Origin: Mytilus californianus
Taxonomy: Eukaryota
Length of the DNA stretch: 64,000 bases
Reading direction: 5' to 3'
NCBI RefSeq assembly: GCF_021869535.1
Contig: NW_026262615.1
Coordinates: forward strand, 6,696,001-6,760,000
Program-made: the position numbers and the translations under genes
The notes under the pieces: generated by a model
The model's database searches: none
What the model was told of the DNA's origin: nothing
Seen by the model: only the letters and a program-made list of their open reading frames with translations
Shown: positions 1-64,000 of the stretch, piece after piece
Numbering within the stretch: position 1 is the first letter of the stretch
Layout of the letters: every line of letters begins with the position of its first letter

Positions 1-520
1 TAGAGCAAATCTGATGAGCATACAATTGTTCAATAGGTGAAGATCTATCTGCCCTGAAATTTTCAGACCAATCAGGCAACACGTTGTTGGTTTGCTGCCC
101 CTGAATTGGTAATTTTAAGAAAATTTTGCAGCTTTTGGTTATTATCTTGAATATTATTATAGATAGAGATAAACTGTAAACAGCAATAATGTACAGCAAA
201 GTTAGATCTACAGATAAGGCAACATGACCAAAATTGTCAATTGACCCCTTAAGGAGTTATTGCCCTTTATAGTCAATTTTTAACAATTTTCATAAGTTTT
301 GTAAATTTTTGTAAATTTTTACAAAGTATTTTCCACTGTAACTACCGGGCCAAGTTCATTATAGATAGAGATAATAGTAAGGAGCAAGAATGTTCAGTAA
401 AGTAAGATCTACAAACACATCACCATCAACAAAACACAATTTTGTCACGAATCCATCTGTGTCCTTTGTTTAATATGCACATAGACCAAGGTGAGCGACA
501 CAGGCTCTTTAGGGCCTTTA
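1..520. repeat. Abundant interspersed repeat with ~160-bp internal tandem units (Helentron/HINE-like, inferred)
   Basis: Units with AGGAGTTATTGCCCTT and GTAAGATCTACAAA; end motif GTGAGCGACACAGGCTC. Related copies in either orientation at ~3740-4335, 4430-5770, 6040-6620, 6660-6900, 44630-45010, 45270-46015 and 54060-54730. Confidence 0.7.
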
Positions 521-1129
521 GTTTTGTTGAATTATTTTGTATATGTCATTTCGGGGCCTTGTGTGGTTTACAATGCAGTATGGGTTTTCCTCATTGTTGA
601 AGTCCGTACGGTGACCTATAGTTGTAACTTCTACATCATTTGGTCTCTGGTAGAGAGTTGGCTATCATATTTTTATCTTTCAATTTTTATATCGTTAACC
701 GAAATAGGTCAAAATAAACTGTGTTAATAAAAGCAGAGATGTATAAAGCTGTATACATATACGGTCAAAGTGTATGAACACAGGTTGTACATGGATTGGA
801 AAACAGTTAAATTTGTAATGTAGTTAAAGAAAGGTTTAAAGAAAAATTAAAGACTTTAAGCTTTTGTTTGTTTGATGCCAGTAGGTTAAGCAACAATTCC
901 AAAAGAACATAGACAAGATAGAGATGGCAAACGTTGTGAAATTGTTAGATGATGAAGAACACGTTTTCCTTTACTGACAAATTAGTAACTATAGCCAAAA
1001 ACTTATAAACGAGATTAAAAATGAGATTTAGTGCATACATGCAGTTGTTATTAATGTAAAGTGTTTTGATATTGACACGTACGTTTTTTGTGTTTTTATT
1101 TGGGTTTTTTTTGCGGTGTGTCTATTGTA

Positions 1130-1270
1130 AAGGCAGCCGGAGGAATAGGTAAAGATCTCAATTTTTCCGACCATCATCCGTTTGCGCATGCGCAAATGTT
1201 CAATATCAGCAGCAATATCATGTGACGCGAAAAATATTTCGGATGATGTGTAGGATTGCAAACGTGCATA
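1130..1270. promoter_or_regulatory. Candidate housekeeping-type promoter motifs
   Basis: Perfect 16-bp palindrome TTTGCGCATGCGCAAA (1181-1196) containing the NRF1 consensus TGCGCATGCGCA; E-box TCATGTGAC (1218-1226); locally CpG-rich. Confidence 0.35.
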
Positions 1271-3120
1271 TGCAATGAACGTTTGGAGAATTAGAGATCG
1301 TGTATTATATAAGGATTTCCTAAAGAAAATTACAGAGAATTTGATTGCTTTAAAAACAAATTTCTATAGGACTGACTACAGAACAATAGCGTATGCATGT
1401 AAACTGAGAGGAATAAAGCGTGATATCAAACTGATTTTGCTGATTTTTACCCCATTACCTTTATCTGTATCAATAGAGGCAAAACACACAAAAGAAACAA
1501 TTAACAGGAAAACGACTTAATCAAATATCCTTGGCTGCAATATTGGTAAGTTCTACTACAAGCCTTAGGGAGATCTATGAACGTGAACTAATATGCCTTG
1601 GCTGGGAAAATTAACCCAGCTTGAGGGAAAATTCCCATTTTTTTTTATTTTAGTCTGTTTTATTTATGTTCTAAATAAAAAAAATATTATACTTTGCTAT
1701 TGTAACATGTGTAAACACAATCTTACTTTTGGGGCGTTTAACATGTGCCTAACTTTTCTCTTATTGTCTATGTGTTAAAATATTCGAACATTTTAAATAA
1801 AATATCGTGCAAATACATTTGAAAAAATCATTGGAACAAAACTTCAAGGAAATCTTAAGTTCGGGAACTTCTTTAGGAATCATAGATATCCATTGAAGCC
1901 ATAAATCACTGGCACGACTCATTACCTTGCATAAAATTCATAGGTAGAACGTAAAAAGAGGATACTCATTTTTGGCCAAGCCAGAACGATATCTGAATAT
2001 GCGATATATTATGAATAAATTCATTTGCATTTTCATTGGTTTTTGTGAATGTAAATGTTTTTGCCAAGTGACTTTAAGTCAAAAGTTTCTTTGCTGCATA
2101 TCGTTGTTGATATTTCTTTTGATCTCTCTTGACATTTGTTTTTAAATTTACGAAGAATCGATGTGTTCCAAAGAACAGCCAGTAGAAAAATGAATTACAG
2201 TTTTGAGGAGTTTATTCCCATGGTAATTCTGATTTTATCTTAGTTTTTTTTTCTTCTTAAAAACCACTCTCCTCCTAGAAAACTCATCTGTTGAAAGAAA
2301 AGGAAGTATTAGAGACTTTTCAATTTTGTAACGCATTTACATATTATTGTTTCTAAAATTACTGCTTTTAGATTATAAACCTTTCTGCATAAAATGATTT
2401 AGCACACGTCCAAATTAAAGGATGTAATATTCATGAAGCATATTCATTTAGGTATACACATAATTGCTTATTTCTCGCACTCAATGTATTTAGATATTTG
2501 AGTTTGCAATGCAAAACGCTTTCAAATAAATTCTTAAATGTGGATTTCACGATTTTTCCGACATGCTATTTAACATGTTATATAACATCTAAACATTGAA
2601 CATCGGTTGTAGAAAAAAAAACTATTTTTCTGTTCAATTTTCAATTTTAAAGTTCAGCTTGGGCATTAGGCTTCTATATGTTCTTCCTAAAGTCACTAAA
2701 ATATTTTAAAACAAATTGTTTCAGTGATTGATTGTTATTTATTTCTCAATGTCCAGTGACAAATATTGAGAGTGAGTTTTTTTTTGTTTTTGTTTAAGAC
2801 TAGCTATAAACTAAACAGAAACATGGTACATCTTGGTATCAAATTATTATATATGCTCGTTATAATCTAAAATTGGAAGGACGACGAGAAAGCCTATTTT
2901 CAATATAAAGACATATGCAAATATTAATCAACAATCAAATGCTGCACTCAACATTCAAATAAAGATAAAATAACCCAATACAATATTTCAAAAATAGCGT
3001 AGTAGTATTGTCTCAGATAAGAAAAAAAGGAAGAAATTTATATATTTTTCGACAAAAAAAACCCCGCAACAACAATGAAAACACTCTATTCTTCTTTGGT
3101 GATAATAATTAATGTATTAA

Positions 3121-3394
3121 GGTGGTACCCAACACCTTGACTAATATTAATTTGGCTCGTTTAATTTTCATAAAATTTTGACAAAATGTTTACTTTGACC
3201 CTTTGACAAAAATATAAAAATTTCAAAAAATTTGACCCAACCACTTTATCAGAAAAATTTCATTGGTTATATAGCAGTTTGACAAACACTTATTTTGATC
3301 ACTGAGAAGCCTAATATTTCCTTAACAATACAACGTTATTAAAACGTATAGCTGATTTTTACAGAGTTATCTCCCTGTAGTGTTAGGTACCATC
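3121..3394. mobile_element. MITE with TTAA target-site duplication (Kolobok-like termini)
   Basis: TTAA|GGTGGTACCCAACAC ... GTGTTAGGTACCATC|TTAA; 13/15 TIR match. Confidence 0.7.
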
Positions 3395-4429
3395 TTAAAC
3401 AAAAACGGTTTGTTCTGTAACACCAACATTTCACCAATAGGATCAACGGATTATACAACAAAACATATAATGGATATAGTTTATGCGAATGGGACAACAA
3501 TATTTAACATTTAAAAAAAATATGTATTTCCCATAGATTAAACTATCAACACATTACATTTGTGTTTCAAAAAACATGAACGATACAAAAATTGAAGAAA
3601 CGTAAAGAAGATAGGAAAATGAAAGCCTGTTATACCATTTTCTGTTTGAAATTTTAACTTATTATAATAAAAAGTTGTCTTTTTGGCGTCTAAGAAAGAC
3701 AACTCAACTTGGTTCCTATATTTAAATAAAATTATGAAATTTCATAATATTATGGTATTTCCTATTTGCCTCGACTGCAAAATGACGATTAATACAATTT
3801 TTTTTTGCATTTTTGCCAGCTATCTCAAAAACTATATTAGATAAATGGAAACTTTAGATAGTAAAAATGATCAGCAAGACAAATTCTACAAATAAGTGGG
3901 CTTGACTGAAATTGTTAGTTTACTCTTTATTGAAGATATTGCCCTTTAATAAAAATTTTCCCCATTTTTGCCTATTTTCTTGAAAACTGTAATAGATATA
4001 TAGATAGACACTTTAAGTAGCAATAATGATCAACAAGACAAGATCCACAAATAAGTCATACTATCCAAAATCTTCTGTCTACTTGTTATTGGAGTTATTG
4101 CCCTTTAATGATATTTTTTAACATTTTCGCCTATTATCTTGAAGACTATAATTTATAAAAAGAAACTTTGAAAAGGAAAAACTATCAGCAGAATAAGATC
4201 TTCAGATATGTCAACATGACTGAAATTTCAGTTAAATCTAAATAGAGAAATTCCCATTTAATAATGATTTTTACTAAAAAGTGGCTATTGTTCAAGATTC
4301 AAGTGAGCGACACAGGCTTTTCAGAGACTCTAGTTTTTTAGGGGTCCCTGTACTTTAAGGACAGGTAAGGGTTAGATGTAAGAGTAAGTGCAAGTGTTAG
4401 GGTTAGAGAGGGGTTAGATTATGGTTAAA

Positions 4430-5770
4430 GGATAGACTAGAATAGAATTGGTTCAGAAGTTTCAGAGGAGAATGTTTTTAAAGTTAGAAAACATGATAAA
4501 CAAGTTTTGTAAAACTGTGCTTTAAAGGGCAATAACTCCTGAAGGGGTCAATTGACAATTTTGGTAATAAAAACTTATTGCAGATCTTACTTTGCTGAAC
4601 ATTTTGCTGTTTACAGTTTATCTTTATCATTAATAATATTCAAGATAATAACCAATAAAATGCTTTGCTGAGCGCAGCCTGATACGACCGCAGATGTTGA
4701 ACCCTGAACAGTTTGGGCAAATTTGGACACAATATTCAAGCTTGATACTGAATCTCTTATAACAATTTGAAAAGAAATCCCCCCCCCCCCCCTATCTGGG
4801 CACTTAAATATTTCTTCTTGAAACTTTTCAAAATTTGAAATTTGAAAAATATAAAAAAAAAAAAATATGAACTCCTTAAAAAACTTGAACCCCCCTCCCC
4901 CTTATAGGAGCAATTAGCTGCAAACTCAATCTCAGCCATCCCTTTGTATTATGGAACCTTGTAGTACAATTTAAGATAGATCCATACACTTTAACACAAG
5001 TTATTGTTTGGAAACTAGTAAAATGCTTGTTTTTGGCCCCTTTTTATCCCCAATTCCTGCATGTTTAGGGCAAATACCCTCAAACCCAATACCAGTATTC
5101 CTTTTGTGATATGGAACATTGTGGTAAAATGTCAGAGAGATCCATACAATAACACACAAGTTATTGTCCGGAAACTACAAAAATGCTTCTTTTTGGCAAC
5201 TAATTCCTAACCTATTGGTACCATGACCCCCAAAATCAATCCCAACCTATCTATTGTAGTAATAAACCTTATGGTAAAATTTCATAGAGATCTATCTACT
5301 TAAACTAAAGTTTTTGTCTGGAAATCAAATGTGTCTTCGGACGACGAAGACGACAACATCATTGCATAATATGAACCCAAATAAATGTTTGTGGTTGTAT
5401 AAAAACTGCAAAATGTCATTGAACTACCAATTTAGTGCCAGCAACTCAACAATGGATTCATCTGAAAATTTCAGGGCTGATAGAACTTTACCTAATGAAC
5501 ACTTTTATCCCATGTCAGATTAATATTTGCTCTCAATGCTTTGGTTTTTGAGGCATACGCCAAAAACTGCATTTCACCCCTATGTTCTAATTTTAGCCAT
5601 GGTGGCCCTGTTTTTTGACGAAACAGAACATAAAACACAAACATTAATCTAGATACCCTAAGGATCATTTAACTTAAGTTTTGTTTGAATTGGTTCAGTA
5701 GTTTCAGAGGAGAAGATGTTTGAAATAGTTTACACTGGACGAACGACGACGATCCACACAGATGGATGCC
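4430..5770. repeat. Long copy of the same interspersed repeat family
   Basis: AGGGCAATAACTCC units, CTAGATACCC, TAGTTTCAGAGGAGAAGAT and a GACGACG tail. Confidence 0.65.
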
Positions 5771-8700
5771 AATGCAAGTAAGTGGTGGCAAAATCTCGCC
5801 ACTCCTTTGGAACGGTGAGTTAAAAATGACATAGGGTACAACTTGATTTATTTCACTTGACTGGGCCGCTCATCATTGACCAGTCAATCTGTAGACAGGT
5901 GTTTTGGGATATACTCATCAATGAGGTGTCAAATTTATATGGTCATTGAGTCGGTTAAAATATGTACACTAAACACTATATATGAGTATTCGCAAAGTAA
6001 ATAATGAGAAATGGGGTCAAAGTGTTCATAAGGTAAAGTTCTATCAGCAATGAAATTTTCAGATGAATCTTATAACCCATTGTTGGGTTGCTGCCACTAA
6101 ATTGGTAATTTTAAGGAAATTTTGCAGTTTTTGGTTATTATCTTAAATAGTATCAATGATAAAGATAAACTGTTAACTGCAAATATGTTCAGCAAAGTAA
6201 TATAAACAAATAAATTCAATGACCAAAATTGCCAATTGACCCCTTAACGAGTTATTGCCCTTTAAAGACAATTTTTCACAATTTGTTCATCTAGTTTGCT
6301 AACTTTAAAAAATCTTCTCCTTTGAAACTGATAAATCGATTTCAGCCAAACTTGGGCTGAATGAGTTTCAGATAATCTAGTATATTTTTTTTATTTTATT
6401 TTCTTGTACGTCAAGAAACATAGCCACTATGGCTAAAATGGAACATAGGGGTAAAATGTATTTCTATGCTATTGAAGAAAATATGACAGATACAAAGAAC
6501 ATCTCAATGGAATTTTTAAGCCACTCATTAATATATATTAAAAAGCAAAAATAATCATTGATGAAAGATTTAAGCAAAAAATTACAGGTGAGCGATTCAG
6601 GCTCTTGAGAGCCTCTTGTTTAAAGTAAGCAAACTAAATGAACAAATTCATGAAATTGCGAGAAATTGATTTCAAAGGGCAATAACTCCTTAAGGGGACA
6701 ATTGACAATTTTGGTCATACGAACTTATTTGTAGATCTTACTTTGATGAACATTTTTGCTGTTTACAGTTTATCTTTATCATTAATAATATTCAAGATAA
6801 TAACCAAAATCTGCAAAATTTCCTTAAAATTACCAACTAAGTTTGTTGAAATAGTTTACGACAACAAGGACAGACGAACGATGACGTCAGTAACCAAGTG
6901 ATGGCATAAGCTTACATTCAGGCCTTGGTAATCTAAAAAGAGAAAAAAGCAAGATGTGGCAAAGGTAAACAAAGGTGAAAAATGTTTTGAAATTGAAACA
7001 AATCCGATAAAAAATTATGTACGGTTACGGTGTTCACTTCAGATTTGCTTGTTTTTTTCAAAGATTATAAAAATTATCATGATGCAAACATCAAAGTGAT
7101 TATTAACTCAATGATTAGATACATTGTATAATTAAAAGTGATTAATAATGATTAATATGAACTGTGACAAGTGTGTGTTTATGCAATCCCAATTTCTTAG
7201 AAATACTGGCTTATAAAAAAAAAAAAAAAAATGACATCAGTATCACAATGTCAGAGTCAGTCAAAGTTAAAGTCCTTCAAAATGGAACCTGATGACATTG
7301 AATCATCTGAACCAAGTAAAAGACCCAAGAGTCAATGACCCACTACACCAAGAATTGATAGACATAGAAAGATCTTCAGAAACAACAACTTTAGTCGCTA
7401 CACCAACTAAACCAAACAAAGAGAGGAAATAACAGTCGATATATGTTGTAATAAACAATAACTTAAGAGATCATAACTTTTATTGATATAATAAAAACTA
7501 ACTATCCAACACGCGTCGTTTTAGTTTTATTTCATCATATTAAGACACAAAAAATTACATGTATCCTGGACTCATCAAAATTTATTGGGACTCACCATTT
7601 CTAAAAGTGATGAGTCTCAGGACTCACCATGAAAAATTCCTAGTGAGAACCCTGACAACACAGAATTGGTTATTTGATTTGAATTTATATTCAATTTTTT
7701 GCTATTGTGCAATACACTATGCTGTTGCAAATCGACCCCCCCTCCCCTAAATAAAATTACCCCCTTTTTTTTAGTACACTATGCTGTTGCGAATTGACCC
7801 CCCCCCCCAAAAAAAAATATAAAATTTTACATCCCCCTTTTTGGGCAAAAATAATATTTGAAATCTTGAGGAAATAAAATCCCCCCCCCCCACATTCTCT
7901 GTTTTAAATGTCGTGATACCAATATACGACCACAAAATTTTGTGCGGTCGTATGAAAAGTTATATTTGGGGGAGGTGAGCTTAAAAGACAAACAAAAGAT
8001 TTAAAATTAATCCCATTGAAATTGGTTAACAGATTCATGAGGTTCGTATTTATTTTCAATTGACAAATGATTGCAGATTTTTTGTTATTGCACAATACTG
8101 TGCTGTTGTGTGCAGTAATGTGCTATTGAAAATTTCTTGCTATTGCATCTATTGTGCAATACTTTGCTGTAGCACAATTGAAAATTCTTTTCTGTTGTCA
8201 ACTTGTGCAGGAATTCAGGAGTCTGATGAAGTGTTTTCAAGACCATCAATTCATGGTATATAAAATAAACAGATGTACATGTACATGTAAATAATTGCAG
8301 AACCAAAAGCCGCTTTACTAACTGTCGATGTTAATCAGACAGAAACGTTGATACTTAATGTCAGACAGAGAGTGCACGTCAACATTAATTACTAATTTCA
8401 AAGTATGCATTACTTAATTCTTGATATGAAAATGCAAGGATGTTTTTTACGCCTCCATGCCTAGCTTTCTCAATTTTCCTTTTTGTTTCTTAATAAATTT
8501 GTTTATCCAGAAATTTGGACGACCAAATTGCCTTGTCTGCCTCATCAGTAGTTATGGCCCTGATACATGTACATTCACTATCTTATAAAGCCTAGTCATG
8601 TAGAAATGCATACAAATTTAAATAAGATTGATTGCTTGATTAGTGTTTAATGCCACTTTCTGTTTCACCACTATAGTGCTATTTTGTGGCAGTCAGTCAT

Positions 8701-10574
8701 TATTGGTGGAGGAAGCCCCAACCTTCAGTAGGAAAACAGACATGCATGCTTTGAACTCACAACCTCAGTGTTGACAAGTGACACAGTAGTGTAGACCACT
8801 CAGACACTGACCAAAATTAACATCAGAGGAAATAGGAGAGAAAATCTAGTGTGGACCTGAAACAAGTCCCCAATTGAGTTGAGGTCTCCAGTTGCTAGTG
8901 TGTGTGACCAATACAACCAAAGTCCCTATTTACTAGTATATTTTACCAATACAACCCAGGTGCAAAGGTTACAGAAGTTTAAAAAGACAGTGCATTTACA
9001 AATGTATGATTAATTTTTAAATATATATGTGTGTATACGTATTAACATCAATTCTGATGCACAAAAACGAGGCGTTAATTTATTAAAATCCAAATATATA
9101 TGAAAGCTACAGGTATCATGAAAATAAGTACCATCCCTCAGTTCTATGTATACATGTTGTTATATAATTTTAAATCATGGTTAACATGGTTAAGGTCAGG
9201 AAAAAGAGCTGCACAAGCAACTTAAAATTTTTAATTTAATATGGATCAGTCAGGTTTTCAGAGAAAAAAATAATGTCTTACCCAGAGCTCATTAAGTTTT
9301 TTACTCCTCATTTTTTTGGCAATTGAGTGAAATATTTTTTTCTTTTGAATCATCAGTTTAAGTTCATCCCTCAGGCAAAGATTGAATTGGGGTTTTCGCT
9401 CCAATATTCCTGAATGTATTGTTTTTTTTTTTTCATCATGACTTTTAAACTCTGGGTAAAATTTATTCATTGTCATGTGTATGATGATAAATGTTACCAA
9501 AATATTCTCCATGTAAGCAGCAAAACAGTCACTATAAATATTTGATCAGGGTGATGCACATGATCATGATGATGGATAATTATTTCATGTCCAGTGTCAT
9601 TGCACACAGAGTTATTACTCCACGAGTGAATTATTAATCATGTCAATATGGATGACATTTCTATATTCCTCAGAATATGTTTCTGTTTTCAGTATTTAAA
9701 TAAACTACCTTCTTTGGCACGGGATGTACTTTTTCTACCTCTTCTATATTGTGTGTTATAAAAACACGAAAAAGAAAATTCTATGAACAGGTGCCGATTG
9801 TCTATCAGAATACAAAATTTTAGCCAGGGACAAAAGATTTAAATTCCAACAGGGACCAAGTTCTGATTCTCCAACCTTATGGCTACACTAACATTTACGT
9901 TAATGTAAGTGAGTGAGAATGCCCAAGTAGTTACAATTAACGGACGGACGGACAGACAGACAACAGTATACCATAGAACGTCAAGTAAATGGGCGTAAAA
10001 AAAAACATATGAATTTGACCTCGCTTGTTTGAAATAAGTACGATCAAATGATGTACACGAAAGTCATTTTACATTTTACATGAAATAACAGTCTCTAAGA
10101 CGCATAATTTCTGTTTTTATTGTAACGGTAAACCCTTCATGATAATTTGTAGACAAACATTTAACATGTTCAATTTCTAAGCCCTGCAGCATTGCTATTA
10201 TTTTACTTTAGAGGAACCTTTAGTTAGACACAAGTCATAATATACTGATATACACCCATACAGAAAAGTTGAAATAAAGTTGGATCTCGAAATTAAAGGT
10301 TAGGGTCAAATGTGAACAGGTCAACTAACAACAGGGGAATGTATCATGTATGTCTCAATATATAGCTATATATAGCCAAGCCTCAAGAAAACTACATAAT
10401 CCTTAATTCCTAGAACTACACCTACAATTCAAAAACAATACAAACAAAAGTTGAAAAAAAAAAAAGAAATGAAAACAAATTGAAAAAAAAGTTAAACAAA
10501 AAATTTTTTTTGAATGTTGAATGTTGAAATCGAATGTTGTATGTTGAAAATGAATGGAACAACCCCCCCCCCCC

Positions 10575-10618
<44 letters not shown>

Positions 10619-10919
10619 ATGTTGAATGTTGAATGTTGAATATTGAACCAACTTGACATCCGTCAATTCAATTGATTAAACATGTTAAAATGTTATCATA
10701 TATCAGTTGAAGCTAATAATCATGATAAAGGTCTGTTTCACTTTGTGGTTGTGATGCTCAGAATCGTGTGAAAGTGCTGTAAACATGATAAACAGATAAA
10801 ACAAGTCTTCGTTTGGTTCATATCGTTTGCATTCAACGTTTTTTTTTCACGGTTCACTTAATCTAATCTAATTAAACTTATCTTAAAACCCCCATTGTAG
10901 AGGAACCATATTTCCAAAT

Positions 10920-11110
10920 GTATAAAAAAGAAGATGTTGTATGATTGCCAATGAGACAACTCCACACAAGAGACCAAATAACACAGAAATTTTAAACAAC
11001 TATAGGTCACAGAACAGCCTTCAACAATGAGCAAAGTCCATACCGCACAGTCAGCTATAAAAGGCCCCGAAAAGAAAATGTAAAACAATTCAAACGAGAG
11101 AACTAACTCT
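10920..11110. mobile_element. SINE-like interspersed repeat; reverse-complement copy at ~525-670
   Basis: TATGATTGCCAATGAGACAAC...CTATAGGTCAC...CCTTCAACAATGAG...AAGGCCCCGAAA. Confidence 0.6.
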
Positions 11111-12344
11111 GACAAATCATGATTAGATAATTCGACAAATCACGGTAAATTGTTAACCAATTGATGCTAACTGTTGCCAAAAATAACCATTTGACGCCTG
11201 ACAGTAAAGCCAAACGGCAATCTTGCCCAAGTATTTGGACTACTATATACAGTGCTGTTACTCCCTCCACCATTCGGTATCTGATGTGTGCATGTTTACA
11301 ATGAAATCCTACACCCATACAACTTGGGTAAAAGGATAGTTTGGTGCTCTGTTTCCAGAAACCACTCACTTATAGATGTTGAGATATCAGAATCGCTTAT
11401 TCTTCTGCCAGATAATGGCCACAATCAACAAACTGATTATACTGCCATGATTTGGTGCGCAACAGAACCACCCCTCCCCCCAAATTATTCGCACTAGATT
11501 TATTACTGTCCAAATACCATCTTGTAACGGGCTATAAGAAATTGATACAGCAGGCGTCATGTAAGCAGGTAAGGCGTTCTATTTATACTAACCATAACTG
11601 TTAATATAAACAAAAAAATATCCAATCACCGTTGAATGCAAACAGAATCCAAACATGCAAACAGCAAACAATATGAACCATGTGAACCGAACGAAAACTT
11701 ATACTATAGGATTAAATCATGTGATTAAGAAGAAACAATAGCAAAACATCCTACCAATTGTTCCAAATACAGTTTCGTTTGAACTGAAAAATATAAAAAA
11801 CAAAAGAAGGAAACCAGCGAGAAAAATGGTGTGCACCTGTAAGCTGCCATTTTCCTTGTGAGGTCATGACCTAAAGGCATGCTCAAGAAAATATAAAGTT
11901 TATTTAATCTGTTTAAATATGAGACGCCAAAGTATTGTGAAGTTTAATTTTTCGTTTTGATAACATTTTTTTCTTGCATATTTCCTAGAATGTTTGAATA
12001 TTTAATTTCTGCGGGAAATCACGCAGGTGCGTTCATCGGTTACGTGTAACTTTGATGTCAAATTGTGTATAAATATGTGTCAAACGTCACATGCGAATGG
12101 GGACCTAAATACATACTGTGAAAATGAGCATTTAACGCAATGTGAATCCCTGGAACATTACTTTTTGGCAATATTTAAGAGCTTTAGACCCAGGAAGTCT
12201 TTCTGTGACCAAATATGATCAATATTTAAGACAACAAAGAGGATTTTGTAGTGGGGACCCGAGTCAAGTCCCCACTAGAGTAAGAGTCCCCACTTGCCCT
12301 TTGGTGTAACCTATGCAAGTCCCCAGTTCAGTATGTGCGTCGGT

Positions 12345-12390
12345 ACACACACACACACACAAACACCCCCCCCCCCCCCCCCCACACACA
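12345..12390. repeat. (CA)n microsatellite with poly-C run
   Basis: Direct sequence. Confidence 0.85.
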
Positions 12391-12596
12391 TATATTTAAA
12401 ATATACTTTTGGAAAATCATAGGTTTGAACGCTGTTTTCAATTAAGGCTTGTTTATATTTTTTCGTTTGGGCTTGTATTACATTTGCCTTCGGGTTTATA
12501 TGATCCGTTCATCCTATTTTGACTCTTCAAAATTCAAGAGTCTATCCTAAATTGAGGTAAATTATATGGCCTTCCAAATACCGTCTCGATTCCTAA

Positions 12597-12638
12597 CATC
12601 ACTGAAGAGACATTAATTGTCGAAATCCGGATATGGTG
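12597..12638 (+). ncRNA. Minimal type I hammerhead ribozyme
   Basis: Stem I CATCA/TGGTG, core CTGAAGA, stem II GACA-TTAAT-TGTC, GAAA, palindromic stem III ATCCGGAT, predicted cleavage after AUA (12633). Confidence 0.8.
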
Positions 12639-12809
12639 TACAAATGTTTTCACCATTTGTGTGCGGTATACCATCTTTTCCGCAAGTTTATTGTATTCTG
12701 TTTGGTATTAAATCAATAGTTAAGATCCATTTCGTTTATTGGAAATCGCAAATAGCAGTCAGTAGGGTTTAAGAATATCCGTTATTCCACTGGCTAGCCA
12801 CGTTATTAC

Positions 12810-14450
12810 CGGTGACCTCAACATTGTCTATAACACTTCTTTGCGAAATGTGTTATCCAAATGTCCGAAATATCGCGAGTCTAAATCCATCAATTGGACA
12901 TACAACATAAAAATACTGATGGATTCAGTCAAAGGATTATGCCAGACAATGGGCTAAACGCGAAAAAGAAGACATAGACACTCTTTTCGAATGGATTAAG
13001 GCTGTGTGGTCGTTGATACAAATCGGAATTAAGAAACTGAATAGGTCTATCAATACCTATGCTACGTCAATCTTTAAAGACCCAGATGTTGCAAAACACT
13101 TGTCCTACCTTCATGACAAATATGTTTTTGTCCCCGCAGATAAAGCCCCAAACAACATCGTTTTTGTGTGTAAATCTCACCACATAAACTGCTTGATAAA
13201 TGAATTAGGAACTTGGAAATTCAACATATACCCTCACGACACTTACCAAAGAGGAAATCCTGATTAATCATAGGTCTGTTCTATGTTCCTTTGAAATTTC
13301 AACCAAAGATGAAGAACTGGATCTTCCATCACTGTATTGGATACCTAAACTACATAAGAGTCTTTACAAACAATGGTATACTGCTGGGTCTTCTAAGTGC
13401 TCCACGAAACCTCTTTCTAAATTATTAACATCTATTTTATCAACAATCAAAGCCGGGCTTCAAAGTTATTGTGAAACTGCCTATTCTAGAGGTGGCGTGA
13501 ATCAGATGTGGATACTAAAAGATTCCAAAGATCTTTTAGAGTACATACAATCTAAGATTCTTTCATATTACAATAGTATTAAACATTTGACCTTTCTACA
13601 CTTTACACAAGTATACCCCATTCAAAACTAAAATACAAATTGAAAGAGTTGGTATTGCCTTGTTTCATAAAAAGGAATGGCCAAAGTAAAAACAAGTATC
13701 TTGTCTTAGGGAGGGATAAATCCTACTTTGTAAAGAATCACTGTGATTCAAACAAAAAATTCTCTGAAACTGACATTATCAAGATGCTTGATTTCTTGAT
13801 TGACAACATATTTGTAACGTTTGGAGGAAGAGTTTTTCAACAGACTGTCGGCATTCCAATGAGAAACAATTGTGCCCCTCTTCTTGCCGACTTGTTCCTT
13901 TATCATTATGAGGCTGACATCATAGAGGAACTTCTGAGGAAGAAAAAAGAGAAGTTAGCAATATCCTTAAACTTTACTTTCCGCTATATATATATGATAT
14001 TCTCCCACTAAATAACTCAAATTTGGTGACTATGTTGAACGCATCTATCCCATCGAACTAGATTTAAAGGATACAACAGATACAGTTAAGTCTGTTTCAT
14101 ATCCTGACGTCCATCTAGAAATTGACAATGAGGGTCGGTTGAAAACAAAACTTTACGACAAAAGAGATGATTTCAGCTTTCCAATTGTGAACTTTTCATT
14201 TCTATGTAGCAACATTCCGGCTGCGCCAACATACGGAATATGTATCTCCTAATTGATACGATATTCCCGGGCTTGTTTTTCCTATCATTATTCCCTTGAA
14301 AGAGGGTGGCTGCTTACAAGGAAGCTATTAAACCAAGAGTTCCAAATGGCGAAGTTGATATCATCCCGTCGTAAATCTTACGGACGCCATCACGAGTTGG
14401 TTGACCGTTATGGAATAACCGTTTCACTGATGATATCGGATATGTTCCCC
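12810..14450 (+). pseudogene. Penelope-like reverse transcriptase, frameshifted
   Basis: ORF pieces 13004-13267, 13640-14011 and 14253-14591. Motifs VFVPADKAPNNIVFVCK, FQQTVGIPMRNNCAPLLADLFLY (QxxGxPMG-like), FRYI followed by a TA expansion that disrupts YIDD, and KTKLYDKRDDF...LIRYSRAC. No GIY-YIG endonuclease seen. Confidence 0.85.
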
Positions 14451-15072
14451 TTCCCTTTTCACAAATGCGACCTACCGAATAAGACTATTTACCGGGTTTG
14501 TAATAACATGAGCATTACGAAGGTTGCCACATGTGGAGCAGGATCTGCTTACCCTTCTGGAGAACCTGAGATCACCCCCAGTTTTTGGTGAGGTTCGTGT
14601 TGCTTAGAATTTAGTCTTCTATGTTGTGTCTTGTGTACTATTATTTGTCTGTTTATCTTTTTCTTTTTTTAGCCATGGCGTTGTCAGTTTTTTTTCGATC
14701 GATGAGTTTGACTGTCCCTCTGGTATCTTTCACCTCTCTTTTCGATCTGCTAGTCAAATGCGTTTTGTTCAAATATACTTTTCCACTTTTTTGGTGTTTT
14801 GGAAAATGTTGTTTGCGCTGTATTTAGGCCCATCTACCAAGAAATATGTTTTGCATGCACACGTATAAAAATTGCGGTTTTTATCCAACGCAATCACAAG
14901 TTTGAACGTTGTTTTCAATTCAGACTTGTTTATATTTTTCGTTTGGGCTTGTATTATATTTTCCTTTGGGTTTATATGATCCGTTCATCCTATTGCTACT
15001 CTTTAAAATTCAAGAGTCTATCCAAAATTGATGTAAATTATATGGCCTTCCAAATACCGTTTCGATCCCTAA

Positions 15073-15114
15073 CATCACTGAAGAGACATTAATTGTCGAA
15101 ATCCGGATATGGTG
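15073..15114 (+). ncRNA. Minimal type I hammerhead ribozyme (second direct repeat)
   Basis: Identical to 12597-12638 over the 42-nt motif. Confidence 0.8.
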
Positions 15115-15148
15115 TACAAGTTTGTGCACCTCATGTTTGCGGTATACT

Positions 15149-15480
15149 GGTAAGTTATTAAGGGAGGGATTTCGTTAAAATAAATTACTTTAAACATTCA
15201 CTAAATTCTTTCATAGATACAAAGATTTGATTAGTAAATTTGGCTGTTCCTGTAGAAAACTTATTACAAACGGTATTTCACATCCTAAATTTTACGGTAA
15301 TGTTGTACTAAAAGCGCGAAAATCACTATGTAATCCATGTAAACTCATCGAACCTTTAAACAAACTTATTAGTAAAGGTTATCTTATAAATGTTGTAATA
15401 AGATCTTTGAATATTGTTTACATTGGCACTGACATCGATTTTGTCATCAACGAATTAAAACATAACTAAATTTGTATTCC
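15149..15480 (+). mobile_element. 3' fragment of a second Penelope-like RT family
   Basis: KLLREGFR*NKLL*TFTKFFHRYKDLISKFGCSCRKLITNGISHPKFYGNVVLKARK resembles the C-terminal region of PLE RTs. Confidence 0.55.
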
Positions 15481-18400
15481 TTTCGAATGTTTTTTTTTAT
15501 GTATAAATACACATCCACGTTCATTTTTATGTTTAGAGATTACTTTATCTATACATAACATTATACAAATTTACTATGAGGTTATATCCTAACTATCCTG
15601 CTGCCTGTCGATACTTTTATTTTAGCATTGCACTAGTCATGACTTCTTTGACTGTCCATGGCGTTAAAACACTAGATCCCTTGGTTGTGTTTTAATTGAT
15701 TTTAGTCTCTTATGCATGATTGTTTAGTATTAATTGTGTTTGGCTTTAAACTAGCTTTCAGTAACTGCGAGTACTCTCAAATCGTACTTTCGTGTTAATT
15801 TGACATGTAGACATAATTTGTAATGCGTTTTTTTTTATTCAATGTTTACTTAGTTTGTGATATATTTCGTCTCACTATTTTTAAAATGTACCACCTTTGA
15901 TAAGTATTTAGTATGACGATAAATGTTCACTTCTGTACTCGTACTGTTAAAAACAAATGTATCTATTTTGTAAAAAATATTTCCGTACTCTTAACAACAA
16001 AATTATTATAGTTAAATTTACCTGTGTACGATATTTTATTTATCGCCATTTTGTCCTAGGTAAGAGTTGTCTTTTTGACATTGTTATTCATCTTTTTTAG
16101 TAATATTGTATTTATATTGTGTCATAGATCAAATGTACTCGTTCAGTGTATGTTTACTTGTTTTTGTTTATATGTCTTTTTTGATCGATTTAAATCATTT
16201 CAATTGATATTTTATAGTGTGTCTTTTTAAGTTGTAATGCTACACTACTGTTTCCTGTTAGGGTGAAGGTTGGCGCCTGTTAAAACATTTAAGCCAGTTG
16301 CATTTGTATGCACATTTGTTTGACACTAGTCATTTTGGAGCCCTTTCAGTTTACACAAAAACACTGTTGTGCTGAGGTCAAAAACAGCATATTGAACAGG
16401 GCATACAGCATGTTACAGCAAAATCCCCAATTTAACATTGTTCATGCAATAGTTGTTAATTGATAATTTAACAATTGTAGCCTTTGGTTGAAGTCCATAC
16501 GATGTTATATCGACCTAGAGAAGCTTATCGACCTCGGACCTCGTCCTTAGTCAATATACTTCTCTTAGGTCGATATCACCTCGTATCGATCTCATACAAA
16601 GGCTATAATTGTATAATCCAAAAAATGTTCTAGTTTGTTAATTTTATTGAATTTGATGGTTTGTTCTGCACTAGATAGGTAGACATTATATTATCTAGCT
16701 CTGTCAAATTTTAAATATGACCAGAGACATATATTAAAGCACATGTGTATATATGTCTCTGATATGACAATTGCGGGAAATCGATGTATAAAATGCTTGT
16801 AAAATCGCAAATATTGCAGTACGGTAATATTTTGTATTTCTCAGTTTAAATATAGTATAAAAAAGAGGGGGCTGATTGTTGTACCCACCAATTTCCCATT
16901 ATTTGACGTTTAATTATATATAAACCTTTTCAAATATTAAATGCGCAACCAAATCTTTGTTTCCTTGTTTGATTTTTGTAATTTATGTTTCCGAAGGCAG
17001 TTGATTGGATATCAGTTTAACGTAGGCCTGGCTTTTTCCACAGCTATCCTTTTAGACAAACTTGTGTTTTTATAGACACGTGCTATACTTCTCGTATAGG
17101 CTGAATAGAGAATAATTGGGAGAAAATAAGAATAGAGAAAAATGACATAAAAAATTAAAGAATACAGAAAAGAAGGACACCCCCTTTCCACACCCTCATT
17201 AGAGCGTTTTGATTACTTTAAATATAAAAATTATAATAAATTAGAGTTACATCGTGGAACGTCTTAACACTGATTTTTCTGTTTAAAAATTATCAAAGCA
17301 ATACTTATAAGTTTTTCTCGGCACGTTTAATACTTCAGAGAGAGTATGTCATGCGTGATCAATGCTTATTCGAGAATTTCTGGTCATGTTGGTCAATTTT
17401 ATCTAATAAAAAAGTTTTGAAGATGAATGTTAAATTTGATTGAAATCCGGATTTGACTTTTTTATGTATGTTGGCGTTTGTTTTTGTAGCAGTTCAGTGT
17501 TGTCTGTTGTTCCGTTATTGTCCCTCGGTGTTGGTTTGTGACCTGGATTTGTTTTCGCTTAATCGATTCATGACTATTGAACAGCGGTATACTATTGTTA
17601 ACTTTATTCAAGATTATTTTCAGCAGTGATATACAGTTTTGAAATGTTGAAGAAAACAAACCTTTTATTAAGGGATGCATAACTAGTATTTTTTTTTTTA
17701 AAAACCGAGGCGAAAGATACCAGAGGGACATTCAAACTCATAAGTCGAAAATAAACTGACAACGCCATGGCTAAAAAGAAAAAGACAAACACACAATAGT
17801 ACACAAAGCACAACATAGAAACTAGAGACTGAGCAACACGAAAAATTCAAGTGTTATAAGAATTAGGGCATCTTGTCAACAGTAATACACTAATGTTGCA
17901 TTGTTGATCTTAAAGATTAGAGGTGATGTGTGACTGTTATATACACATAGTGCAAGCTTGCTATAAACACACACAAACAGTGAGTTTCTTAGAAATATCA
18001 AAATATGTCAAACAATCAATTTTTTTGCAGACCTTGTTTAATATTTTTTTTTCTGAGACATAATATATATGTTAGTGTAATAGTCCCATGTTTTTCGTTT
18101 TGTTTATTTTAAATGAAGCCATTTGACAAATTTGACATATCTACATATAGTCAGGAGAAACTATTTTACGTGTCATTTCATTTGAATGCTAAAAAAGAGT
18201 AAAAGACAAGACCCTGATACCTCTCTTTGTTAACAAATAGGGGGGGGGGGGGTCGAGATAATCCCCCCCCCCCCAATCAAGGGTGATACAACACTTATCC
18301 TTTAATATAGATTATTCTTCGTAATAAATGATGATATTTCAATAACCTATTTGTACTTTATGCCATAATTTTACTTGGCCAGGAAAATATCAGCATTGTT

Positions 18401-18739
18401 TTCATTAGATTAATAGGTTAAAGTTTTTTGTGTAAATCAATTTATTTTTTAATTTCAGTTACTTTAAGTTTCGTTTTCTGTCGGTTTTGACCTATTCATT
18501 ATGTTTGATAAGTAAGAGTAAGATTTATTTTAAGATCTATATGAAAGCCTGCTGCTCATATCACAAAAAAATCTTACGAGAAAAAATACTCGTAAGTCAC
18601 AGAGCATTTCAGTGTAACTTCCGATCAATTTTTATCGTAATATTTTTGTGAAAAAATGAATTTCGGAATGCCTTTCATCATTGTTGAATAAATGGTAGTA
18701 AGAACTTTAGCAAGAAATTTAGTTGAACATCTTGACGAC

Positions 18740-20784
18740 CCGGTGTCATATGGTATTTTGAATCCCATTGAAAATTGACCCCGGGGTCAAAATACCGCTA
18801 TGGTAAATTGAATCCCCTCTGTATGGAAAATTGATGCCCCCCCCAATGGTAAATTGACCCCCATGTTATTTTTTTCCTTCTAAATAATTATTAGAACATG
18901 ATACGTTATTTTAAAGCTTATTGTAGATTGAAAATCAGACATACAAAAAAGGGAGGTCAATTTTCCATGGTAGGTAAAAAAAAACAAAACCACATGGCTT
19001 GGTATAAGTGCTCTGAAGTCTTTACCAACATAATTTCAATCAAAATAATATTGAAGCATCATAACTAGACTATGTAGCTTAAATGCTTTGATTATTTGAA
19101 ATCCTAACATATAAAGGAAGTTAAATTTTCCATGGTAAACAAGGGGGAGGGGGTCAAGTTTCCATGGCTCAGTAAAATAGTCAAACCATCTTTTTCAACA
19201 TGTTTTATATATACCATATATTTATTAGAGTATTAAAACTTTGAAAAGAAGTTTAAATGATTTGATTGTTGATATTGGAGATGTATAGACAAGAGGGTTC
19301 AATTTGCCATGGCAGGGGGTCAAAATACCATGGCTACGTAAAATTGTTAAAAAAATCTTTTCCAACATGTTTCATATATACCAAATACTAGTCACAGCAT
19401 TATAACTATGTAATATAGTTTGAATAGATATTTTTTTTTTGAAATTTAAGGTGTATAGGACGGGATTCAATATACCATGGCAGGGGGGTCAAAATACTAT
19501 GGATAGGTTAAAATTTTGAAACGTCTATTCCAGCAGGTTTAATAGATAACAAGTACTTATTGGAGTATTATTACTACATGTATGTAGGGGGTTCAATATA
19601 CCATGGCAGAGGGGCCAAAATACCATGACTAAGTACACATTTTAAAACATCTTTATAAGCATGTTTAATACACACCAACTACTTATTATTACTATATGTA
19701 AAAAAGTTAGAATAGCTATTATTCTTGCAAATGGAGGTATATAGCTTTTCTAACTCCCTAACATAGTAATAATACTACAATAAGTAGTTGGTATGTATTA
19801 AACATTCTTATAAAGATGTTTATAAAATTTTACTTAGCCATGGTTTTTTTACCTCTCAGCCGTGGTATATTGAACCCCCTCCTATACACCTCCAATTTAA
19901 AAAAATATAGCTTTTTAACTCCATTTCATAGTTATAATACTCCAATAAGTTGTTGGTATGTAATAAACATGCTTATAAAGATGTTTGAAAATTTTACTTA
20001 GTCATGGTATTTTGACCCCCCTGCCATGGTATATTGAACCCACTCCTATACACCTCCATTTTCAAGAATTATAGCTATTCTAACTCTTTTACATAAAAAT
20101 AATACTCTAATAAGTAGTTGGTATATATTAAACATGCTGGAAAAGATGTTTGAAAAATTTTACTTAGCCATAGTATTTCGACCCCCCCTGCCATAGTATA
20201 TTGAACCCCCTACTATGCACCTCCAATTTCAAATATTATAGCTATTTTAACTCCTTTACATAGTAATAATACTCCAATCAGTAATTGGTATGTATTAAAA
20301 ATGCCTATAAAGATGTTTGGAAAATTTTACTTAACCATAGTATTTTGACCCTCCAGCCATAGTATATTGAACCCCCTACTATACACCTCCAATTTCAAAT
20401 ATTATAACTAATTTAACCCCTCTTAATAGTAATTATACTCCAATCAGTAATTGGTATGTATTAAACATGGCTATAAAGATGTTTGGAAAATTTTACTTAA
20501 CCATAGTATTTCGACCCCCCTGCCATGGTATATTAAACCCCTTACTATACACCTCCAATTAAAAAAAAAACATAGCCAACATATTGTACATTTAAAAATC
20601 TGCAATGCTTTTGACTAAAACAGGAGGGTTCAATTTTTCAAGGTGGGGTTCAAAATAACATATGGGAAAAATTACCCCGGGGGTCAAAATACCATGCGGT
20701 ATAATGACCCCGGAGTCAATTTTCCATATGGTATTTTATCCCGGGTTCACTTTTCAGGGGGTTCAAAATACCTTATGACACCGG
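18740..20784. mobile_element. Foldback-like element with ~27-bp TIRs and inverted arms of ~170-bp tandem repeats
   Basis: Left end CCGGTGTCATATGGTATTTTGAATCCC; right end reverse-complements to CCGGTGTCATAAGGTATTTTGAACCCC. Units with GGGGGTCAAAATACCATGG at ~19310, 19480, 19600 switch to the reverse complement at ~19830, 20000, 20170, 20340, 20500. No TSD identified. Confidence 0.75.
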
Positions 20785-21364
20785 CTATATGCAGTTTTTT
20801 TAAAGGTTTTTTGGAAGTTTTTTACCCAATATTTGGACTGAGCTTTTTATAGTCCTTTTAATGTTAATACTAAAGGAGAGAAGGTCACGTTTTTCATTTA
20901 ATGAAATATTCCCCTTCGTGAATGATGATATTGCATACATTAGTTAGACGAGAGCAACATGTGGATGATTACCTGCTTATCCATCCTTTTTTTGCTTTTT
21001 GCAATGGCATTGTCACTTTGTTTTTCGACTTATGTGTTCGACTATCCTTTTGGTATCCTTTGCCTCTATTATACACTCAAAATAATGATGTTACCATATA
21101 AAAACAACAGTAAATGACTGTGTTGGCTGTAACATCAACACATTTGTCGTGAAGAGAGGATACAGCATGCACAATGGATTTTTTGAAAGGATTAAAAACC
21201 CATGTGCTCATTTTATTCGTAGAGTTTGAATCCCCTTCTGAATGCACGACTGAATAGCTCTGATCTATTCAGATAAAGTGTATAGTTTTGGTTCACTTGG
21301 GTCTCATTTTACCATCAACTACACCCATCAGTAATTTGGAGTTACTGAAAGTTGAAAATAAGTA

Positions 21365-22111
21365 TACCTCCTGGTTGTGAATTATATGTATTTGGTATTA
21401 TGAATCATTTGCCTTGATCATTCGATATTTATATGGCAAAAAAAATATGGAAACATGTACTATTAAATTTATACCCGCATTTATTGAGAAAAAAATCACA
21501 TATATCAATTATTCAAATACAAGTTGAAAATACCAATGAATATTCCCACAAAATATCACCAAAAAAATGTAACATGTAGCTAATGTATATCCCACAAAAT
21601 ATCATCAAACGATATAACAAAACGTTTATTCTCACACACTTTTACAAATTTAATGTCATACATATTATTAATAAACAGATGCAATGCTATAATAGGTGGT
21701 CCAATAAAACTCATCTAACCTAATAACTGAATTCAAGTTTACCTCCTGGTTGTGAATTATATGTATATGGTATTATGAATCATTTGCCTTGATCATTTGA
21801 TATTTATATGGAAAAAAAATATGGAAACATGTACTATTAAATTTATACCCGCATTTATGGAGAAAAAAATCACATATATCAATTATTCAAATACAAGTTG
21901 AAAATACCAATGAATATTCCCACAAAATATCACCAAAAAAATGTAACATGTAGCTAATGTATATCCCACAAAACACCCTCAAACGATATAACAAAACGTT
22001 TATTCTCACACACTTTTACAAATTTAATGTCATACATATTATTAATAAACAGATGCAATGCTATAATAGGTGGTCCAATAAAACTCATCTAACCTAATAA
22101 CTGAATTCAAG
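21365..22111. repeat. Near-perfect 375-bp tandem duplication
   Basis: CCTCCTGGTTGTGAATTATATG at 21367 and 21742; both copies end CTGAATTCAAG (21737, 22111). Confidence 0.92.
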
Positions 22112-22499
22112 ATTACAACATACAAGTAAGACTAAGTAAGTTTGCACTCGAGAGAAAATAAACCACACAGATTGTATCTAAGATATCGAAAGTTAAAATT
22201 TCAAACGAAAGCAAAGAATGACTTTTCCAACAATGATGATGATAAAATTCAAACCATGTTAGAATTGTCCCTCAGTTTTATATAAGAATGAAATCGATCC
22301 ACTTTGTTTTTATTTTTTCCAATCAAACTTGTCCCTTCTTTTTTGGTTCATGGCTTTCAATTTACGCAGTTTTTTTCCTGGAAGAAAAAGAATAAATAAA
22401 TGACCAGCCGCACTGTCTTACATGTGTGATATTTCGACTGAGTGTGGATTAACATGGTGGGTGATATATCAATGTCGTAATAAATTCAAAATTGGAAAA

Positions 22500-23170
22500 T
22501 AATATTAACTTCATTGACACAACAATAAACTGATGACAAAAAGATATGTCTCGCCTGTAGGCATAAAAGTCAGAAATAGACAATCTGATGGACAGTAACA
22601 TTGCTTATTATTTCAAAGTCATTTGACCATGATCTTGTGGGCAGGGCCTTTAAATGATCACTAACTTAGATGTACAGACAGTAATGTAACTATATAGACA
22701 ATATCATTGTCTATTGTAAGCAGTTCTTAGCAATCTAACTTCAGCAGAAAACTTAACATTGAAAATTCATAATTAATTCAAAGTCGCTGAACCATGACCT
22801 AAGGGCCAGGGCCTCAAAATAGTCGTCAAACAGATATGTACTGATAGTAATGCAACCTTATATTAAATATAATTGATCTATCACAAGTAGATCCTATCAA
22901 ACTATGTTAAGTAGAAAAGTTAACATTTAAAATTGTTAGTTCATTCAAAGTCGCAGAACCATGACCTAGGGACAGGACCTCAAAATGGCCGTCAAACTAA
23001 TATGTACTGATAGTAATGCAAGTTTGTATTAAATATCAATGATCTATCACAAGTAATTCCTTTCAAACTAACTTAGGCAGAAAACTTAACAATTGTTGAC
23101 GCCATCGTTGCCGTCGCCGGAAATGCAATCCCTATATTTCGCTTTCCGCGACTTTTATCACAGGCGAGAC
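22500..23170. repeat. Interspersed repeat with ~180-bp internal tandem units
   Basis: TTCAAAGTC...GACCATGA units at ~22615, 22780 and 22945; ends CAGGCGAGACAAAAA. Confidence 0.6.
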
Positions 23171-23180
23171 AAAAATTGTA

Positions 23181-24298
23181 TGCACTGGCTACGGTTACCC
23201 GCGAAAAGTAACAATAAAAAAAGATTATTTTTACTTCTGAGACTAATTCCTGAAATTTATTTCTGGAGAGGAATCCAATTTCATACGGAATCTGCAGGTA
23301 ACAATAAAATATTTTTTTATTGTTACCGGCAGTTATAGTTACTCACAAAATTTTACATTTGCAAATCATATTTTTTTTGTGTAGCATCTGGATACTTTGT
23401 ACGTCTTCCTGTCATTGCCCCGTATTCTTTGGTTAACATATTTGAAAAAAAAAATTGAATAGAAATTATTTAATGAACACAGCAACATTTATACATTTAT
23501 ACATAATAAGAAGTATTATAGCTATTTATTTTGGTGGCACTTCTGGCACATCGAGTATATAGCCTTAGTTGACACTTTGAGGCCAACACATCTTAGGTGG
23601 TACCCTGATACCTGTTGCAAACAATAGATTCATATATATGGAAATGAATACCACACACTAAGCAATTCCACTCTGCTGTGTTCTTCCTCTGCTATATCTG
23701 TTTTTTTTTTTGCATTTTCCATGACTCATTAGAAAAATATTCTATGATTCTATTGAGATTAATGTTTTCGTCGAGCAATTTCGTAGGAAATTTCTCAAAT
23801 GAAAGAAATTGTTCCTCTGGGGTTATAATCACAACTTCTTCTATATAATTGAACAGAATTTGCATCTTGGAATTGTTGAAGTTTATAATTAAAATTTTTA
23901 AAAGATATAAACTTTTCACTGACCACAAATTGGACAGTTTGCTCATTCGAGTAACGAATAGTGAGCTGCTTTAATCGACCACCCTATGGCAATAATAAAC
24001 GTCATATTGGTCAATTTATCTGGAAGTTTAATCATTTTTAATGTTACATCATAATTTAATTGTTTAAATTTATTTCCTAGATTGCTCGCAAATCAAACAT
24101 TTTTTTAGACCAGTGCCTACCTGAATATATTTTGCGGGTAATAATTACTGCAGGTAACAATAACACATTATATTATTGTTACCTGCAATTTCCGTATGAA
24201 ATCGGGTCCCACTTGGTAAAATATCTCGGCAAGCAGTATCAATAGTAACAATAATTATTTCTTATTGTTACTTTTTGCGGGTAACCGTAGCCAGTGCT
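23181..24298. mobile_element. Non-autonomous Mutator-like DNA transposon with long TIRs and a PHD-finger relic
   Basis: TIRs GCACTGGCTACGGTTACCCGC(G/A)AAAAGTAACAATAA, degenerate for ~150 bp; candidate 9-bp TSD AAAATTGTA / AACATTGTA; minus-strand relic EWNCLVCG...ESIVCNR / GYHLRCVGLK...MCQKC across a frameshift. Confidence 0.62.
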
Positions 24299-25729
24299 AA
24301 CATTGTATTAATGTCGACCATAACTTCTGGTTGTCATAATGAATGAAAAGATTATGGGGGAAATCTACCTGATTTATTGTCCAAATTGTCTACTGATTTG
24401 TTGTTGGATCCTTTGTTTGAGTGACGGCATGATTCTGTAAAAAGATATGAACAATATACAATCTCATTGACTCAAGATTTCGCTAAATACAGTGAGACTT
24501 TTATAGACCCATCTTGACTATCAGTAATTGTTTTATAAATAAAGGCAATAGTAGTATACCGCTGTTCAATAGTCATCAATCTATATAATAACTGAAACAA
24601 ATCCGAGTCACAAACCAAAACTGAGGGAAACACATCAACTATAAGAGGAAACAAAACGGAACAACAGAAACACTGGACTGCTACAAAAACAAACGCCAAC
24701 ATACATAGAAACGGACTATGTGATAACAACTGCCATATTCCTGACTTGGTACAGGACATTTTAAGAAAAAATTGTGGGTTGAACCTGGTTTTATGGCTAG
24801 CCAAACCTCCCGCATATATTGCAATGTTAAACATACCGCTAAAATGACAACATTACGTTACAGAAACACAGTACGAATAAATGCAAGAACTTTCAGAACA
24901 GAGAAATACGTAAATAAATAATTAAATAGTACATTTCAACATGCAAACCACAGAATAACAACAAACACCTAATGTCACATTAAACTTTTTTCTTATTTGG
25001 ATAGTAATGGCATATCCTTGAATTATTCTATTAAACCTATTAACAACTTAAACAAACTTAGAATGATAAATGCAAGCGTGAAATGTTGTATGGATACCTG
25101 TCTAGTAAGGAAGACTGAGTGTATGTTACCCTGTAGCTTTTTTGGTTTATTTTTGTTTTTTGGTTGGGAAAATAGATTTATAAATACTTTTCAGAATAAC
25201 AGTATCAATTTATCATGTTAGCAAAAATCAGCTTCAGCTTTGAAATAAAGATGTTTACCACCGGGTCGATGACCCAAGGGTATCACCACGCCAGTTATCA
25301 GCACTTTCATGTTGACATGATATATAAATAATTTGTTCATTTTCTGTCAATTCATGATTCAGGGGATTTAATGAAATAAGTGATTTTTAAATCACTCATT
25401 TGAGTAGCAAATTAGAAATTCTGTGATTTTGTAGTTTTGCCAAAAACACACAGGTTGAGATTATATCTAATTATTTGAAAAAAATAATAAAAAATACTGT
25501 TAGGTAGCATTGTTTACGCCTTCTATGCAATCATTCTTCTGTAAATTCTAAAATTGTTGAAAATAATGCTACAATGAAGGCTTTACATAATGATCTTATA
25601 CTTTCCAAACAGATTTTTCCCATGAGTGGGCGTATTTTTCTGTAAAATTCAAGGTTTCGGTTTTTAGATAATGTAATAAAATTTTACTGTTCGCTATAAA
25701 AAATTAACTGTTCGGGGATGTTGAAAATA

Positions 25730-25732
<3 letters not shown>

Positions 25733-25764
<32 letters not shown>
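25733..25764. repeat. (TG)n microsatellite
   Basis: Direct sequence. Confidence 0.9.
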
Positions 25765-25766
<2 letters not shown>

Positions 25767-26010
25767 TGGGGGAGGGGACAGTTAAGAAAACACAAGTATG
25801 ATATGAGTGATTTTCATGTCATTATCCCATTTTCAGTACAGGGTCATCATCTGACATGACAGATCATCCTATCAACACAGATGTTGTTTTTGATAAATTT
25901 AACATCATAATTAATTCCAGGATCATGAATATTATATATGTAAAGCTACTTAGCCTAGTGATTTAAATGTACTATTTAAATAGGTGATTGATAAAGAAGA
26001 CTACTCTTAC

Positions 26011-26036
26011 TTGCAGCATTTCTGGAGGAAATGTTA
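26011..26036 (-). CDS. Probable 26-bp micro-exon after TSP1
   Basis: CTTATTCAAG|TA ACA TTT CCT CCA GAA ATG CTG CAA|GTAAGA; phase 1 in (fits TSP1 exon), phase 0 out; (V)TFPPEMLQ. Supported by splice signals and frame only. Confidence 0.5.
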
Positions 26037-26209
26037 CTTGAATAAGTGATTTAAAGAAATATTATTGCCCTGACTGTTTATTGTTTTTGAAATGTTGAAA
26101 TTTTTGGAAACGCTAAGGTTTTTTGATTGCCTTAACCATATTTGGTACTTTACTTTTTTATTCCCTTTACCATGTATTTGATCTTAGCTCAAAACTGATT
26201 TCATTCAAA

Positions 26210-26251
26210 CGCTACAGATGAGTCTCACGTAGAAGAAACACGCGTATGGCG
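26210..26251 (+). ncRNA. Degenerate hammerhead motif in an intron of the LRR gene (opposite strand to the gene)
   Basis: CGCTA CAGATGA GTCT CACGT AGAA GAAAC ACGCGTA TGGCG; core U>A change and stem II mismatch, probably inactive. Confidence 0.55.
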
Positions 26252-26415
26252 AAAAAGCCTTACATCTTCAATGTTTTTTTTTTATTCTGACTTCACAGAA
26301 TATAATGATAGATTTAACAGGTTTTAATAAGTTCTAAAAAGAAGTGTTCCGCTCTGGTTAACAATTAAATTATAAGGTAATGTTGATTTTAATCTGATGT
26401 ATTTAAAGAATTTAC

Positions 26416-26574
26416 CTGGACATTTTCCTAAGTTGCAAAGTGATGTTTCAGTTCTGGAACCAACACATTTCAGTCCATCGTCAGACGGTGGGGGATTGTC
26501 ACATGTTCTGGTTTTCACTATCACACCATCTCCACAAGTAACAGAACATGAGGAGTTGAACCAAAGGCTCCATC
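26416..26574 (-). CDS. Thrombospondin type-1 repeat (TSP1) exon
   Basis: GWSLWFNSSCSVTCGDGVIVKTRTCDNPPPSDDGLKCVGSRTETSLCNLGKCP carries the WSxW, CSVTCG, RxC and CP motifs; 159 bp, phase 1-1, pyrimidine tract before AG, GTAAAT donor. Confidence 0.93.
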
Positions 26575-27559
26575 CTTCATTTAAAAAAGATGAAAACAAG
26601 AAGTTATCAATCTAATACTGTTGCAAAAATATTGAACAATTTTTCACTATTAGCAGTCAGTTTGGTTTAATTTTGTCATCATAAATTGAAAACCTCAATT
26701 TTGCATAAGTCATTCCCACAAAACAATCATTTGACCTCATTTGAATACTCATGCATGCATCATACTCATAATTTTACCTTTAACTTATTTAGGAATTATT
26801 AAGTTCATTAGTGAAAGATATTGGTCTTAAGCTTCTTCCCTTGTTTAACCTTTTCTTTTCTAGCAATCAAAGTCAGACTGCAGTCACACCACATGAAGTT
26901 TTGTAAGTTGGAAATAGGTTTTTGCATGGTATCAATCAAAAACGACAGTTAGCGCCAATTTGGATAACTTGAATTTACCGGAATTGACCTTTTTATTATG
27001 ATCAGCAGTAGTTATCCAATTTTCATTAATTTCATGTAGTGTAAATGTAACCTTATAGGTATAAAAAAACTAATCCTATCTTTCCTATATATCAAACATG
27101 TAAGGTATACTATATAGAAAAAAACAAACTGTGTTATTCAGTTGTTTAAGATTGTGTCTGCTAAAAAATGTAAGTCAAAAGTTACTTAATTTGGTCAATT
27201 AAAATTGTCGGTAAAGAGAATGAGGCTCTAGTCAAAACTCCAACTTAGTGTCTTACTGTTTTTCTCACCATCACAAGTGTGACTTAATAAAAAAAACTAA
27301 AACCAATTTAGCAACCAAATTTACAAAATTAATGACATACAGATATGGAATAAAAAATGGACATGAGGTATGTATCGAGAATGTTAAATGTTCAGGCACT
27401 TTCACAACAAATCTGAAAAAAGAAATGGAAGCATGTCTAAGATATTTATTTTTATTTCAGATAGTTGCTACAGTGGTCAAATTGGAAATGAATAGATTGC
27501 ATATACACAAAATATGAGTAAATTTCATCATTTATTAAGAAATCTTTTTAACTGCTTAC

Positions 27560-27714
27560 CTGGAATTATGCAGCCTGTCATGTTAAAATTGCGAATATCT
27601 ATGGTGGTATTCAAACCAGTACATGTTCCTATGTAAACAAGGTTTGTTTGATTTGATGCCCATTCTTTAAAATCAATCATGCGGCAGCATATGAATTGGT
27701 TTCTGTTCATATTC
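27560..27714 (-). CDS. LRR C-terminal cap (LRRCT)-like exon
   Basis: TTTAAG|G AAT ATG AAC AGA AAC CAA TTC ATA TGC TGC... = NMNRNQFICCRMIDFKEWASNQTNLVYIGTCTGLNTTIDIRNFNMTGCIIP(G), resembling NPFxCxC...FxxW...C...C. 155 bp, phase 2 in and phase 1 out (CCAG|GTAAG), consistent with both neighbours. Confidence 0.85.
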
Positions 27715-28009
27715 CTTAAATATTAAATTAATGTAAGGTTAATTTCTATGTCATGTACATATCCATGTGACTTCTGCTTTTTCACACTATTGCGAAACAA
27801 TTTGAAATCTCAAGGGGAAGAAATATATATAAGATACGGCAACAACATGGAATTATAGAAACAACGACAAAGTATCATGTTGTTTCTACAGATATTGGCA
27901 AAAAGAGATATAAATCATCAAATCAAAATAGGTAGAGCTTTTAATTAAACATTAAGCAAGGCATTTTATTACGTAAGAGGAACAACTGTCATACAAAACA
28001 AATGCTTAC

Positions 28010-28090
28010 AACACAAATTATTATAATTATAATTCTGTTTTCGAGAACAGACCTTCTGGTAAATTTATTAAGAAGTTACCCTGAAAAGTT
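28010..28090 (-). pseudogene. Last LRR module, with in-frame stops
   Basis: TTATAG|A ACT TTT CAG GGT AAC TTC TTA ATA AAT TTA CCA GAA GGT CTG TTC TCG AAA ACA GAA TTA TAA...TT|GTAAGC (81 bp). Confidence 0.75.
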
Positions 28091-29221
28091 CTATAAGAAA
28101 ATCAATAGTCATGAATGAAAATCTGAATTAGAACACTGTTGCTAAAATTACCAAAAATTCCAAATGCCGTTCTCCGTGTATTCAAAAGATAAATATATTT
28201 TTCTTAGAACTGATATTGCTTGAACAGCAATATTTGATTATTGAACGACATTAAAAGTTAAATAAAGAAGTACAAATGAATTGTGCGTAAACAATAAAAT
28301 GATGGTAAACCTGCTGCGTTGTTTGCACACAAGAATATTTTGAAGAACATCAGTTATATATGTGCATGATTAGATATGCAATACAATCTACCATATGATA
28401 AGGTAAACATGATAAGTCGTAGATAAACTTAAGACACTAATACTCAAATTATCAAAAAAATATAACAAAAATACTGAACTACAAGGCAAGTTCAAAAAGG
28501 GGAAGTCCATAAAATCAGACAAAATCAAACGCTATCAAACAATGGAATAATTAAAAACAACTGCCATTTTCCTGACTTGGAAGACAATCATGTATCATGA
28601 TTGAGTAAGAATATATTCAATCAAGACAATGGTTCTTGAATTACGCAAGATTTCAAAGGCTTACCTTGAAATATAGAATGAGATTAGGAGTAAAATGAGT
28701 ATGTACATTATAGATATAATTAATATTGAAGTCAAATGTCACATTCGTGGTTTGAAATCACCACTTCAGTGTTGACAGGCTTGTGATACAGTAGATAAAT
28801 AAGTTAGACTACCCGGTATCCCTTAAATGTATAGACGAACATCAACTATATATGATCGTTATAGGAATATGATAAAATAAAGGCTAAGGTGATAGTCATC
28901 ACACTTACAAAAGTCGAAGCTTTGTGTTCGATGATAACAGACCAACTGGTAAACTTACTTCTATGTAACAACTTGTTTAATCAAGACAATAATACTCAAA
29001 TTACCAAAAGGAACTCTAGGAGAAATTTTGAAATATTGAATACAATTAAAAGTTAAATAAGCATGTAAGAAAGATATGTTTTAGATAATAAAATGTTGAT
29101 AAACCTTCTGAGCTATTGGCACAGAAGAATATTGAAGAACACATGGTACATATGAATGAGGTTAAAAATTCCATCAATAATAGATAAGTTTAAGTCTGAT
29201 ATGAATATAAATTACACTAAC

Positions 29222-29293
29222 AAATATCTAAGATTTGTGTTGTTAGAAATCAGACCTTCTGGTAAAGTTACTAACTTTTTTTCGTGTAAATAC
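29222..29293 (-). CDS. Intact array LRR exon (72 bp), conserved Asn replaced by Lys
   Basis: CTTCCAG acceptor, GTTAGT donor, YLHEKKLVTLPEGLISNNTNLRY(L). Confidence 0.75.
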
Positions 29294-30018
29294 CTGGAAG
29301 GAATTCAAATATCTTCATTTTGTAAGAACATGTTAAATTAAAACACCAATACCGAACTTATCAGAGGTTACCAAATTCGATCTTCTTGTATTCAAAAGAT
29401 ATATTTTTCTTGAAACTGACATTGTTGATGCATTTTTATAATCTTTAACTGCAACCTTTAAATAATGAGTGACATTTAAAATAAGATTAAGTATGCACAA
29501 TTTTAAGGAAGTTTGCGAACAAAATGAAATGAAGATAGACCTTCTGAGTTGTCGTCACACGAGTATATTGAGGAACATCAGTTATATATGTACGTGGTTA
29601 TATAAACAACACAATCTTTAATAAAATAAAGTCTGTGATAAACATTTTTCACAATTACAATTTTTTTAACTTGGTGTTTGATGATAACATTCTAACTGGT
29701 AAACTTTCCTTGTTGTCTTTGGCTACAATTTTTTTTATTAAAATCAAGCATCTTAATTATGTAAGAACATATTCAATCAAGACAATTATATTCAAATTAC
29801 CAAAAGGAGTTGTAAGATTAATTTTGAAATATTGAATAACATTAAAAGTTAAATAAGAATATAAAAAGGAAGTTTTCATAGACAATAGAATGGAGATAAA
29901 CCTGTTGAGCTATTGGCACACATGTATATCAAAACCACAGGGTACATATGAACAAGGCTGATAAATCTACACAATAATAAATAATTTTAAGTCTGATATA
30001 AATATCAATTGCACGTAC

Positions 30019-30089
30019 AAATATTGAAGATTTGCATTAATATTAATAGACCTTCTGGTCAACTTTCTAAATTGTTATTCAGTAAATAT
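30019..30089 (-). pseudogene. LRR pseudo-exon, 71 bp with in-frame TGA
   Basis: AG and GT intact, but TTA>TGA and a 1-nt deletion. Confidence 0.8.
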
Positions 30090-30404
30090 CTAACAGAAAA
30101 TCAATGATCATGAACATACTTAATAAACCTACTCATATTCAAATTGCCAAACATTTCAAAGGTCTATATTCTGTTATTGAATGGATCAAATATATTTGTC
30201 ATCCACCTGATGTTGTTGATATAATTTTAATTGCTTAAAAATTCAACATTTACTATTGACATAATTAAAATAGAGTGATGACAAAACTGCTCAGTTCTCG
30301 GCACATAAGTATATTGAAAAACATCAGATATGTGTGTACATGATTATCTATATAATATCATCTAAAATAAAATAAAGTCCGAGATGAGCATAGTTCATAC
30401 TTAC

Positions 30405-30476
30405 AATGTATTAAGATTCGTGTTCGACAAAAACAGATCTTTTGGTAAACTTTCTAACATGTTATTAGTTAAATCT
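30405..30476 (-). CDS. Intact array LRR exon (72 bp)
   Basis: CTTCCAG acceptor, GTAAGT donor, DLTNNMLESLPKDLFLSNTNLNT(L). Confidence 0.88.
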
Positions 30477-32185
30477 CTGGAAGAAAATCAAGTATCATGA
30501 TTATGTAAGAACAGGTTACATTAAAGCACTGATACTGAACTTACCAAAGATTACCAATTTGATCTCCTTGTATTCAATGAGTGTATACTGGTGATAAACC
30601 TGCTGAGCTATTGACTAACAAGTATATTTAAACCCCTTCATATAGGAACATCATAAAAAATAATCCAATATAATATTTTAATAATAAGTGTAAGTCTGGC
30701 ATATTGAAGATTGGTGTTCAACATGTTCAATGTTAACTGACCTTCTGGTAAACTTTCTAACTTGTTATTCATTAAATAACTAATAGAAAATCAAGGATCA
30801 TTAACACACCCAATTTATCTTCATATATTCAAACTACCAAACATTTTAAAGCTTGATCTTGAGTTATTCAACCGATCAAATATATTTGTCTTCCACCTGA
30901 TATGATAGATAAAAAGGAATTCTAAGATTAATTTTGAAATATTGAATAACATTAAAAGTTAAATTGGCATATAAAAAGGAAGTCTGACATATTGAAGATT
31001 GGTGTTCAACATGTTCAATGTTAAATGACCTTCTGGTAAAATTTCTAACTTGTTACTCATTAAATAATTAATAGAAAATCAATGATCATGAAAATCCTTA
31101 ATTTATCTTCTTATATTTTCATTACCATACATTTTAAAGGTTGATCGTAAGTTATTCAATCGATCAAATATATTTGTCGTCCACCTGATATGATAGATAA
31201 AATTGGTATTGCTTTAAAATTCAAACATAAAAAAATGAACTGAATTAAAAAAGAATGATGGCAAAACTGCTGAGTTCTCAACACACAAGTATTTTGAAGA
31301 AAATCAGATATGTGTACGTGATTAATTATACAATATAATCTAAAACACAATTAAGTCCTAAGATGATCACAATTCATACATACAATGTTTTAATTTTTGT
31401 GTTGTTAGAAAACATATGAACGAGGTTAAGAATTCCACACACTATTAAATAAGTTTAGGTCTGATATAAATATCAATTACACTTAAAATTCTATAGGATT
31501 CATGTTGAACAGAAACAAATCTTCTGGTAAAGTTACTAACTTGTTATGCCTTAAAAATCTGGAAGAAAATCAAATATCTTGATTGTGTAGGAACATGTAA
31601 AATAAAAACACTGATACTAAACTTACCAAAGAATACCAATTTGATCTCCTTGTATTCAATAAGTTTATAATTGTGATAAACCGACTGAGCTATTGGCACA
31701 CAAGTATATTAAAACCCCTTTATATAGGATAGGAACATGATCAACAATAATCCAATATAACCTTTTAATAAGTTTAAGTCTGACATATTGAAGATTTGTG
31801 TTCAACATGATCAATGTTAACTGATCTTCTGGGAAGTTTTCTAACTTGTTATTCAGTAAATATCTAATAGAAAATTGATGATCATGAACATAGTTACTTA
31901 ATTAACCTACTTATATTCAAATTACCAAACATTTCAAAGGTTGATCTTCAGTTATTCAATGGATCAAATATATGTGTCATCAACCTGATATTGTTGATGT
32001 GATTTTCATTGCTTTAAAAATCAACATTATTGAACGAAATTAAAATAGAATGATGACAAAACTACTGAGTTCTCGGCACACAAGTATATGTAAGAACATC
32101 AGATGTATGTGTACGTGATTAGATATACAATTTAAATAATATAATATGTAAGAAAAAGTCTGAGATGAGCATAAATCATACTTAC

Positions 32186-32257
32186 AATCTTTCAAGTTTT
32201 GTGTTGCTAGAAAACAGACCTTCAGGTAAAGTTATTAACTTGTTCTGGCGTAAAAAT
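32186..32257 (-). CDS. Intact array LRR exon (72 bp)
   Basis: CTTTCAG acceptor, GTAAGT donor, FLRQNKLITLPEGLFSSNTKLER(L). Confidence 0.88.
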
Positions 32258-34021
32258 CTGAAAGGAAGTCAACTATCTTGATTTTGTAAGAACATGTTAA
32301 ATTAAAACACCGATACCGAATTTACCAGAGATTACCAAATTCGATCCCAGTGTATTGAAAAGATGAAATATATTTTTCTTCAAACTGACATTGTTGATGC
32401 ATTTTAATAAGCTTCAACTGCAATCTTTAATCAATGAGTGACATTGAAACTAACATTAAGTATGCACAAAGGAAGTTTGCCAATAAAATGAAATTAAGTT
32501 AGACCTTCTGAGTTGTCAACAGACAAGTATATTGAGGAATATCAGTTATATATGTACGTGATTATATAAACAACACAATCTTTCATAAAATAAAGTCTGT
32601 GATAAACATTATTCACAATTACTTGTAACTTGGTGTTTGATAATAACAGACTACCTGGTAAACTTTCCTTGTTGTCTTTGGTTACAATTTTGGAGTATAA
32701 TCAAGCATCTTAATTATGTAAGAACATATTCAATCAAGACAATTATATTCAAATTACCAAAAGGAATTCTAAGATTAATTTTGAAATATTGAATAACATT
32801 AAAAGTTAAATTAGCATATAAAAAGGAAGTCTGACATATTGAAGATTGGTGTTCAACATGTTCAATGTTAAATGACCTTCTGGTAAACTTTCTAACTTGT
32901 TACTCATTAAATAATTAATAGAAAATCAATGATCATGAAAATGCTTAATTTATCGTCTTATATTTACATTACCATACATTTTAAAGGTTGATCTTAAGTT
33001 ATTCAATCGATCAAATATATTTGTCGTCCACCTGATATGATAGATAAAGTTTGTATTGCTTTAAAATTTAACATAAAAAATGAACTTAATTAAAAAAGAA
33101 TGATGGCAAAACTGCTGAGATCTCAACACACAAGTATTTTGAAGAAAATCAAATATGTGTACGTGATTAAATATACAATATAATCTATAACACAATTAAG
33201 TCCTAAGATGATCACAATTCATACATACAATGTTTTAATTTGTGTGTTGTTAGAAAACATATGAACGAGGTTAAAAATTCCACACACTATTAAATAAGTT
33301 TAGGTCTGATATAAATATCAATTACACTTAAAATTCTATAGGATTCATGTTGAACAGAAACAAATCTTCTGGTAAAGTTATTAACTTGTTATGCCTTAAA
33401 AATCTGGAAAAAAAATCAAATATCTTGATTGTGTAGGAACATGTTAAATCAAAACACTGATACTTAACTTACCAAAGATTACCAATTTGATCTCCCTGTA
33501 TTCAATAAGTTTATCATTGTGATAAACCTGCTGAGCTATTGGCATACAAGTATATTAAAACCCCTTTATATAGGAACATGATTTGCAATAATTTAATATA
33601 ATCTTTTAATAAGTTTAAGTCTGACATATTGAAGATTGTGTTCAACAAGTTCAATCTTAACTGACCTTTTGGGAATTTTTTTAACTTGTTATTAAGTAAA
33701 TATCTAATAGAAAATCAATGATCATGAATATACTTAATTAACCTACTTAAATTCAAATTACAAAACATTTCAAAGGTTGAACTTCAGTTGTTCAATGGAT
33801 CAAATGTAATTGTGATCAACCTGATATTGTTGATGTAATTTTCATTGCTCTAAAATTCAACATTATTTAAGGAAATTAAAATAGAATGATGACAAAACTA
33901 CTGAGTTATCGGCACACAAGTATATGTAAGAACAGCAGATGTGTGTCTACGTGATTAGATATACAATTTAAATAATATAATATGTAAGAAAAAGTCTGAG
34001 ATGAGCATAAATCATACTTAC

Positions 34022-34093
34022 AATGTTTTAAGTTTAGTGTTGTTAGAAAACAGACCTTCTGGTAAAGTTACCAACGCGTTATTCTCTAAATCT
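34022..34093 (-). CDS. Intact array LRR exon (72 bp)
   Basis: CTTCCAG acceptor, GTAAGT donor, DLENNALVTLPEGLFSNNTKLKT(L). Confidence 0.88.
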
Positions 34094-34720
34094 CTGGAAG
34101 ACAATCAATTATCATGATTATATAAGAACATGTTACATTAAAGCACTAATTCTGAACTTACTAAAGATTATCAATCTGATCTCCTTGTATTCAATAATTC
34201 TATAATAGTGATAGACCTGCAGAGCTATTGGCACACAAGTATATTAAAACCCCTTTATATAGGATAGGAACATGATTTGCAATAATTTAATATAATCTTT
34301 TAATAAGATTAAGTCTGACATATTGAAGATTTGTGTTCAACATGATCAATGTTAACTGATCTTCTGGGAAGTTTTCTAACTTGTTATTCAGTAAAAATCT
34401 AATAGAAAATTGATGATCATGAACATAGTTAATTAATTAACCTACTTATATTCAAATTACCAAACATTTCAAAGGTTGATCTTCAGTTATTCAATGGATC
34501 AAATATATGTGTCATCAACCTGATATTGTTGATGTGATTTTCATTGCCTTAAAAATCAACATTATTTAACGAAATTAAAATAGAATAATGACAAAACTAC
34601 TGAGTTCTCGGCACACAAGTATATGTAAGAACAGCAGATGTGTGTGTACGTGATTAGATATACAGTTCAAATAATATAATATGTAACTTAAAGTCTGAGA
34701 TGAGCATAAATCATACTTAC

Positions 34721-34792
34721 AATCTTTCAAGTTTTGTGTTGCTAGAAAACAGACCTTCAGGTAAAGGTCCTAACTTGTTTTCGTATAAATAT
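34721..34792 (-). CDS. Intact array LRR exon (72 bp)
   Basis: CTTTCAG acceptor, GTAAGT donor, YLYENKLGPLPEGLFSSNTKLER(L). Confidence 0.88.
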
Positions 34793-35775
34793 CTGAAAGG
34801 AAGTCAAATATCTTGATTTTGTAAGAACATGTTAAATTAAAACACCGATACCGAATTTACCAGAGATTACCAAATTCGATCTCCGTGTATTGAAAAGATG
34901 AAATATATTTTTCTTCAAACTGACATTGTTGATGCATTTTTATAAGCTTCAACTGGAATCTTTAAACAATGAGTGGCATTGAAACTAACATTAAGTATGC
35001 ACAAAGGAAGTTTGCCAATAAAATGAAATTAAGGTAGACCTTCTGAGTTGTCAACAGACAAGTATATTGAGGAATATCAGTTATATATGTACGTGATTAT
35101 ATAAACAACACAATCTTTCATAAATAAAGTCGTGATAAACATTATTCACAATTACAATTCTTGTAACTTGGTGTTTGATGATAACAGACTATCTGGTAAA
35201 CTTTCCTTGTTGTCTTTGTTTACAATTTTGGAGTAAAATCAAGCATCTAAATTATGTAAGAACATATTAAATCATGACAATTATATTCAAATTACCACAA
35301 GGAATTCTAAGATTAATTTTGAAATATTGAATAACATTAAAAGTTAAATTAGCATACAAAAAGGAAGTCTGACATATTGAAGATTTGTGTTCAACATGTT
35401 CAATGTTAACTAACCTTCTGGGATGTTTTCTAACTTGTTATTCAGTAAATATCTAATAGAAAATTGATGATCATGAACATAGTTACTTAATTAACCTACT
35501 TATATTCAAATTACCAAACATTTCAAAGGTTGATCTTCAGTTATTCAATGGATCAAATATATTTATCATCAACCTGATATTGTTGATGTGATTTTCATTG
35601 CTTTAAAAATCAACATTATTTAACGAAATTTAAAATAGAATAATGACAAAACTACTGAGTTCTCGGCACACAAGTATATGTAAGAACAGCAGATGTGTGT
35701 GTACGTGATTAGATATACAGTTCAAATAATATAATATGTAACTTAAAGTCTGAGATGAGCATAAATCATACTTAC

Positions 35776-35847
35776 AATGTTTCAAGTTTTGTGTTGCTAG
35801 AAAACAGACCTTCAGGTAAAGTTACTAACTTGTTTCCGTATAAATAT
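35776..35847 (-). CDS. Intact array LRR exon (72 bp)
   Basis: CTTTCAG acceptor, GTAAGT donor, YLYGNKLVTLPEGLFSSNTKLET(L). Confidence 0.88.
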
Positions 35848-36212
35848 CTGAAAGGAAGTCAAATATCTTGATTTTGTAAGAACATGTTAAATTAAAACAC
35901 CGATACCGAATTTACCAGAGATTACCAAATTCGATCTCTGTGTATTGAAAAGATGAAATATATTTTTCTTCAAACTGACATTGTTGATGCATTTTAATAA
36001 GCTTCAACTGCAATCTTTAAACAATGAGTGACATTGAAACTAACATTAAGTATGCACAAAGGAAGTTTGCCAATAAAATGAAATTAAGGTAGACCTTCTG
36101 AGTTGTCAACAGACAAGTATATTCAGGAATATCAGTTATATATGTACGTGATTATATAAACAACACAATCTTTCATAAAATAAAGTCTGTGATAAACATT
36201 ATTCACAATTAC

Positions 36213-36284
36213 AATTCTTGTAACTTGGTGTTTGATGATAACAGACTATCTGGTAAACTTTCCTTGTTGTCTTTGGTTACAATT
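36213..36284 (-). pseudogene. LRR pseudo-exon with dead acceptor (TCCAA); copies at 35156, ~32623 and 29659
   Basis: Open frame IVTKDNKESLPDSLLSSNTKLQE with GTAATT donor; acceptor AG mutated to AA. Confidence 0.78.
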
Positions 36285-36927
36285 TTGGAGTATAATCAAG
36301 CATCTTAATTATGTAAGAACATATTCAATCAAGACAATTATATTCAAATTATCAAAAGGAATTCTAAGATTAATTTTGAAATATTGAATAACATTAAAAG
36401 TTAAATTAGCATATAAAAAGGAAGTCTGACATATTGAAGATTGGTGTTCAACATGTTCAATGTTAAATGACCTTCTGGTAAACTTTCTAACTTGTTACTC
36501 ATTAAATAATTAATAGAAAATCAATGATCATGAAAATCCTTAATTTATCTTCTTATATTTACATTACCATACATTTTAAAGGTTGATCTTAAGTTATTCA
36601 ATCGATCAAATATATTTGTCGTCCACCTGATATGATAGATATAATTTGTATTGCTTTAAAATTCAACATAAAAAAATGAACTAAATTAAAAAAGAATGAT
36701 GGCAAAACTGCTGAGTTCTCAACACACAAGTATTTTGAAGAAAATCAGATATGTGTACGTGATTAAATATACAATATAATCTATAGCACAATTAAGTCCT
36801 AAGATGATCACAATTCATACATACAATGTTTTAATTTTTGTTTTGTTAGAAAACATATGAACGAGGTTAAGAATTCCACACACTATTAAATAAGTTTAGG
36901 TCTGATATAAATATCAATTACACTTAA

Positions 36928-36999
36928 AATTCTATAGGATTCATGTTGAACAGAAACAAATCTTCTGGTAAAGTTACTAACTTGTTATGCCTTAAAAAT
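36928..36999 (-). pseudogene. LRR pseudo-exon with dead donor (TTAAGT); same lesion at 33332-33403 and 31487-31558
   Basis: Intact AG and open frame FLRHNKLVTLPEDLFLFNMNPIE, but the donor reads TTAAGT instead of GTAAGT. Confidence 0.8.
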
Positions 37000-37626
37000 C
37001 TGGAAGAAAATCAAATATCTTGATTGTGTAGGAACATGTTAAATCAAAACACTGATACTAAACTTACCAAAGAATACCAATTTGATCTCCTTGTATTCAA
37101 TAAGTTTATAATTGTGATAAACCTGCTGAGCTATTGGCTCACAAGTATATTAAAACCCCTTTATATAGGATAGGAACATGATTAACAATAATCCAATATA
37201 ACCTTTTAATAAGTTTAAGTCTGACATATTGAAGATTTGTGTTCAACATGATCAATGTTAACTGATCTTCTGGGAAGTTTTCTAACTTGTTATTCAGTAA
37301 ATATCTAATAGAAAATTGATGATCATGAACATAGTTACTTAATTAACCTACTTATATTCAAATTACCAAACATTTCAAAGGTTGATCTTCAGTTATTCAA
37401 TGGATCAAATATATGTGTCATCAACCTGATATTGTTGATGTGATTTTCATTGCTTTAAAAATCAACATTATTGAACGAAATTGAAATAGAATGATGACAA
37501 AACTACTGAGTTCTCGGCACACAAGTATATGTAAGAACAGCAGATGTATGTGTACGTGATTAGATATACAATTTAAATAATATAATATGTAAGAAAAAGT
37601 CTGAGATGAGCATAAATCATACTTAC

Positions 37627-37698
37627 AATTTTTCAAGTTTTGTGTTGCTAGAAAAAAGACCTTCTGGTAAAGTTATTAACTTGTTATCCGATAAATTT
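37627..37698 (-). CDS. Intact array LRR exon (72 bp)
   Basis: TTCCAG acceptor, GTAAGT donor, open frame NLSDNKLITLPEGLFSSNTKLEK(L). Confidence 0.88.
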
Positions 37699-38399
37699 CT
37701 GGAAGGAAATCAAATATCTTGATTATAGATCATTTAACACTAAAACACTGATACTGAACTTACCAAAGATTACCTACTTTGAACTCCATGTGTTCAATAG
37801 ATAAATAAATTTTTCTTTAAACTGACATTGTTGATGCAATTGTTTAAGCTTTACTGCCACCTTTAAATGTGAGCGGCATTTAAAGTAAGATTAGTATGCA
37901 CAAAGGAAGTTCTTTGGATACCAGAATATGTCTAATATACTTAATTAACCTACTTATATTCATATTACCAAACATTTCAAAGGTCTATCTTCAGTTATTC
38001 AGTGGATCAAATATATTTGTCATCTATACTCATAATTTATTAGACATTAAAATCATTTGATTGAACACCATAATAAGATTGATCGACATAATAATGGACT
38101 GGACTACATGTCAACTGTAAAACAAAACGAAATCCCGTCCAACATCTGAAAAAGGGAATGTTTAAAACATGCCTCATTAAAACTACCATACTCCAATGTA
38201 AATTCAAAAATTCATAAGATGTTCCGAGGAACCTTGTGTCTCGCGATTGCTGCTGTCAGTCTAAAAGTGTAATGATGACATAAAAAGTGATAGCCTAGTC
38301 AATTTAGCTCTAATATTACTCAACCTGCAATTAATTGCAACACAAGATTTGTTTAAGTGTAAATTAGAACATAGACTTGTACTAAAAACATATAATAAA

Positions 38400-39060
38400 A
38401 ATCTACATTATCATATTTTGAGGAAAAGGTTATTTTGGTGTGAAATATATGGTTTTTAGAGAACAAAAATACGGAAAACTGGAAAAAATTAAAAACAGTT
38501 ATTTATGGTTACATTTTGAGACTTATAGCTTGGTGAAGAAGATAGGACACTTTATTTTTTTAGTGTATTATGTAGCCCTTTATTTATCATTGTTCGTATT
38601 AAAGTAATTTTGAGGTGAAATGCGTGATTTAGAGAAAAAACGCTGAAAACTGAAAATGATGAAAATCTCAGTTGTTAATGGTTAAAATGTGTGAAATGTG
38701 ATCTTCAAAGACAGAACATACTATTTTATGCTTATTATGTGAAGTCCAATAGTTATTTATATTAATATTTGGGTAAATTTGACTGAAATTTATGTTTTTA
38801 GAGAGAAAAACCTCGAAAACTGAAAAAAAAGCTCGGTTATTGTTGTTAAAACTTTTGATGTGGGATCTTTATAGAAAATACGACATATTATATATTCTGT
38901 TTATATTATGAAGAAATGTAGTTATTAGTATTTAAAAATGGTAATTCTTGGGTAAAATGTGGTTTTTAGAGAAAAATTAAAATAGGAAAAAAATATTCAT
39001 GGTTGAAAGTTTTGAAATATGATCTTAATAGAAGATAGAAAATATTAGCTTATGTTTATA
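38400..39060. repeat. Degenerate ~170-bp tandem repeat, about 4 copies
   Basis: TTTTAGAGA..AAAA..GAAAACTG anchors near 38455, 38628, 38797 and 38963. Confidence 0.6.
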
Positions 39061-39089
39061 CATGTAACGTCACGGTACTCAAATTGCAC

Positions 39090-39694
39090 TGAGTACCCAA
39101 ATTGCACCTAATTAGCAAAAATAGTAGCGGAAGTCTTACAATGTTTTGTTAAGAGATTAAACAATTGGTATATTTATGATTTGACATTATGCACATCTTT
39201 CAATATAGCTAAATATGTTCAAATATACACAATACGTTCACTTTCACAGTATATTATCAACAGATGAAGCATCCACTGGAAAACCTTATTCTACGGAAAC
39301 TTTGCCATGCGGCATCCACAAAAAGTCAATTTTCAAAAATGAGTCATTTAAACTATGTAACAGGCATCCATTTCTATAAAAAAATTAATAGTAAGCAAGG
39401 AATGTTGTCAAATTGTTCCAGATTAAACTAAAAACCAGTTATTTGATTTTACGGAATGATATGAATTTTAACATGGATGCAATTTGGGTACTTCTCAGAA
39501 CATAATCCTGGATCGTTTGGAGGTTGGTTCAAACCCATTTTTATGATTAAAAATGAATTTAAAACTAAATTGGTCGAACTATATAATAAATAAGAATACA
39601 TGCCCTAAAAATAAACACAGAAAGGACACTTTTGACTGAATCATATATAAACGTAGGTTAAAAAACTGTCAAAATAGGTGCAATCTGGATACCC
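39090..39694. mobile_element. Probable MITE (TIR core GTACCCAAATTGCACC)
   Basis: GTACCCAAATTGCACC near 39093 and GGTGCAATCTGGATAC near 39678. Confidence 0.4.
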
Positions 39695-42600
39695 TCACAT
39701 TATATGTATTCTTGTAGTTATCAATAACAATAGTGATATAATTTTTGTGTGAAGTATTTTGTTTTCGGAATAAATTACAAAAAAACAATTAAATTGCAAA
39801 TCTTGGTTATTTCTTAATTTGAATAGGGTAAAATAGAGAATGGAAAGCAGGAACGTGGCAAAGAGAAAACAACCCGACCAACAGCAGAACCCAGCCCAAG
39901 GCCACCACTGGGTCTTCATCGCAGCGAGAAAATATGGCACCCGGAGGCGAGCTTTAGTCGGCCCTTAAGAATAATGTATACTAGTTCAGCAAAATGGACG
40001 CCACACTAAATTCCACAACATTCAAATCAACCAAAATTATAAAAAAAAAAACACACAACACTAACAATTGGCTAGAATTTCCTGACTTTGGACAAACGCA
40101 AAAATACGGCAGGGTTAAACATGTTTCGCGAGATCTCAACTCTCCCTCTATACCTCTAACAATGTGGAATAAACAAAAACACAGCAGTACGCGCAGTAAA
40201 ACCAAGATAAAAAGAAGTAGGTTTTGTTGAAGTTTGGACATTTTATCTCATGTTTCTGTGATAAATTTATAGTAATTTTGTAGGTATAATAAACAAAAAA
40301 ATGTTTAATTGTGGTTCAAAAATTACTTAAAATTAGTTGATTTTTGTCATAATAATTGCTGAAAGAGTTATTTCACTAGTGTCCTTGCTTCACAATTGAC
40401 TGTTGTCCTTTTGTTTTGTATTTTTTCATTAGCTACTTTTACAACATTTGAATTACTAGACGAGTGACATTAACCATAAAATTTTATTTTTAATGCATCC
40501 ACTTAACATACGGCTAAATCATATACCATTCGAAAACACATCATCTGCACAAACCTTTTTTGCCCGGTCGTCAAAAATTCGTATGGTGTAGTTTCTGTCA
40601 AATCGCAACGAAAGGTCAAGTACGGACAACTTCTAATTTTACAAGAAGTCAGCATGTTTTGCATATTCTGTCTTCTGAATAATGATATTTTGTATGTACA
40701 TATGGAAATCTGTTAGAACAGATGTTAATAGTAACTTATCAAAAGCACTTTGAAAAATTCATGTCGGATTTTTAATAAATAGCGCTGTTTTCCAGAAATT
40801 CCATTGAAAATGACAAAAATGCATGAAAATCAAATTTTATGTCTGTGATTCAACTATTATTTACCATAAAACTAAATAACATATTTCATTTAGTGCTAAG
40901 GGTGTTTTTGACATCATTAAATTACTGCAATTACGCTTCTTGTTAATTAAACAGCCAATTATAACAACCGTGCAGTTGCCCAAATATCGCCATCTGCAAG
41001 AAAATAGCTTCTTTAGCTGTTCTTTGTTATAACAATTTGTATGTAGTCGATATTATGTTGAAAAACACAAATTTTAAAACTGCAAAAATGTTAAAGGATA
41101 GAATACACAGAAAATTCGTGCATTTAGGGAAAAGTTTGGGAGCGAAACTTTGATAATTCAATATTTCAATATGTGTATGTTTTCTTGGTTGATTATACTG
41201 CATCTTGCATTGAATGAGGAAGCGAAAACTATTATAAGCTAGCCACTGAAATGGTCTTCATGCCAGGCCAATATATTTAATCCTATCCAGCTACGTAATC
41301 TCTTGTAAATACATTGAGACCCTCGCAATTATATTTACTTACATTAATTTTTGAATTGGGAAATCTAGCAATTCGCAATAACAATACATACATTTCCATT
41401 AATCAAATTTACTCCCTGAATAGTTTACACATAAATACATTTTAATATAAAGATGATTGATTGATTGTTGGTGTTTGACGCAATTTTCGGTTTAGAACTT
41501 TTGGCTTCTAAAGTATTTTGAGGCGATCAGTTTTCAATGGTTTAGGCCCATGGAATGCCCATGGAATGCCCAAGGAACCACCAACCTTCGGAAGGAAAAC
41601 TGCCAATCCCCATCAACAATACATTAGTTATAGCTATTAGTATCAAGGACGAAGTTACTGTGTAGGTGTCACAACACAAATGTACCAATCAGCATTGATC
41701 ACCTTTTGTAAAAGTAGGCAACCTCTAACCAAACACAGTAGTGTTAATGTTGATGTTTACTTCAGCTAAATGTTACAAGTAAAGTTTTCTTAATAGAAAC
41801 AAAAATATAAATGCATTTGAACCACTTTTATTTCAAATTTAATTGGCCATGATTTTGCATTACTATTTCAATGTAGGTTTGCCACATAATATTTTCATTT
41901 TAGGCATTTAAAAAAAAAGAGCATGATCTACTATTTAAGTAGATAATCTATTAAGCATTGGTTGATCATTGGCATATTAAAGATAGTACGTGTATATTAA
42001 AAATACATATGGTTAAAATGAAGTTATTTTATTCTAAGATATCTATACAATTGTGAAAAATGAAAAAAATTGTGGTTGAATTTATCCAGTTTTTTTAATC
42101 GGTTTTATGTAATCTGATCTTAAATTATGTTCGTGAATATTTATTGTGCACTGAGCCCTCTGTTATTGATCTGACAGCGACTTTTTGCGATTTTCTCACT
42201 TTATTTTCATATTTTTCAGTTCAAGTTTCTAATGGTGCGAAGATCTCACAACAATAATAAGTGATTTAAGTTGACATGAAAAAAAAACCGTACAAAATGT
42301 TATGTATCAGTGTTAAAACATGGGTTTAAACAATCTGATTAAAATTTAGATCAATCACGACTCGCCTGCCCATATATCGTGTGATAAAAACAAAATCATA
42401 GAACTAAATTTTAATAAGATTAGGGTTAACTTAATGAGATAGCTTGAAAGCAGGTATGTTCTGGTAAATTTAAAGCGATTACCGTTTTTAGCGCTATTTG
42501 AATATGTCTATTATGAAACAAATCCCTTCACGTATAACCTCCATATGTGCACTTTGAACTTCCATAATTCTGCCAAGCAATGTCGAAGGAATATTGCTCT

Positions 42601-45269
42601 TTACAATTTTGAGAATAACATATGGATATGTGAATGGAAAGAACAAAAGAAAAAAAGGACATAAGGACAAGATGATTCCTACATTTCCGCTATATCATAT
42701 AAAGATAGATAGAGATGGAGAGAGAACTACGAGGTCTATCACAACTGTTTTCCAATCGTTTGATGTGTTTCAGCTTTTGGTTTTGATATGTGATAAGAGA
42801 CTTTCTGTTTTGAAATTTCACTTGGAGCTCGGTAATTCATGTTGTTTTACTAACTTATTTTTTGCATCAATATCTGAGTTTTAAGTTCTGTTGTCTTTTT
42901 TCGCTCAGCTTTGATTTATGGTTTTCTTTTCTTTGATTGAAAGAAGGGATAAAATAATATGAAGGCAGTCTCAAACCATGGTCGAAGAAAAACAGACGAC
43001 AACATGACCATGGCGAAAAAGTAAGACAGACAAGCAAATCTTCTCAAAACACTATACCGAATTGTATGAACAATACGTAAACCAGTACGGTGATTACAGT
43101 TGTTCATGAAGGTTATTTAATCTTAATCAATCTGAATTATTAATTTTCAGTCATATTTAATAAAACAACTAACAAAGTATATCATAATGGGTTAACATAA
43201 AAAAGAATTCGCCGAATTTGACATTGAAAATCGCATGGTACAGACATTTTTCTTTCGAACATTGAACGAGCATAATCTTCGTAACATGTCTTTTCACATC
43301 GGGAAACTAATTTTTACCAAATATACTTCTTTTATTCTTTAAAGTTCTTCCATAACCTTTTTTTAAATATGGTTGATCATCACCTGCCGATATTAGCAAT
43401 ATTATCTAGCAAAAAAAAAGCTAGATGATCCCCATTTGCAGATGGTGTTTTTTGGGGCAACTACCAAAGCTTCATTAGAAGGCTGCATCTGGACCTACAT
43501 CATATTAATTGCAGTTTAAAATGACGAAAAATTTCCTCGGTCCATAAACAATAAATCTATTCTATTTTTGACATACAAATATTCAAATGTCAGAAAACAT
43601 TAAGATTTTATTGCAATTTTATCATTTTTTGGAAGTTTTTTCAAGAAATGCCATTTTTTGTTAATATAGCGCAATCAACATTTAAGTTTGCACTTGATTT
43701 GAAATCATGGTAATTTGTTTTATAAGGTTTAGATCAATTTTAGGGAATAAAATGCCATACAAGTACCTGAAAATGGCATTTTGTGTAATTATAGCAAACA
43801 TTTGGAATGCTCGGTTTAGACCTTTGACCTTGGTTTAACGAAAATTGCACCGTACGAATTATTGACGACTGGGCAAAAATGAAAGTACAGATAATAAGCT
43901 TTCGAATGATGTGTAATATAGCCGTATGTTAGGTGGGTGCATTAAAGTCGTTAATTAAGCGTCTTTTTGAAAATTGTCACTCGCCTATACATAGTGTCAA
44001 AGTTAAAAACAGATCACGTGATTGTAGTTTTTTTTTTCTTTATCGGTTGCTAATTTTATTAAGCAAGCTCTGTCAATATCAACGTTTAATTTCAGAAATA
44101 TACGGTTTTTAGATTTGGGAATATATTCTATTACACTGAATTAGCATGAAATATAGATCTTATATTGTTTAAAAGCAATTCCAAGGACAGCATTGTCAAT
44201 ACGAATATGAGATTGCCTCAAGTTCTTGAATTTAAAACGTAATGGTACCAAAGTAGTCCAATTTTAGATGTTGAATATGAGATGAACAGGGAAAATATTA
44301 TCTTACGAAATTCAGAGACAAAGATATGCATTCAGTGGTCAGTTGATCAAATACATCCACGCCATTTTGACTCTGGTTGATAGCTGCCCTGATGGAAAGC
44401 ATACCACACCTTCTCATTTCTATAGTGTGGGGGTTTTCGGACAAGAAAACATTAGGCAGTTCTGACAGTTTCCTTAGGAAAAAAATGTCAGAGTGGTACA
44501 AGGAATTTAATACAAATTTAATGTTGGAGTATTTAAACGAAAAAAAAAAAAAAAAAATAGTAAACATCTTCATTAAAGGGCATTAACTCTAATAAGGGGC
44601 CATCAGACGATCTTAACCATGCTGATTCATTTGTAGAACTAATCTTGCTGATCATTTTTGCTATATAAAGTTTCTCTCTATCTATTATAATTTTAAGATA
44701 ATGGGCAAAAATTTAAAAAGTTATTGACATTTTGGAAGTAAATGTACAATAAGTAAATTTCACAATTCCAAATGTTTCTGCCCTTGTCAAATTTTCTCTT
44801 TTTATAGTGGTTTTCAAGATAATAAACAAAACTTGCATTTTACACCTATGTTTTTTTTAGACATGTCGGCCATCTTGGTTGACAGGCAGCGTCATTGGCA
44901 ACATTTTCTAAACTAGATACCCTTTAAAATGAATTTGGCCAATTGTGGTTAAGTTTGGATCAGTAGTTTCAGAGAAGAAGTATTTAGTAAAAGCTAACGA
45001 CGACGGAGGACGGACGAAAATGTTGAGAATAATAGGCAAAAATAGAAAAAAAAATAAGTCAATTTTTCAGATTAATACGGAAAAGAAGAAATAAATATTT
45101 TCAACATTTTGCTCTGAATACTGTATTTTGGTCATAACAAAGCTTCTGTCCAAATTTCCCACAAATCTATGAAGCTTTCACGAAGTCATTGATGACTGAC
45201 GGTAATTACTTGTTAACTGTAAAACTAGAGGCTCGTCTGCATCTTCAGCAATAGCCACTTTTAAGTAAT

Positions 45270-46015
45270 AAACATCATTAAAAGGGAATAACTCTATTCA
45301 GAGATAACTAAAAATTTTCAGTCATGTTGACGTATTTGTAGATCTTATCCTACTGGTAATTTTCCTTTATAAAGTTTCTATTTATCTATTATAGTTTTCA
45401 AGATAATAGGCAAAAAATACTAAAACATGTTAAACATTATCATCAAAGGGCAATAAGTCCAATAACGAGTCGACTGCAGATTTCTGCCATGTTTTGGCTT
45501 ATTTGTGGATCTTGTCTATCTGATCGTTTTGTGTTATTTGAAGTTTCTGTCTATATAACTATTATAAATCGAGATAATAGGTAAAACAATTCTAAAATGG
45601 TAAATTCATCCTTTAAGGGCAATAACTCCTATAAGAAATCGTTTGACAGTTTTGACGTGAATGACCAATAGTTAGAGCTCAACATTCTGAACATTTTTGC
45701 TCATGTCAGATTTTCTCTATTTATAGCGGTTTTCCTTATAATAGGCAAAACTTGCATTTGACCCCTATGTTCTTTTTTTAGCCATGTCAGACATCTTGGT
45801 CGGCTGGTAGGGTCATCGGACGAAGTTTTAAACTACATACTCTAATAATGATTGTGGCTAATTTTGGTTAAATTTGGCCAAGTAGTTTCAGAGGACAGGA
45901 TTTTTGTAAAAGTTAACGAAGATGGACGACGACGATGACAGACGAAAAATGACGAGGACGGACATCAAACCCCAAGTGATGAGACAAGCTCACTTGGCCC
46001 TTCGACCAGGTGAGC
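45270..46015. repeat. Copy of the same interspersed repeat family
   Basis: Same unit motifs and tail GACGACGACG...AGTGATG...AGCTCACTTGGCCCTT...GGTGAGCTAAAA; paralogue at 54060-54730. Confidence 0.65.
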
Positions 46016-47187
46016 TAAAAAATAAGTTGATTTTATCCGTAAAATACGGAAAAATGAAAATAAACGTATTCAAAATTTTGCCCTGGATACTGTCCTTTGG
46101 TCATAAACAAGCTTCTGTCCACATTTCTTAAAATTCAATAAGGTTTGAAAAACTTATTGATGACTGAAAAACTTTCACTTCAGACTAAATTTGAAAGTAA
46201 ACTGTAAAAAAATAGTTCTATTTATCAGTAAAATACGAAAATATTTAAAAAATTTTGCTCTGGATACTTTATTTTGGTCATAAAGAAGCTTCTTTTCCAT
46301 TCCTAACATTCCATTAAGGTTTGACAAAGTTAATCATGTTATTGATGTCTAAAAAACATTAACCACAGACTTAACCTAAATGCTGACGCCGACGCCAATG
46401 ACGGAATCGAGGATCGCTATGTTTCAGTTTCGCACAAAATGTCGCAGGCTCGACAACAAGGGCAAGTTTATGCAACATGACATGTTCAAGCGATCTGACT
46501 ACTATATCAACTAACGGAACGTCAGGAAAATAATCTCACCTGACATGAACAATGCAAGTAAAATCTCATCTCATTTCCGATTATTGGATTGTCCTAATAT
46601 AGCAATATTCATTCAATAATTCATATGACATAATGATCCTTATTTATTGCAGTTTGAATATTGTTAAACAGAATAATAAGTAATTAATTGTTCATCTTGT
46701 CTCTACTAGAAATATTCCGACAAAAATAACAACAAAATTAAACAAGACGTAAATTGAAGATAAACAGAAAACACCATGGCAAAAAGAAAACACGAGGAAA
46801 ATACAAATGATCACAGATATCTAAGAGTATAATAAAACAAATCCCAAAACAGGGGGGATGATTTTTGACGACCTGAAATGTAAAGTAAGTTTCCCATTTA
46901 TAACACGGTAAATTTAAAAAGGGGAAAATTAATTAAACCTGACAAAAATCCAACGCTCAACACTATCAACCGACGAAATGAATTGAAAACAACTGTCTTT
47001 CCTCGATGAAAGAGAGTTCATAAGTCACGAACAACAAACTGGAGACAACGGACATTGTAAATATGATAACTACTTACATGAATGTGTAGTTATTTAAAAT
47101 CTGTCTATTATCACTTTTTAAAGTAATTTCTTACTGCATTATCATTACGGTAAAAACCTACTTCATTGCCCGTGTATCAATACTTAC

Positions 47188-47259
47188 AAGATTATAAGGG
47201 ATGTTAAACCAGAAAGCGCATTTGTTCTTACTGTTGTTAAGTTATTTCTACGAAGACTT
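47188..47259 (-). CDS. LRR receptor gene, first LRR exon (72 bp)
   Basis: CTTTCAG|A AGT CTT CGT AGA AAT AAC TTA...ATC TT|GTAAGT; SLRRNNLTTVRTNALSGLTSLII(L); phase 2-2, matching the previous exon. Confidence 0.9.
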
Positions 47260-48102
47260 CTGAAAGAATGAAAAATAAATGATCATAGGACTTCGTTCAA
47301 TATACATGATATAAGAACGATATTCCATATTCTGATATATAAAACCTACATCTCTTTAACATTCCGCAGGTCAAAACATTCTAAAGCATTTGCACAAAAA
47401 ATTTGGTAAATCTTAAAAAAAAAGTTGTGAATAAGGAATGAAGCTTTAGTGAAAATTAATCATAATTTAATGAATCATTTGGTGTGGACCAGTAAAAGGA
47501 TAGACCAACGATTGCATGAACTACATTTGAATGTATGAAATGAAAATACGAAGTCTATAGAGTAGACAATATTATGATAGACTATCATTTAATTGTTAAG
47601 TCAAGACAGTTTGCTGATATTTTACACAATTAGAACCATTTTGAAAAAGTGAAAGAAAACGCCTGACAGTTAACAACAATTAGTATTTAGATGCAAAGTA
47701 TTGGTAGTTCGTTAAATTTTGGGATATATTTTTAGTCGTGAATGAGGTACATAAAAAGCTTATAGGTATAGATAGAAATCATCATCATTGATGAAGATCA
47801 TGTATACAATAGTGGCATGATAATAGTAATAAGTGCCCGTGGAATATTGGCAGGTCGATAACTTAACGCGTTTGATATATCATAGATAATATCCTTTACC
47901 ACGTCCATTTCTTAAAATTTTCCTGCGCTATACACAAAACTGTTCCCAAACGAAAACCTGATTGTCTAATTAAAGCAGGAAAATTAAATCGAGAATTTCC
48001 GAAAACCAGCAAGTTCATTTAAAATCCAAACCTGGTCGGACAACTATATTTTCCATGCAAAGTCACGATTTGATTAAAACATATGTAATGAATAGTACTT
48101 AC

Positions 48103-48266
48103 AAAATTGTTGTAGTTGAAGAAATATCTGTATGCGGTATTTCATCAAAACTCCTTCCGGAACAATCAATTAGTGTACCAGTACATGAACAAGATGAAGG
48201 ACATCCATTAACTAAATCCCCTTTCAACAGGCGTATAAACAACATAACTGCAACTGACATCAACAT
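48103..48266 (-). CDS. LRR receptor gene, first coding exon: signal peptide plus LRR N-terminal cap (LRRNT)
   Basis: Manual translation MLMSVAVMLFIRLLKGDLVNG-CPSSCSCTGTLIDCSGRSFDEIPHTDISSTTTI(L): hydrophobic leader then the CPxxCxC...xDCSxxxxxxIP LRRNT pattern. Ends TT|GTAAGT (phase 2). Upstream acceptor TATTACAG at 48309-48308 gives 41 nt of 5'UTR in this exon. Confidence 0.92.
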
Positions 48267-48499
48267 TTTATTAGATGTGTTCGTTTTGCTCGTTTACCTT
48301 GATATATCTGTAATATACAAAAAAAAAATAATGTCAAATAATATAGCCTATTGCCAGAGAGTCATTTATTTTTTTAATAAACAATCATGAATTTTCAAGA
48401 TAAGACAAAATGTAAGAAATAGAGAGAAATTACCATTTCAAAAATTTTCCTTTCCTTAATTACACTCTATCAGATATGTGTCTCTTTCTTTTATGATAT

Positions 48500-48910
48500 C
48501 AAAAGCGATGAGAAGGATACCAAAGGGACATTCAAACTCATAAGTAAAAAATTAACTGGCAACGCCATGGTTAAAAAAAAAAAAGATAAACAGACAAACA
48601 ACAGTACACAAAAATAAAAAAACCAAAGAATGAGCAACACAAACCCCACCAAAAACTGTGGGTGATCTCAGATACTCTACAAGGATAAGCAGATCCTGCT
48701 CCACATATGGCACCCGTCGTGTTGCTTATGTTAATACAAACCTGGTGATAAGTTTAGTTCGGTGTGTCATATCTGGAGAAAAGGTGACAGGATTGTAGTT
48801 ACAACAATAGGAACATATCCGTTGTCATTTGTGAAATGGATATTCCATATAACGGTCAAACAACTCGTGATACCGTCTGTAAAGTTTAGGTAGGGACTAT
48901 ATCAACTAAT
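48500..48910. mobile_element. Abundant repeat matching the 3' tail of the Penelope-like element; copies at 14500-14740, 17690-17840, 63580-63790
   Basis: GATACCAAAGGGACATTCAAACTCATAAG...AACGCCATGG and AAGCAGATCCTGCTCCACAT.TGGCACC are the reverse complement of 14520-14740. Confidence 0.7.
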
Positions 48911-51769
48911 AGGTTTCTTGTGAGCAGCAATCATTGATCAAGGAAAGTATGATAGGAAATACAAGCCATGGAAATTGTATCAACTTGGAGATATATACAT
49001 GTACTCCTACAAGACATGATTGTAAGAGGATGCTGTTAAGAAGTCTCTCGAACAAATCATAATAAGAATAATCCCTTAAGGACTCTCCCTATTAAAAAAA
49101 TTATGAAAACAAGTTCAAGGTCAAATTATGACCTTGCCCATTTAACCTTTCAAGAGCCATATGTTCCCATGGTCATTACTGAAGACCCTATGTGTCTATC
49201 ACTAACTGTTCTCAAGATATAATCATTTGAAAATAACAAAAATTAAAATATTATAGGATTCTATAGTAAACCCCTCCTTTCTTTTGGCCCCTCAAAGTAC
49301 CCCTTTATAAACGCTATTGCACAAATAAAACCCTGATTGTTCCACTAGACATGTTAGTCTTGCATATTGTGGAACCCTAAATTAATCTGACAAGCGGTTT
49401 TGGGGAACGGGTGCAGACAAGTTCAAATTCAAAAGTAGTGGAAGAAGAAGGAGAAGTTCTAAGATGAAGAGGAAGAAGAAGGAGAAGAAGATTTGCAATT
49501 TTGAGAAATAGCAGATGACACCCTCGTCTCCCCATTATCAGAGTAACGCTAGCCATAGTTGCTGTAGTTTCAATGGTAACATAGTGGTTCAAAATTATTG
49601 TCAAAATCATCCAAAACCTGTATATAGGCGACTTTTTTTTTGTATAAAATCAGTTGTATTGGGTTTGATGTAATATTCGTTAAGACAATGTTGCTTTAAA
49701 GTATTTTTTGCCAATTGGTCAAGGTATAACTTTCTATCTGTTTCCATGACAATGGGGGCTTTTTGGAATATCTGAATATTGTCGGTACCTCAACATACCA
49801 CAGGCAACATTTGCTACACCTCTTTCTGCAAATTTTCAAAACAGTTGGAGCATTTTAATATTTAACACATTTTTGCTGTTTCCATGGTCGATCGGGTGAC
49901 ATAATAATGATAAAAAAAACCGAAAAACAAACGGAGGAACAGCAATATGTCACCCGACATTGTTGATCGGATGATATAATAAGAAAATAGAAACGTAAAA
50001 TAACAATATGTCACTCCGTTGAGGGTGCCATTAAAAAGAAACGTAGAATAACAATATGACACCCCAACTCTGTTGAGGGTGCAATAACTATAATTTCTAT
50101 TGTAAGCAATAGCAGACTCACCCCTGCCAGATGAAATTCATGAATATATGAACCATCATGAATGTTCATAAAAGTGCATTAAGTTATTTCATGAATTAAG
50201 CTCATGAGCAGTTCATAAAATGCAGTTCATGAATATTTTCAGAACCTTCATGAACTGTTAGTCAGTTCATAACGTTCATAAATTGTTCATAACACATGTT
50301 CATGAACATCTTATCAACTTTAATTAATCAATCAATAGAGAAAGTTCATAAAATAATTAATAACAGATGTTCATGAACATTTTTCAAACTTTTATGAAAC
50401 ACTAATTTCATAAAGTTAAAAAAAACTTTCAACTTCAACTTACACAATTTAATTCAGATGCTTTATTTGTTATAGGAGCATGTCTTATTCTTCTCCCAAC
50501 GATGAGTCCATGAGTCCTAGACTCATGAAAATTTGTCTGGACTCATCATAACAGGCGAGTCCAAAGATGTATCGAGAATGTAAAACTTTTTTTCATTTTA
50601 TTTCTAAAATTTTAGAAATAATTAAATTTGATGTCAATTACTTGCTCTTTTTTGTCAGTGAGACTGGAATAAAAAATATATAGCAAAACAATTTCATATT
50701 CTAGCTGTTTAACTTGCCTTGACCAAAAATGATGAATTCCTCACAGGACTCACATTCCAAAATCTATAGTGAGAACCATGATGTCTCTTTAGCATGTACA
50801 GTGTCTTAATGTAGTTTTATAAGTATATATATATATATATATATTTTAGAATTTATTTTTTAGTTTATTTGATTTGGTGTGGAGATTTATAAAACAAATA
50901 GCGGCAATAACTATTATTCAAACGTTTATACCTGTCATTTATCTTTTATCTTTCCCTTTCATCACAATCATGCAACTGATTTCCTAGGGATTCAGAACTA
51001 ATTTGGCTGATTCATTACATTTCTAAATGTTTCGTTTAAAAGGCATTACCGGTACAGAAATAAGGCATCAAATATATATTTACAATCATCCTGGACTTTA
51101 TGGCCCAGGACTGACACGTTATGGATCCGGGTTTTAATTGATTAATTTTTTAGTCAATCTTCTTATTATTATCCAGGTCTTCAGAAGGACAAAACAGCCA
51201 CATATTTACAGTTTTATTCATGAAGAAAGAAAAATAAAACACGAAAAACAGAACTTAAGAAGAATTTCAAGGTATAAACTTATTTTCAACTTTTCAAGAA
51301 ATCATAATGTTTCCTGTGGGGCTTAACGCTACATCAACCCCACCCCCTCCTTCCTCTCGAAAACAAAAACAACAAACCCAAAACAAACAAAACAAAGACA
51401 AATACAAAATCAAGACAATTTTTACATATAGCAAACAAAACAAGGCAAAAAGAAAAGATTGTGAAATTCTCGTACTGCAATAGCTTCTGTTGAATGTGAA
51501 TGCATGTATGTAGGCTTAAAGAATGTAAAATACTCCTACTCCTATAGTTAATGTTAAATGTTTATATGTTACTGCACGTATGTGGGCTCATTTTGTCACA
51601 CTGGAATGTACAGACTACAAAAAAGCAGGAACTTAAACATAATATTTATGTTCTTGTCGTGCTCATCAAGTCCATATCTATTTTTATACTGCTTATATAA
51701 TTATCGTGTATACATCTTGTCTATTTCTTTTATTTAACTGTACACCATTCGATCTTTTAATTGACTGAA

Positions 51770-52010
51770 TGATTGTTAACTTTAATGCCACTTTCAGTAC
51801 ACTTGGCTATATCATGCCCGCCAGTTTTTGTTGGTGGAGGGAACCGGATTGCCCGGAGAGAACCACAGGCCTTTTGCCAGTAAACTGACAATCTTTGCCA
51901 AACTTAAGACTGAAGACGAATCCAGATGCTTCGTGGCAGGTTCGCAACCTCACAACCTCAGTGATACAGTATAGGAACTACTTAGACTAATTGGCCATCA
52001 AGATCCCTAG
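51770..52010. mobile_element. tRNA-derived SINE-like element; relatives at ~8630-8810 and ~41450-41620
   Basis: TTGGTGGAGG(G)AACCGGA.TGCCCGGAGAGAACCAC core and a degenerate GGTTCG..CTCACAAC B-box-like segment. Confidence 0.55.
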
Positions 52011-52149
52011 ATGTGTGAGAACTTCGGAATTTATAGCACGGACAATATCAACAACAGACTGAAATTTTGACCAATTAAATTTTCAGATCTTTTTTAGAAG
52101 AAAAAAAAAATAATAACGGTACAATCTTACATTCATTTTATTATCAGTA

Positions 52150-53853
52150 TAAATGCAATATGGTTGAAGTTATATGAAATGAAAATAATTGAACAATAGA
52201 AACATTATTAAAATTTTATACAATTGTTTATACTAATAATTTTTCATCACAAATTAAAAAGAATAAAGAAGTTATAGATAAATTCACGTAATATAAAAAA
52301 CAGTCTCATCTTATTAGTAGATAACACAATAGGAAGAAATGAAGGCCTTAAATGTAGACCTAAGTGAAATATACACTGCTAGAAACTCAGACAAACTTGC
52401 TATTTGCTGATAGGATACTAGTTGTTATATAGTGAACATAAGGTAATATATAGAAGTAATATGCAAACTAAATCGAATTGATTAATAATCAAAAATGTAA
52501 AGTAAAGGAATGCTGAAGCTGTATTAAAGATATACAGAAAAGAAAATACGGTGAGAAAAGAAGTCTACACTATCAATAATAAAAATGATAGTATTGAAAC
52601 GGTTATTATCTTTTATTAATTTTCTTATAGGGAGAATACTAAAGTAATCATTGAAATATCATGCCAAAAAAGACTATAAAAGTGATGAAAACAGACATAA
52701 GTGGGGAATGGCACTTGATTCATTCTTGGACAAATAAAAGATATGATGTTTTCAAACCAACAACATTTTAGGAAAAGTAAAAATTAAAAGTACAATCTAT
52801 AAACAAAGACTTAGATGACAAATGGCTAGTACGATGCAAGTAGCACTACGTAGATCTTATGTTATGTTTAATTATTCAATATGCAAATATGATTTGAGGA
52901 CGGGAAAAAAGGCCAGAATGCCTAAAGATAGCACAACAGTTCAAACGCATCGTCGTCTGTACATGTTAGAAGGGAATGATGATAGATTCTATAAAAGTTA
53001 GTTACTATAAGAACAATATAACATGTAAATGTATAACTGTACTTACATTATAATAACGACCACAACTGGAGAAACCTGATCACACAACCGTACACTTGGA
53101 GGAAGATTTCGTAAATAACACGTAGGTAAAGATGGAATGTTCAATATAAACGCATGAATGGTGCAAGTATGTAACACATGTTAACTGATGATTCAGTGGT
53201 TTAACATGAAAAATATTTTTATCATCTTTTTTTAGTTTAGAAAGAGCGTTTAGTACAAATATAAAATAACGATATGAAAATAAAATATTTCTATGTAAAA
53301 TCTTGCAAATATTTGTTTATTAAAGCACGTATTGACTTGAACGTTCATAATAAAGAATTTATATTTCAATTTAATAAATCGTTAATTCATCAAATAAGAC
53401 AAATTGTTTCAATCTATTTTGTCACGGCTTCTCAAGTGAATTAATATCAATGTTGAAAATGTTTATACTATCTAGAATTAAAACAAAAAAATCAAACCCA
53501 ACCATACACATACGGAAAAAGGGAATGATGAGTTGGTCATCTATCCCGAAATCTATACAATATTTTATTTTAAAGAATATGTGTACCAGCTTTTATAGGC
53601 TATCAAATATATTTTGCATAGAGTTAGTACCAAATCATTTTAGATTCTATGCATATGACAACTTTGTCAAATCAGCAAGTTTTATCAAAGTTCACATCTA
53701 CAATTTTCCTATATTGATTGAGATTCACATGGTGGGTGATGCATACATAACAGAAGACGCTTATCCTTTCGATGCACCCGGTTTTGCTCCTTTTAGACCT
53801 ATATACAAAGAGATGAACAAAAGAAATTGCTTTCGCAGTTGACTCCTTGGCAT
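52150..53853 (-). pseudogene. Possible decayed intronless LRR (TLR-ectodomain-like) gene
   Basis: Signal-peptide-like start MPRSQLRKQFLLFISLYIGLKGAKP at 53853, then LRR-like fragments among many stops and frameshifts (IFDSL*KLVHI, LILDSINIFNIDINSL, QNRLKQFVLFDEL, YLSKNESSAIP, IRKLIKDNNRFNTI, ISYNFNHIAFI). No TIR domain seen. Pattern recognition only. Confidence 0.35.
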
Positions 53854-56800
53854 AACGGTTTCAGATTCAATTTGATAAGTTTCAAAAAAATCGCATGGGT
53901 TTCCTCGGAATCCTGGCTTCGCCTGTGATTGCTGCTGTCAGTATAAAAGTGTTATGTTGACTTTAAAAGTAAGTCCATTTATCAGTAAAATACAGAATTT
54001 AAAAAAAAAAAATCAAACTTATCTTTTAGGTGCTATTATATTTCATTGTGTTCAAGATTAGCTTCTGTACAAGCTTCACTCATTTAAAGAGTGAGTCTCC
54101 TAATTATATCGGGAACATTTGGCTTGTTAGTAGATTTTGTCTTGCTGCTCAATTTTGCTAATTTAAGTCTCTTTCTATCTATTTTGACTTTTATCATACA
54201 AGGCAAAAACGCAAAAAAAAGTGAAAATCATCAACAAAGGACGATAACTCTAATAAGGAGTCGACTGACGATTTCAACCATGCAGACTTACTTGCAGAAC
54301 TTCTCTTTCTGATCGTTTTTGTAATTAAAAGTGTGTCTCTATCTATTATAGTTTTCAAGATAATATGCAAAAATGAACAAAAAAATGGTAAAATGTTTCA
54401 TTTAAGAGCAACAACTTTGATAAGAAGTCGTCTGGCAGTTTTGGAATATATGGACAATTGGTAGAACTCAACATTCTGAACATTTCTGCCTTTGTTAGAT
54501 TTTCTCTATTTATAATGGTTTTCAAAATAATAGCCATGTCGGTTATCCTGGTTGGCAAGTTGGCTCATCAGTTACATTTTTTAAAACTAGATACCCAATG
54601 ATGATTCTGGCTAAGTTTGGTTAAATTTAGCCTAGTTGTTTCAGAGAGGAGAAGCTTTTTGTAAAAGTTAACAGACGACGACGGACGCCAAGTGATGAGA
54701 AAAGCTTACTTGGCCCTTTGGTCAAGGTGAGATAAAAAGGTATATCTATAATTTCCACAAATTGTTAACGAGAAGAGTAAACGCGTGATTTCTAAGTGCA
54801 CGTGCAGGTAAAGATGTAAAATCTAGTAAACGCGCGTTTATATGTAGTTAACTACTGACTAAACTGACACAAAGTAAACGCGCGTTTACCCGAGTAGACA
54901 TTAGAAATTTCCATTTTGACTGCGTTAACGTAATTGTAGTAAACGGGCGTGTACTAGTAAACGCAAAAACAGTAAAATAACAAAAATACCGAACTCCAAG
55001 GGAATTTCAAAACGGAAAGTCCTTTATAAAATGACAAAATCCAAATGTAGTGCATTTGTGTAACGTGTAACAGTTTTAGGACTGTGAAGAATGGACAATT
55101 TTCATTGTCTCTTCCTTTTTCGTGCATGTATGTAGGGATCTGTTCACCTGACCTTTGATTATCTTCGTTGTTTTTAAAATTCCTGGACTGTTGTTGACAT
55201 TAATTATTTAATTAATGCCTAATACTTGTTGTTATATGTTAAGTTTCAATTGTTTTTCACAATTTAAAAACAATGTGTATAGTGTGTTCCTTATTACAAG
55301 TGTGTTCTTTAATTTCTAATTAAAATGTCATGTATAATGCAAACAGACTTCATATTTGTATTTTGATAGATACAGATCAAAGGGTGTATTTATTATCTCA
55401 CTTCAAAATGGTGATTAGTAAAACACAAACTATTTTGCTTTTTACTTTAAAAAGTCTCAACAGACAGTGCATGCTTGCATGTTTATGTAAGGCTCCCCTT
55501 AATTCGAAAATCTCAATTTTCAGGCACAGGCTCATATAAATATGACTTTTGAATAATTGTGATAAATTTGATAAATCAAATGAGTGTTCAGTTGCTTTTA
55601 ATATCTAATATATTATATCTAAGAGCATTTAAAAAGCAAATATTTGCAATATTTAAATTTTTAAAGCCCAAATCTTGATAGTTGAAATTATTGGATTTAA
55701 ACGTCAAAATTAAACATCCAAATTTCAACATGAAAATAGCCATAGTTTCTATGATATATATTCTATAGCCATGAAACTTCGCTAACTATCTGATCAAATA
55801 TAGTCCCTAGTGTGGACAGTGTATAACTTGCAAATTTTGTTCATACACTTTCCAAATTTATTTCTTTATATTTTATGCATGAAATATAACGTAAAGGGAT
55901 GAAATTACATATTAAAAAAATTGGGTGCTGAATCTTTATGTTAAGTAGTGATTTGGTCCAGTTCAAAAAGGTCAAAAACTATTATGTCTGAAGCTGCCTA
56001 ACTGAATTTTAGACTCCCTTAACATAGAATTGTCAATATTTTGAGTTAGAGCTGGTAGACTTTTCTATAATTTTATATAAGATGGCTAATGCTTATACAA
56101 CTGCAAACCAATTTGCATTGGTCTACCACTAAGGCCAGGCTAAAAAATATAAGTTTGCCCTTACCCAACTCGTCAATAAGACACATGTGTAGGTAAGTAG
56201 GTTTCATTTGTTTTTGTAAAGACAAAAAAACCTCCATTAAATCTTTCTACTCTTCCTGTCATATAAGCGAACTTCAGACACATAGTGTGTCCTTTTGATA
56301 TGAAATTACTGGTATATTATTTAGAGCTTTTTCATTTCTCATCATCAAAATAGCTTAGGCAGGTAGTCCAAAATTATGTACTGAAATAGGGTTTGAAACG
56401 AGACAAAATATCTTTTATTGTTATTACAAAACACTATTGCTAGAGTAGGGATTTTGCAGTTAAAGCTTGGTAATAATAATTTTCAAGATGCATTACTTTA
56501 ATATGATCAAATATAAAACGTTACTTGTTAATAAATATATGAATATATTTATATTCAAATTCTTTGGCAATAGTTATTATGACCAATCTGCTATCATCAG
56601 GGTCCAACTGTCCATTTTATGTTATAGTCTTTAACCTTTATCTATTAAGCATGTCTCCTTGACTTATATGTTTGCTATAAGCAAATAGTAGTGCAACATT
56701 GAAACCTTATACATATTTCATGTCAAACTGTAATAAATTCCAGTGTTATATGGTATAGTTTTGTTTGTATGCCCCTGTTGTAGCGGAGGGGGCATTAAGT

Positions 56801-57159
56801 GTTACCCTTGTCCGTCCCGAAAATTTGTTTCCATTCTCTAACTTTAGTTTGCCTTAACCAAATGTTATAAAACTTATAAACAACGCTTAAATTATTAACA
56901 CAAAACACAGATTTTCGAAAGTTCGAAATTGGGTGGCGTCACTTTTGCCGTTCTTGAGTTATGCCCCTTCATAAGTGGAACAATTGCTAAATCTGTCGTT
57001 TTCGTTCTCTAACTTTAGTTTGCCTCAACTAAATGTTATGAAACGTATACTTTTAATTACAAAACGGTCTTAGTTACTTGAATGCTGCATCTGTATGTGG
57101 AAGTTGATATATACATATTTTCAAGCCTGGGGCATCTGTGGCCCATAGACACATTTAGT

Positions 57160-57375
57160 CAGGGGTACTGCTTGTACAAGAATTTTTTATTTAGTTGAAG
57201 AAGTAAATAATAATATGCTTGTATAAGTAAATTTGTTATATTCATATTTTTCTTATAAAGTCTGAATAATCTCCCCTTGCTTTTCTCAAAAACAAAAAAT
57301 ACTTGTATTGTAATTTTGTTTTATAATCCCGAAAATTCTCAAGTTTAAAAATAACCTGTACAAGTAGTACCCCTG
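57160..57375. mobile_element. MITE with 21-bp TIRs
   Basis: CAGGGGTACTGCTTGTACAAG versus right-end reverse complement CAGGGGTACTACTTGTACAGG (19/21); no clear TSD. Confidence 0.65.
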
Positions 57376-57644
57376 ACAGAAATTCCCCATTTATTTGTAT
57401 TTTATATATATGGGTTATATTCTAAGTTATTAAAGCTAAAGGAATATTTTCTTTTTCCTTTTTATTTTCTATGCTGCAATAATTATGTATTGCAGGTCAA
57501 TTGATAAAGAATCACTAATATTATCATTTATTTCAACATTATCATAACTTGTATCTAATAATTTCCATTTGAACATTATTTAGATTATGTATTAATGTTT
57601 TGGTTACTTGTTTCTTATCTACTGTATTGCGTCCCATTTCATGA

Positions 57645-58030
57645 ATCCAATGTTCTCACCCTAAGGGATTTTGTAGGCAAGTCCAGGGACATTTTTAGTC
57701 ACGATGAGTCCAGGGACTCTCCATTTTTGGTCACGATGAGTCCAGGGACTAACAATGTTTGCCATGAAGCATCCAACAGTGGAAAGACAATAAATATCAA
57801 TGCCTTAATTTATGATCTAATTCTTTATTACAAAATAAAGTAAGAAAATCAAATCAAAATAGCATTATTTTTCATACTTTCATTTGACTTTTGCTTTGAA
57901 ATAATGATAAATAGATTCAGCTGGTACAATCTTGATGCATCTTTGGACTCTTATTTAGTTTAGAAAGTTGTGAGTCCTATCAGATTTTCATGATTCTAGG
58001 ACTCATGGACTCGTCTTAATAAGAACCCTG
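57645..58030. mobile_element. MITE family rich in GAGTCC/GGACTC, ending AGAACCCTG; related pieces at ~7560-7660 and ~50480-50790
   Basis: Shared GAGTCCATGAGTCCTAGA / GGACTCAC motifs and GTGAGAACC(C/A)TG ends between copies. Confidence 0.5.
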
Positions 58031-59559
58031 AAATCCTCGAAATGCATACTGTGACAGCTGTTATGATGCAGACATAGAAAAGAATTTGTCTTGTTAATGT
58101 TGATAGTTAGTCCATTTTGCCTGACAAACTTAAACCAGACTGTATCAGTATATTAACTGCAAAATAACCTAAGTCTTTTTATCAGTAAAATACGGAAAAT
58201 GAAAAAAAATATTTTCATTATTTTGCTCTGGATACTGCAATTTGGTCATAAACAAGCTTTTGTCCATATTTATAAAATTTCATAAAGTTTTGACAAAGAT
58301 ATTGACTAATGACTGAAAACTTTTGCCGCAAACTGTAATAGAAATCTTTTTTTATCAGAAAAATACGGGACAAAATATATTCATGATATTCAAAATTTTG
58401 CTCTGGATATTGTGTTTTGGTTATGAATAAGCCTCTATATAATGATGGAAAATTGTATACTGGAAAATGAAAGTAAAATAAAGTATATAAACTAACATAA
58501 ATAAATGAATCAATAAATAAAATTGAATTATATTGCATTGCTAAAGTTTTGAAACAAAATAGGTGACGTAAGATTAAGTAATAAATAGTTTCGTCTTTTT
58601 GGTAATAATATAGTTAATCTCATTTCTAGAGTTCTTTTGATCATAGCTATTAATGTGACGTTGAGAAATAAATTAAATAAACTTTCATCTTTTCAAAGAA
58701 TTAAAATGTATATACTTTGCCGTAGGAAAAGAATACTTAAGTGTTTCTATTTTTTTTTAATTTAGGCCAATGATCTAAATCAGTATTGCAGTATTTGAAG
58801 ATTTTATATTAAATGGCATTATACAAATTCAAATCGAAATATTCATTATTTGCCAGAAAGGAAAGAAAAAAAAAACCAAAAAAGCAAACAAAAAGCGAAA
58901 AAGCAAAACAGCAAAAAATCAAAAACAAAAGTTAGAAAAATTGAAATAAGTGGGATGTTAACTGTTTGCGGTACTCTAAACTAAGATTTGTAACGTGTAA
59001 CAATTACTACATATAGAATAGATGAATTAACAAAAGGCCATCTTAGTACATATTGGCTAAACCATGACTCAAGATTTAGAGGTGTATAAAGTATTTTAGA
59101 ACAGAATTAAACAATTTTAGTACAGATGTTAATTCACGGTGAGATAAATAAAAAATTAAACTAAACAAGACGGATGCTATTGCGGTAGAAAAATCATATA
59201 ACGGCTTTCTATACGCTCGCCATCCTCAAATATCTTGTATTTACTTAAAACCCTTAATGTATAGAACTACTATATCGGCCCGGTCATAAAAGAACATACA
59301 AGAAAGTAGTACATATTTCATACAAAATAGTTTCTACGCATATAGCTATAACTTTGTCCATAAGTAAAATATTTTGGTTATGAAAGCCTTTAAAGACTTT
59401 GGATAACTATAGGACCCTTGTTGAAAGCCTCTTTTGAAAATTAAAAAAAAATACATATTTGTATGTTGAATCTTACCAGGAAAAGTAAGAATAATGTAAA
59501 GTTCGACATAAAATTACGGTCACATTATTTGAACATAGGATAATGATTATTATTTTTAA

Positions 59560-60700
59560 TTGACTGGGTAAAAAGGCCGGTGCTATTTCCCATCCGGGCA
59601 TTTTCATGAATAAAAGGACCTGGGACAAGCTTTCAAACCTATTTGGAGTTGGTAAAAACTTTGCCGTTGGGAAATGTACACAAATACGGAAAAGTATTCC
59701 CGTATCGGTAGTTGATAGGTAACTTAGACTTTATGTGGTCAGTGAAGTTTTCAGGTGCGCTTTCCCAAACATGTGTTCTTATGAGTTAAAGATATAGATA
59801 ATAGCTTTCAATCTAACCATCTACGGTTAAGAACTTTGCCTTAGGGAAACGGGAGGATAGCAATTCCTGCCACCAACCCTGTGCTAAAAATTTAGAAATA
59901 TGGTATGATGTTGTGAGCTTCCAGAGCACTTTCCCACCCGGCCATTTTCATGACAAGCTTTCAAACCCACTAGAAGTGGGTAAACTTTGCCGTAAAGAAA
60001 TGTACACAAATACGGAAAAGTGTGCCCATACCCGTAATTGATAGTTAACTTAGACTTTGGGTGGTCAGTGAAGTCTTCAGGTGCACTTTGCCACCCAGGT
60101 ATTCATTTAAGTTGAAGATATATATACTAGCTTTCAATCTAACCACATTTACGTGGTTCAGAAATTTGCCGTAGGGAAACAGGACCATAGCAATTCCTGC
60201 CACCACCCCTGTACTGAAAAATATGAAATTTTGTATTATGTTGTGAGCTTCGGTGCACTTTACCATTCGGGTATTTTCACAAATAAAAGGACCAGGGACA
60301 AGCTTTCAAATCCATTAGGATTTTATAAAAAATTTCCGTTAGGAAATTTATACAAATACGGAAAAGTGTGCCCATACCCGTAATTGAAAGGTAACCAAGA
60401 CTTTAGGTGGTCAGTGAAATCTTCAGGTGCACTTTCCCACACATGTATTCATATGTGTTGAATACATAGTTAATACCTTTCAATCTAACCACATGTACGT
60501 GGTCAAGAACTTTCCCGAAGGGAAACGGGACGATAGCAATTCCTGCCATCACCCCTGTGCTGAAAAATAAGAAATTTTGTATGATTTTGTTTGCTTCAGG
60601 TGCACTTTCCCTTCCGGGCTTTTTCATGAATAAAAGGGCTGGGGACAAGTTTTAGAACACACTAGGAGTGGATAAAAACTTTGCCGTAAAGAATGTAGAC
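59560..60700. repeat. ~345-bp tandem repeat (~3.2 copies) built from four ACTTT(G/C)CC-bearing subunits
   Basis: GACAAG anchors near 59624, 59953, 60297 and 60643; subunit spacings approximately 74, 95, 78 and 100 bp. Confidence 0.85.
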
Positions 60701-63442
60701 ACATAAGAAATTTGTATTATTCGATACAAAATTAAATACATTGAAGCAGTAAGTTCATTAAAAGATTTTTTTTATCAGACTTATGCTTAAAATATAATAC
60801 TTATGGCAGTTACTTTGTTGGCAGAAATTTCTTGTATCAAAAGTGACATGGATTACTTCGAGCTGATAGCTCTTTGAAGGCAATTTCTTCTGTCAGATTT
60901 AAACCTAAAATGGTATATTTAATCTAAGCCGTTAGTTCGTTGGAAGAAATTTCTTCTATCAGACCTATAATTAGATCTAAATTAAAACACATGTAGCTGT
61001 TAGTTCGTTCTGTGAGTAACACAATAAAACTAGGAACTGGTCAGATGTATCTGTATGTCAATTTATCATGAAATCACATGAAATTACTTGACATTTTGGC
61101 ATCAAACAGCATACATGTAGTTTACATTTTCTAATTAAAAATAAACAATGTTCAAAAGAATATATAATTGCATTACCTGTTCTCAGAGACACCCAAAATG
61201 TTAAAGCGTTGAAATACAATATTGTTATGAGGAAGTAAATGTATACATGAACACATGCTGATTAATCAATTTAAGTTATGACAGCTGTATTCAAAAATTG
61301 ATCATTGAAAATATTTACATCATTTGTTGCAAAAATCAACTGAGCATGTCTTTCTACAAGTTTAAAATCACTGTACATGTACAGGTTCATAATGTTCGTA
61401 ATCACAGAGGTTGTTTAACACTTTGAATTTTGTTTGAACTTACGGAATTTTCCACCTGCTATACAATGTAGGGTCCCAAAAGGATTATTTCCTACAATTC
61501 ACATCAGTCAGTTATATTGATGAGGACAATTGCATGTAACGCTTTGTATTATCAATATTATGAATAAAACGAGAGTTGGATTCGGGTCAATAAGACAGCA
61601 ACCCATATTTATATTTATTTAAAATGAAAACAAATTACCACTTTACTTCCAATAAAATTATTTATTTTTGTAATGAATGTCATATTTATTAATTGTTTTT
61701 CATATATTAAATATTCAACCCAGAGCAATGATAAACTTTTGACATTGTAGTTTTGAACCATTTTTCAGCATGTATTATTAACTAGATTTTCATCAATTTT
61801 TAAATGGTGGTAAAGATTAAATGACTGTTTGAAAATAGCTCCAGTACATAAAAACATTCTGGAGTTACATTGTAACCTTACTCTATCTAATATCTTATTC
61901 AATAATATCTAGATGACAATTGCAATATTTGTAAATACAAATGTATATATTTAATTTAATTTACATAATCAAATAAATTGTTCTTGTGCATGAACTGTCC
62001 TACATGTAACTGGTGTCTAATACATTTATTGGTGGATGACAAAATGTACCACATAAACGCCATTACTGCAATTCAACCAATATAGTTATCAAGAAGTTTT
62101 AAAAATGTATTCAAGCTACTATACATGTGAGTAATATGATATACGGGTACGTTATAACTACCATAGATGGATGTCTGTGAATATCATGTACATCATAGAG
62201 CACAACACCCAGTGCCGTGCCTTTGATATTTCACTGTGACTACATGGTACTCAGTGGGTAATATTCTCAGTTCTTTATTTATATGACTTGATTACCAGTA
62301 TATATTAAGATAAAAACAAAATAATTTCAGTTAGTGGTCGAAATAAATGATAACATTATAACAACTGTTTTAAAAGGAAATATTCCAAATTCATATTTTG
62401 CCGAAATTATCACAAGATGTCCTTGAATAGAGAGGCTTGAACCTTACATGAATGTAGTTTTATAGTCTAGCTGATTTGTGCATAGTTTGAGAAGAATTGT
62501 GGGTTTGATGATAAAGCATGAAACTTTGCACAATTGTAGATATATATTTTTTAGTCAATTTTAGCTATGGACCCAGTGGCACTCTGAAAAATCCAATATG
62601 GCGGCCATTTTCAAGATGTCTGTCAATCAGTCCAAATTTTACCACCATGTATGAATTACAGCGAATAGTATTCAAAACCAAATCTTTCAATGCATATCAA
62701 ATGTAATCCAACGTCCCTAGTAAGTCCTAAGGTTATATAAGACTTTTCATTTTTTTTCAAAATGGCGGAAAATTTTAAAATGACCACCAAAAATTGCAAA
62801 TAACCAACACCAAGAGAAGGTTCTACTGATATTTATTTCTTCGATCGTATTGCAGGTTGCGGTTCAAACAATATTCTAGGAATTGCGTTTCCATGATACA
62901 TGGATGCTGCTTACAACACAATTTAATCAAAGATCCCATAAATGGAAACATTCAAACGTTTTTACGCCATCAGCATTTGTTTGACAGTGAAGTACCATCC
63001 GAGTCACAAATGTTAATGGATATGTTCCACTTCTCCTAGCCAAAATCCTTTCTTTTTCCTCGATTGTGGATCAAAATGATCAAAAAATACGCTTAACCAC
63101 CGAATGTCTACTTGCAATAAGTAACAGCACGCGTTCTACCAGTTGACAAGAAACTACACACCCTTCTGGAACACCTCAAGGTTTGATGAAAAGGGACTCA
63201 TGTTGTTTATGCTTTCAATGTTGTGTACATGCATGGAAAACCCTATTTCATTTCAAACGCTCACATTTGGTCAAGTTTTAGATAACATGGTTTTTACATG
63301 ATTCTAATGGTTAGAAAAGAGAAACTAATAAATGAACTATTATGACCTTAGCTGTATTTGGAAAAACTGTTTGGAATGTTAGGTCGTCAATGCTCTTCAA
63401 CTTTGTACTTTATTTGACCTTTTTAACTTTTTTTTATTCGAG

Positions 63443-63484
63443 CGTCACTGATGAGTTTTTTGTAGACGAAACGCGCGTCTGGCG
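63443..63484 (+). ncRNA. Minimal type I hammerhead ribozyme
   Basis: Stem I CGTCA/TGGCG, CTGATGA, stem II GTTT/AGAC with a GU pair, GAAA, palindromic stem III ACGCGCGT, GUC cleavage triplet at 63477-63479. Confidence 0.78.
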
Positions 63485-64000
63485 CAAATACAAAATTTCA
63501 ATCCTGGTATCTATGATGTGTTTATATATATGATTATGCCTAACTACTGGATACGACTCATCAATCTATCTAAACAAGAGCACCTAGGTAGGTGTCACTT
63601 GTGGATCAGGAACTGCTGACCCTTTTTGAGCAACTCAGATCATTCCAGTTTTAAAGTGGGGTTCTACTTGCTTAGTTTTTAGATTTTTGTATAGTAAATT
63701 TCTTGACTGCTGTTTGTCGTTTTTGCGTTTTTTATCCATGTTGTTATCTGGTTTTGTTTTACTAATGATTTTTGAGTGCCCAAGTATCTTTTTCATCTTT
63801 TTTATCGTGTAGACAGCAACATATTTTCACAGCAGTTTGATAAATGTTTCTTAAGGACAGCCAATTTAGTCTTTGTCCCACTCTCCACCACATTTTAAAC
63901 AGCATCGTACATAACATCATTGTCCTCTCGCATGTTTATCTGCCGTGACATCCGTTTCTATCTTTCAACAACATTTTATTAGCCCATTACAATGCTGATA

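Follow-up and report, generated by a model that had tools for sequence, protein, structure and literature searches.

A predicted secreted LRR–TSP1 gene of Mytilus californianus, complete in the germline, carries an amplified array of live and dead repeat exons with probable fast change at ligand-facing codons

The VLRs of lamprey and hagfish start from an incomplete germline gene, in which LRRNT and LRRCT parts are split by non-coding DNA and LRRV modules are absent, and their loci hold a large flanking library of partial LRR cassettes that lie in both orientations and have no splice sites. Assembly is somatic, by copy choice in lymphocyte-like cells with AID/APOBEC-family deaminases, and gives a protein of the order SP-LRRNT-LRR1-LRRV(n)-LRRVe-CP-LRRCT-stalk with a GPI or transmembrane anchor. 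Dscam-type arrays are clusters of alternative exons, exactly one of which enters each transcript, and the LRRs of plant NLRs and receptor-like proteins show birth-and-death evolution with positive selection on the xxLxLxx residues. Mussels tolerate heavy microbial exposure, and their innate immune gene families are expanded and variable. For VLR2 of the crab Eriocheir sinensis, ten splice isoforms have been reported (PMC10045472), and LGR5 delta-5 loses 216 bp, i.e. 72 aa, by in-frame LRR-exon skipping (PMC11678308).

We analysed a window of 64,000 nucleotides of M. californianus DNA, for which an initial annotation had proposed a VLR-like LRR receptor gene, apparently bivalve, diversified through an array of LRR exon cassettes. 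The locus is real: the exon boundaries at 48103, 27560 and 26416 and all splice sites given for it are exact. On the minus strand lies a predicted gene of 12 exons with ordinary splicing, complete in the germline, running from signal peptide and LRRNT through LRR1, seven 72-nt LRR exons, a C-terminal cap (C-cap) and TSP1 to a terminal exon. AG/GT sites and consistent phase are present in all exons through TSP1, giving an open frame of 351 aa, and all eight LRR exons (LRR1 and the seven in the array) are phase 2-2. The main features are as follows.

48103-48266, minus: exon 1, with ATG, signal peptide, CPSSCSC LRRNT (four Cys) and start of LRR1; exits in phase 2
47188-47259, minus: LRR1 exon, 72 nt, phase 2-2, a distinct sequence type
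28024-37713, minus: array of higher-order units of ~0.7, 1.05 and 1.85 kb (self-BLAST, nhmmer, alignment)
27560-27714, minus: C-terminal cap exon (LxLxxNxFxCC..C..C), phase 2 in, phase 1 out
26416-26574, minus: TSP1 exon, phase 1-1
25255-25343, minus: alternative terminal exon, homologue of the final exon in M. edulis model CAG2235010.1
24352-24434, minus: best-supported terminal exon (by homology), acceptor ttttacag; codes for a short tail, rich in Ser/Asn/Lys, that ends FPP before the stop

The phases, together with Pfam matches to LRRNT (26.7 bits; cut-off 25.8) and TSP_1 (PF00090, 7e-12, 45.8 bits; cut-off 21.6), the latter a domain with W-x-x-W, CSVTCG and six Cys as hallmarks, confirm the domain order first put forward. 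Pfam LRR_8 matches to individual LRR exons are weak. The exon named LRRCT does encode a C-terminal cap, 71–78% identical to Mytilus family proteins, but has no Pfam LRRCT match. An 11-nt micro-exon proposed at 26011 found no support; homology instead puts the terminal exon at 24434-24352, which is 92% identical to the tail of M. californianus P0040. For the alternative at 25255-25343, the acceptor used in M. edulis is not conserved in the window. The 3′ end is thus uncertain between two candidates, with 24352-24434 better supported. A further donor is possible after 24369. With the better-supported exon the predicted protein has 378 aa, including a 27-aa tail after TSP1, and inspection of this model by eye shows no transmembrane segment, stalk or hydrophobic anchor. 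No identical protein was found in the databases searched. The product is predicted from sequence to be a secreted protein of ~378 aa with eight 24-residue LRRs, a four-Cys C-cap, one TSP1 and a hydrophilic tail.

The structure model of the M. edulis orthologue has pLDDT mostly >85 (block means 83–98) over residues ~21–270, with a beta strand each 24 residues and the C-cap folded as a helix plus hairpin cap (block-mean pLDDT 83–95); its TSP1 part is of low confidence. Foldseek matched it to LRRTM2, Nogo receptor, VLRs and GPIb-alpha at E values of 1e-15 to 1e-12. A Cys-rich N-cap, 24-residue LxxLxLxxNxL repeats, a Cys-rich C-cap and a curved solenoid define the capped 'typical' extracellular LRR class (Nogo receptor, Slit, GPIb-alpha, LRRTM, VLR), and all were found here. 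The mussel protein shares with lamprey and hagfish VLRs the order SP-LRRNT-LRR1-24-residue LRRs-C-cap and variability at the x positions of the concave beta strands, and VLR structures are among its good structural matches. However, only the N-terminal part fits the VLR layout; the cap is followed by TSP1 and the 27-aa tail, neither a stalk nor a GPI region being visible. Matches to Nogo receptor, LRRTM2, GPIb-alpha, LGR4 and SHOC2 equal or exceed those to VLRs. Judged by these matches the resemblance to VLR proteins is generic, in line with the earlier view that the gene is probably not a VLR orthologue.

The array spans 9.7 kb inside the gene. Using an nhmmer profile built from the live exons and counting at E ≤ 0.01, we found 29 LRR-exon modules, of which 7 are live and 22 dead; they all lie on the minus strand, on average ~330 bp apart. 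This revises initial counts of ~30 and ~23 defective. Outside the array the same search found no module anywhere in the window, and the plus strand has none either (best E there 0.88). From 5′ to 3′ of the gene, the modules are as follows.

37627-37698, minus: live LRR exon 2, 72 nt, between cag and gtaagt
37229-37304, minus: dead, type B; 9-nt insertion and donor deletion, nearest GT giving a 79-nt frame-breaking exon
36928-36999, minus: dead, type C; acceptor and ORF intact, donor GT to TT
36825-36897, minus: dead, type D; acceptor absent, in-frame stops
36434-36509, minus: dead, type B′; acceptor AA, 3′ defect of type B
36213-36284, minus: dead, type E; acceptor AA, open ORF, 72 nt
35776-35847, minus: live LRR exon 3
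35377-35452, minus: dead, type B with in-frame TAG
35156-35227, minus: dead, type E; acceptor AA
34721-34792, minus: live LRR exon 4
34323-34398, minus: dead, type B
34022-34093, minus: live LRR exon 5; 5′ patch nearest the M. edulis dead module L001:23024
33630-33703, minus: dead, type B with additional 1-nt deletion
33332-33403, minus: dead, type C; donor TT
33229-33300, minus: dead, type D; acceptor absent
32839-32914, minus: dead, type B′; acceptor AA
32617-32689, minus: dead, type E; acceptor AA, 73 nt
32186-32257, minus: live LRR exon 6; 5′ patch nearest dead C modules
31788-31863, minus: dead, type B
31487-31558, minus: dead, type C; donor TT
31384-31456, minus: dead, type D; acceptor absent, stops
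30992-31067, minus: dead, type B′; acceptor AA
30704-30779, minus: dead, type B″; acceptor AG, 3′ defect of type B
30405-30476, minus: live LRR exon 7; older, more divergent
30019-30089, minus: dead, B-like; in-frame TGA, 71 nt
29659-29729, minus: dead, type E; acceptor AA, stops
29222-29293, minus: live LRR exon 8; weaker donor gttagt, conserved Asn to Lys
28909-28978, minus: dead, partial E-like; clusters with M. edulis dead L001:29581 (support 100/100)
28024-28090, minus: dead, last module; acceptor AG, reads into stop, no donor

Self-BLAST shows higher-order copies at offsets of 1049, 1835, 3603 and 5434, 92–95% identical, compared with 72–82% identity between the window and the M. edulis locus (L001). 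That locus is collinear with the window over both flanks and all non-array exons and is the syntenic orthologue. The supposition of a bivalve gene was correct. Its protein, P0002, is 61% identical over the full length (64% in exon 1). It likewise has one LRR per exon in the same phases and is annotated as an ordinary spliced gene that includes all its live exons. Whereas it has 6 array LRRs among 13 modules (6 live and 7 dead) in 15 kb, the gene described here has 7 among 29 in 9.7 kb, the denser array being due to lineage-specific higher-order amplification. In the module tree, five live exons of the window form a lineage-specific clade, while the M. edulis dead modules nest within window types B and E. 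The dead modules keep vestigial splice sites, and their defects are common within each type across copies of the higher-order repeat; since the defects are shared and two of the types are also dead in M. edulis, they are relic pseudo-exons and no purpose-built donor library.

Among the five recently amplified live exons, variation is concentrated at the six x codons of LxxLxLxxNxL, where 12 of 18 columns are variable, versus 17/194 in the adjacent downstream intron (Fisher 5e-8); the rest of the exon has 8/54. Based on small, non-independent pairwise counts from five 23-codon exons, pN is 0.43 and pS 0.18 at x codons (pN/pS ~2.4), and 0.046 and 0.148 at the remaining, scaffold codons (~0.31). 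By these ratios the scaffold codons are under purifying selection, which keeps the live exons functional, and we infer positive selection at the x positions, probably aided by conversion in short patches among modules.

Taken together, we consider it likely that the locus is a Mytilus gene, complete in the germline, that encodes a secreted LRR–TSP1 protein, with an amplified exon array that carries relic dead modules and with fast change at the x positions. As each LRR is one 72-nt phase 2-2 exon, unequal crossing-over between repetitive introns would add or remove whole repeats in frame. We see two stages in the growth of the array: several decayed copies, types B to E, remain from an old module series, and higher-order units, each of one live and one to five dead exons, were amplified later, recently and in this lineage, carrying the dead modules along as relics. 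The product may be a soluble molecule, opsonin-like or otherwise serving recognition, that binds variable ligands through the concave face of its LRRs; only its architecture and the pattern of its evolution suggest such an immune role. With a single repeat per exon, fast birth and death of exons and putative positive selection restricted to the binding face, the gene is a concrete candidate for a humoral recognition molecule that is diversified, and a neat natural example of how repeat proteins evolve when exons are shuffled inside one gene.

Rather unlikely, in our assessment, is a regulated alternative-splicing repertoire of many isoforms that vary in LRR number and identity, Dscam-lite or crab-VLR2-like. 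Many isoforms would be possible, as the LRR exons are uniformly 72 nt long and symmetric in phase, and in RefSeq two Mytilus paralogues each have isoforms that are exactly one 24-aa LRR apart (P0043/P0044 by a 72-nt exon at L002:9118; P0045/P0047 by 24 aa). The ten isoforms of crab VLR2 and the exon skipping of LGR5 also speak for it. Yet the splice sites of the seven live exons are all strong and almost identical, so that constitutive inclusion is favoured; the M. edulis model takes in every live exon; and annotated orthologues and paralogues, by annotation only, use all or all-but-one live exons in series, with single-exon skipping and no combinatorial use, a pattern that would speak against mutually exclusive exons of the Dscam type. 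The favoured gene model itself includes probable occasional in-frame skipping of a single LRR exon to give fewer-repeat isoforms. Crab VLR2 is likewise an invertebrate LRRNT-LRR-LRRCT protein with claimed splicing diversity in the LRR region, but its longest isoform carries a transmembrane domain and lacks TSP1, and its description mentions neither a pseudo-exon array nor a higher-order repeat (PMC10045472). LGR4/5/6 and other metazoan LRR genes also have whole-repeat exons that permit in-frame skipping, and LGR4/5 are strong sequence matches to the mussel protein; these are, however, conserved single-copy receptors that lack pseudo-exons and hypervariable x positions and whose exons have not been amplified recently.

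It is improbable, we think, that the intronic pseudo-exons are a standing reservoir, from which conversion in short tracts rewrites ligand-facing codons of live exons in the germline, conceivably also somatically, and which together with copy-number change and skipping would form an exon-level diversification system. If so, mussels would have exon-level diversification for a lineage-specific secreted LRR–TSP1 recognition family. Mosaic patches are present among the modules, in the 5′ parts of exons 5 and 6; that of exon 6 has 3–4/27 differences to dead C modules versus 7/27 to exons with the same flanks. Of the cassette diversification first suggested, a weaker version has partial support, in which change at the level of exons comes from their duplication, death and skipping and from conversion in patches. 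With plant LRR genes the locus shares tandem duplication and unequal crossing-over, together with patchy conversion and a pN > pS limited to solvent-exposed beta-strand residues; in plants the process runs mainly between gene copies, in the mussel between exons of one gene, with dead exons in introns.

A decaying, weakly constrained gene, with an exon-seeded satellite as its array and x variation from relaxed constraint or a mutation hotspot, is very improbable. The death of 22/29 modules would fit it, as would the live exon with a weaker donor and no conserved Asn, and dN/dS on the non-array exons versus M. edulis is 0.87, which could also mean relaxed constraint. Against this, in both species 11 of 11 exons through TSP1 remain open in frame and are bounded by canonical sites, no Cys is replaced in the non-array exons between them, and an 18-member family alignment shows no change at three C-cap Cys or at Trp278 of TSP1. 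The low scaffold and high x ratios are also the opposite of uniform relaxation.

Scarcely credible is VLR-like somatic assembly, with live and dead modules as a donor library for gene conversion or copy choice in immune cells: the VLR-like protein order and repeat length, the many non-expressible modules beside live ones and the C-like patch of exon 6 (32257) recall it, but the germline gene is complete and spliceable, its repeats are spliced exons and not inserted cassettes, its modules are co-oriented inside the gene with none inverted or in the flanks on either strand of the window, the dead ones have splice-site remnants and defects common by descent, two types being dead in M. edulis too, the M. 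edulis orthologue is annotated as ordinarily spliced, and similarity to VLRs is no higher than to Nogo receptor, LRRTM2, GPIb-alpha or LGR4. Of the VLR-like cassette diversification first suggested, the fast-diversifying binding face stands, and the mechanism fails on the germline hallmarks covered here. On this evidence the locus is no lamprey-style assembled receptor and shows no invertebrate counterpart of VLR somatic assembly.

Searching with the C-cap exon gave 22 matches at E ≤ 0.001, and all ten looked up by name are Mytilus proteins; within the searches run, the LRR+TSP1 family was found only in Mytilus species. In the 18-member alignment (A1), LRR_8 is present in 18/18 and TSP_1 in 17/18. 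Some members have 2–4 TSP1 repeats or a transmembrane segment, compared with the one TSP1 here. The initial annotation did not recognise a described system; our literature searches likewise found no paper on Mytilus LRR–TSP1 proteins, but the family, with the architecture and exon structure seen in this gene, is already in databases under automatic names, such as 'LRRNT domain-containing protein' for M. edulis CAG2235010.1, and among XP_ entries slit-like, platelet glycoprotein V-like, vasorin-like, carboxypeptidase N subunit 2-like and coadhesin-like.

The window is AT-rich (~27-37% G+C) and gap-free, and its minus strand carries a series of exons, listed below, whose AG/GT splice sites are canonical and whose phases fit together.

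48266-48103, minus strand: exon 1, with ATG, hydrophobic leader and four-Cys LRRNT
47259-47188, minus strand: LRR1 exon, a distinct first LRR
Starts 37698, 35847, 34792, 34093, 32257, 30476 and 29293, minus strand: seven 72-nt LRR exons
27714-27560, minus strand: C-terminal cap exon
26574-26416, minus strand: TSP1 exon

Spliced in silico, exon 1 through TSP1 gives an open frame of 351 aa. Pfam recognizes the LRRNT (26.7 bits, cut-off 25.8) and TSP_1 (45.8 bits, cut-off 21.6); LRR_8 matches of single LRR exons are weak, as expected at 23 residues, and no LRRCT match was obtained in the cap exon. A search of the whole window found no additional LRRNT, C-cap or TSP1 exons. The gene structure observed in the initial annotation is confirmed, and its three boundary coordinates are exact. 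Each LRR exon begins at codon position 3 and ends at codon position 2, and therefore any LRR exon can be gained or lost in frame. The long intron contains a diverged direct repeat (44724-46167; ~69% identity, ~500 bp, offset 968). A short interspersed repeat has two copies in the window (45820-46030 and 54595-54738), one of them in the 9.5-kb intron that separates LRR1 from the array, and also occurs at the M. edulis locus (L001:42730-42900).

At the 3' end, the 11-nt micro-exon previously proposed at 26011 has no homology support, and we replaced it with a terminal exon at 24434-24352. This exon has a strong acceptor, the correct phase and a stop at its end, and matches the tails of M. californianus family proteins with 92% identity. 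The resulting model is 378 aa long, and inspection by eye shows no transmembrane segment in it. A second terminal-exon candidate, 25343-25255 on the minus strand, matches the exon that closes the M. edulis gene model; the acceptor used in M. edulis is not conserved in the window. Another 3' end considered was a stop at ~26327, reached by reading through the TSP1 donor and followed by AATAAA ~40 nt beyond; we do not favour it, since proteins of the family carry on into the ESC/ASC...K-rich tail encoded at 24434. In M. edulis, the counterpart of the terminal exon (L001:34860-34930) seems to have a frameshift when compared with the family tail; this may explain why another exon closes the M. edulis model.

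Searching the window with a live-exon profile detected 29 modules at E<=0.01, all on the minus strand within 28024-37713; no LRR module lies elsewhere in the window and none is inverted. Seven are the live 72-nt LRR exons listed above, and 22 are dead, falling into a few types that each have their own defect.

Type B, B' and other B variants, 10 copies: 9-nt insertion and small deletion at the donor
Type C, 3 copies: 72-nt frame open and acceptor good, donor GT changed to TT
Type D, 3 copies: no acceptor, in-frame stops
Type E and E-like, 5 copies: AA acceptor in 4 (2 of these open-frame); the fifth partial, without acceptor
Last module, 1 copy: reads into a stop, no donor

In type B, splicing at the nearest GT would yield a frame-breaking exon of 79 nt; within this group, an AA acceptor is also present in 3 of the 10 copies and stops in 2. 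Self-comparison resolves higher-order units of ~0.7, 1.05 and 1.85 kb, each consisting of one live and one to five dead exons, with copies 92-95% identical and a mean spacing of ~330 bp for the 29 modules. Because copies of one type share their defects, these must be older than the amplification, in which the dead modules were passengers alongside the live ones.

Databases were queried with the cap exon and with the M. edulis protein P0002 (CAG2235010.1). Against 1.84 billion representative proteins the cap exon had 22 matches at E<=0.001, and all 10 that were checked by name are Mytilus proteins (M. edulis, M. galloprovincialis, M. californianus, M. trossulus and M. coruscus). P0002 is the best match (61% identity to the gene model), and its full-length search recovered LRR+TSP1 proteins from Mytilus only, among the 8000 best candidates scored. 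In these searches the family was thus found in Mytilus only; our literature search found no relevant description of a mollusc LRR-TSP1 family. Members are filed under automatic names, for example 'LRRNT domain-containing protein', 'slit-like', 'platelet glycoprotein V-like' and 'coadhesin-like'. Their typical order is SP-LRRNT-LRRs-cap-TSP1 (1-4 copies)-short basic tail, several database entries being partial. In an 18-member alignment LRR_8 is present in 18/18 and TSP_1 in 17/18, and three cap Cys and one TSP1 Trp are invariant. One family member, M. galloprovincialis LOC143064089 (isoforms P0045 and P0047), has a transmembrane segment behind its TSP1; the family thus comprises secreted and membrane-bound forms.

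L001, the M. edulis locus that encodes P0002, aligns collinearly to the window over both flanks and all non-array exons (72-82% nucleotide identity) and is therefore the orthologue in a second Mytilus species. It likewise has one LRR per exon; its modules, 6 of them live and 7 dead, extend across 15 kb. In a tree of all modules, M. edulis dead modules nest in window types B and E, and the window live exons 37698, 35847, 34792, 34093 and 32257 form a lineage-specific clade. The non-array exons show a dS of 0.20 and a dN of 0.17 between the species, with no Cys replacement in the exon alignments. The M. edulis locus has a C-type lectin neighbour; this was not found in the window, where the only matches were to interspersed repeats.

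RefSeq isoforms of paralogues differ by exactly one 24-aa LRR. In M. californianus, the difference between P0043 and P0044 (isoforms X1/X2) maps to a skipped 72-nt exon at L002:9118, and P0045 and P0047 are likewise 24 aa apart. At this M. californianus paralogue locus (L002:7277-12974; JAKFGE010000013.1), live 72-nt LRR exons are interleaved with modules whose frame is open but whose acceptor is cGG (8412, 10062); interspersed pseudo-exons are thus a family trait. There are two relevant precedents elsewhere: LRR-exon skipping that keeps the frame in LGR5 (PMC11678308), and the diversification by splicing that has been claimed for a crab 'VLR2' (PMC10045472).

The five recently amplified live exons were compared position by position. 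Variable nucleotide columns make up 12/18 in the six x codons of LxxLxLxxNxL, 8/54 in the remainder of the exon and 17/194 in the downstream intron (Fisher's test, x codons versus intron 5e-8, versus rest of exon 7e-5). From pairwise sums, with small counts and non-independent pairs, pN is 0.43 and pS 0.18 in the x codons, versus 0.046 and 0.148 in all other codons. Even with these limits, the contrast is what positive selection on the concave face, combined with purifying selection of the scaffold, classically produces, and it argues for expression of these five exons. A 5' patch of exon 32257 has 3-4/27 differences to dead C modules versus 7/27 to the exons that share its flanks, and the patch of exon 34093 is most similar to a dead module of M. 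edulis. The array is therefore a mosaic, produced either by conversion or by unequal crossing-over whose breakpoints fell within or close to exons; the signs of conversion from dead to live modules are suggestive only.

The gene resembles lamprey and hagfish variable lymphocyte receptors (VLRs) in protein order and in the position of variability, but differs in their defining germline features: the mussel gene is complete, its modules are spliced exons or relics thereof, and every module lies inside the gene in a single orientation. On these grounds the VLR-like mechanism proposed in the initial annotation, diversification via an LRR cassette array, is not supported. The predicted mussel protein also shows no stalk or anchor. 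The orthologue sequence matches SHOC2, IGFALS, LRRC15, VLR-A and LGR4/5 about equally. In a structure model of the M. edulis orthologue the LRR domain is confident (pLDDT mostly >85) and TSP1 poor; the predicted fold matches LRRTM2, Nogo receptor, VLRs, GPIb-alpha and LGR4 alike. The locus itself shows birth and death of exons, together with recent amplification and a strongly diversified binding face.

Around the gene, several ORFs of 110-140 aa that look reverse-transcriptase-like by eye occur at 12792-15466 (plus strand) and at L001:38643-40357. The window stretch is probably a degraded retroelement, and the insertion is probably common to both species because the stretch is 78-82% conserved at the M. 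edulis locus. Pfam returned no match at E<=0.01 for the long plus-strand ORFs at 12920-14588 and 53378-53839. Tandem repeats lie 3' of the gene at 20003-20560 (166 bp), 21360-22116 (374 bp) and 22731-23091 (166 bp), and copies of the 374-bp unit are 97% identical.

What the first reader, a model, noticed from the sequence alone, without database searches (positions are those of the whole stretch)
29222..37698. Intact LRR exons diverge non-synonymously at concave-face positions while flanking introns are nearly identical
Exons 35776-35847 and 32186-32257 differ at 8 of 72 nt, in five codons, all amino-acid changing (Y/F, Y/R, G/Q, V/I, T/R). The ~120 nt of intron upstream of them differ at only 3 positions. 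Exons 35776 and 34721 differ at 4 nt, all non-synonymous. The xLxxN strand reads NLSDN, YLYGN, YLYEN, DLENN, FLRQN, DLTNN, YLHEK, whereas LPEGLFSSNTKL is largely fixed. The xLxxN strand forms the ligand-binding concave face of LRR solenoids (established). The pattern suggests diversifying selection or targeted conversion (inference).
Basis: partly seen in the sequence, partly recalled or inferred. Interest (0 to 1): 0.82.

Follow-up and report, generated by a model that had tools for sequence, protein, structure and literature searches.

The report
Mussel LRR gene, duplicated diverging exons
A mussel gene for a secreted binding protein has recently copied its one-repeat exons several times, and the copies differ almost only at the residues that would touch a ligand; this is a known way for such proteins to evolve, seen here with a clean internal control.

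Summary
Seven intact 72-nt, phase-1 exons, each encoding one LRR, lie on the minus strand at 29222-37698.

The exons belong to a complete 13-exon gene (48266 to 22310) for a Mytilus-specific secreted protein: signal peptide, LRRNT, 8 LRRs, LRRCT, TSP1 and a basic tail. The locus is collinear with the M. californianus reference at 97-98% identity.

The array grew by nested tandem duplication of 0.7-3.6 kb units. Each unit carries one live exon plus decayed LRR pseudo-exons that now sit in the introns.

Among the three youngest live copies, 10 of 72 exon sites vary against 27 of 685 flanking sites (p=0.0014). The five concave-face codons, chosen in advance, hold 7 variable sites in 15 nt (p=1.7e-6).

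Dead modules with the same duplication history show no excess in nt 1-30: 4/240, against 18/90 in live exons. A plain mutational hotspot is therefore unlikely.

dN/dS alone is 2.5 and not significant. Short-tract conversion cannot be excluded, and recombinant modules do exist here.

My verdict is selection for diversity at ligand-facing residues after exon duplication. This is a new member of a known kind (brown-alga ROCO LRR exons, plant R genes). The scan noted the same pattern before in another gene of this genome (s1-342871).

The parts
48103..48266 (-). Exon 1: start codon, signal peptide and LRRNT cap (CPSSCSCTGTLIDCSGRSFDEIP)
   Evidence: Pfam LRRNT 26.7 bits against a cut-off of 25.8. 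GT donor, phase 1. Homologous to exon 1 of M. edulis P0002.
47188..47259 (-). LRR exon 1 (SLRRNNLTTVRTNALSGLTSLII), 72 nt, phase 1
   Evidence: corresponds to the second exon of P0002.
37627..37698 (-). Live array exon A37627 (NLSDNKLITLPEGLFSSNTKLEK)
   Evidence: AG|72|GT with an open frame.
35776..35847 (-). Live array exon A35776 (YLYGNKLVTLPEGLFSSNTKLET)
   Evidence: An RNA-like contig matches 35784-35835 exactly. The allelic copy in L002 differs at 1 of 59 nt.
34721..34792 (-). Live array exon A34721 (YLYENKLGPLPEGLFSSNTKLER)
   Evidence: An RNA-like contig matches 34721-34758 exactly; that part is shared with A32186.
34022..34093 (-). Live array exon A34022 (DLENNALVTLPEGLFSNNTKLKT)
32186..32257 (-). 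Live array exon A32186 (FLRQNKLITLPEGLFSSNTKLER); carries the 6-in-11-nt patch at nt 3-13
30405..30476 (-). Live array exon A30405 (DLTNNMLESLPKDLFLSNTNLNT)
   Evidence: Absent from the M. californianus reference haplotype L002.
29222..29293 (-). Live array exon A29222 (YLHEKKLVTLPEGLISNNTNLRY), last LRR before the cap
   Evidence: Absent from L002.
27560..27714 (-). LRRCT cap exon (NMNRNQFICCRMIDFKEW...CIIP)
   Evidence: No Pfam hit. 73-74% identical to the caps of Mytilus LRR-TSP1 proteins and about 92% to P0064.
26416..26574 (-). TSP1 domain exon (WSLWFNSSCSVTCGDG...)
   Evidence: Pfam TSP_1 45.8 bits against a cut-off of 21.6.
24369..24434 (-). Linker exon (ESCRHSNKGSNNKSVDNLDNKS)
   Evidence: Open in phase with AG/GT sites. 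The same peptide occurs in RefSeq P0064.
22310..22377 (-). Last coding exon: basic tail (GKKLRKLKAMNQKRRDKFDWKK) and stop codon
   Evidence: The tail is identical but for one residue in P0064.
37233..37304 (-). Dead module, type B (YLLNNKLENFPEDQ...). The normal donor is lost. Further copies at 35381-35452 (a B/D hybrid with a GT after nt 38), 34327-34398, 33632-33703, 31792-31863 and 30018-30089
   Evidence: B37233 and B31792 are identical over 72 nt. The first 38-40 nt are found joined to A-type exons in RNA-like contigs.
36825..36999 (-). Dead module, type C (FLRHNKLVTLPEDLF, then an insert of about 100 nt carrying a stop, then SN.TKIKT|gt). Further copies at 33229-33403 and 31384-31558
   Evidence: Copies differ by 0-1 of 72 nt.
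36438..36509 (-). Dead module, type D (YLMSNKLESLPEGH...); acceptor AG changed to AA. Further copies at 32843-32914, 30996-31067 and 30708-30779
36213..36284 (-). Dead module, type E (IVTKDNKESLPDSLLSSNTKLQE); no acceptor. Further copies at 35156-35227, 32618-32689, 29656-29727 and 28919-28990
   Evidence: E-like dead modules also occur in paralogue loci L001 and L003.
28019..28090 (-). Dead terminal module (TFQGNFLINLPEGLFSKTEL*), with an in-frame stop
   Evidence: The same dead module is present in L002. A live counterpart exists in M. coruscus P0023.
28900..37911 (-). Nested higher-order tandem repeat. Units are A-B-C-D-E (1.85 kb), A-B-E (1.05 kb), A-B (0.7 kb) and a 3.6-kb double unit
   Evidence: Self-alignments at 88-95% identity with offsets of 690, 1054, 1847-1852, 3589 and 5442 nt.

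Best explanation
The region is the LRR array of an intact, spliced Mytilus gene for a secreted LRRNT-LRR(8)-LRRCT-TSP1 protein. Each 24-residue repeat is its own 72-nt phase-1 exon.

The array grew recently by unequal crossing-over of 0.7-3.6 kb units. Each unit carries one live exon and several long-dead LRR modules, which explains why the introns around the live exons are nearly identical.

The live copies have since become, or been kept, different almost only in the codons for the solvent-exposed residues of the beta-strand and its rim (x3, x5, x7, x8, plus x12/x13). The scaffold codons stayed fixed. I attribute this to selection for diversity at the ligand-binding face. The raw variation probably comes from point mutation together with short templated patches.

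Shown here: the gene model, the duplication structure, the site-specific excess, and its absence from dead modules. Inferred: that selection is the cause, that the protein binds variable ligands, and that it has any immune role.
For: Gene and family:
- 13 exons, all with AG/GT sites, give a 395-aa open frame.
- The LRRNT and TSP1 domains pass Pfam's cut-offs.
- Homologues with the same architecture are found only in Mytilus.
- The tail exons match RefSeq P0064 at about 96% identity.
- The locus is collinear with the M. californianus reference at 96.7-98%.

Duplication: nested repeats at 88-95% identity.

Excess at face codons:
- Exon 10/72 against flanks 27/685, p=0.0014.
- Face codons 7/15 nt, p=1.7e-6; rest of the exon 3/57, p=0.41.
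- Replacement changes 9/54 against intron 27/685, p=6e-4.

Internal control: in pairs whose flanks on both sides differ by less than 7%, live exons differ at 18/90 in nt 1-30 and 2/126 in nt 31-72. Dead modules differ at 4/240 and 4/326. Flanks differ by about 3% in both classes.

The same positions are the most variable across 61 LRRs of ten family proteins. They sit on and next to the beta-strands of the model, whose nearest solved folds are Nogo receptor, hagfish VLR and GPIb-alpha.

Expression hint: RNA-like contigs cover the exons at depth 12-19, against about 3 for intron pieces.
Against: - dN/dS by itself is not significant (9 N to 1 S, binomial p=0.33), because the sample is three 72-nt exons.
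- Six of the ten variable sites form one cluster (nt 3-13 of exon 32186). At a neutral divergence of about 2.5%, six independent selected substitutions there are hard to credit, and a templated patch is more likely.
- Recombination between modules does occur. B35381 is a B/D hybrid. The reference haplotype carries a chimeric, dead A exon. Upstream and downstream flanks of the exons give different groupings.
- In paralogue L004 two live exons are identical over 58 nt inside introns only 81% identical, which points to exon conversion in this family.
- Expression of this very locus is not shown. The one raw RNA run gave 0 reads, and the RNA nature of the contig runs is a guess.
- The reference haplotype lacks five of the live exons, so the gene may be dispensable.
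Confidence: 0.6

Rival explanations
1. The pattern is a neutral recombination mosaic. The variable patches were pasted into live exons by short-tract gene conversion or unequal crossing-over, from other LRR modules or from live exons of paralogous genes in the cluster. No selection for diversity is involved. Introns look identical because the tracts are short, or because the donors' introns are too diverged to co-convert.
For: - The changes are clustered: 6 within 11 nt.
- Hybrid modules exist: B35381 and the chimeric A exon in L002.
- Upstream and downstream flanks give discordant groupings.
- In L004 two exons are identical over 58 nt inside diverged introns.
- A paralogous transcript exon shares the CCAGAACAAGTT stretch with exon 32186.
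- Exon 32186 nt 1-20 is nearer to the type-C pseudo-exon (3 mismatches) than to its sister exons (7 mismatches).
Against: - No exact donor was found in the window or in four related loci.
- Only 4 of the 7 derived sites of exon 32186 match module C, close to the chance expectation. Both encode Arg at x7, but with different codons (CGC against AGG).
- Dead modules, which would be equally good conversion targets, show no patches: 4/240.
- The changes fall on structurally exposed codons and spare the scaffold codons.
Confidence: 0.2
2. The exon differences are old and the intron identity is young. Concerted evolution (gene conversion) keeps homogenising the repeat units, and selection only prevents homogenisation of the ligand-facing patch. 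On this view divergence was preserved, not accelerated.
For: - Dead modules and introns are even more alike than allelic sequence: 0-1 of 72 between units, against 2.0-2.6% between haplotypes.
- The flank histories are mosaic.
- All seven exons differ by at least 10% in nt 1-30, whatever their flank similarity.
Against: - The reference haplotype's single copy has exactly the state expected for the ancestor of the 35776/34721 pair (E at x8, V-T at x12-13). This fits change after duplication for that pair.
- The explanation still requires selection for diversity, so it is a variant of the best explanation, not an opposite to it.
Confidence: 0.12
3. The pattern is chance or an assembly artefact in a collapsed or mis-joined repeat. 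Alternatively the gene is decaying, so the differences carry no meaning.
For: - The array consists of 88-95% identical repeats, which are hard to assemble.
- The reference assembly has a very different structure here.
- The raw RNA run gave no reads.
Against: - All 13 exons keep an open frame and canonical splice sites.
- Independent contigs from other runs reproduce the exon sequences, and L002 reproduces the C-D-E-A block at 98% identity.
- Decay would not spare the scaffold codons (0 of 51 nt changed) while hitting the face codons.
Confidence: 0.05

Closest known systems
LRR-ROCO genes of brown algae (Ectocarpus, Saccharina): single-LRR 72-nt exons with exon shuffling (PMC3341825, PMC11378527)
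   Same: Each LRR is its own 72-nt exon with the same intron phase on both sides. Exons are duplicated in tandem. 'Inactivated exons' with stops or lost splice sites lie in the arrays. Signs of diversifying selection appear at exposed LRR residues, and LRR exons are alternatively spliced.
   Different: Those proteins are intracellular GTPases in a stramenopile, with phase-2 exons. The gene here encodes an extracellular capped LRR with a TSP1 domain in a mollusc, and its exons are phase 1. The neutral controls used here (near-identical introns and co-duplicated dead modules) were not found in the parts of those papers that I read.
Plant resistance-gene LRRs (e.g. Cf-4/Cf-9, Xa21 families): diversifying selection on xxLxLxx residues together with sequence exchange (own knowledge; also summarised in PMC3341825)
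   Same: Hypervariable solvent-exposed strand residues sit on a conserved scaffold. Paralogues evolve by birth and death, and recombination and selection act together.
   Different: Plant LRR domains are mostly encoded in one or a few exons, and the diversity lies between genes. Here it lies between exons of a single gene.
Variable lymphocyte receptors of lamprey and hagfish
   Same: The fold class is the same: hagfish VLR A29 (2o6q) aligns with TM 0.83, rmsd 1.7 A and 32% identity. The hypervariable strand positions are the same, and many silent LRR modules lie close to the expressed gene.
   Different: VLR genes are incomplete in the germline and are assembled somatically from flanking cassettes (own knowledge). 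This gene is complete and conventionally spliced, and its silent modules are decayed exons inside introns. No somatic change was tested.
One-LRR-per-exon animal genes (Slit: own knowledge; gonadotropin receptors: cited in PMC11378527)
   Same: The layout of 72-nt in-phase exons permits exon duplication or skipping without a frameshift. Database sources even name the relatives 'slit-like'.
   Different: Those are conserved developmental genes with stable exon numbers. Here exon number and content differ even between two haplotypes that are only 2-3% apart.

Membership tests
Extracellular capped LRR proteins (LRRNT-LRR-LRRCT) | N-terminal cysteine cap (LRRNT) following a signal peptide | tested here: met
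   Pfam PF01462 scores 26.7 bits against a cut-off of 25.8 on exon 1. A hydrophobic N-terminus precedes it.
Extracellular capped LRR proteins (LRRNT-LRR-LRRCT) | Tandem 24-residue repeats of the form LxxLxLxxNxLxxLPxxxFxx | tested here: met
   Eight repeats have invariant L, N, L and P positions. Homologue proteins carry Pfam LRR_8, LRR_4 and LRR_5.
Extracellular capped LRR proteins (LRRNT-LRR-LRRCT) | C-terminal cysteine cap (LRRCT) | tested here: inconclusive
   Pfam gives no LRRCT hit at E<=1. The exon nevertheless has the four-cysteine pattern and is 73-92% identical to the caps of family members. The homologue model has the cap helix at residues 231-242.
Mytilus LRR-TSP1 secreted protein family (unnamed; sources call members slit-like, platelet glycoprotein V-like, ectin-like and so on) | LRRCT followed directly by one or more TSP1 domains and a short basic tail | tested here: met
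   TSP_1 scores 45.8 bits against a cut-off of 21.6. The predicted protein aligns end to end with P0002 and P0024 at 60-61% identity, and its 3' half matches P0064 at about 96%.
Genes under diversifying (positive) selection | dN/dS significantly above 1 at the sites in question | tested here: inconclusive
   9 N to 1 S gives pN/pS of about 2.5, p=0.33. Against intron as the neutral rate the excess is significant (p=6e-4; face codons p=1.7e-6). Dead modules show no excess. No codon-model or population test was possible.
Ectocarpus-type LRR exon shuffling | One 72-nt symmetric-phase exon per LRR, tandem exon duplicates, and inactivated exons within the array | tested here: met
   the definition is taken from PMC3341825 and PMC11378527.
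VLR-type somatic LRR assembly | A germline gene that is incomplete and is completed by copying from flanking cassettes | tested here: not met
   The germline gene is complete, with canonical splice sites throughout. Somatic change could not be tested with these tools.
Dscam-like alternative exon arrays | Duplicated exons used as alternatives in mRNA | tested here: inconclusive
   No raw RNA reads mapped to the locus. RefSeq isoform pairs of paralogues differ by exactly one 24-residue repeat (P0028/P0029 and P0030/P0032).

The most novel reading that the evidence does not exclude
The decayed LRR modules in the introns, and the LRR exons of neighbouring paralogues, serve as a template library. 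Short patches from it are copied into the ligand-facing part of live exons, in the germline or even somatically in immune cells. That would give a mollusc a cassette-based way of diversifying an LRR binding protein, analogous to pseudogene conversion in chicken antibody genes or to VLR assembly.
Probability: 0.08. Interest if true: 0.85.

Novelty: new member of a known kind. Interest (0 to 1): 0.4.

Why it matters
Mussels are known for very large presence/absence variation and for expanded recognition-gene families (PMC7653742). How single genes gain new binding surfaces is less well documented.

This locus shows the process at the level of single exons. Live LRR exons are born by unit duplication, change at ligand-facing codons, die, and remain as fossils in the introns. 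Two haplotypes only 2-3% apart differ by five live exons.

The co-duplicated dead modules give a rare built-in neutral control. The gene, and the cluster it belongs to, are therefore a good small system for testing selection against conversion in repeat proteins. They also offer candidate variable recognition molecules for mussel immunity or for adhesion biology. The principle itself is not new.

Tried and rejected
- Rfam scan of the whole window: no hit.
- Raw RNA run X21: 0 of 10.3 million reads laid, so splicing of this locus could not be read.
- Donor search for each exon's variable 20-mer, with up to 4 mismatches in the window and L001 and up to 2 mismatches in loci L001-L004: no donor found. 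The type-C pseudo-exon idea from note s1-340107 gives 4 of 7 matching derived sites, close to the chance expectation, and different Arg codons. I do not accept it as shown.
- The unknown exon start seen in an RNA-like contig is not in the window. That contig therefore comes from a paralogue or from another haplotype.
- DNA of the P0025 locus could not be fetched, because the gene model spans 178 kb. Only the last 10 kb of the reference array (L002) could be compared.
- Global alignment of the L004 repeat units failed because intron lengths differ. A local alignment replaced it.
- The spliced 395-aa protein has no reference id. It was therefore not sent to the large protein searches or to structure prediction, and homologue P0002 was modelled instead.
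- Literature searches for a described Mytilus LRR-TSP1 family found nothing specific.
- CpG decay was considered as a cause of the patch and rejected by eye. Most changes are not CpG transitions.


Full report
**What is there.**
The window is AT-rich animal DNA. Each starts with the third base of a Leu codon and ends with TT, so it is phase 1 on both sides. Each encodes one 24-residue repeat.

A profile built from the seven exons finds about 22 further LRR-like modules on the same strand between 28019 and 37304. All of them are dead, and they fall into four types:
- Type B has lost the normal donor.
- Type C carries an insert of about 100 nt with a stop.
- Type D has its acceptor changed from AG to AA.
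- Type E has no acceptor.

A last module at 28019 has an in-frame stop.

**The gene.**
Upstream, an exon at 48103-48266 encodes a start codon, a hydrophobic leader and an LRRNT cap (Pfam 26.7 bits against a cut-off of 25.8). A first LRR exon lies at 47188-47259.

Downstream lie four more exons:
- an LRRCT-like cap exon at 27560-27714;
- a TSP1 exon at 26416-26574 (Pfam 45.8 bits);
- a linker exon at 24369-24434;
- a last exon at 22310-22377, encoding a basic tail and the stop codon.

All 13 exons have canonical splice sites and join into a 395-residue open frame.

A full HMMER scan with the cap exon, followed by two word searches, finds the same architecture only in Mytilus species. Sources give the members loose names such as 'slit-like', 'platelet glycoprotein V-like' and 'ectin-like'. 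RefSeq P0064 of M. californianus matches the cap, TSP1 and tail at about 96%, which confirms the 3' exons.

The locus of P0064 in the M. californianus reference (L002) is collinear with the window at 96.7-98% identity. The window is therefore a M. californianus-like haplotype. Earlier notes of this scan had called the genome a mussel, and I verified that here.

An AlphaFold model of the 61%-identical homologue P0002 has mean pLDDT 82. It places its three-residue strands on x3-L4-x5 of each repeat. Its nearest solved folds are LRRTM2, Nogo receptor, hagfish VLR A29 and GPIb-alpha.

**How the array was built.**
Self-alignment shows nested tandem repeats with offsets of 690, 1054, about 1850, 3589 and 5442 nt at 88-95% identity. 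Read along the gene, the units are:
- A-B-C-D-E
- A-B-E
- A-B
- A-B-C-D-E
- A-B-C-D-D'
- A-B'-E'
- A-E''

'A' is the live exon. The dead types are shared by all units and also occur in paralogous loci of M. edulis and M. californianus. They therefore died before the recent unit duplications and were carried along as intron. This agrees with note s1-340066.

All of them hold. There are two small corrections. One step in the G/Q codon is necessarily silent. The V/G, T/P and V/I changes lie at x12/x13, behind the strand and not on the concave face.

**Is it more than chance?**
Three exons (35776, 34721, 32186) have closely related flanks on both sides. Across them, 10 of 72 exon sites vary against 27 of 685 flanking sites (Fisher p=0.0014). 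The exon holds the most variable 72-nt and 13-nt windows of the alignment.

I took the five concave-face codons from general LRR knowledge before looking at the data: x2, x3, x5, x7 and x8. They hold 7 variable sites in 15 nt (p=1.7e-6). The other 57 nt hold 3 and do not differ from intron. Counting clustered changes as single events still gives p=0.0016.

By Nei-Gojobori counting there are 9 replacement changes and 1 silent change. The pN/pS ratio of 2.5 is not significant by itself (p=0.33). Replacement changes do exceed the intron rate more than fourfold (p=6e-4).

**The internal control.**
The dead modules have the same origin, the same sequence type and the same duplication history as the live exons. 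I took all module pairs whose flanks on both sides differ by less than 7%:

| Class | nt 1-30 | nt 31-72 | Flanks |
|---|---|---|---|
| Live exons | 18/90 | 2/126 | about 3% |
| Dead modules | 4/240 | 4/326 | about 3% |

The patch of variation is therefore tied to being a live exon, not to the DNA sequence. This is the strongest argument here for a function-dependent cause.

Family-wide, the same positions (x3, x7, x2, x8, x5) have the highest entropy across 61 repeats of ten proteins.

**What speaks for recombination or conversion.**
- The histories of the two flanks disagree. Upstream, exon 32186 groups with 35776 and 34721. Downstream, it groups with 37627 and 34022.
- Between the units of 37627 and 32186, the 1276 nt downstream differ by 1.6%, the exon by 14% and the upstream flank by 24%. 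A block boundary therefore runs through the exon.
- Module B35381 is a B/D hybrid left by the crossover that removed C.
- Exon 32186 carries six changes within 11 nt at a neutral divergence of about 2.5%. That is hard to reach by single substitutions.
- In paralogue L004 two live exons are identical over their first 58 nt inside introns that are only 81% identical. They then differ at 8 of the last 14 nt.

I could not find a donor for any patch in the window or in four related loci. The type-C pseudo-exon proposed in note s1-340107 matches only 4 of the 7 derived sites.

**Comparison with the reference haplotype.**
L002 matches window 37219-35789 (the C-D-E block and the start of A35776) at 98.0%. 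That is 28 differences in 1431 nt, one of them in the exon (G/E at x8).

The L002 copy reads YLYENKLVT, the state expected for the ancestor of the 35776/34721 pair. After nt 58 it is fused to sequence typical of dead modules and runs into a stop.

L002 then continues through a D module and the dead terminal module to the cap exon. Within the 10 kb that could be fetched, it lacks the exons equivalent to A34721, A34022, A32186, A30405 and A29222. Upstream it has a block of transposon-like sequence of at least 7.4 kb.

Two haplotypes only 2-3% apart thus differ by five live LRR exons.

**Expression.**
The only raw RNA run gave no reads from about 6% of its data. Contigs of two runs guessed to be RNA cover exon parts exactly, at depth 12-19, against about 3 for intron pieces.

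Two of those contigs join the end or the start of an A-type exon to the first 38-40 nt of a type-B module. The join falls where some copies (such as B35381) have a GT. A 38-nt exon shifts the frame into a stop.

One of these contigs continues into an exon start that is absent from the window. These transcripts therefore come from a paralogue or from another haplotype.

RefSeq isoform pairs of two paralogues differ by exactly one 24-residue repeat. Exon skipping is thus at least modelled in this family.

**Reading.**
The best-supported account is birth-and-death evolution of single-repeat exons inside one gene. Selection favours or preserves differences at the ligand-facing residues. Recombination and short conversion probably contribute raw material. 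Confidence is about 0.6.

The rivals are a purely neutral conversion mosaic (0.2), old differences protected against homogenisation (0.12, which still involves selection), and artefact or decay (0.05).

**What is known.**
The closest precedent is the brown-alga ROCO genes. They have 72-nt single-LRR exons, exon shuffling, inactivated exons and diversifying selection (PMC3341825, PMC11378527). Plant R-gene LRRs and VLRs share the hypervariable strand positions.

The VLR mode of somatic assembly is not met, because the germline gene here is complete. This scan has already reported the same pattern in another gene of this genome (s1-342871).

The finding is therefore a new member of a known kind. 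Its merits are the built-in neutral control and the exon-level presence/absence difference between haplotypes.

Noticed in passing
window 37265-37304 and 35381-35452; RNA-like contigs of runs X20 and X25: The first 38-40 nt of a type-B 'dead' module appear spliced between A-type exons in RNA-like contigs. Copy B35381 has a canonical GT after nt 38. A 38-nt exon shifts the frame into a stop, so it could be a poison exon or give a truncated isoform. The contigs carry mismatches and an exon start that is absent from the window, so they come from a paralogue or another haplotype.
   Followed up: partly
L002 1-10000 against window 28296-37219: The M. californianus reference haplotype lacks the equivalents of five live LRR exons. 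It carries a chimeric, stop-containing copy of exon A35776 and a transposon-like block of at least 7.4 kb. Yet it is only 2-3% diverged in the shared sequence. This is exon-level presence/absence variation.
   Followed up: partly
Proteins P0028/P0029 (M. californianus) and P0030/P0032 (M. galloprovincialis): RefSeq isoform pairs differ by exactly 24 residues, meaning one LRR exon is skipped. In P0028 the skipped exon is one of two near-identical duplicates.
   Followed up: partly
L004 16118-16189 against 17490-17561: Two live exons of a paralogue are identical over their first 58 nt although their introns are only about 81% identical. They then differ at 8 of the last 14 nt (x24 to x3). This is the reverse of the window's pattern and suggests exon conversion with a tract end inside the exon. 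Two neighbouring modules (15412 and 17062) have open frames but share an AG-to-GG acceptor change.
   Followed up: partly
L003 4489-16383; window type-E modules: Type-E dead modules keep a strongly conserved LPDSLLSSNTKLQE stretch across distant paralogues, and in L003 a shared in-frame stop as well. Whether this is only co-duplication or some retained role, for example in splicing control, is open.
   Followed up: no
window 34131 / 37748 (run X8, organism B): One contig of the related organism joins 34131 to 37748, skipping 3616 nt, with 15 unmatched letters between the two sides. This could be a copy-number variant of the 3.6-kb double unit. The support is weak: one contig, with 24 letters on the shorter side.
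   Followed up: no
window 35846: Run X8 shows A>G at about a fifth of the depth. On the coding strand this changes Tyr to His at x5 of exon A35776, a replacement variant at a face position in a related organism or copy.
   Followed up: no
window 13640-14591 (+), 19148-20568, 21360-22116, 22731-23091: Downstream of the gene lie transposon-like open frames without a Pfam hit. One has a motif resembling reverse transcriptase, judged by eye. There are also tandem repeats of 166-167 nt and a 374-nt duplication.
   Followed up: no

What the first reader, a model, noticed from the sequence alone, without database searches (positions are those of the whole stretch)
31380..37700. ~1.85-kb higher-order repeat carrying one live exon and five dead ones per unit
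The module order (donor-deleted, GT>TT, truncated, double-dead, AG>AA, intact) recurs. Offsets: 37627 to 35776 = 1851; 34022 to 32186 = 1836; 33332 to 31487 = 1845. A shortened unit lies at ~34720-35780. The same lesions are shared by copies, so inactivation preceded amplification. Each gain or loss of a unit by unequal crossing-over would add or remove one in-frame LRR, giving allelic variation in solenoid length (inference).
Basis: partly seen in the sequence, partly recalled or inferred. Interest (0 to 1): 0.7.

Follow-up and report, generated by a model that had tools for sequence, protein, structure and literature searches.

The report
Mussel LRR gene's higher-order exon repeat
Inside a California-mussel gene for a secreted leucine-rich-repeat/thrombospondin protein, a 1.85-kb block holding one usable 72-base exon and five disabled ones has been copied in tandem, and near-identical gene copies differ by exactly one block, so the protein can gain or lose one repeat at a time; whether this copy is expressed could not be tested.

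Summary
On the minus strand, 37.9-30.4 kb is a higher-order repeat of six exon-derived modules in fixed order (B-C-D-E-F-I). Modules are 63-80% alike; whole units are 92-99%.

Only I has AG, 72 nt, an open frame and GTAAGT. One label needs correcting: B is not donor-deleted. It keeps AG and a weak GT but is 79 nt long, so it shifts the frame.

The window holds two full 1.85-kb units, two recombinant short units (1,055 and 699 bp) and one older unit.

The host gene looks complete: signal peptide/LRRNT, LRR exons, LRRCT, TSP1 and a basic tail.

Six paralogous arrays in the same genome show the same lesions, so inactivation came before amplification. They carry 5-12 I exons. A copy 142 kb away, about 99% identical, differs by exactly one 1,850-bp unit.

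I exons show selection that the dead modules lack. A RefSeq model at the chromosome-154 paralogue splices almost only I exons.

RefSeq's protein at this locus (137 aa) omits the LRR exons.

The scan had noted this gene family on other DNA, but not this repeat.

The parts
48103..48266 (-). Exon 1: start codon, signal-peptide-like N-terminus and LRRNT cysteine cap. It ends in phase 2 before GTAAGT.
   Evidence: tblastn to the M. edulis relative P0062. Sequence and donor read. Pfam LRRNT, E 4.2e-6, 26.7 bits against a cut-off of 25.8.
47188..47259 (-). Exon 2: a 72-nt LRR exon of a different subtype (SLRRNNLTTVRTNALSGLTSLII).
   Evidence: AG/72 nt/GTAAGT scan, tblastn, sequence context.
37627..37698 (-). 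I exon (intact), the first of the array: NLSDNKLITLPEGLFSSNTKLEK.
35776..37626 (-). Full higher-order unit 1 (1,851 bp), modules B-C-D-E-F-I. B 37304-37226; C 36999-36928; D 36853-36825; E 36509-36431; F 36284-36213; I 35847-35776.
34721..35775 (-). Short unit B-F-I (1,055 bp). B 35452-35374 carries an in-frame TAG, and its downstream flank is E-type, so it is a B/E recombinant. F 35227-35156; I 34792-34721.
34022..34720 (-). Short unit B-I (699 bp). B 34398-34320; I 34093-34022.
32186..34021 (-). Full higher-order unit 2 (1,836 bp). B 33703-33626 (78 nt); C 33403-33332; D 33257-33229; E 32914-32836; F 32689-32623 (67 nt); I 32257-32186.
30405..32185 (-). Older, diverged unit (1,781 bp). B 31863-31785; C 31558-31487; D 31412-31384; E 31067-30989; E' 30779-30701 (keeps AG, donor position reads GCCAGA); I' 30476-30405 (intact).
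29222..29293 (-). I'' exon: 72 nt, AG and GTTAGT, open frame (YLHEKKLVTLPEGLISNNTNLRY). An F-type dead module lies upstream at 29730-29659.
28909..28958 (-). 5'-truncated LRR module: only the 3' half, with a GTAAGT donor.
28022..28090 (-). Dead terminal LRR module: 69-nt equivalent, in-frame TAA at 28029-28027, no GT at the donor position.
27560..27714 (-). LRRCT exon (NMNRNQFICC...CIIP), entered in phase 2 and left in phase 1. RefSeq's protein at this locus starts at the Met at 27680.
26416..26574 (-). Thrombospondin type-1 repeat exon.
   Evidence: Pfam TSP_1, E 2.8e-11. Splice context. 100% match to XP_052085498.1.
24369..24434 (-). Tail exon 1 (ESCRHSNKGSNNKSVDNLDNKSG).
22310..22377 (-). 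Tail exon 2, basic C-terminus with the stop codon (KKLRKLKAMNQKRRDKFDWKK*).

Best explanation
What it is. The stretch is the middle of a Mytilus californianus gene on the minus strand, spanning 48.3-22.3 kb of the window. The gene encodes a secreted protein with this layout: signal peptide and LRRNT, then 24-residue LRRs each on its own 72-nt phase-2 exon, then LRRCT, one thrombospondin type-1 repeat and a short basic tail.

How it arose (inferred). An ancestral run of six differentiated LRR exon-plus-intron modules lost five of its exons. The causes were splice-site mutation, truncation or a 2-nt loss. Because all LRR exons share one phase, skipping any of them leaves the frame intact. The whole six-module, 1.85-kb block was then amplified by unequal homologous recombination.

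Recombination also occurred between similar modules inside the block. It produced the 1.06-kb B-F-I unit and possibly the 0.70-kb B-I unit. Each unit type still carries exactly one usable exon.

What is shown:
- the module anatomy;
- the same lesions in seven arrays;
- a one-unit difference between two copies that are about 99% identical;
- selection signals confined to the I exons.

What is inferred:
- that the spliceosome at this locus joins I exon to I exon and skips modules B to F;
- that unit number varies between alleles in the population.
For: Anatomy and periodicity.

Gene context:
- LRRNT exon, LRRCT, TSP_1 and tail.
- The exon phases are compatible. By exon coordinates the sum is 1,188 nt, or 395 codons plus a stop.

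Shared lesions in seven arrays.

I-exon integrity:
- 55 of 58 I exons keep AG, 72 nt, GT and an open frame.
- The three distinct indels in I exons are -3, +6 and -9 nt. The seven in dead modules are -1, -8, +1, -7, +1, -5 and +1 nt. My own Fisher calculation from these counts gives p = 1/120.
- There are no stop codons among 81 distinct substitutions in I exons, where 4.7 are expected (Poisson P of about 0.009).

Substitution pattern:
- pN/pS is 0.36 at the 17 framework codons and 1.97 at the six concave-face codons of I. It is 0.96-0.99 in pseudo-exons C and F.
- Across 22 complete units, the six concave-face codons have pi 0.25, against 0.034 for the other 1,769 columns (odds ratio 12.7, p 4.5e-7).

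Public annotation:
- RefSeq XP_052073140.1 sits at the paralogous array on contig C154. Five of its six LRRs are whole I exons joined in order, with every B-to-F module skipped, followed by LRRCT, TSP1 and tail. Its first LRR matches one I exon over only 16 residues.
- XP_052086286.1, at the array near 38.68 Mb, likewise skips the dead modules.

Unit dynamics:
- The window and the copy at 6.59 Mb differ by exactly 1,850 bp.
- I-exon counts across arrays are 5 to 12.
- The unit tree shows both shared units and array-specific block duplications.
Against:
- RefSeq's protein at this locus and at its twin (XP_052085498.1 and XP_052085499.1, 137 aa) begins at a Met inside the LRRCT exon. It contains no LRR exon.
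- The two arrays near 11.6 and 11.7 Mb probably carry short 136-147 aa models as well. I placed those only by 94-96% matches further downstream.
- So in four of the five young arrays, public annotation gives no support for translation of the I exons.
- A dead module with an in-frame TAA (28090-28022) lies just upstream of the LRRCT exon. If it were spliced in, it would end the frame.
- The pairwise pN/pS values use non-independent pairs. With distinct-variant counts, the contrast between I framework codons and pseudo-exons is only borderline (Fisher p 0.055). C and F also vary somewhat more at the same six codons.
- The selection signal could come from the family's past rather than from this copy's present.
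Confidence: 0.7

Rival explanations
1. The LRR part of this copy is a decaying relic. Only the 3' exons (LRRCT, TSP1, tail) are expressed, as a short 137-aa product. The I exons look intact only because the array is young and was copied from a working paralogue.
For: - The RefSeq proteins at the window and its twin lack all LRR exons. Short models probably also cover the two 11.6-11.7 Mb copies.
- A dead module carrying a stop lies directly upstream of the LRRCT exon.
- Units are only 1-6% diverged, so little time has passed in which decay could show.
Against: - A 137-aa product would have no signal peptide, although it carries extracellular-type domains.
- Exon 1, exon 2 and all seven I-type exons of the window are intact and phase-compatible.
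- Diversity is strongly elevated at the concave-face codons even between units that are otherwise 98-99% identical, including within the 11.6 and 11.7 Mb arrays.
- Indels in I exons are all multiples of three.
- Short RefSeq models can also result from sparse, 3'-biased RNA coverage. That is general knowledge, not tested here.
Confidence: 0.2
2. The unit count, or the one-unit difference between the two 142-kb-apart copies, is an assembly artefact. Possible causes are a collapsed or expanded repeat, or two haplotypes placed in series.
For: - The whole 64-kb window has a 99-100% identical copy 142-144 kb away, and two 98-99% identical inverted copies near 11.6-11.8 Mb.
- The 0.7-1.1% divergence is below the 2.73% heterozygosity reported for this individual (PMC9710001).
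Against: - The same module order is present in seven separately assembled loci with distinct variants.
- The assembly used 45x HiFi reads with N50 14 kb, plus purge_dups (PMC9710001). Reads of that length can span the 7.5-kb array.
- Units differ by 1-8%, which HiFi reads resolve.
Confidence: 0.07
3. The repeat is a dispersed satellite or a transposon-borne array that merely contains LRR-like sequence. It is not part of a gene.
For: The array occurs at seven places in the genome.
Against: - At all seven places a copy of the same exon 1 lies upstream and LRRCT and TSP1 matches lie downstream.
- At the arrays near 11.6 and 11.7 Mb, about 17 kb separates the last module I found from the LRRCT exon.
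- No transposon protein domain was found in or next to the array.
Confidence: 0.03

Closest known systems
Genes with one LRR per 72-nt, same-phase exon
   Same: - 24-residue typical LRRs, each on a 72-nt phase-2 exon.
- LRRNT and LRRCT caps.
- Exon duplication or skipping keeps the frame.
   Different: Here the exons sit in a higher-order repeat in which five of every six exon-derived modules are disabled. The whole block is the unit of amplification.
Mytilus LRR-TSP1 secreted proteins: RefSeq XP_052073140.1 ('carboxypeptidase N subunit 2-like'), XP_052085498.1 ('ectin-like'), M. edulis CAG-series and M. coruscus 'LRRNT domain-containing' proteins
   Same: - Same domain order.
- The window's four 3' exons encode XP_052085498.1 exactly.
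- The LRRs of XP_052073140.1 are the I exons of a paralogous array, five whole and one partial.
   Different: These are names assigned by similarity. No function is known, and the repeat structure of the genes has not been described, as far as two literature searches show.
LPA kringle IV-2 repeat (general knowledge): a multi-kb intragenic unit whose copy number sets protein length
   Same: A multi-kb exon-plus-intron unit is amplified in tandem inside a gene. Each unit adds an in-frame protein module.
   Different: - In LPA all exons of the unit are used. Here one of six is.
- Population copy-number variation is documented for LPA and untested here.
Higher-order repeats of alpha satellite, and the Olduvai/NBPF triplet (general knowledge)
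   Same: Diverged monomers (63-80% identity) in fixed order form a unit that is 92-99% identical between copies. Deletion-derivative units arise by recombination between monomers.
   Different: Here the monomers are exon-plus-intron modules of a protein-coding gene. The array is short, with 2-8 full units.
Intragenic unequal crossing-over that changes LRR number in plant resistance genes, and lamprey VLR cassette assembly (general knowledge)
   Same: LRR number varies, and residues on the concave face are hypervariable.
   Different: - No somatic rearrangement is indicated here.
- The repeats are separate exons rather than parts of one exon.
- An immune role is not shown.

Membership tests
Typical-type LRR protein with N- and C-terminal caps | Repeats of about 24 residues matching LxxLxLxxNxLxxLPxxLF | tested here: met
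   Translations of seven I-type exons. A single exon gives only a weak Pfam LRR_8 match (E 0.048), as expected for 23 residues.
Typical-type LRR protein with N- and C-terminal caps | LRRNT and LRRCT cysteine caps | tested here: met
   Exon 1 matches Pfam LRRNT above its cut-off.
Mytilus LRR-TSP1 secreted protein family | Domain order: signal peptide, LRRNT, LRRs, LRRCT, TSP1, basic tail | tested here: met
All parts were found in order and in compatible phases.
Mytilus LRR-TSP1 secreted protein family | Expression of the full-length form from this locus | not testable with these tools
RefSeq's model here covers only the 3' exons.
Higher-order repeat | Diverged monomers in fixed order, with unit-to-unit identity far above monomer-to-monomer identity | tested here: met
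   Monomers 63-80%. Units 92-99.9%. The order B-C-D-E-F-I recurs in 23 units across five arrays.
Higher-order repeat | Several consecutive identical-format units | tested here: inconclusive
   The window has two full units separated by two short derivative units, plus one older unit. Up to three full units lie in a row in the array near 11.73 Mb.
Copy-number-variable intragenic repeat (LPA KIV-2 type) | Unit number differs between alleles in a population | not testable with these tools
   Only one assembly was available. The near-identical copy 142 kb away differs by one unit, but whether it is an allele is unknown.
Cassette-donor diversification (VLR or pseudo-V type) | Sequence transfer from non-expressed cassettes into the expressed exon | tested here: inconclusive
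   One clear chimera was seen: a C module in the 11.73 Mb array whose 5' half is I-type. That shows exchange between live and dead modules, but in the I-to-C direction. No convincing dead-to-live tract was found.

The most novel reading that the evidence does not exclude
The dead modules are not just debris. By keeping long homologous spacers around each live exon, they would make the array prone to unequal recombination and gene conversion. The locus family would then produce secreted LRR-TSP1 proteins that vary between individuals both in repeat number and in concave-face residues. That would be a germline diversity device for a recognition molecule in an animal already known for extensive gene presence/absence variation.
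Probability: 0.12. Interest if true: 0.7.

Novelty: new variant of a known kind. Interest (0 to 1): 0.45.

Why it matters
The locus shows, in one place, how a solenoid protein can change length in single-repeat steps. Because all LRR exons share one phase, exons can die without harming the frame. A block of one live and five dead exons can then be amplified or lost as a unit.

Two copies about 99% identical that differ by exactly one unit catch this process in the act.

Selection signals are confined to the live exons, and diversity at their likely ligand-facing codons is about seven times that of the surrounding DNA. This points to a fast-evolving binding protein family in mussels that nobody has studied.

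It is also a warning for annotation. Four of the five young arrays carry only short 3' gene models in RefSeq.

The general mechanisms are well known: exon duplication, unequal crossing-over and LRR diversification. The interest is therefore moderate.

Tried and rejected
Tools that gave nothing or were unavailable:
- Tandem Repeats Finder found nothing, because the period is above its 500-nt limit.
- A plant-type LRR pattern found nothing. The repeats are the animal 'typical' type.
There is therefore no RNA or read-depth evidence.
The M. trossulus locus of XP_063405713.1 could not be fetched, so the lesions could not be dated in another species.
- Pfam gave nothing for the longer open frames outside the gene.
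- Two literature searches found no prior description of this repeat.

Searches with limited return:
- The representative-protein search with the TSP1 frame was dominated by proteins with many TSP1 repeats. Only four useful relatives came out of it.

- The joined spliced model was not searched or folded. Frame continuity was checked only from exon coordinates and phases.

Readings rejected:
- That B is 'donor-deleted'. The apparent 14-nt gap is an alignment artefact.
- That the array is a transposon or a satellite (see rivals).

Reading left open:
- That pseudo-exon C donated sequence to the I exon at 32257. The shared TTT first codon could equally be a single mutation.


Full report
ORGANISM AND LOCUS

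The window is G000:C35:6,696,001-6,760,000 of a 1.65-Gb genome in 175 contigs. RefSeq proteins labelled Mytilus californianus lie on a contig of exactly C35's length, 46,895,763 bp. Four exons of the window encode one of them without a mismatch. The genome is therefore the California mussel reference. It was assembled from 45x HiFi reads (N50 14 kb) with hifiasm, purge_dups and Omni-C, and the reported heterozygosity is 2.73% (PMC9710001).

THE OBSERVATION

The gene reads on the minus strand. A self-comparison of 26-42 kb gives long direct matches:

| Offset (bp) | Length (bp) | Identity |
|---|---|---|
| 3,589 | 2,441 | 94.4% |
| 5,442 | 1,573 | 95.2% |
| 2,535 | 1,767 | 90.1% |
| 1,054 | 1,505 | 92.5% |
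| 1,847 | 1,431 | 92.5% |

A profile built from the exon at 37698-37627 finds 33 related modules between 37.7 and 28.0 kb. Aligned in register, they fall into six types:

| Module | Acceptor | Body | Donor position | State |
|---|---|---|---|---|
| I | AG | 72 nt, open frame | GTAAGT | intact |
| B | TTAG | 79 nt | GTCAGA | would shift the frame |
| C | AG | 72 nt, open frame | TTAAGT | no donor GT |
| D | none | 29-nt 3' fragment | GTATGT | truncated |
| E | TTAA | 79 nt | GTCAGA | no acceptor AG |
| F | CCAA | 72 nt, mostly open | GTAATT | no acceptor AG |

The order along the gene is I | BCDEFI | BFI | BI | BCDEFI | BCDEE'I' | older modules. I-donor spacings are 1851, 1055, 699, 1836 and 1781 bp.

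Module types are 63-80% identical to one another. Whole units are 92-99.9% identical. That is the signature of a higher-order repeat.

- B is not donor-deleted. A pairwise alignment shows a 9-nt insertion and the loss of 2 nt just before a retained but weak GT. If spliced in, B would shift the frame.
- Its 27-residue form is in frame in a M. trossulus RefSeq protein, where it is the last LRR before LRRCT (P0127).
- The B of the 1,055-bp unit has an E-type downstream flank. That unit therefore arose by B/E recombination that removed C, D and part of E.
- The array extends beyond the stated coordinates in both directions.

THE HOST GENE

Mapping three Mytilus relatives and four M. californianus RefSeq proteins onto the window, and reading the splice contexts, gives this structure:

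| Part | Window coordinates | Evidence |
|---|---|---|
| Exon 1 (ATG, hydrophobic N-terminus, LRRNT) | 48266-48103 | Pfam LRRNT, E 4.2e-6 |
| Exon 2 (LRR, other subtype) | 47259-47188 | |
| I exons | start at 37698, 35847, 34792, 34093, 32257, 30476, 29293 | |
| Truncated module | 28958-28909 | |
| Dead module with in-frame TAA | 28090-28022 | |
| LRRCT exon | 27714-27560 | |
| TSP1 exon | 26574-26416 | Pfam TSP_1, E 2.8e-11 |
| Tail exons | 24434-24369 and 22377-22310 | |

- All LRR exons are in phase 2.
- The LRRCT exon converts phase 2 to phase 1.
- By coordinates, the exons sum to 1,188 nt, or 395 codons plus a stop.

THE SAME ARRAY ELSEWHERE IN THE GENOME

A 201-nt probe finds six further arrays:
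- C35 near 6.59 Mb
- C35 near 11.59 Mb
- C35 near 11.73 Mb
- C35 near 38.51 Mb
- C35 near 38.68 Mb
- C154 near 22.48 Mb

I fetched these and annotated them with the window's modules.

- The order B-C-D-E-F-I recurs in all five young arrays, giving 23 complete units.
- The 38.5 and 38.7 Mb arrays hold the same module types in a less regular order.
- I-exon counts are 6 (window, plus I''), 7, 11, 12, 10, 5 and 7.

Lesions are shared across arrays:
- C's TT donor is in 32 of 32 copies.
- F's CCAA is in 33 of 35 copies; the other two also lack AG.
- B's 79-nt body is in 48 of 51 copies. The three exceptions carry later 1- or 8-nt deletions.
- E's TTAA is in all 26 E copies inside the units of the five young arrays. 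The older E' copies and the two older arrays mostly keep TTAG.

So the five modules were disabled before the 1.85-kb block was amplified. E's acceptor was lost last.

A maximum-likelihood tree of the units shows two things. Some units are shared between arrays by position. Others come from array-specific duplications of multi-unit blocks. Amplification therefore continued after the loci had separated.

UNIT GAIN OR LOSS

The copy at 6.59 Mb aligns to the window in two collinear pieces: 99.34% identity over 17.2 kb and 98.88% over 12.7 kb. Their diagonals differ by exactly 1,850 bp, and they overlap on 1,759 bp of the window. This is the pattern expected when one unit is gained or lost in tandem.

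The extra unit's I exon is intact, so that copy would encode one more 24-residue repeat.

The entire 64-kb window is duplicated at a distance of 142-144 kb. It is duplicated again, inverted, near 11.6-11.8 Mb. The 0.7-1.1% divergence is lower than the individual's heterozygosity. I therefore cannot say whether the two copies are recent paralogues or haplotypes placed in series. Either way, unit number has changed very recently.

ARE THE I EXONS LIVE AND THE OTHERS DEAD?

Evidence for:
1. 55 of 58 I exons in seven arrays keep AG, 72 nt, GT and an open frame. Two of the exceptions are in-frame length variants.
2. The three distinct indels in I exons are multiples of three. None of the seven in B, C, E and F is. 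My Fisher calculation gives p = 1/120.
3. There are no stops among 81 distinct substitutions in I exons, where 4.7 are expected (P about 0.009).
4. pN/pS is 0.36 at the 17 framework codons of I, 1.97 at codons 1, 3, 4, 6, 22 and 23, and 0.96-0.99 in pseudo-exons C and F.
5. In 22 aligned units, those six codons have pi 0.25. The rest of the I exon has 0.059. The remaining 1,769 columns have 0.034 (odds ratio 12.7, p 4.5e-7). The dead modules have 0.024-0.080.
6. By the standard LRR model (general knowledge), those six codons are the solvent-exposed positions of the concave beta-sheet.
7. RefSeq XP_052073140.1 (346 aa), at the C154 array, runs from exon 1 through six LRRs to LRRCT, TSP1 and tail. 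Five of the LRRs are whole I exons joined in order, and every B-to-F module is skipped.

Evidence against, or caveats:
- RefSeq's protein at the window and its twin is 137 aa and begins inside the LRRCT exon.
- The two arrays near 11.6 and 11.7 Mb probably have short 136-147 aa models as well. Those were placed only by 94-96% matches further downstream.
- Counting distinct variants rather than sequence pairs weakens the contrast between I framework codons and pseudo-exons to p 0.055. C and F also vary somewhat more at the same six codons.
- No reads could be examined.

VERDICT

- Inactivation before amplification is supported.
- 'One unit equals one in-frame LRR' is supported by a direct one-unit difference between near-identical copies.
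- Allelic variation, and expression of this copy, remain untested.

This is a clear and unusually regular example of known processes, found in an unstudied mussel protein family.

Noticed in passing
window 1-64000; G000:C35:6.55-6.62 Mb and 11.51-11.79 Mb: The whole 64-kb window has a 99-100% identical direct copy 142-144 kb away, and two 98-99% identical inverted copies about 141 kb apart near 11.6-11.8 Mb. This is either a very recent large segmental duplication present four times, or haplotypes retained in the primary assembly.
   Followed up: partly
L007-L009 (C35:11.73 Mb array), gene-sense position about 14676: One C module is a chimera. Its 5' half, including the hypervariable codons, is I-type. 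Its 3' half, including the TT donor, is C-type. This shows gene conversion or crossing-over between a live and a dead module.
   Followed up: partly
window 33626-33703 (-): One B pseudo-exon has lost a further base. It is now 78 nt long, in frame, without a stop, and flanked by AG and GTCAGA. The same state is present in the 6.59 Mb copy. It could be a revived exon or an alternative exon.
   Followed up: no
L014-L015 (C154:22.486 Mb), RefSeq XP_052073140.1 residues 56-79: The first LRR of the RefSeq model joins the 5' 16 codons of one I exon, which has a 9-nt deletion in the assembly, to the 3' 8 codons of the I exon one unit downstream. This could be a mapping artefact among repeats, or a transcript from an allele with one unit fewer.
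   Followed up: no
window 40459-43988: About 3.5 kb in the intron between exon 2 and the first I exon is absent from the paralogues near 38.5 and 38.7 Mb. It is probably an insertion. No protein domain was found in it.
   Followed up: partly
window 12920-14588 (+): A run of overlapping open frames of 112-142 aa in shifting frames looks like a decayed mobile-element gene. Pfam gave no match at E 0.01.
   Followed up: partly
L004-L009: arrays near 11.59 and 11.73 Mb: Both arrays end abruptly inside a B module, at module position 130, where homology to the window stops. Their LRRCT exons lie about 17 kb further on. This suggests a large insertion or rearrangement shared by both copies.
   Followed up: partly
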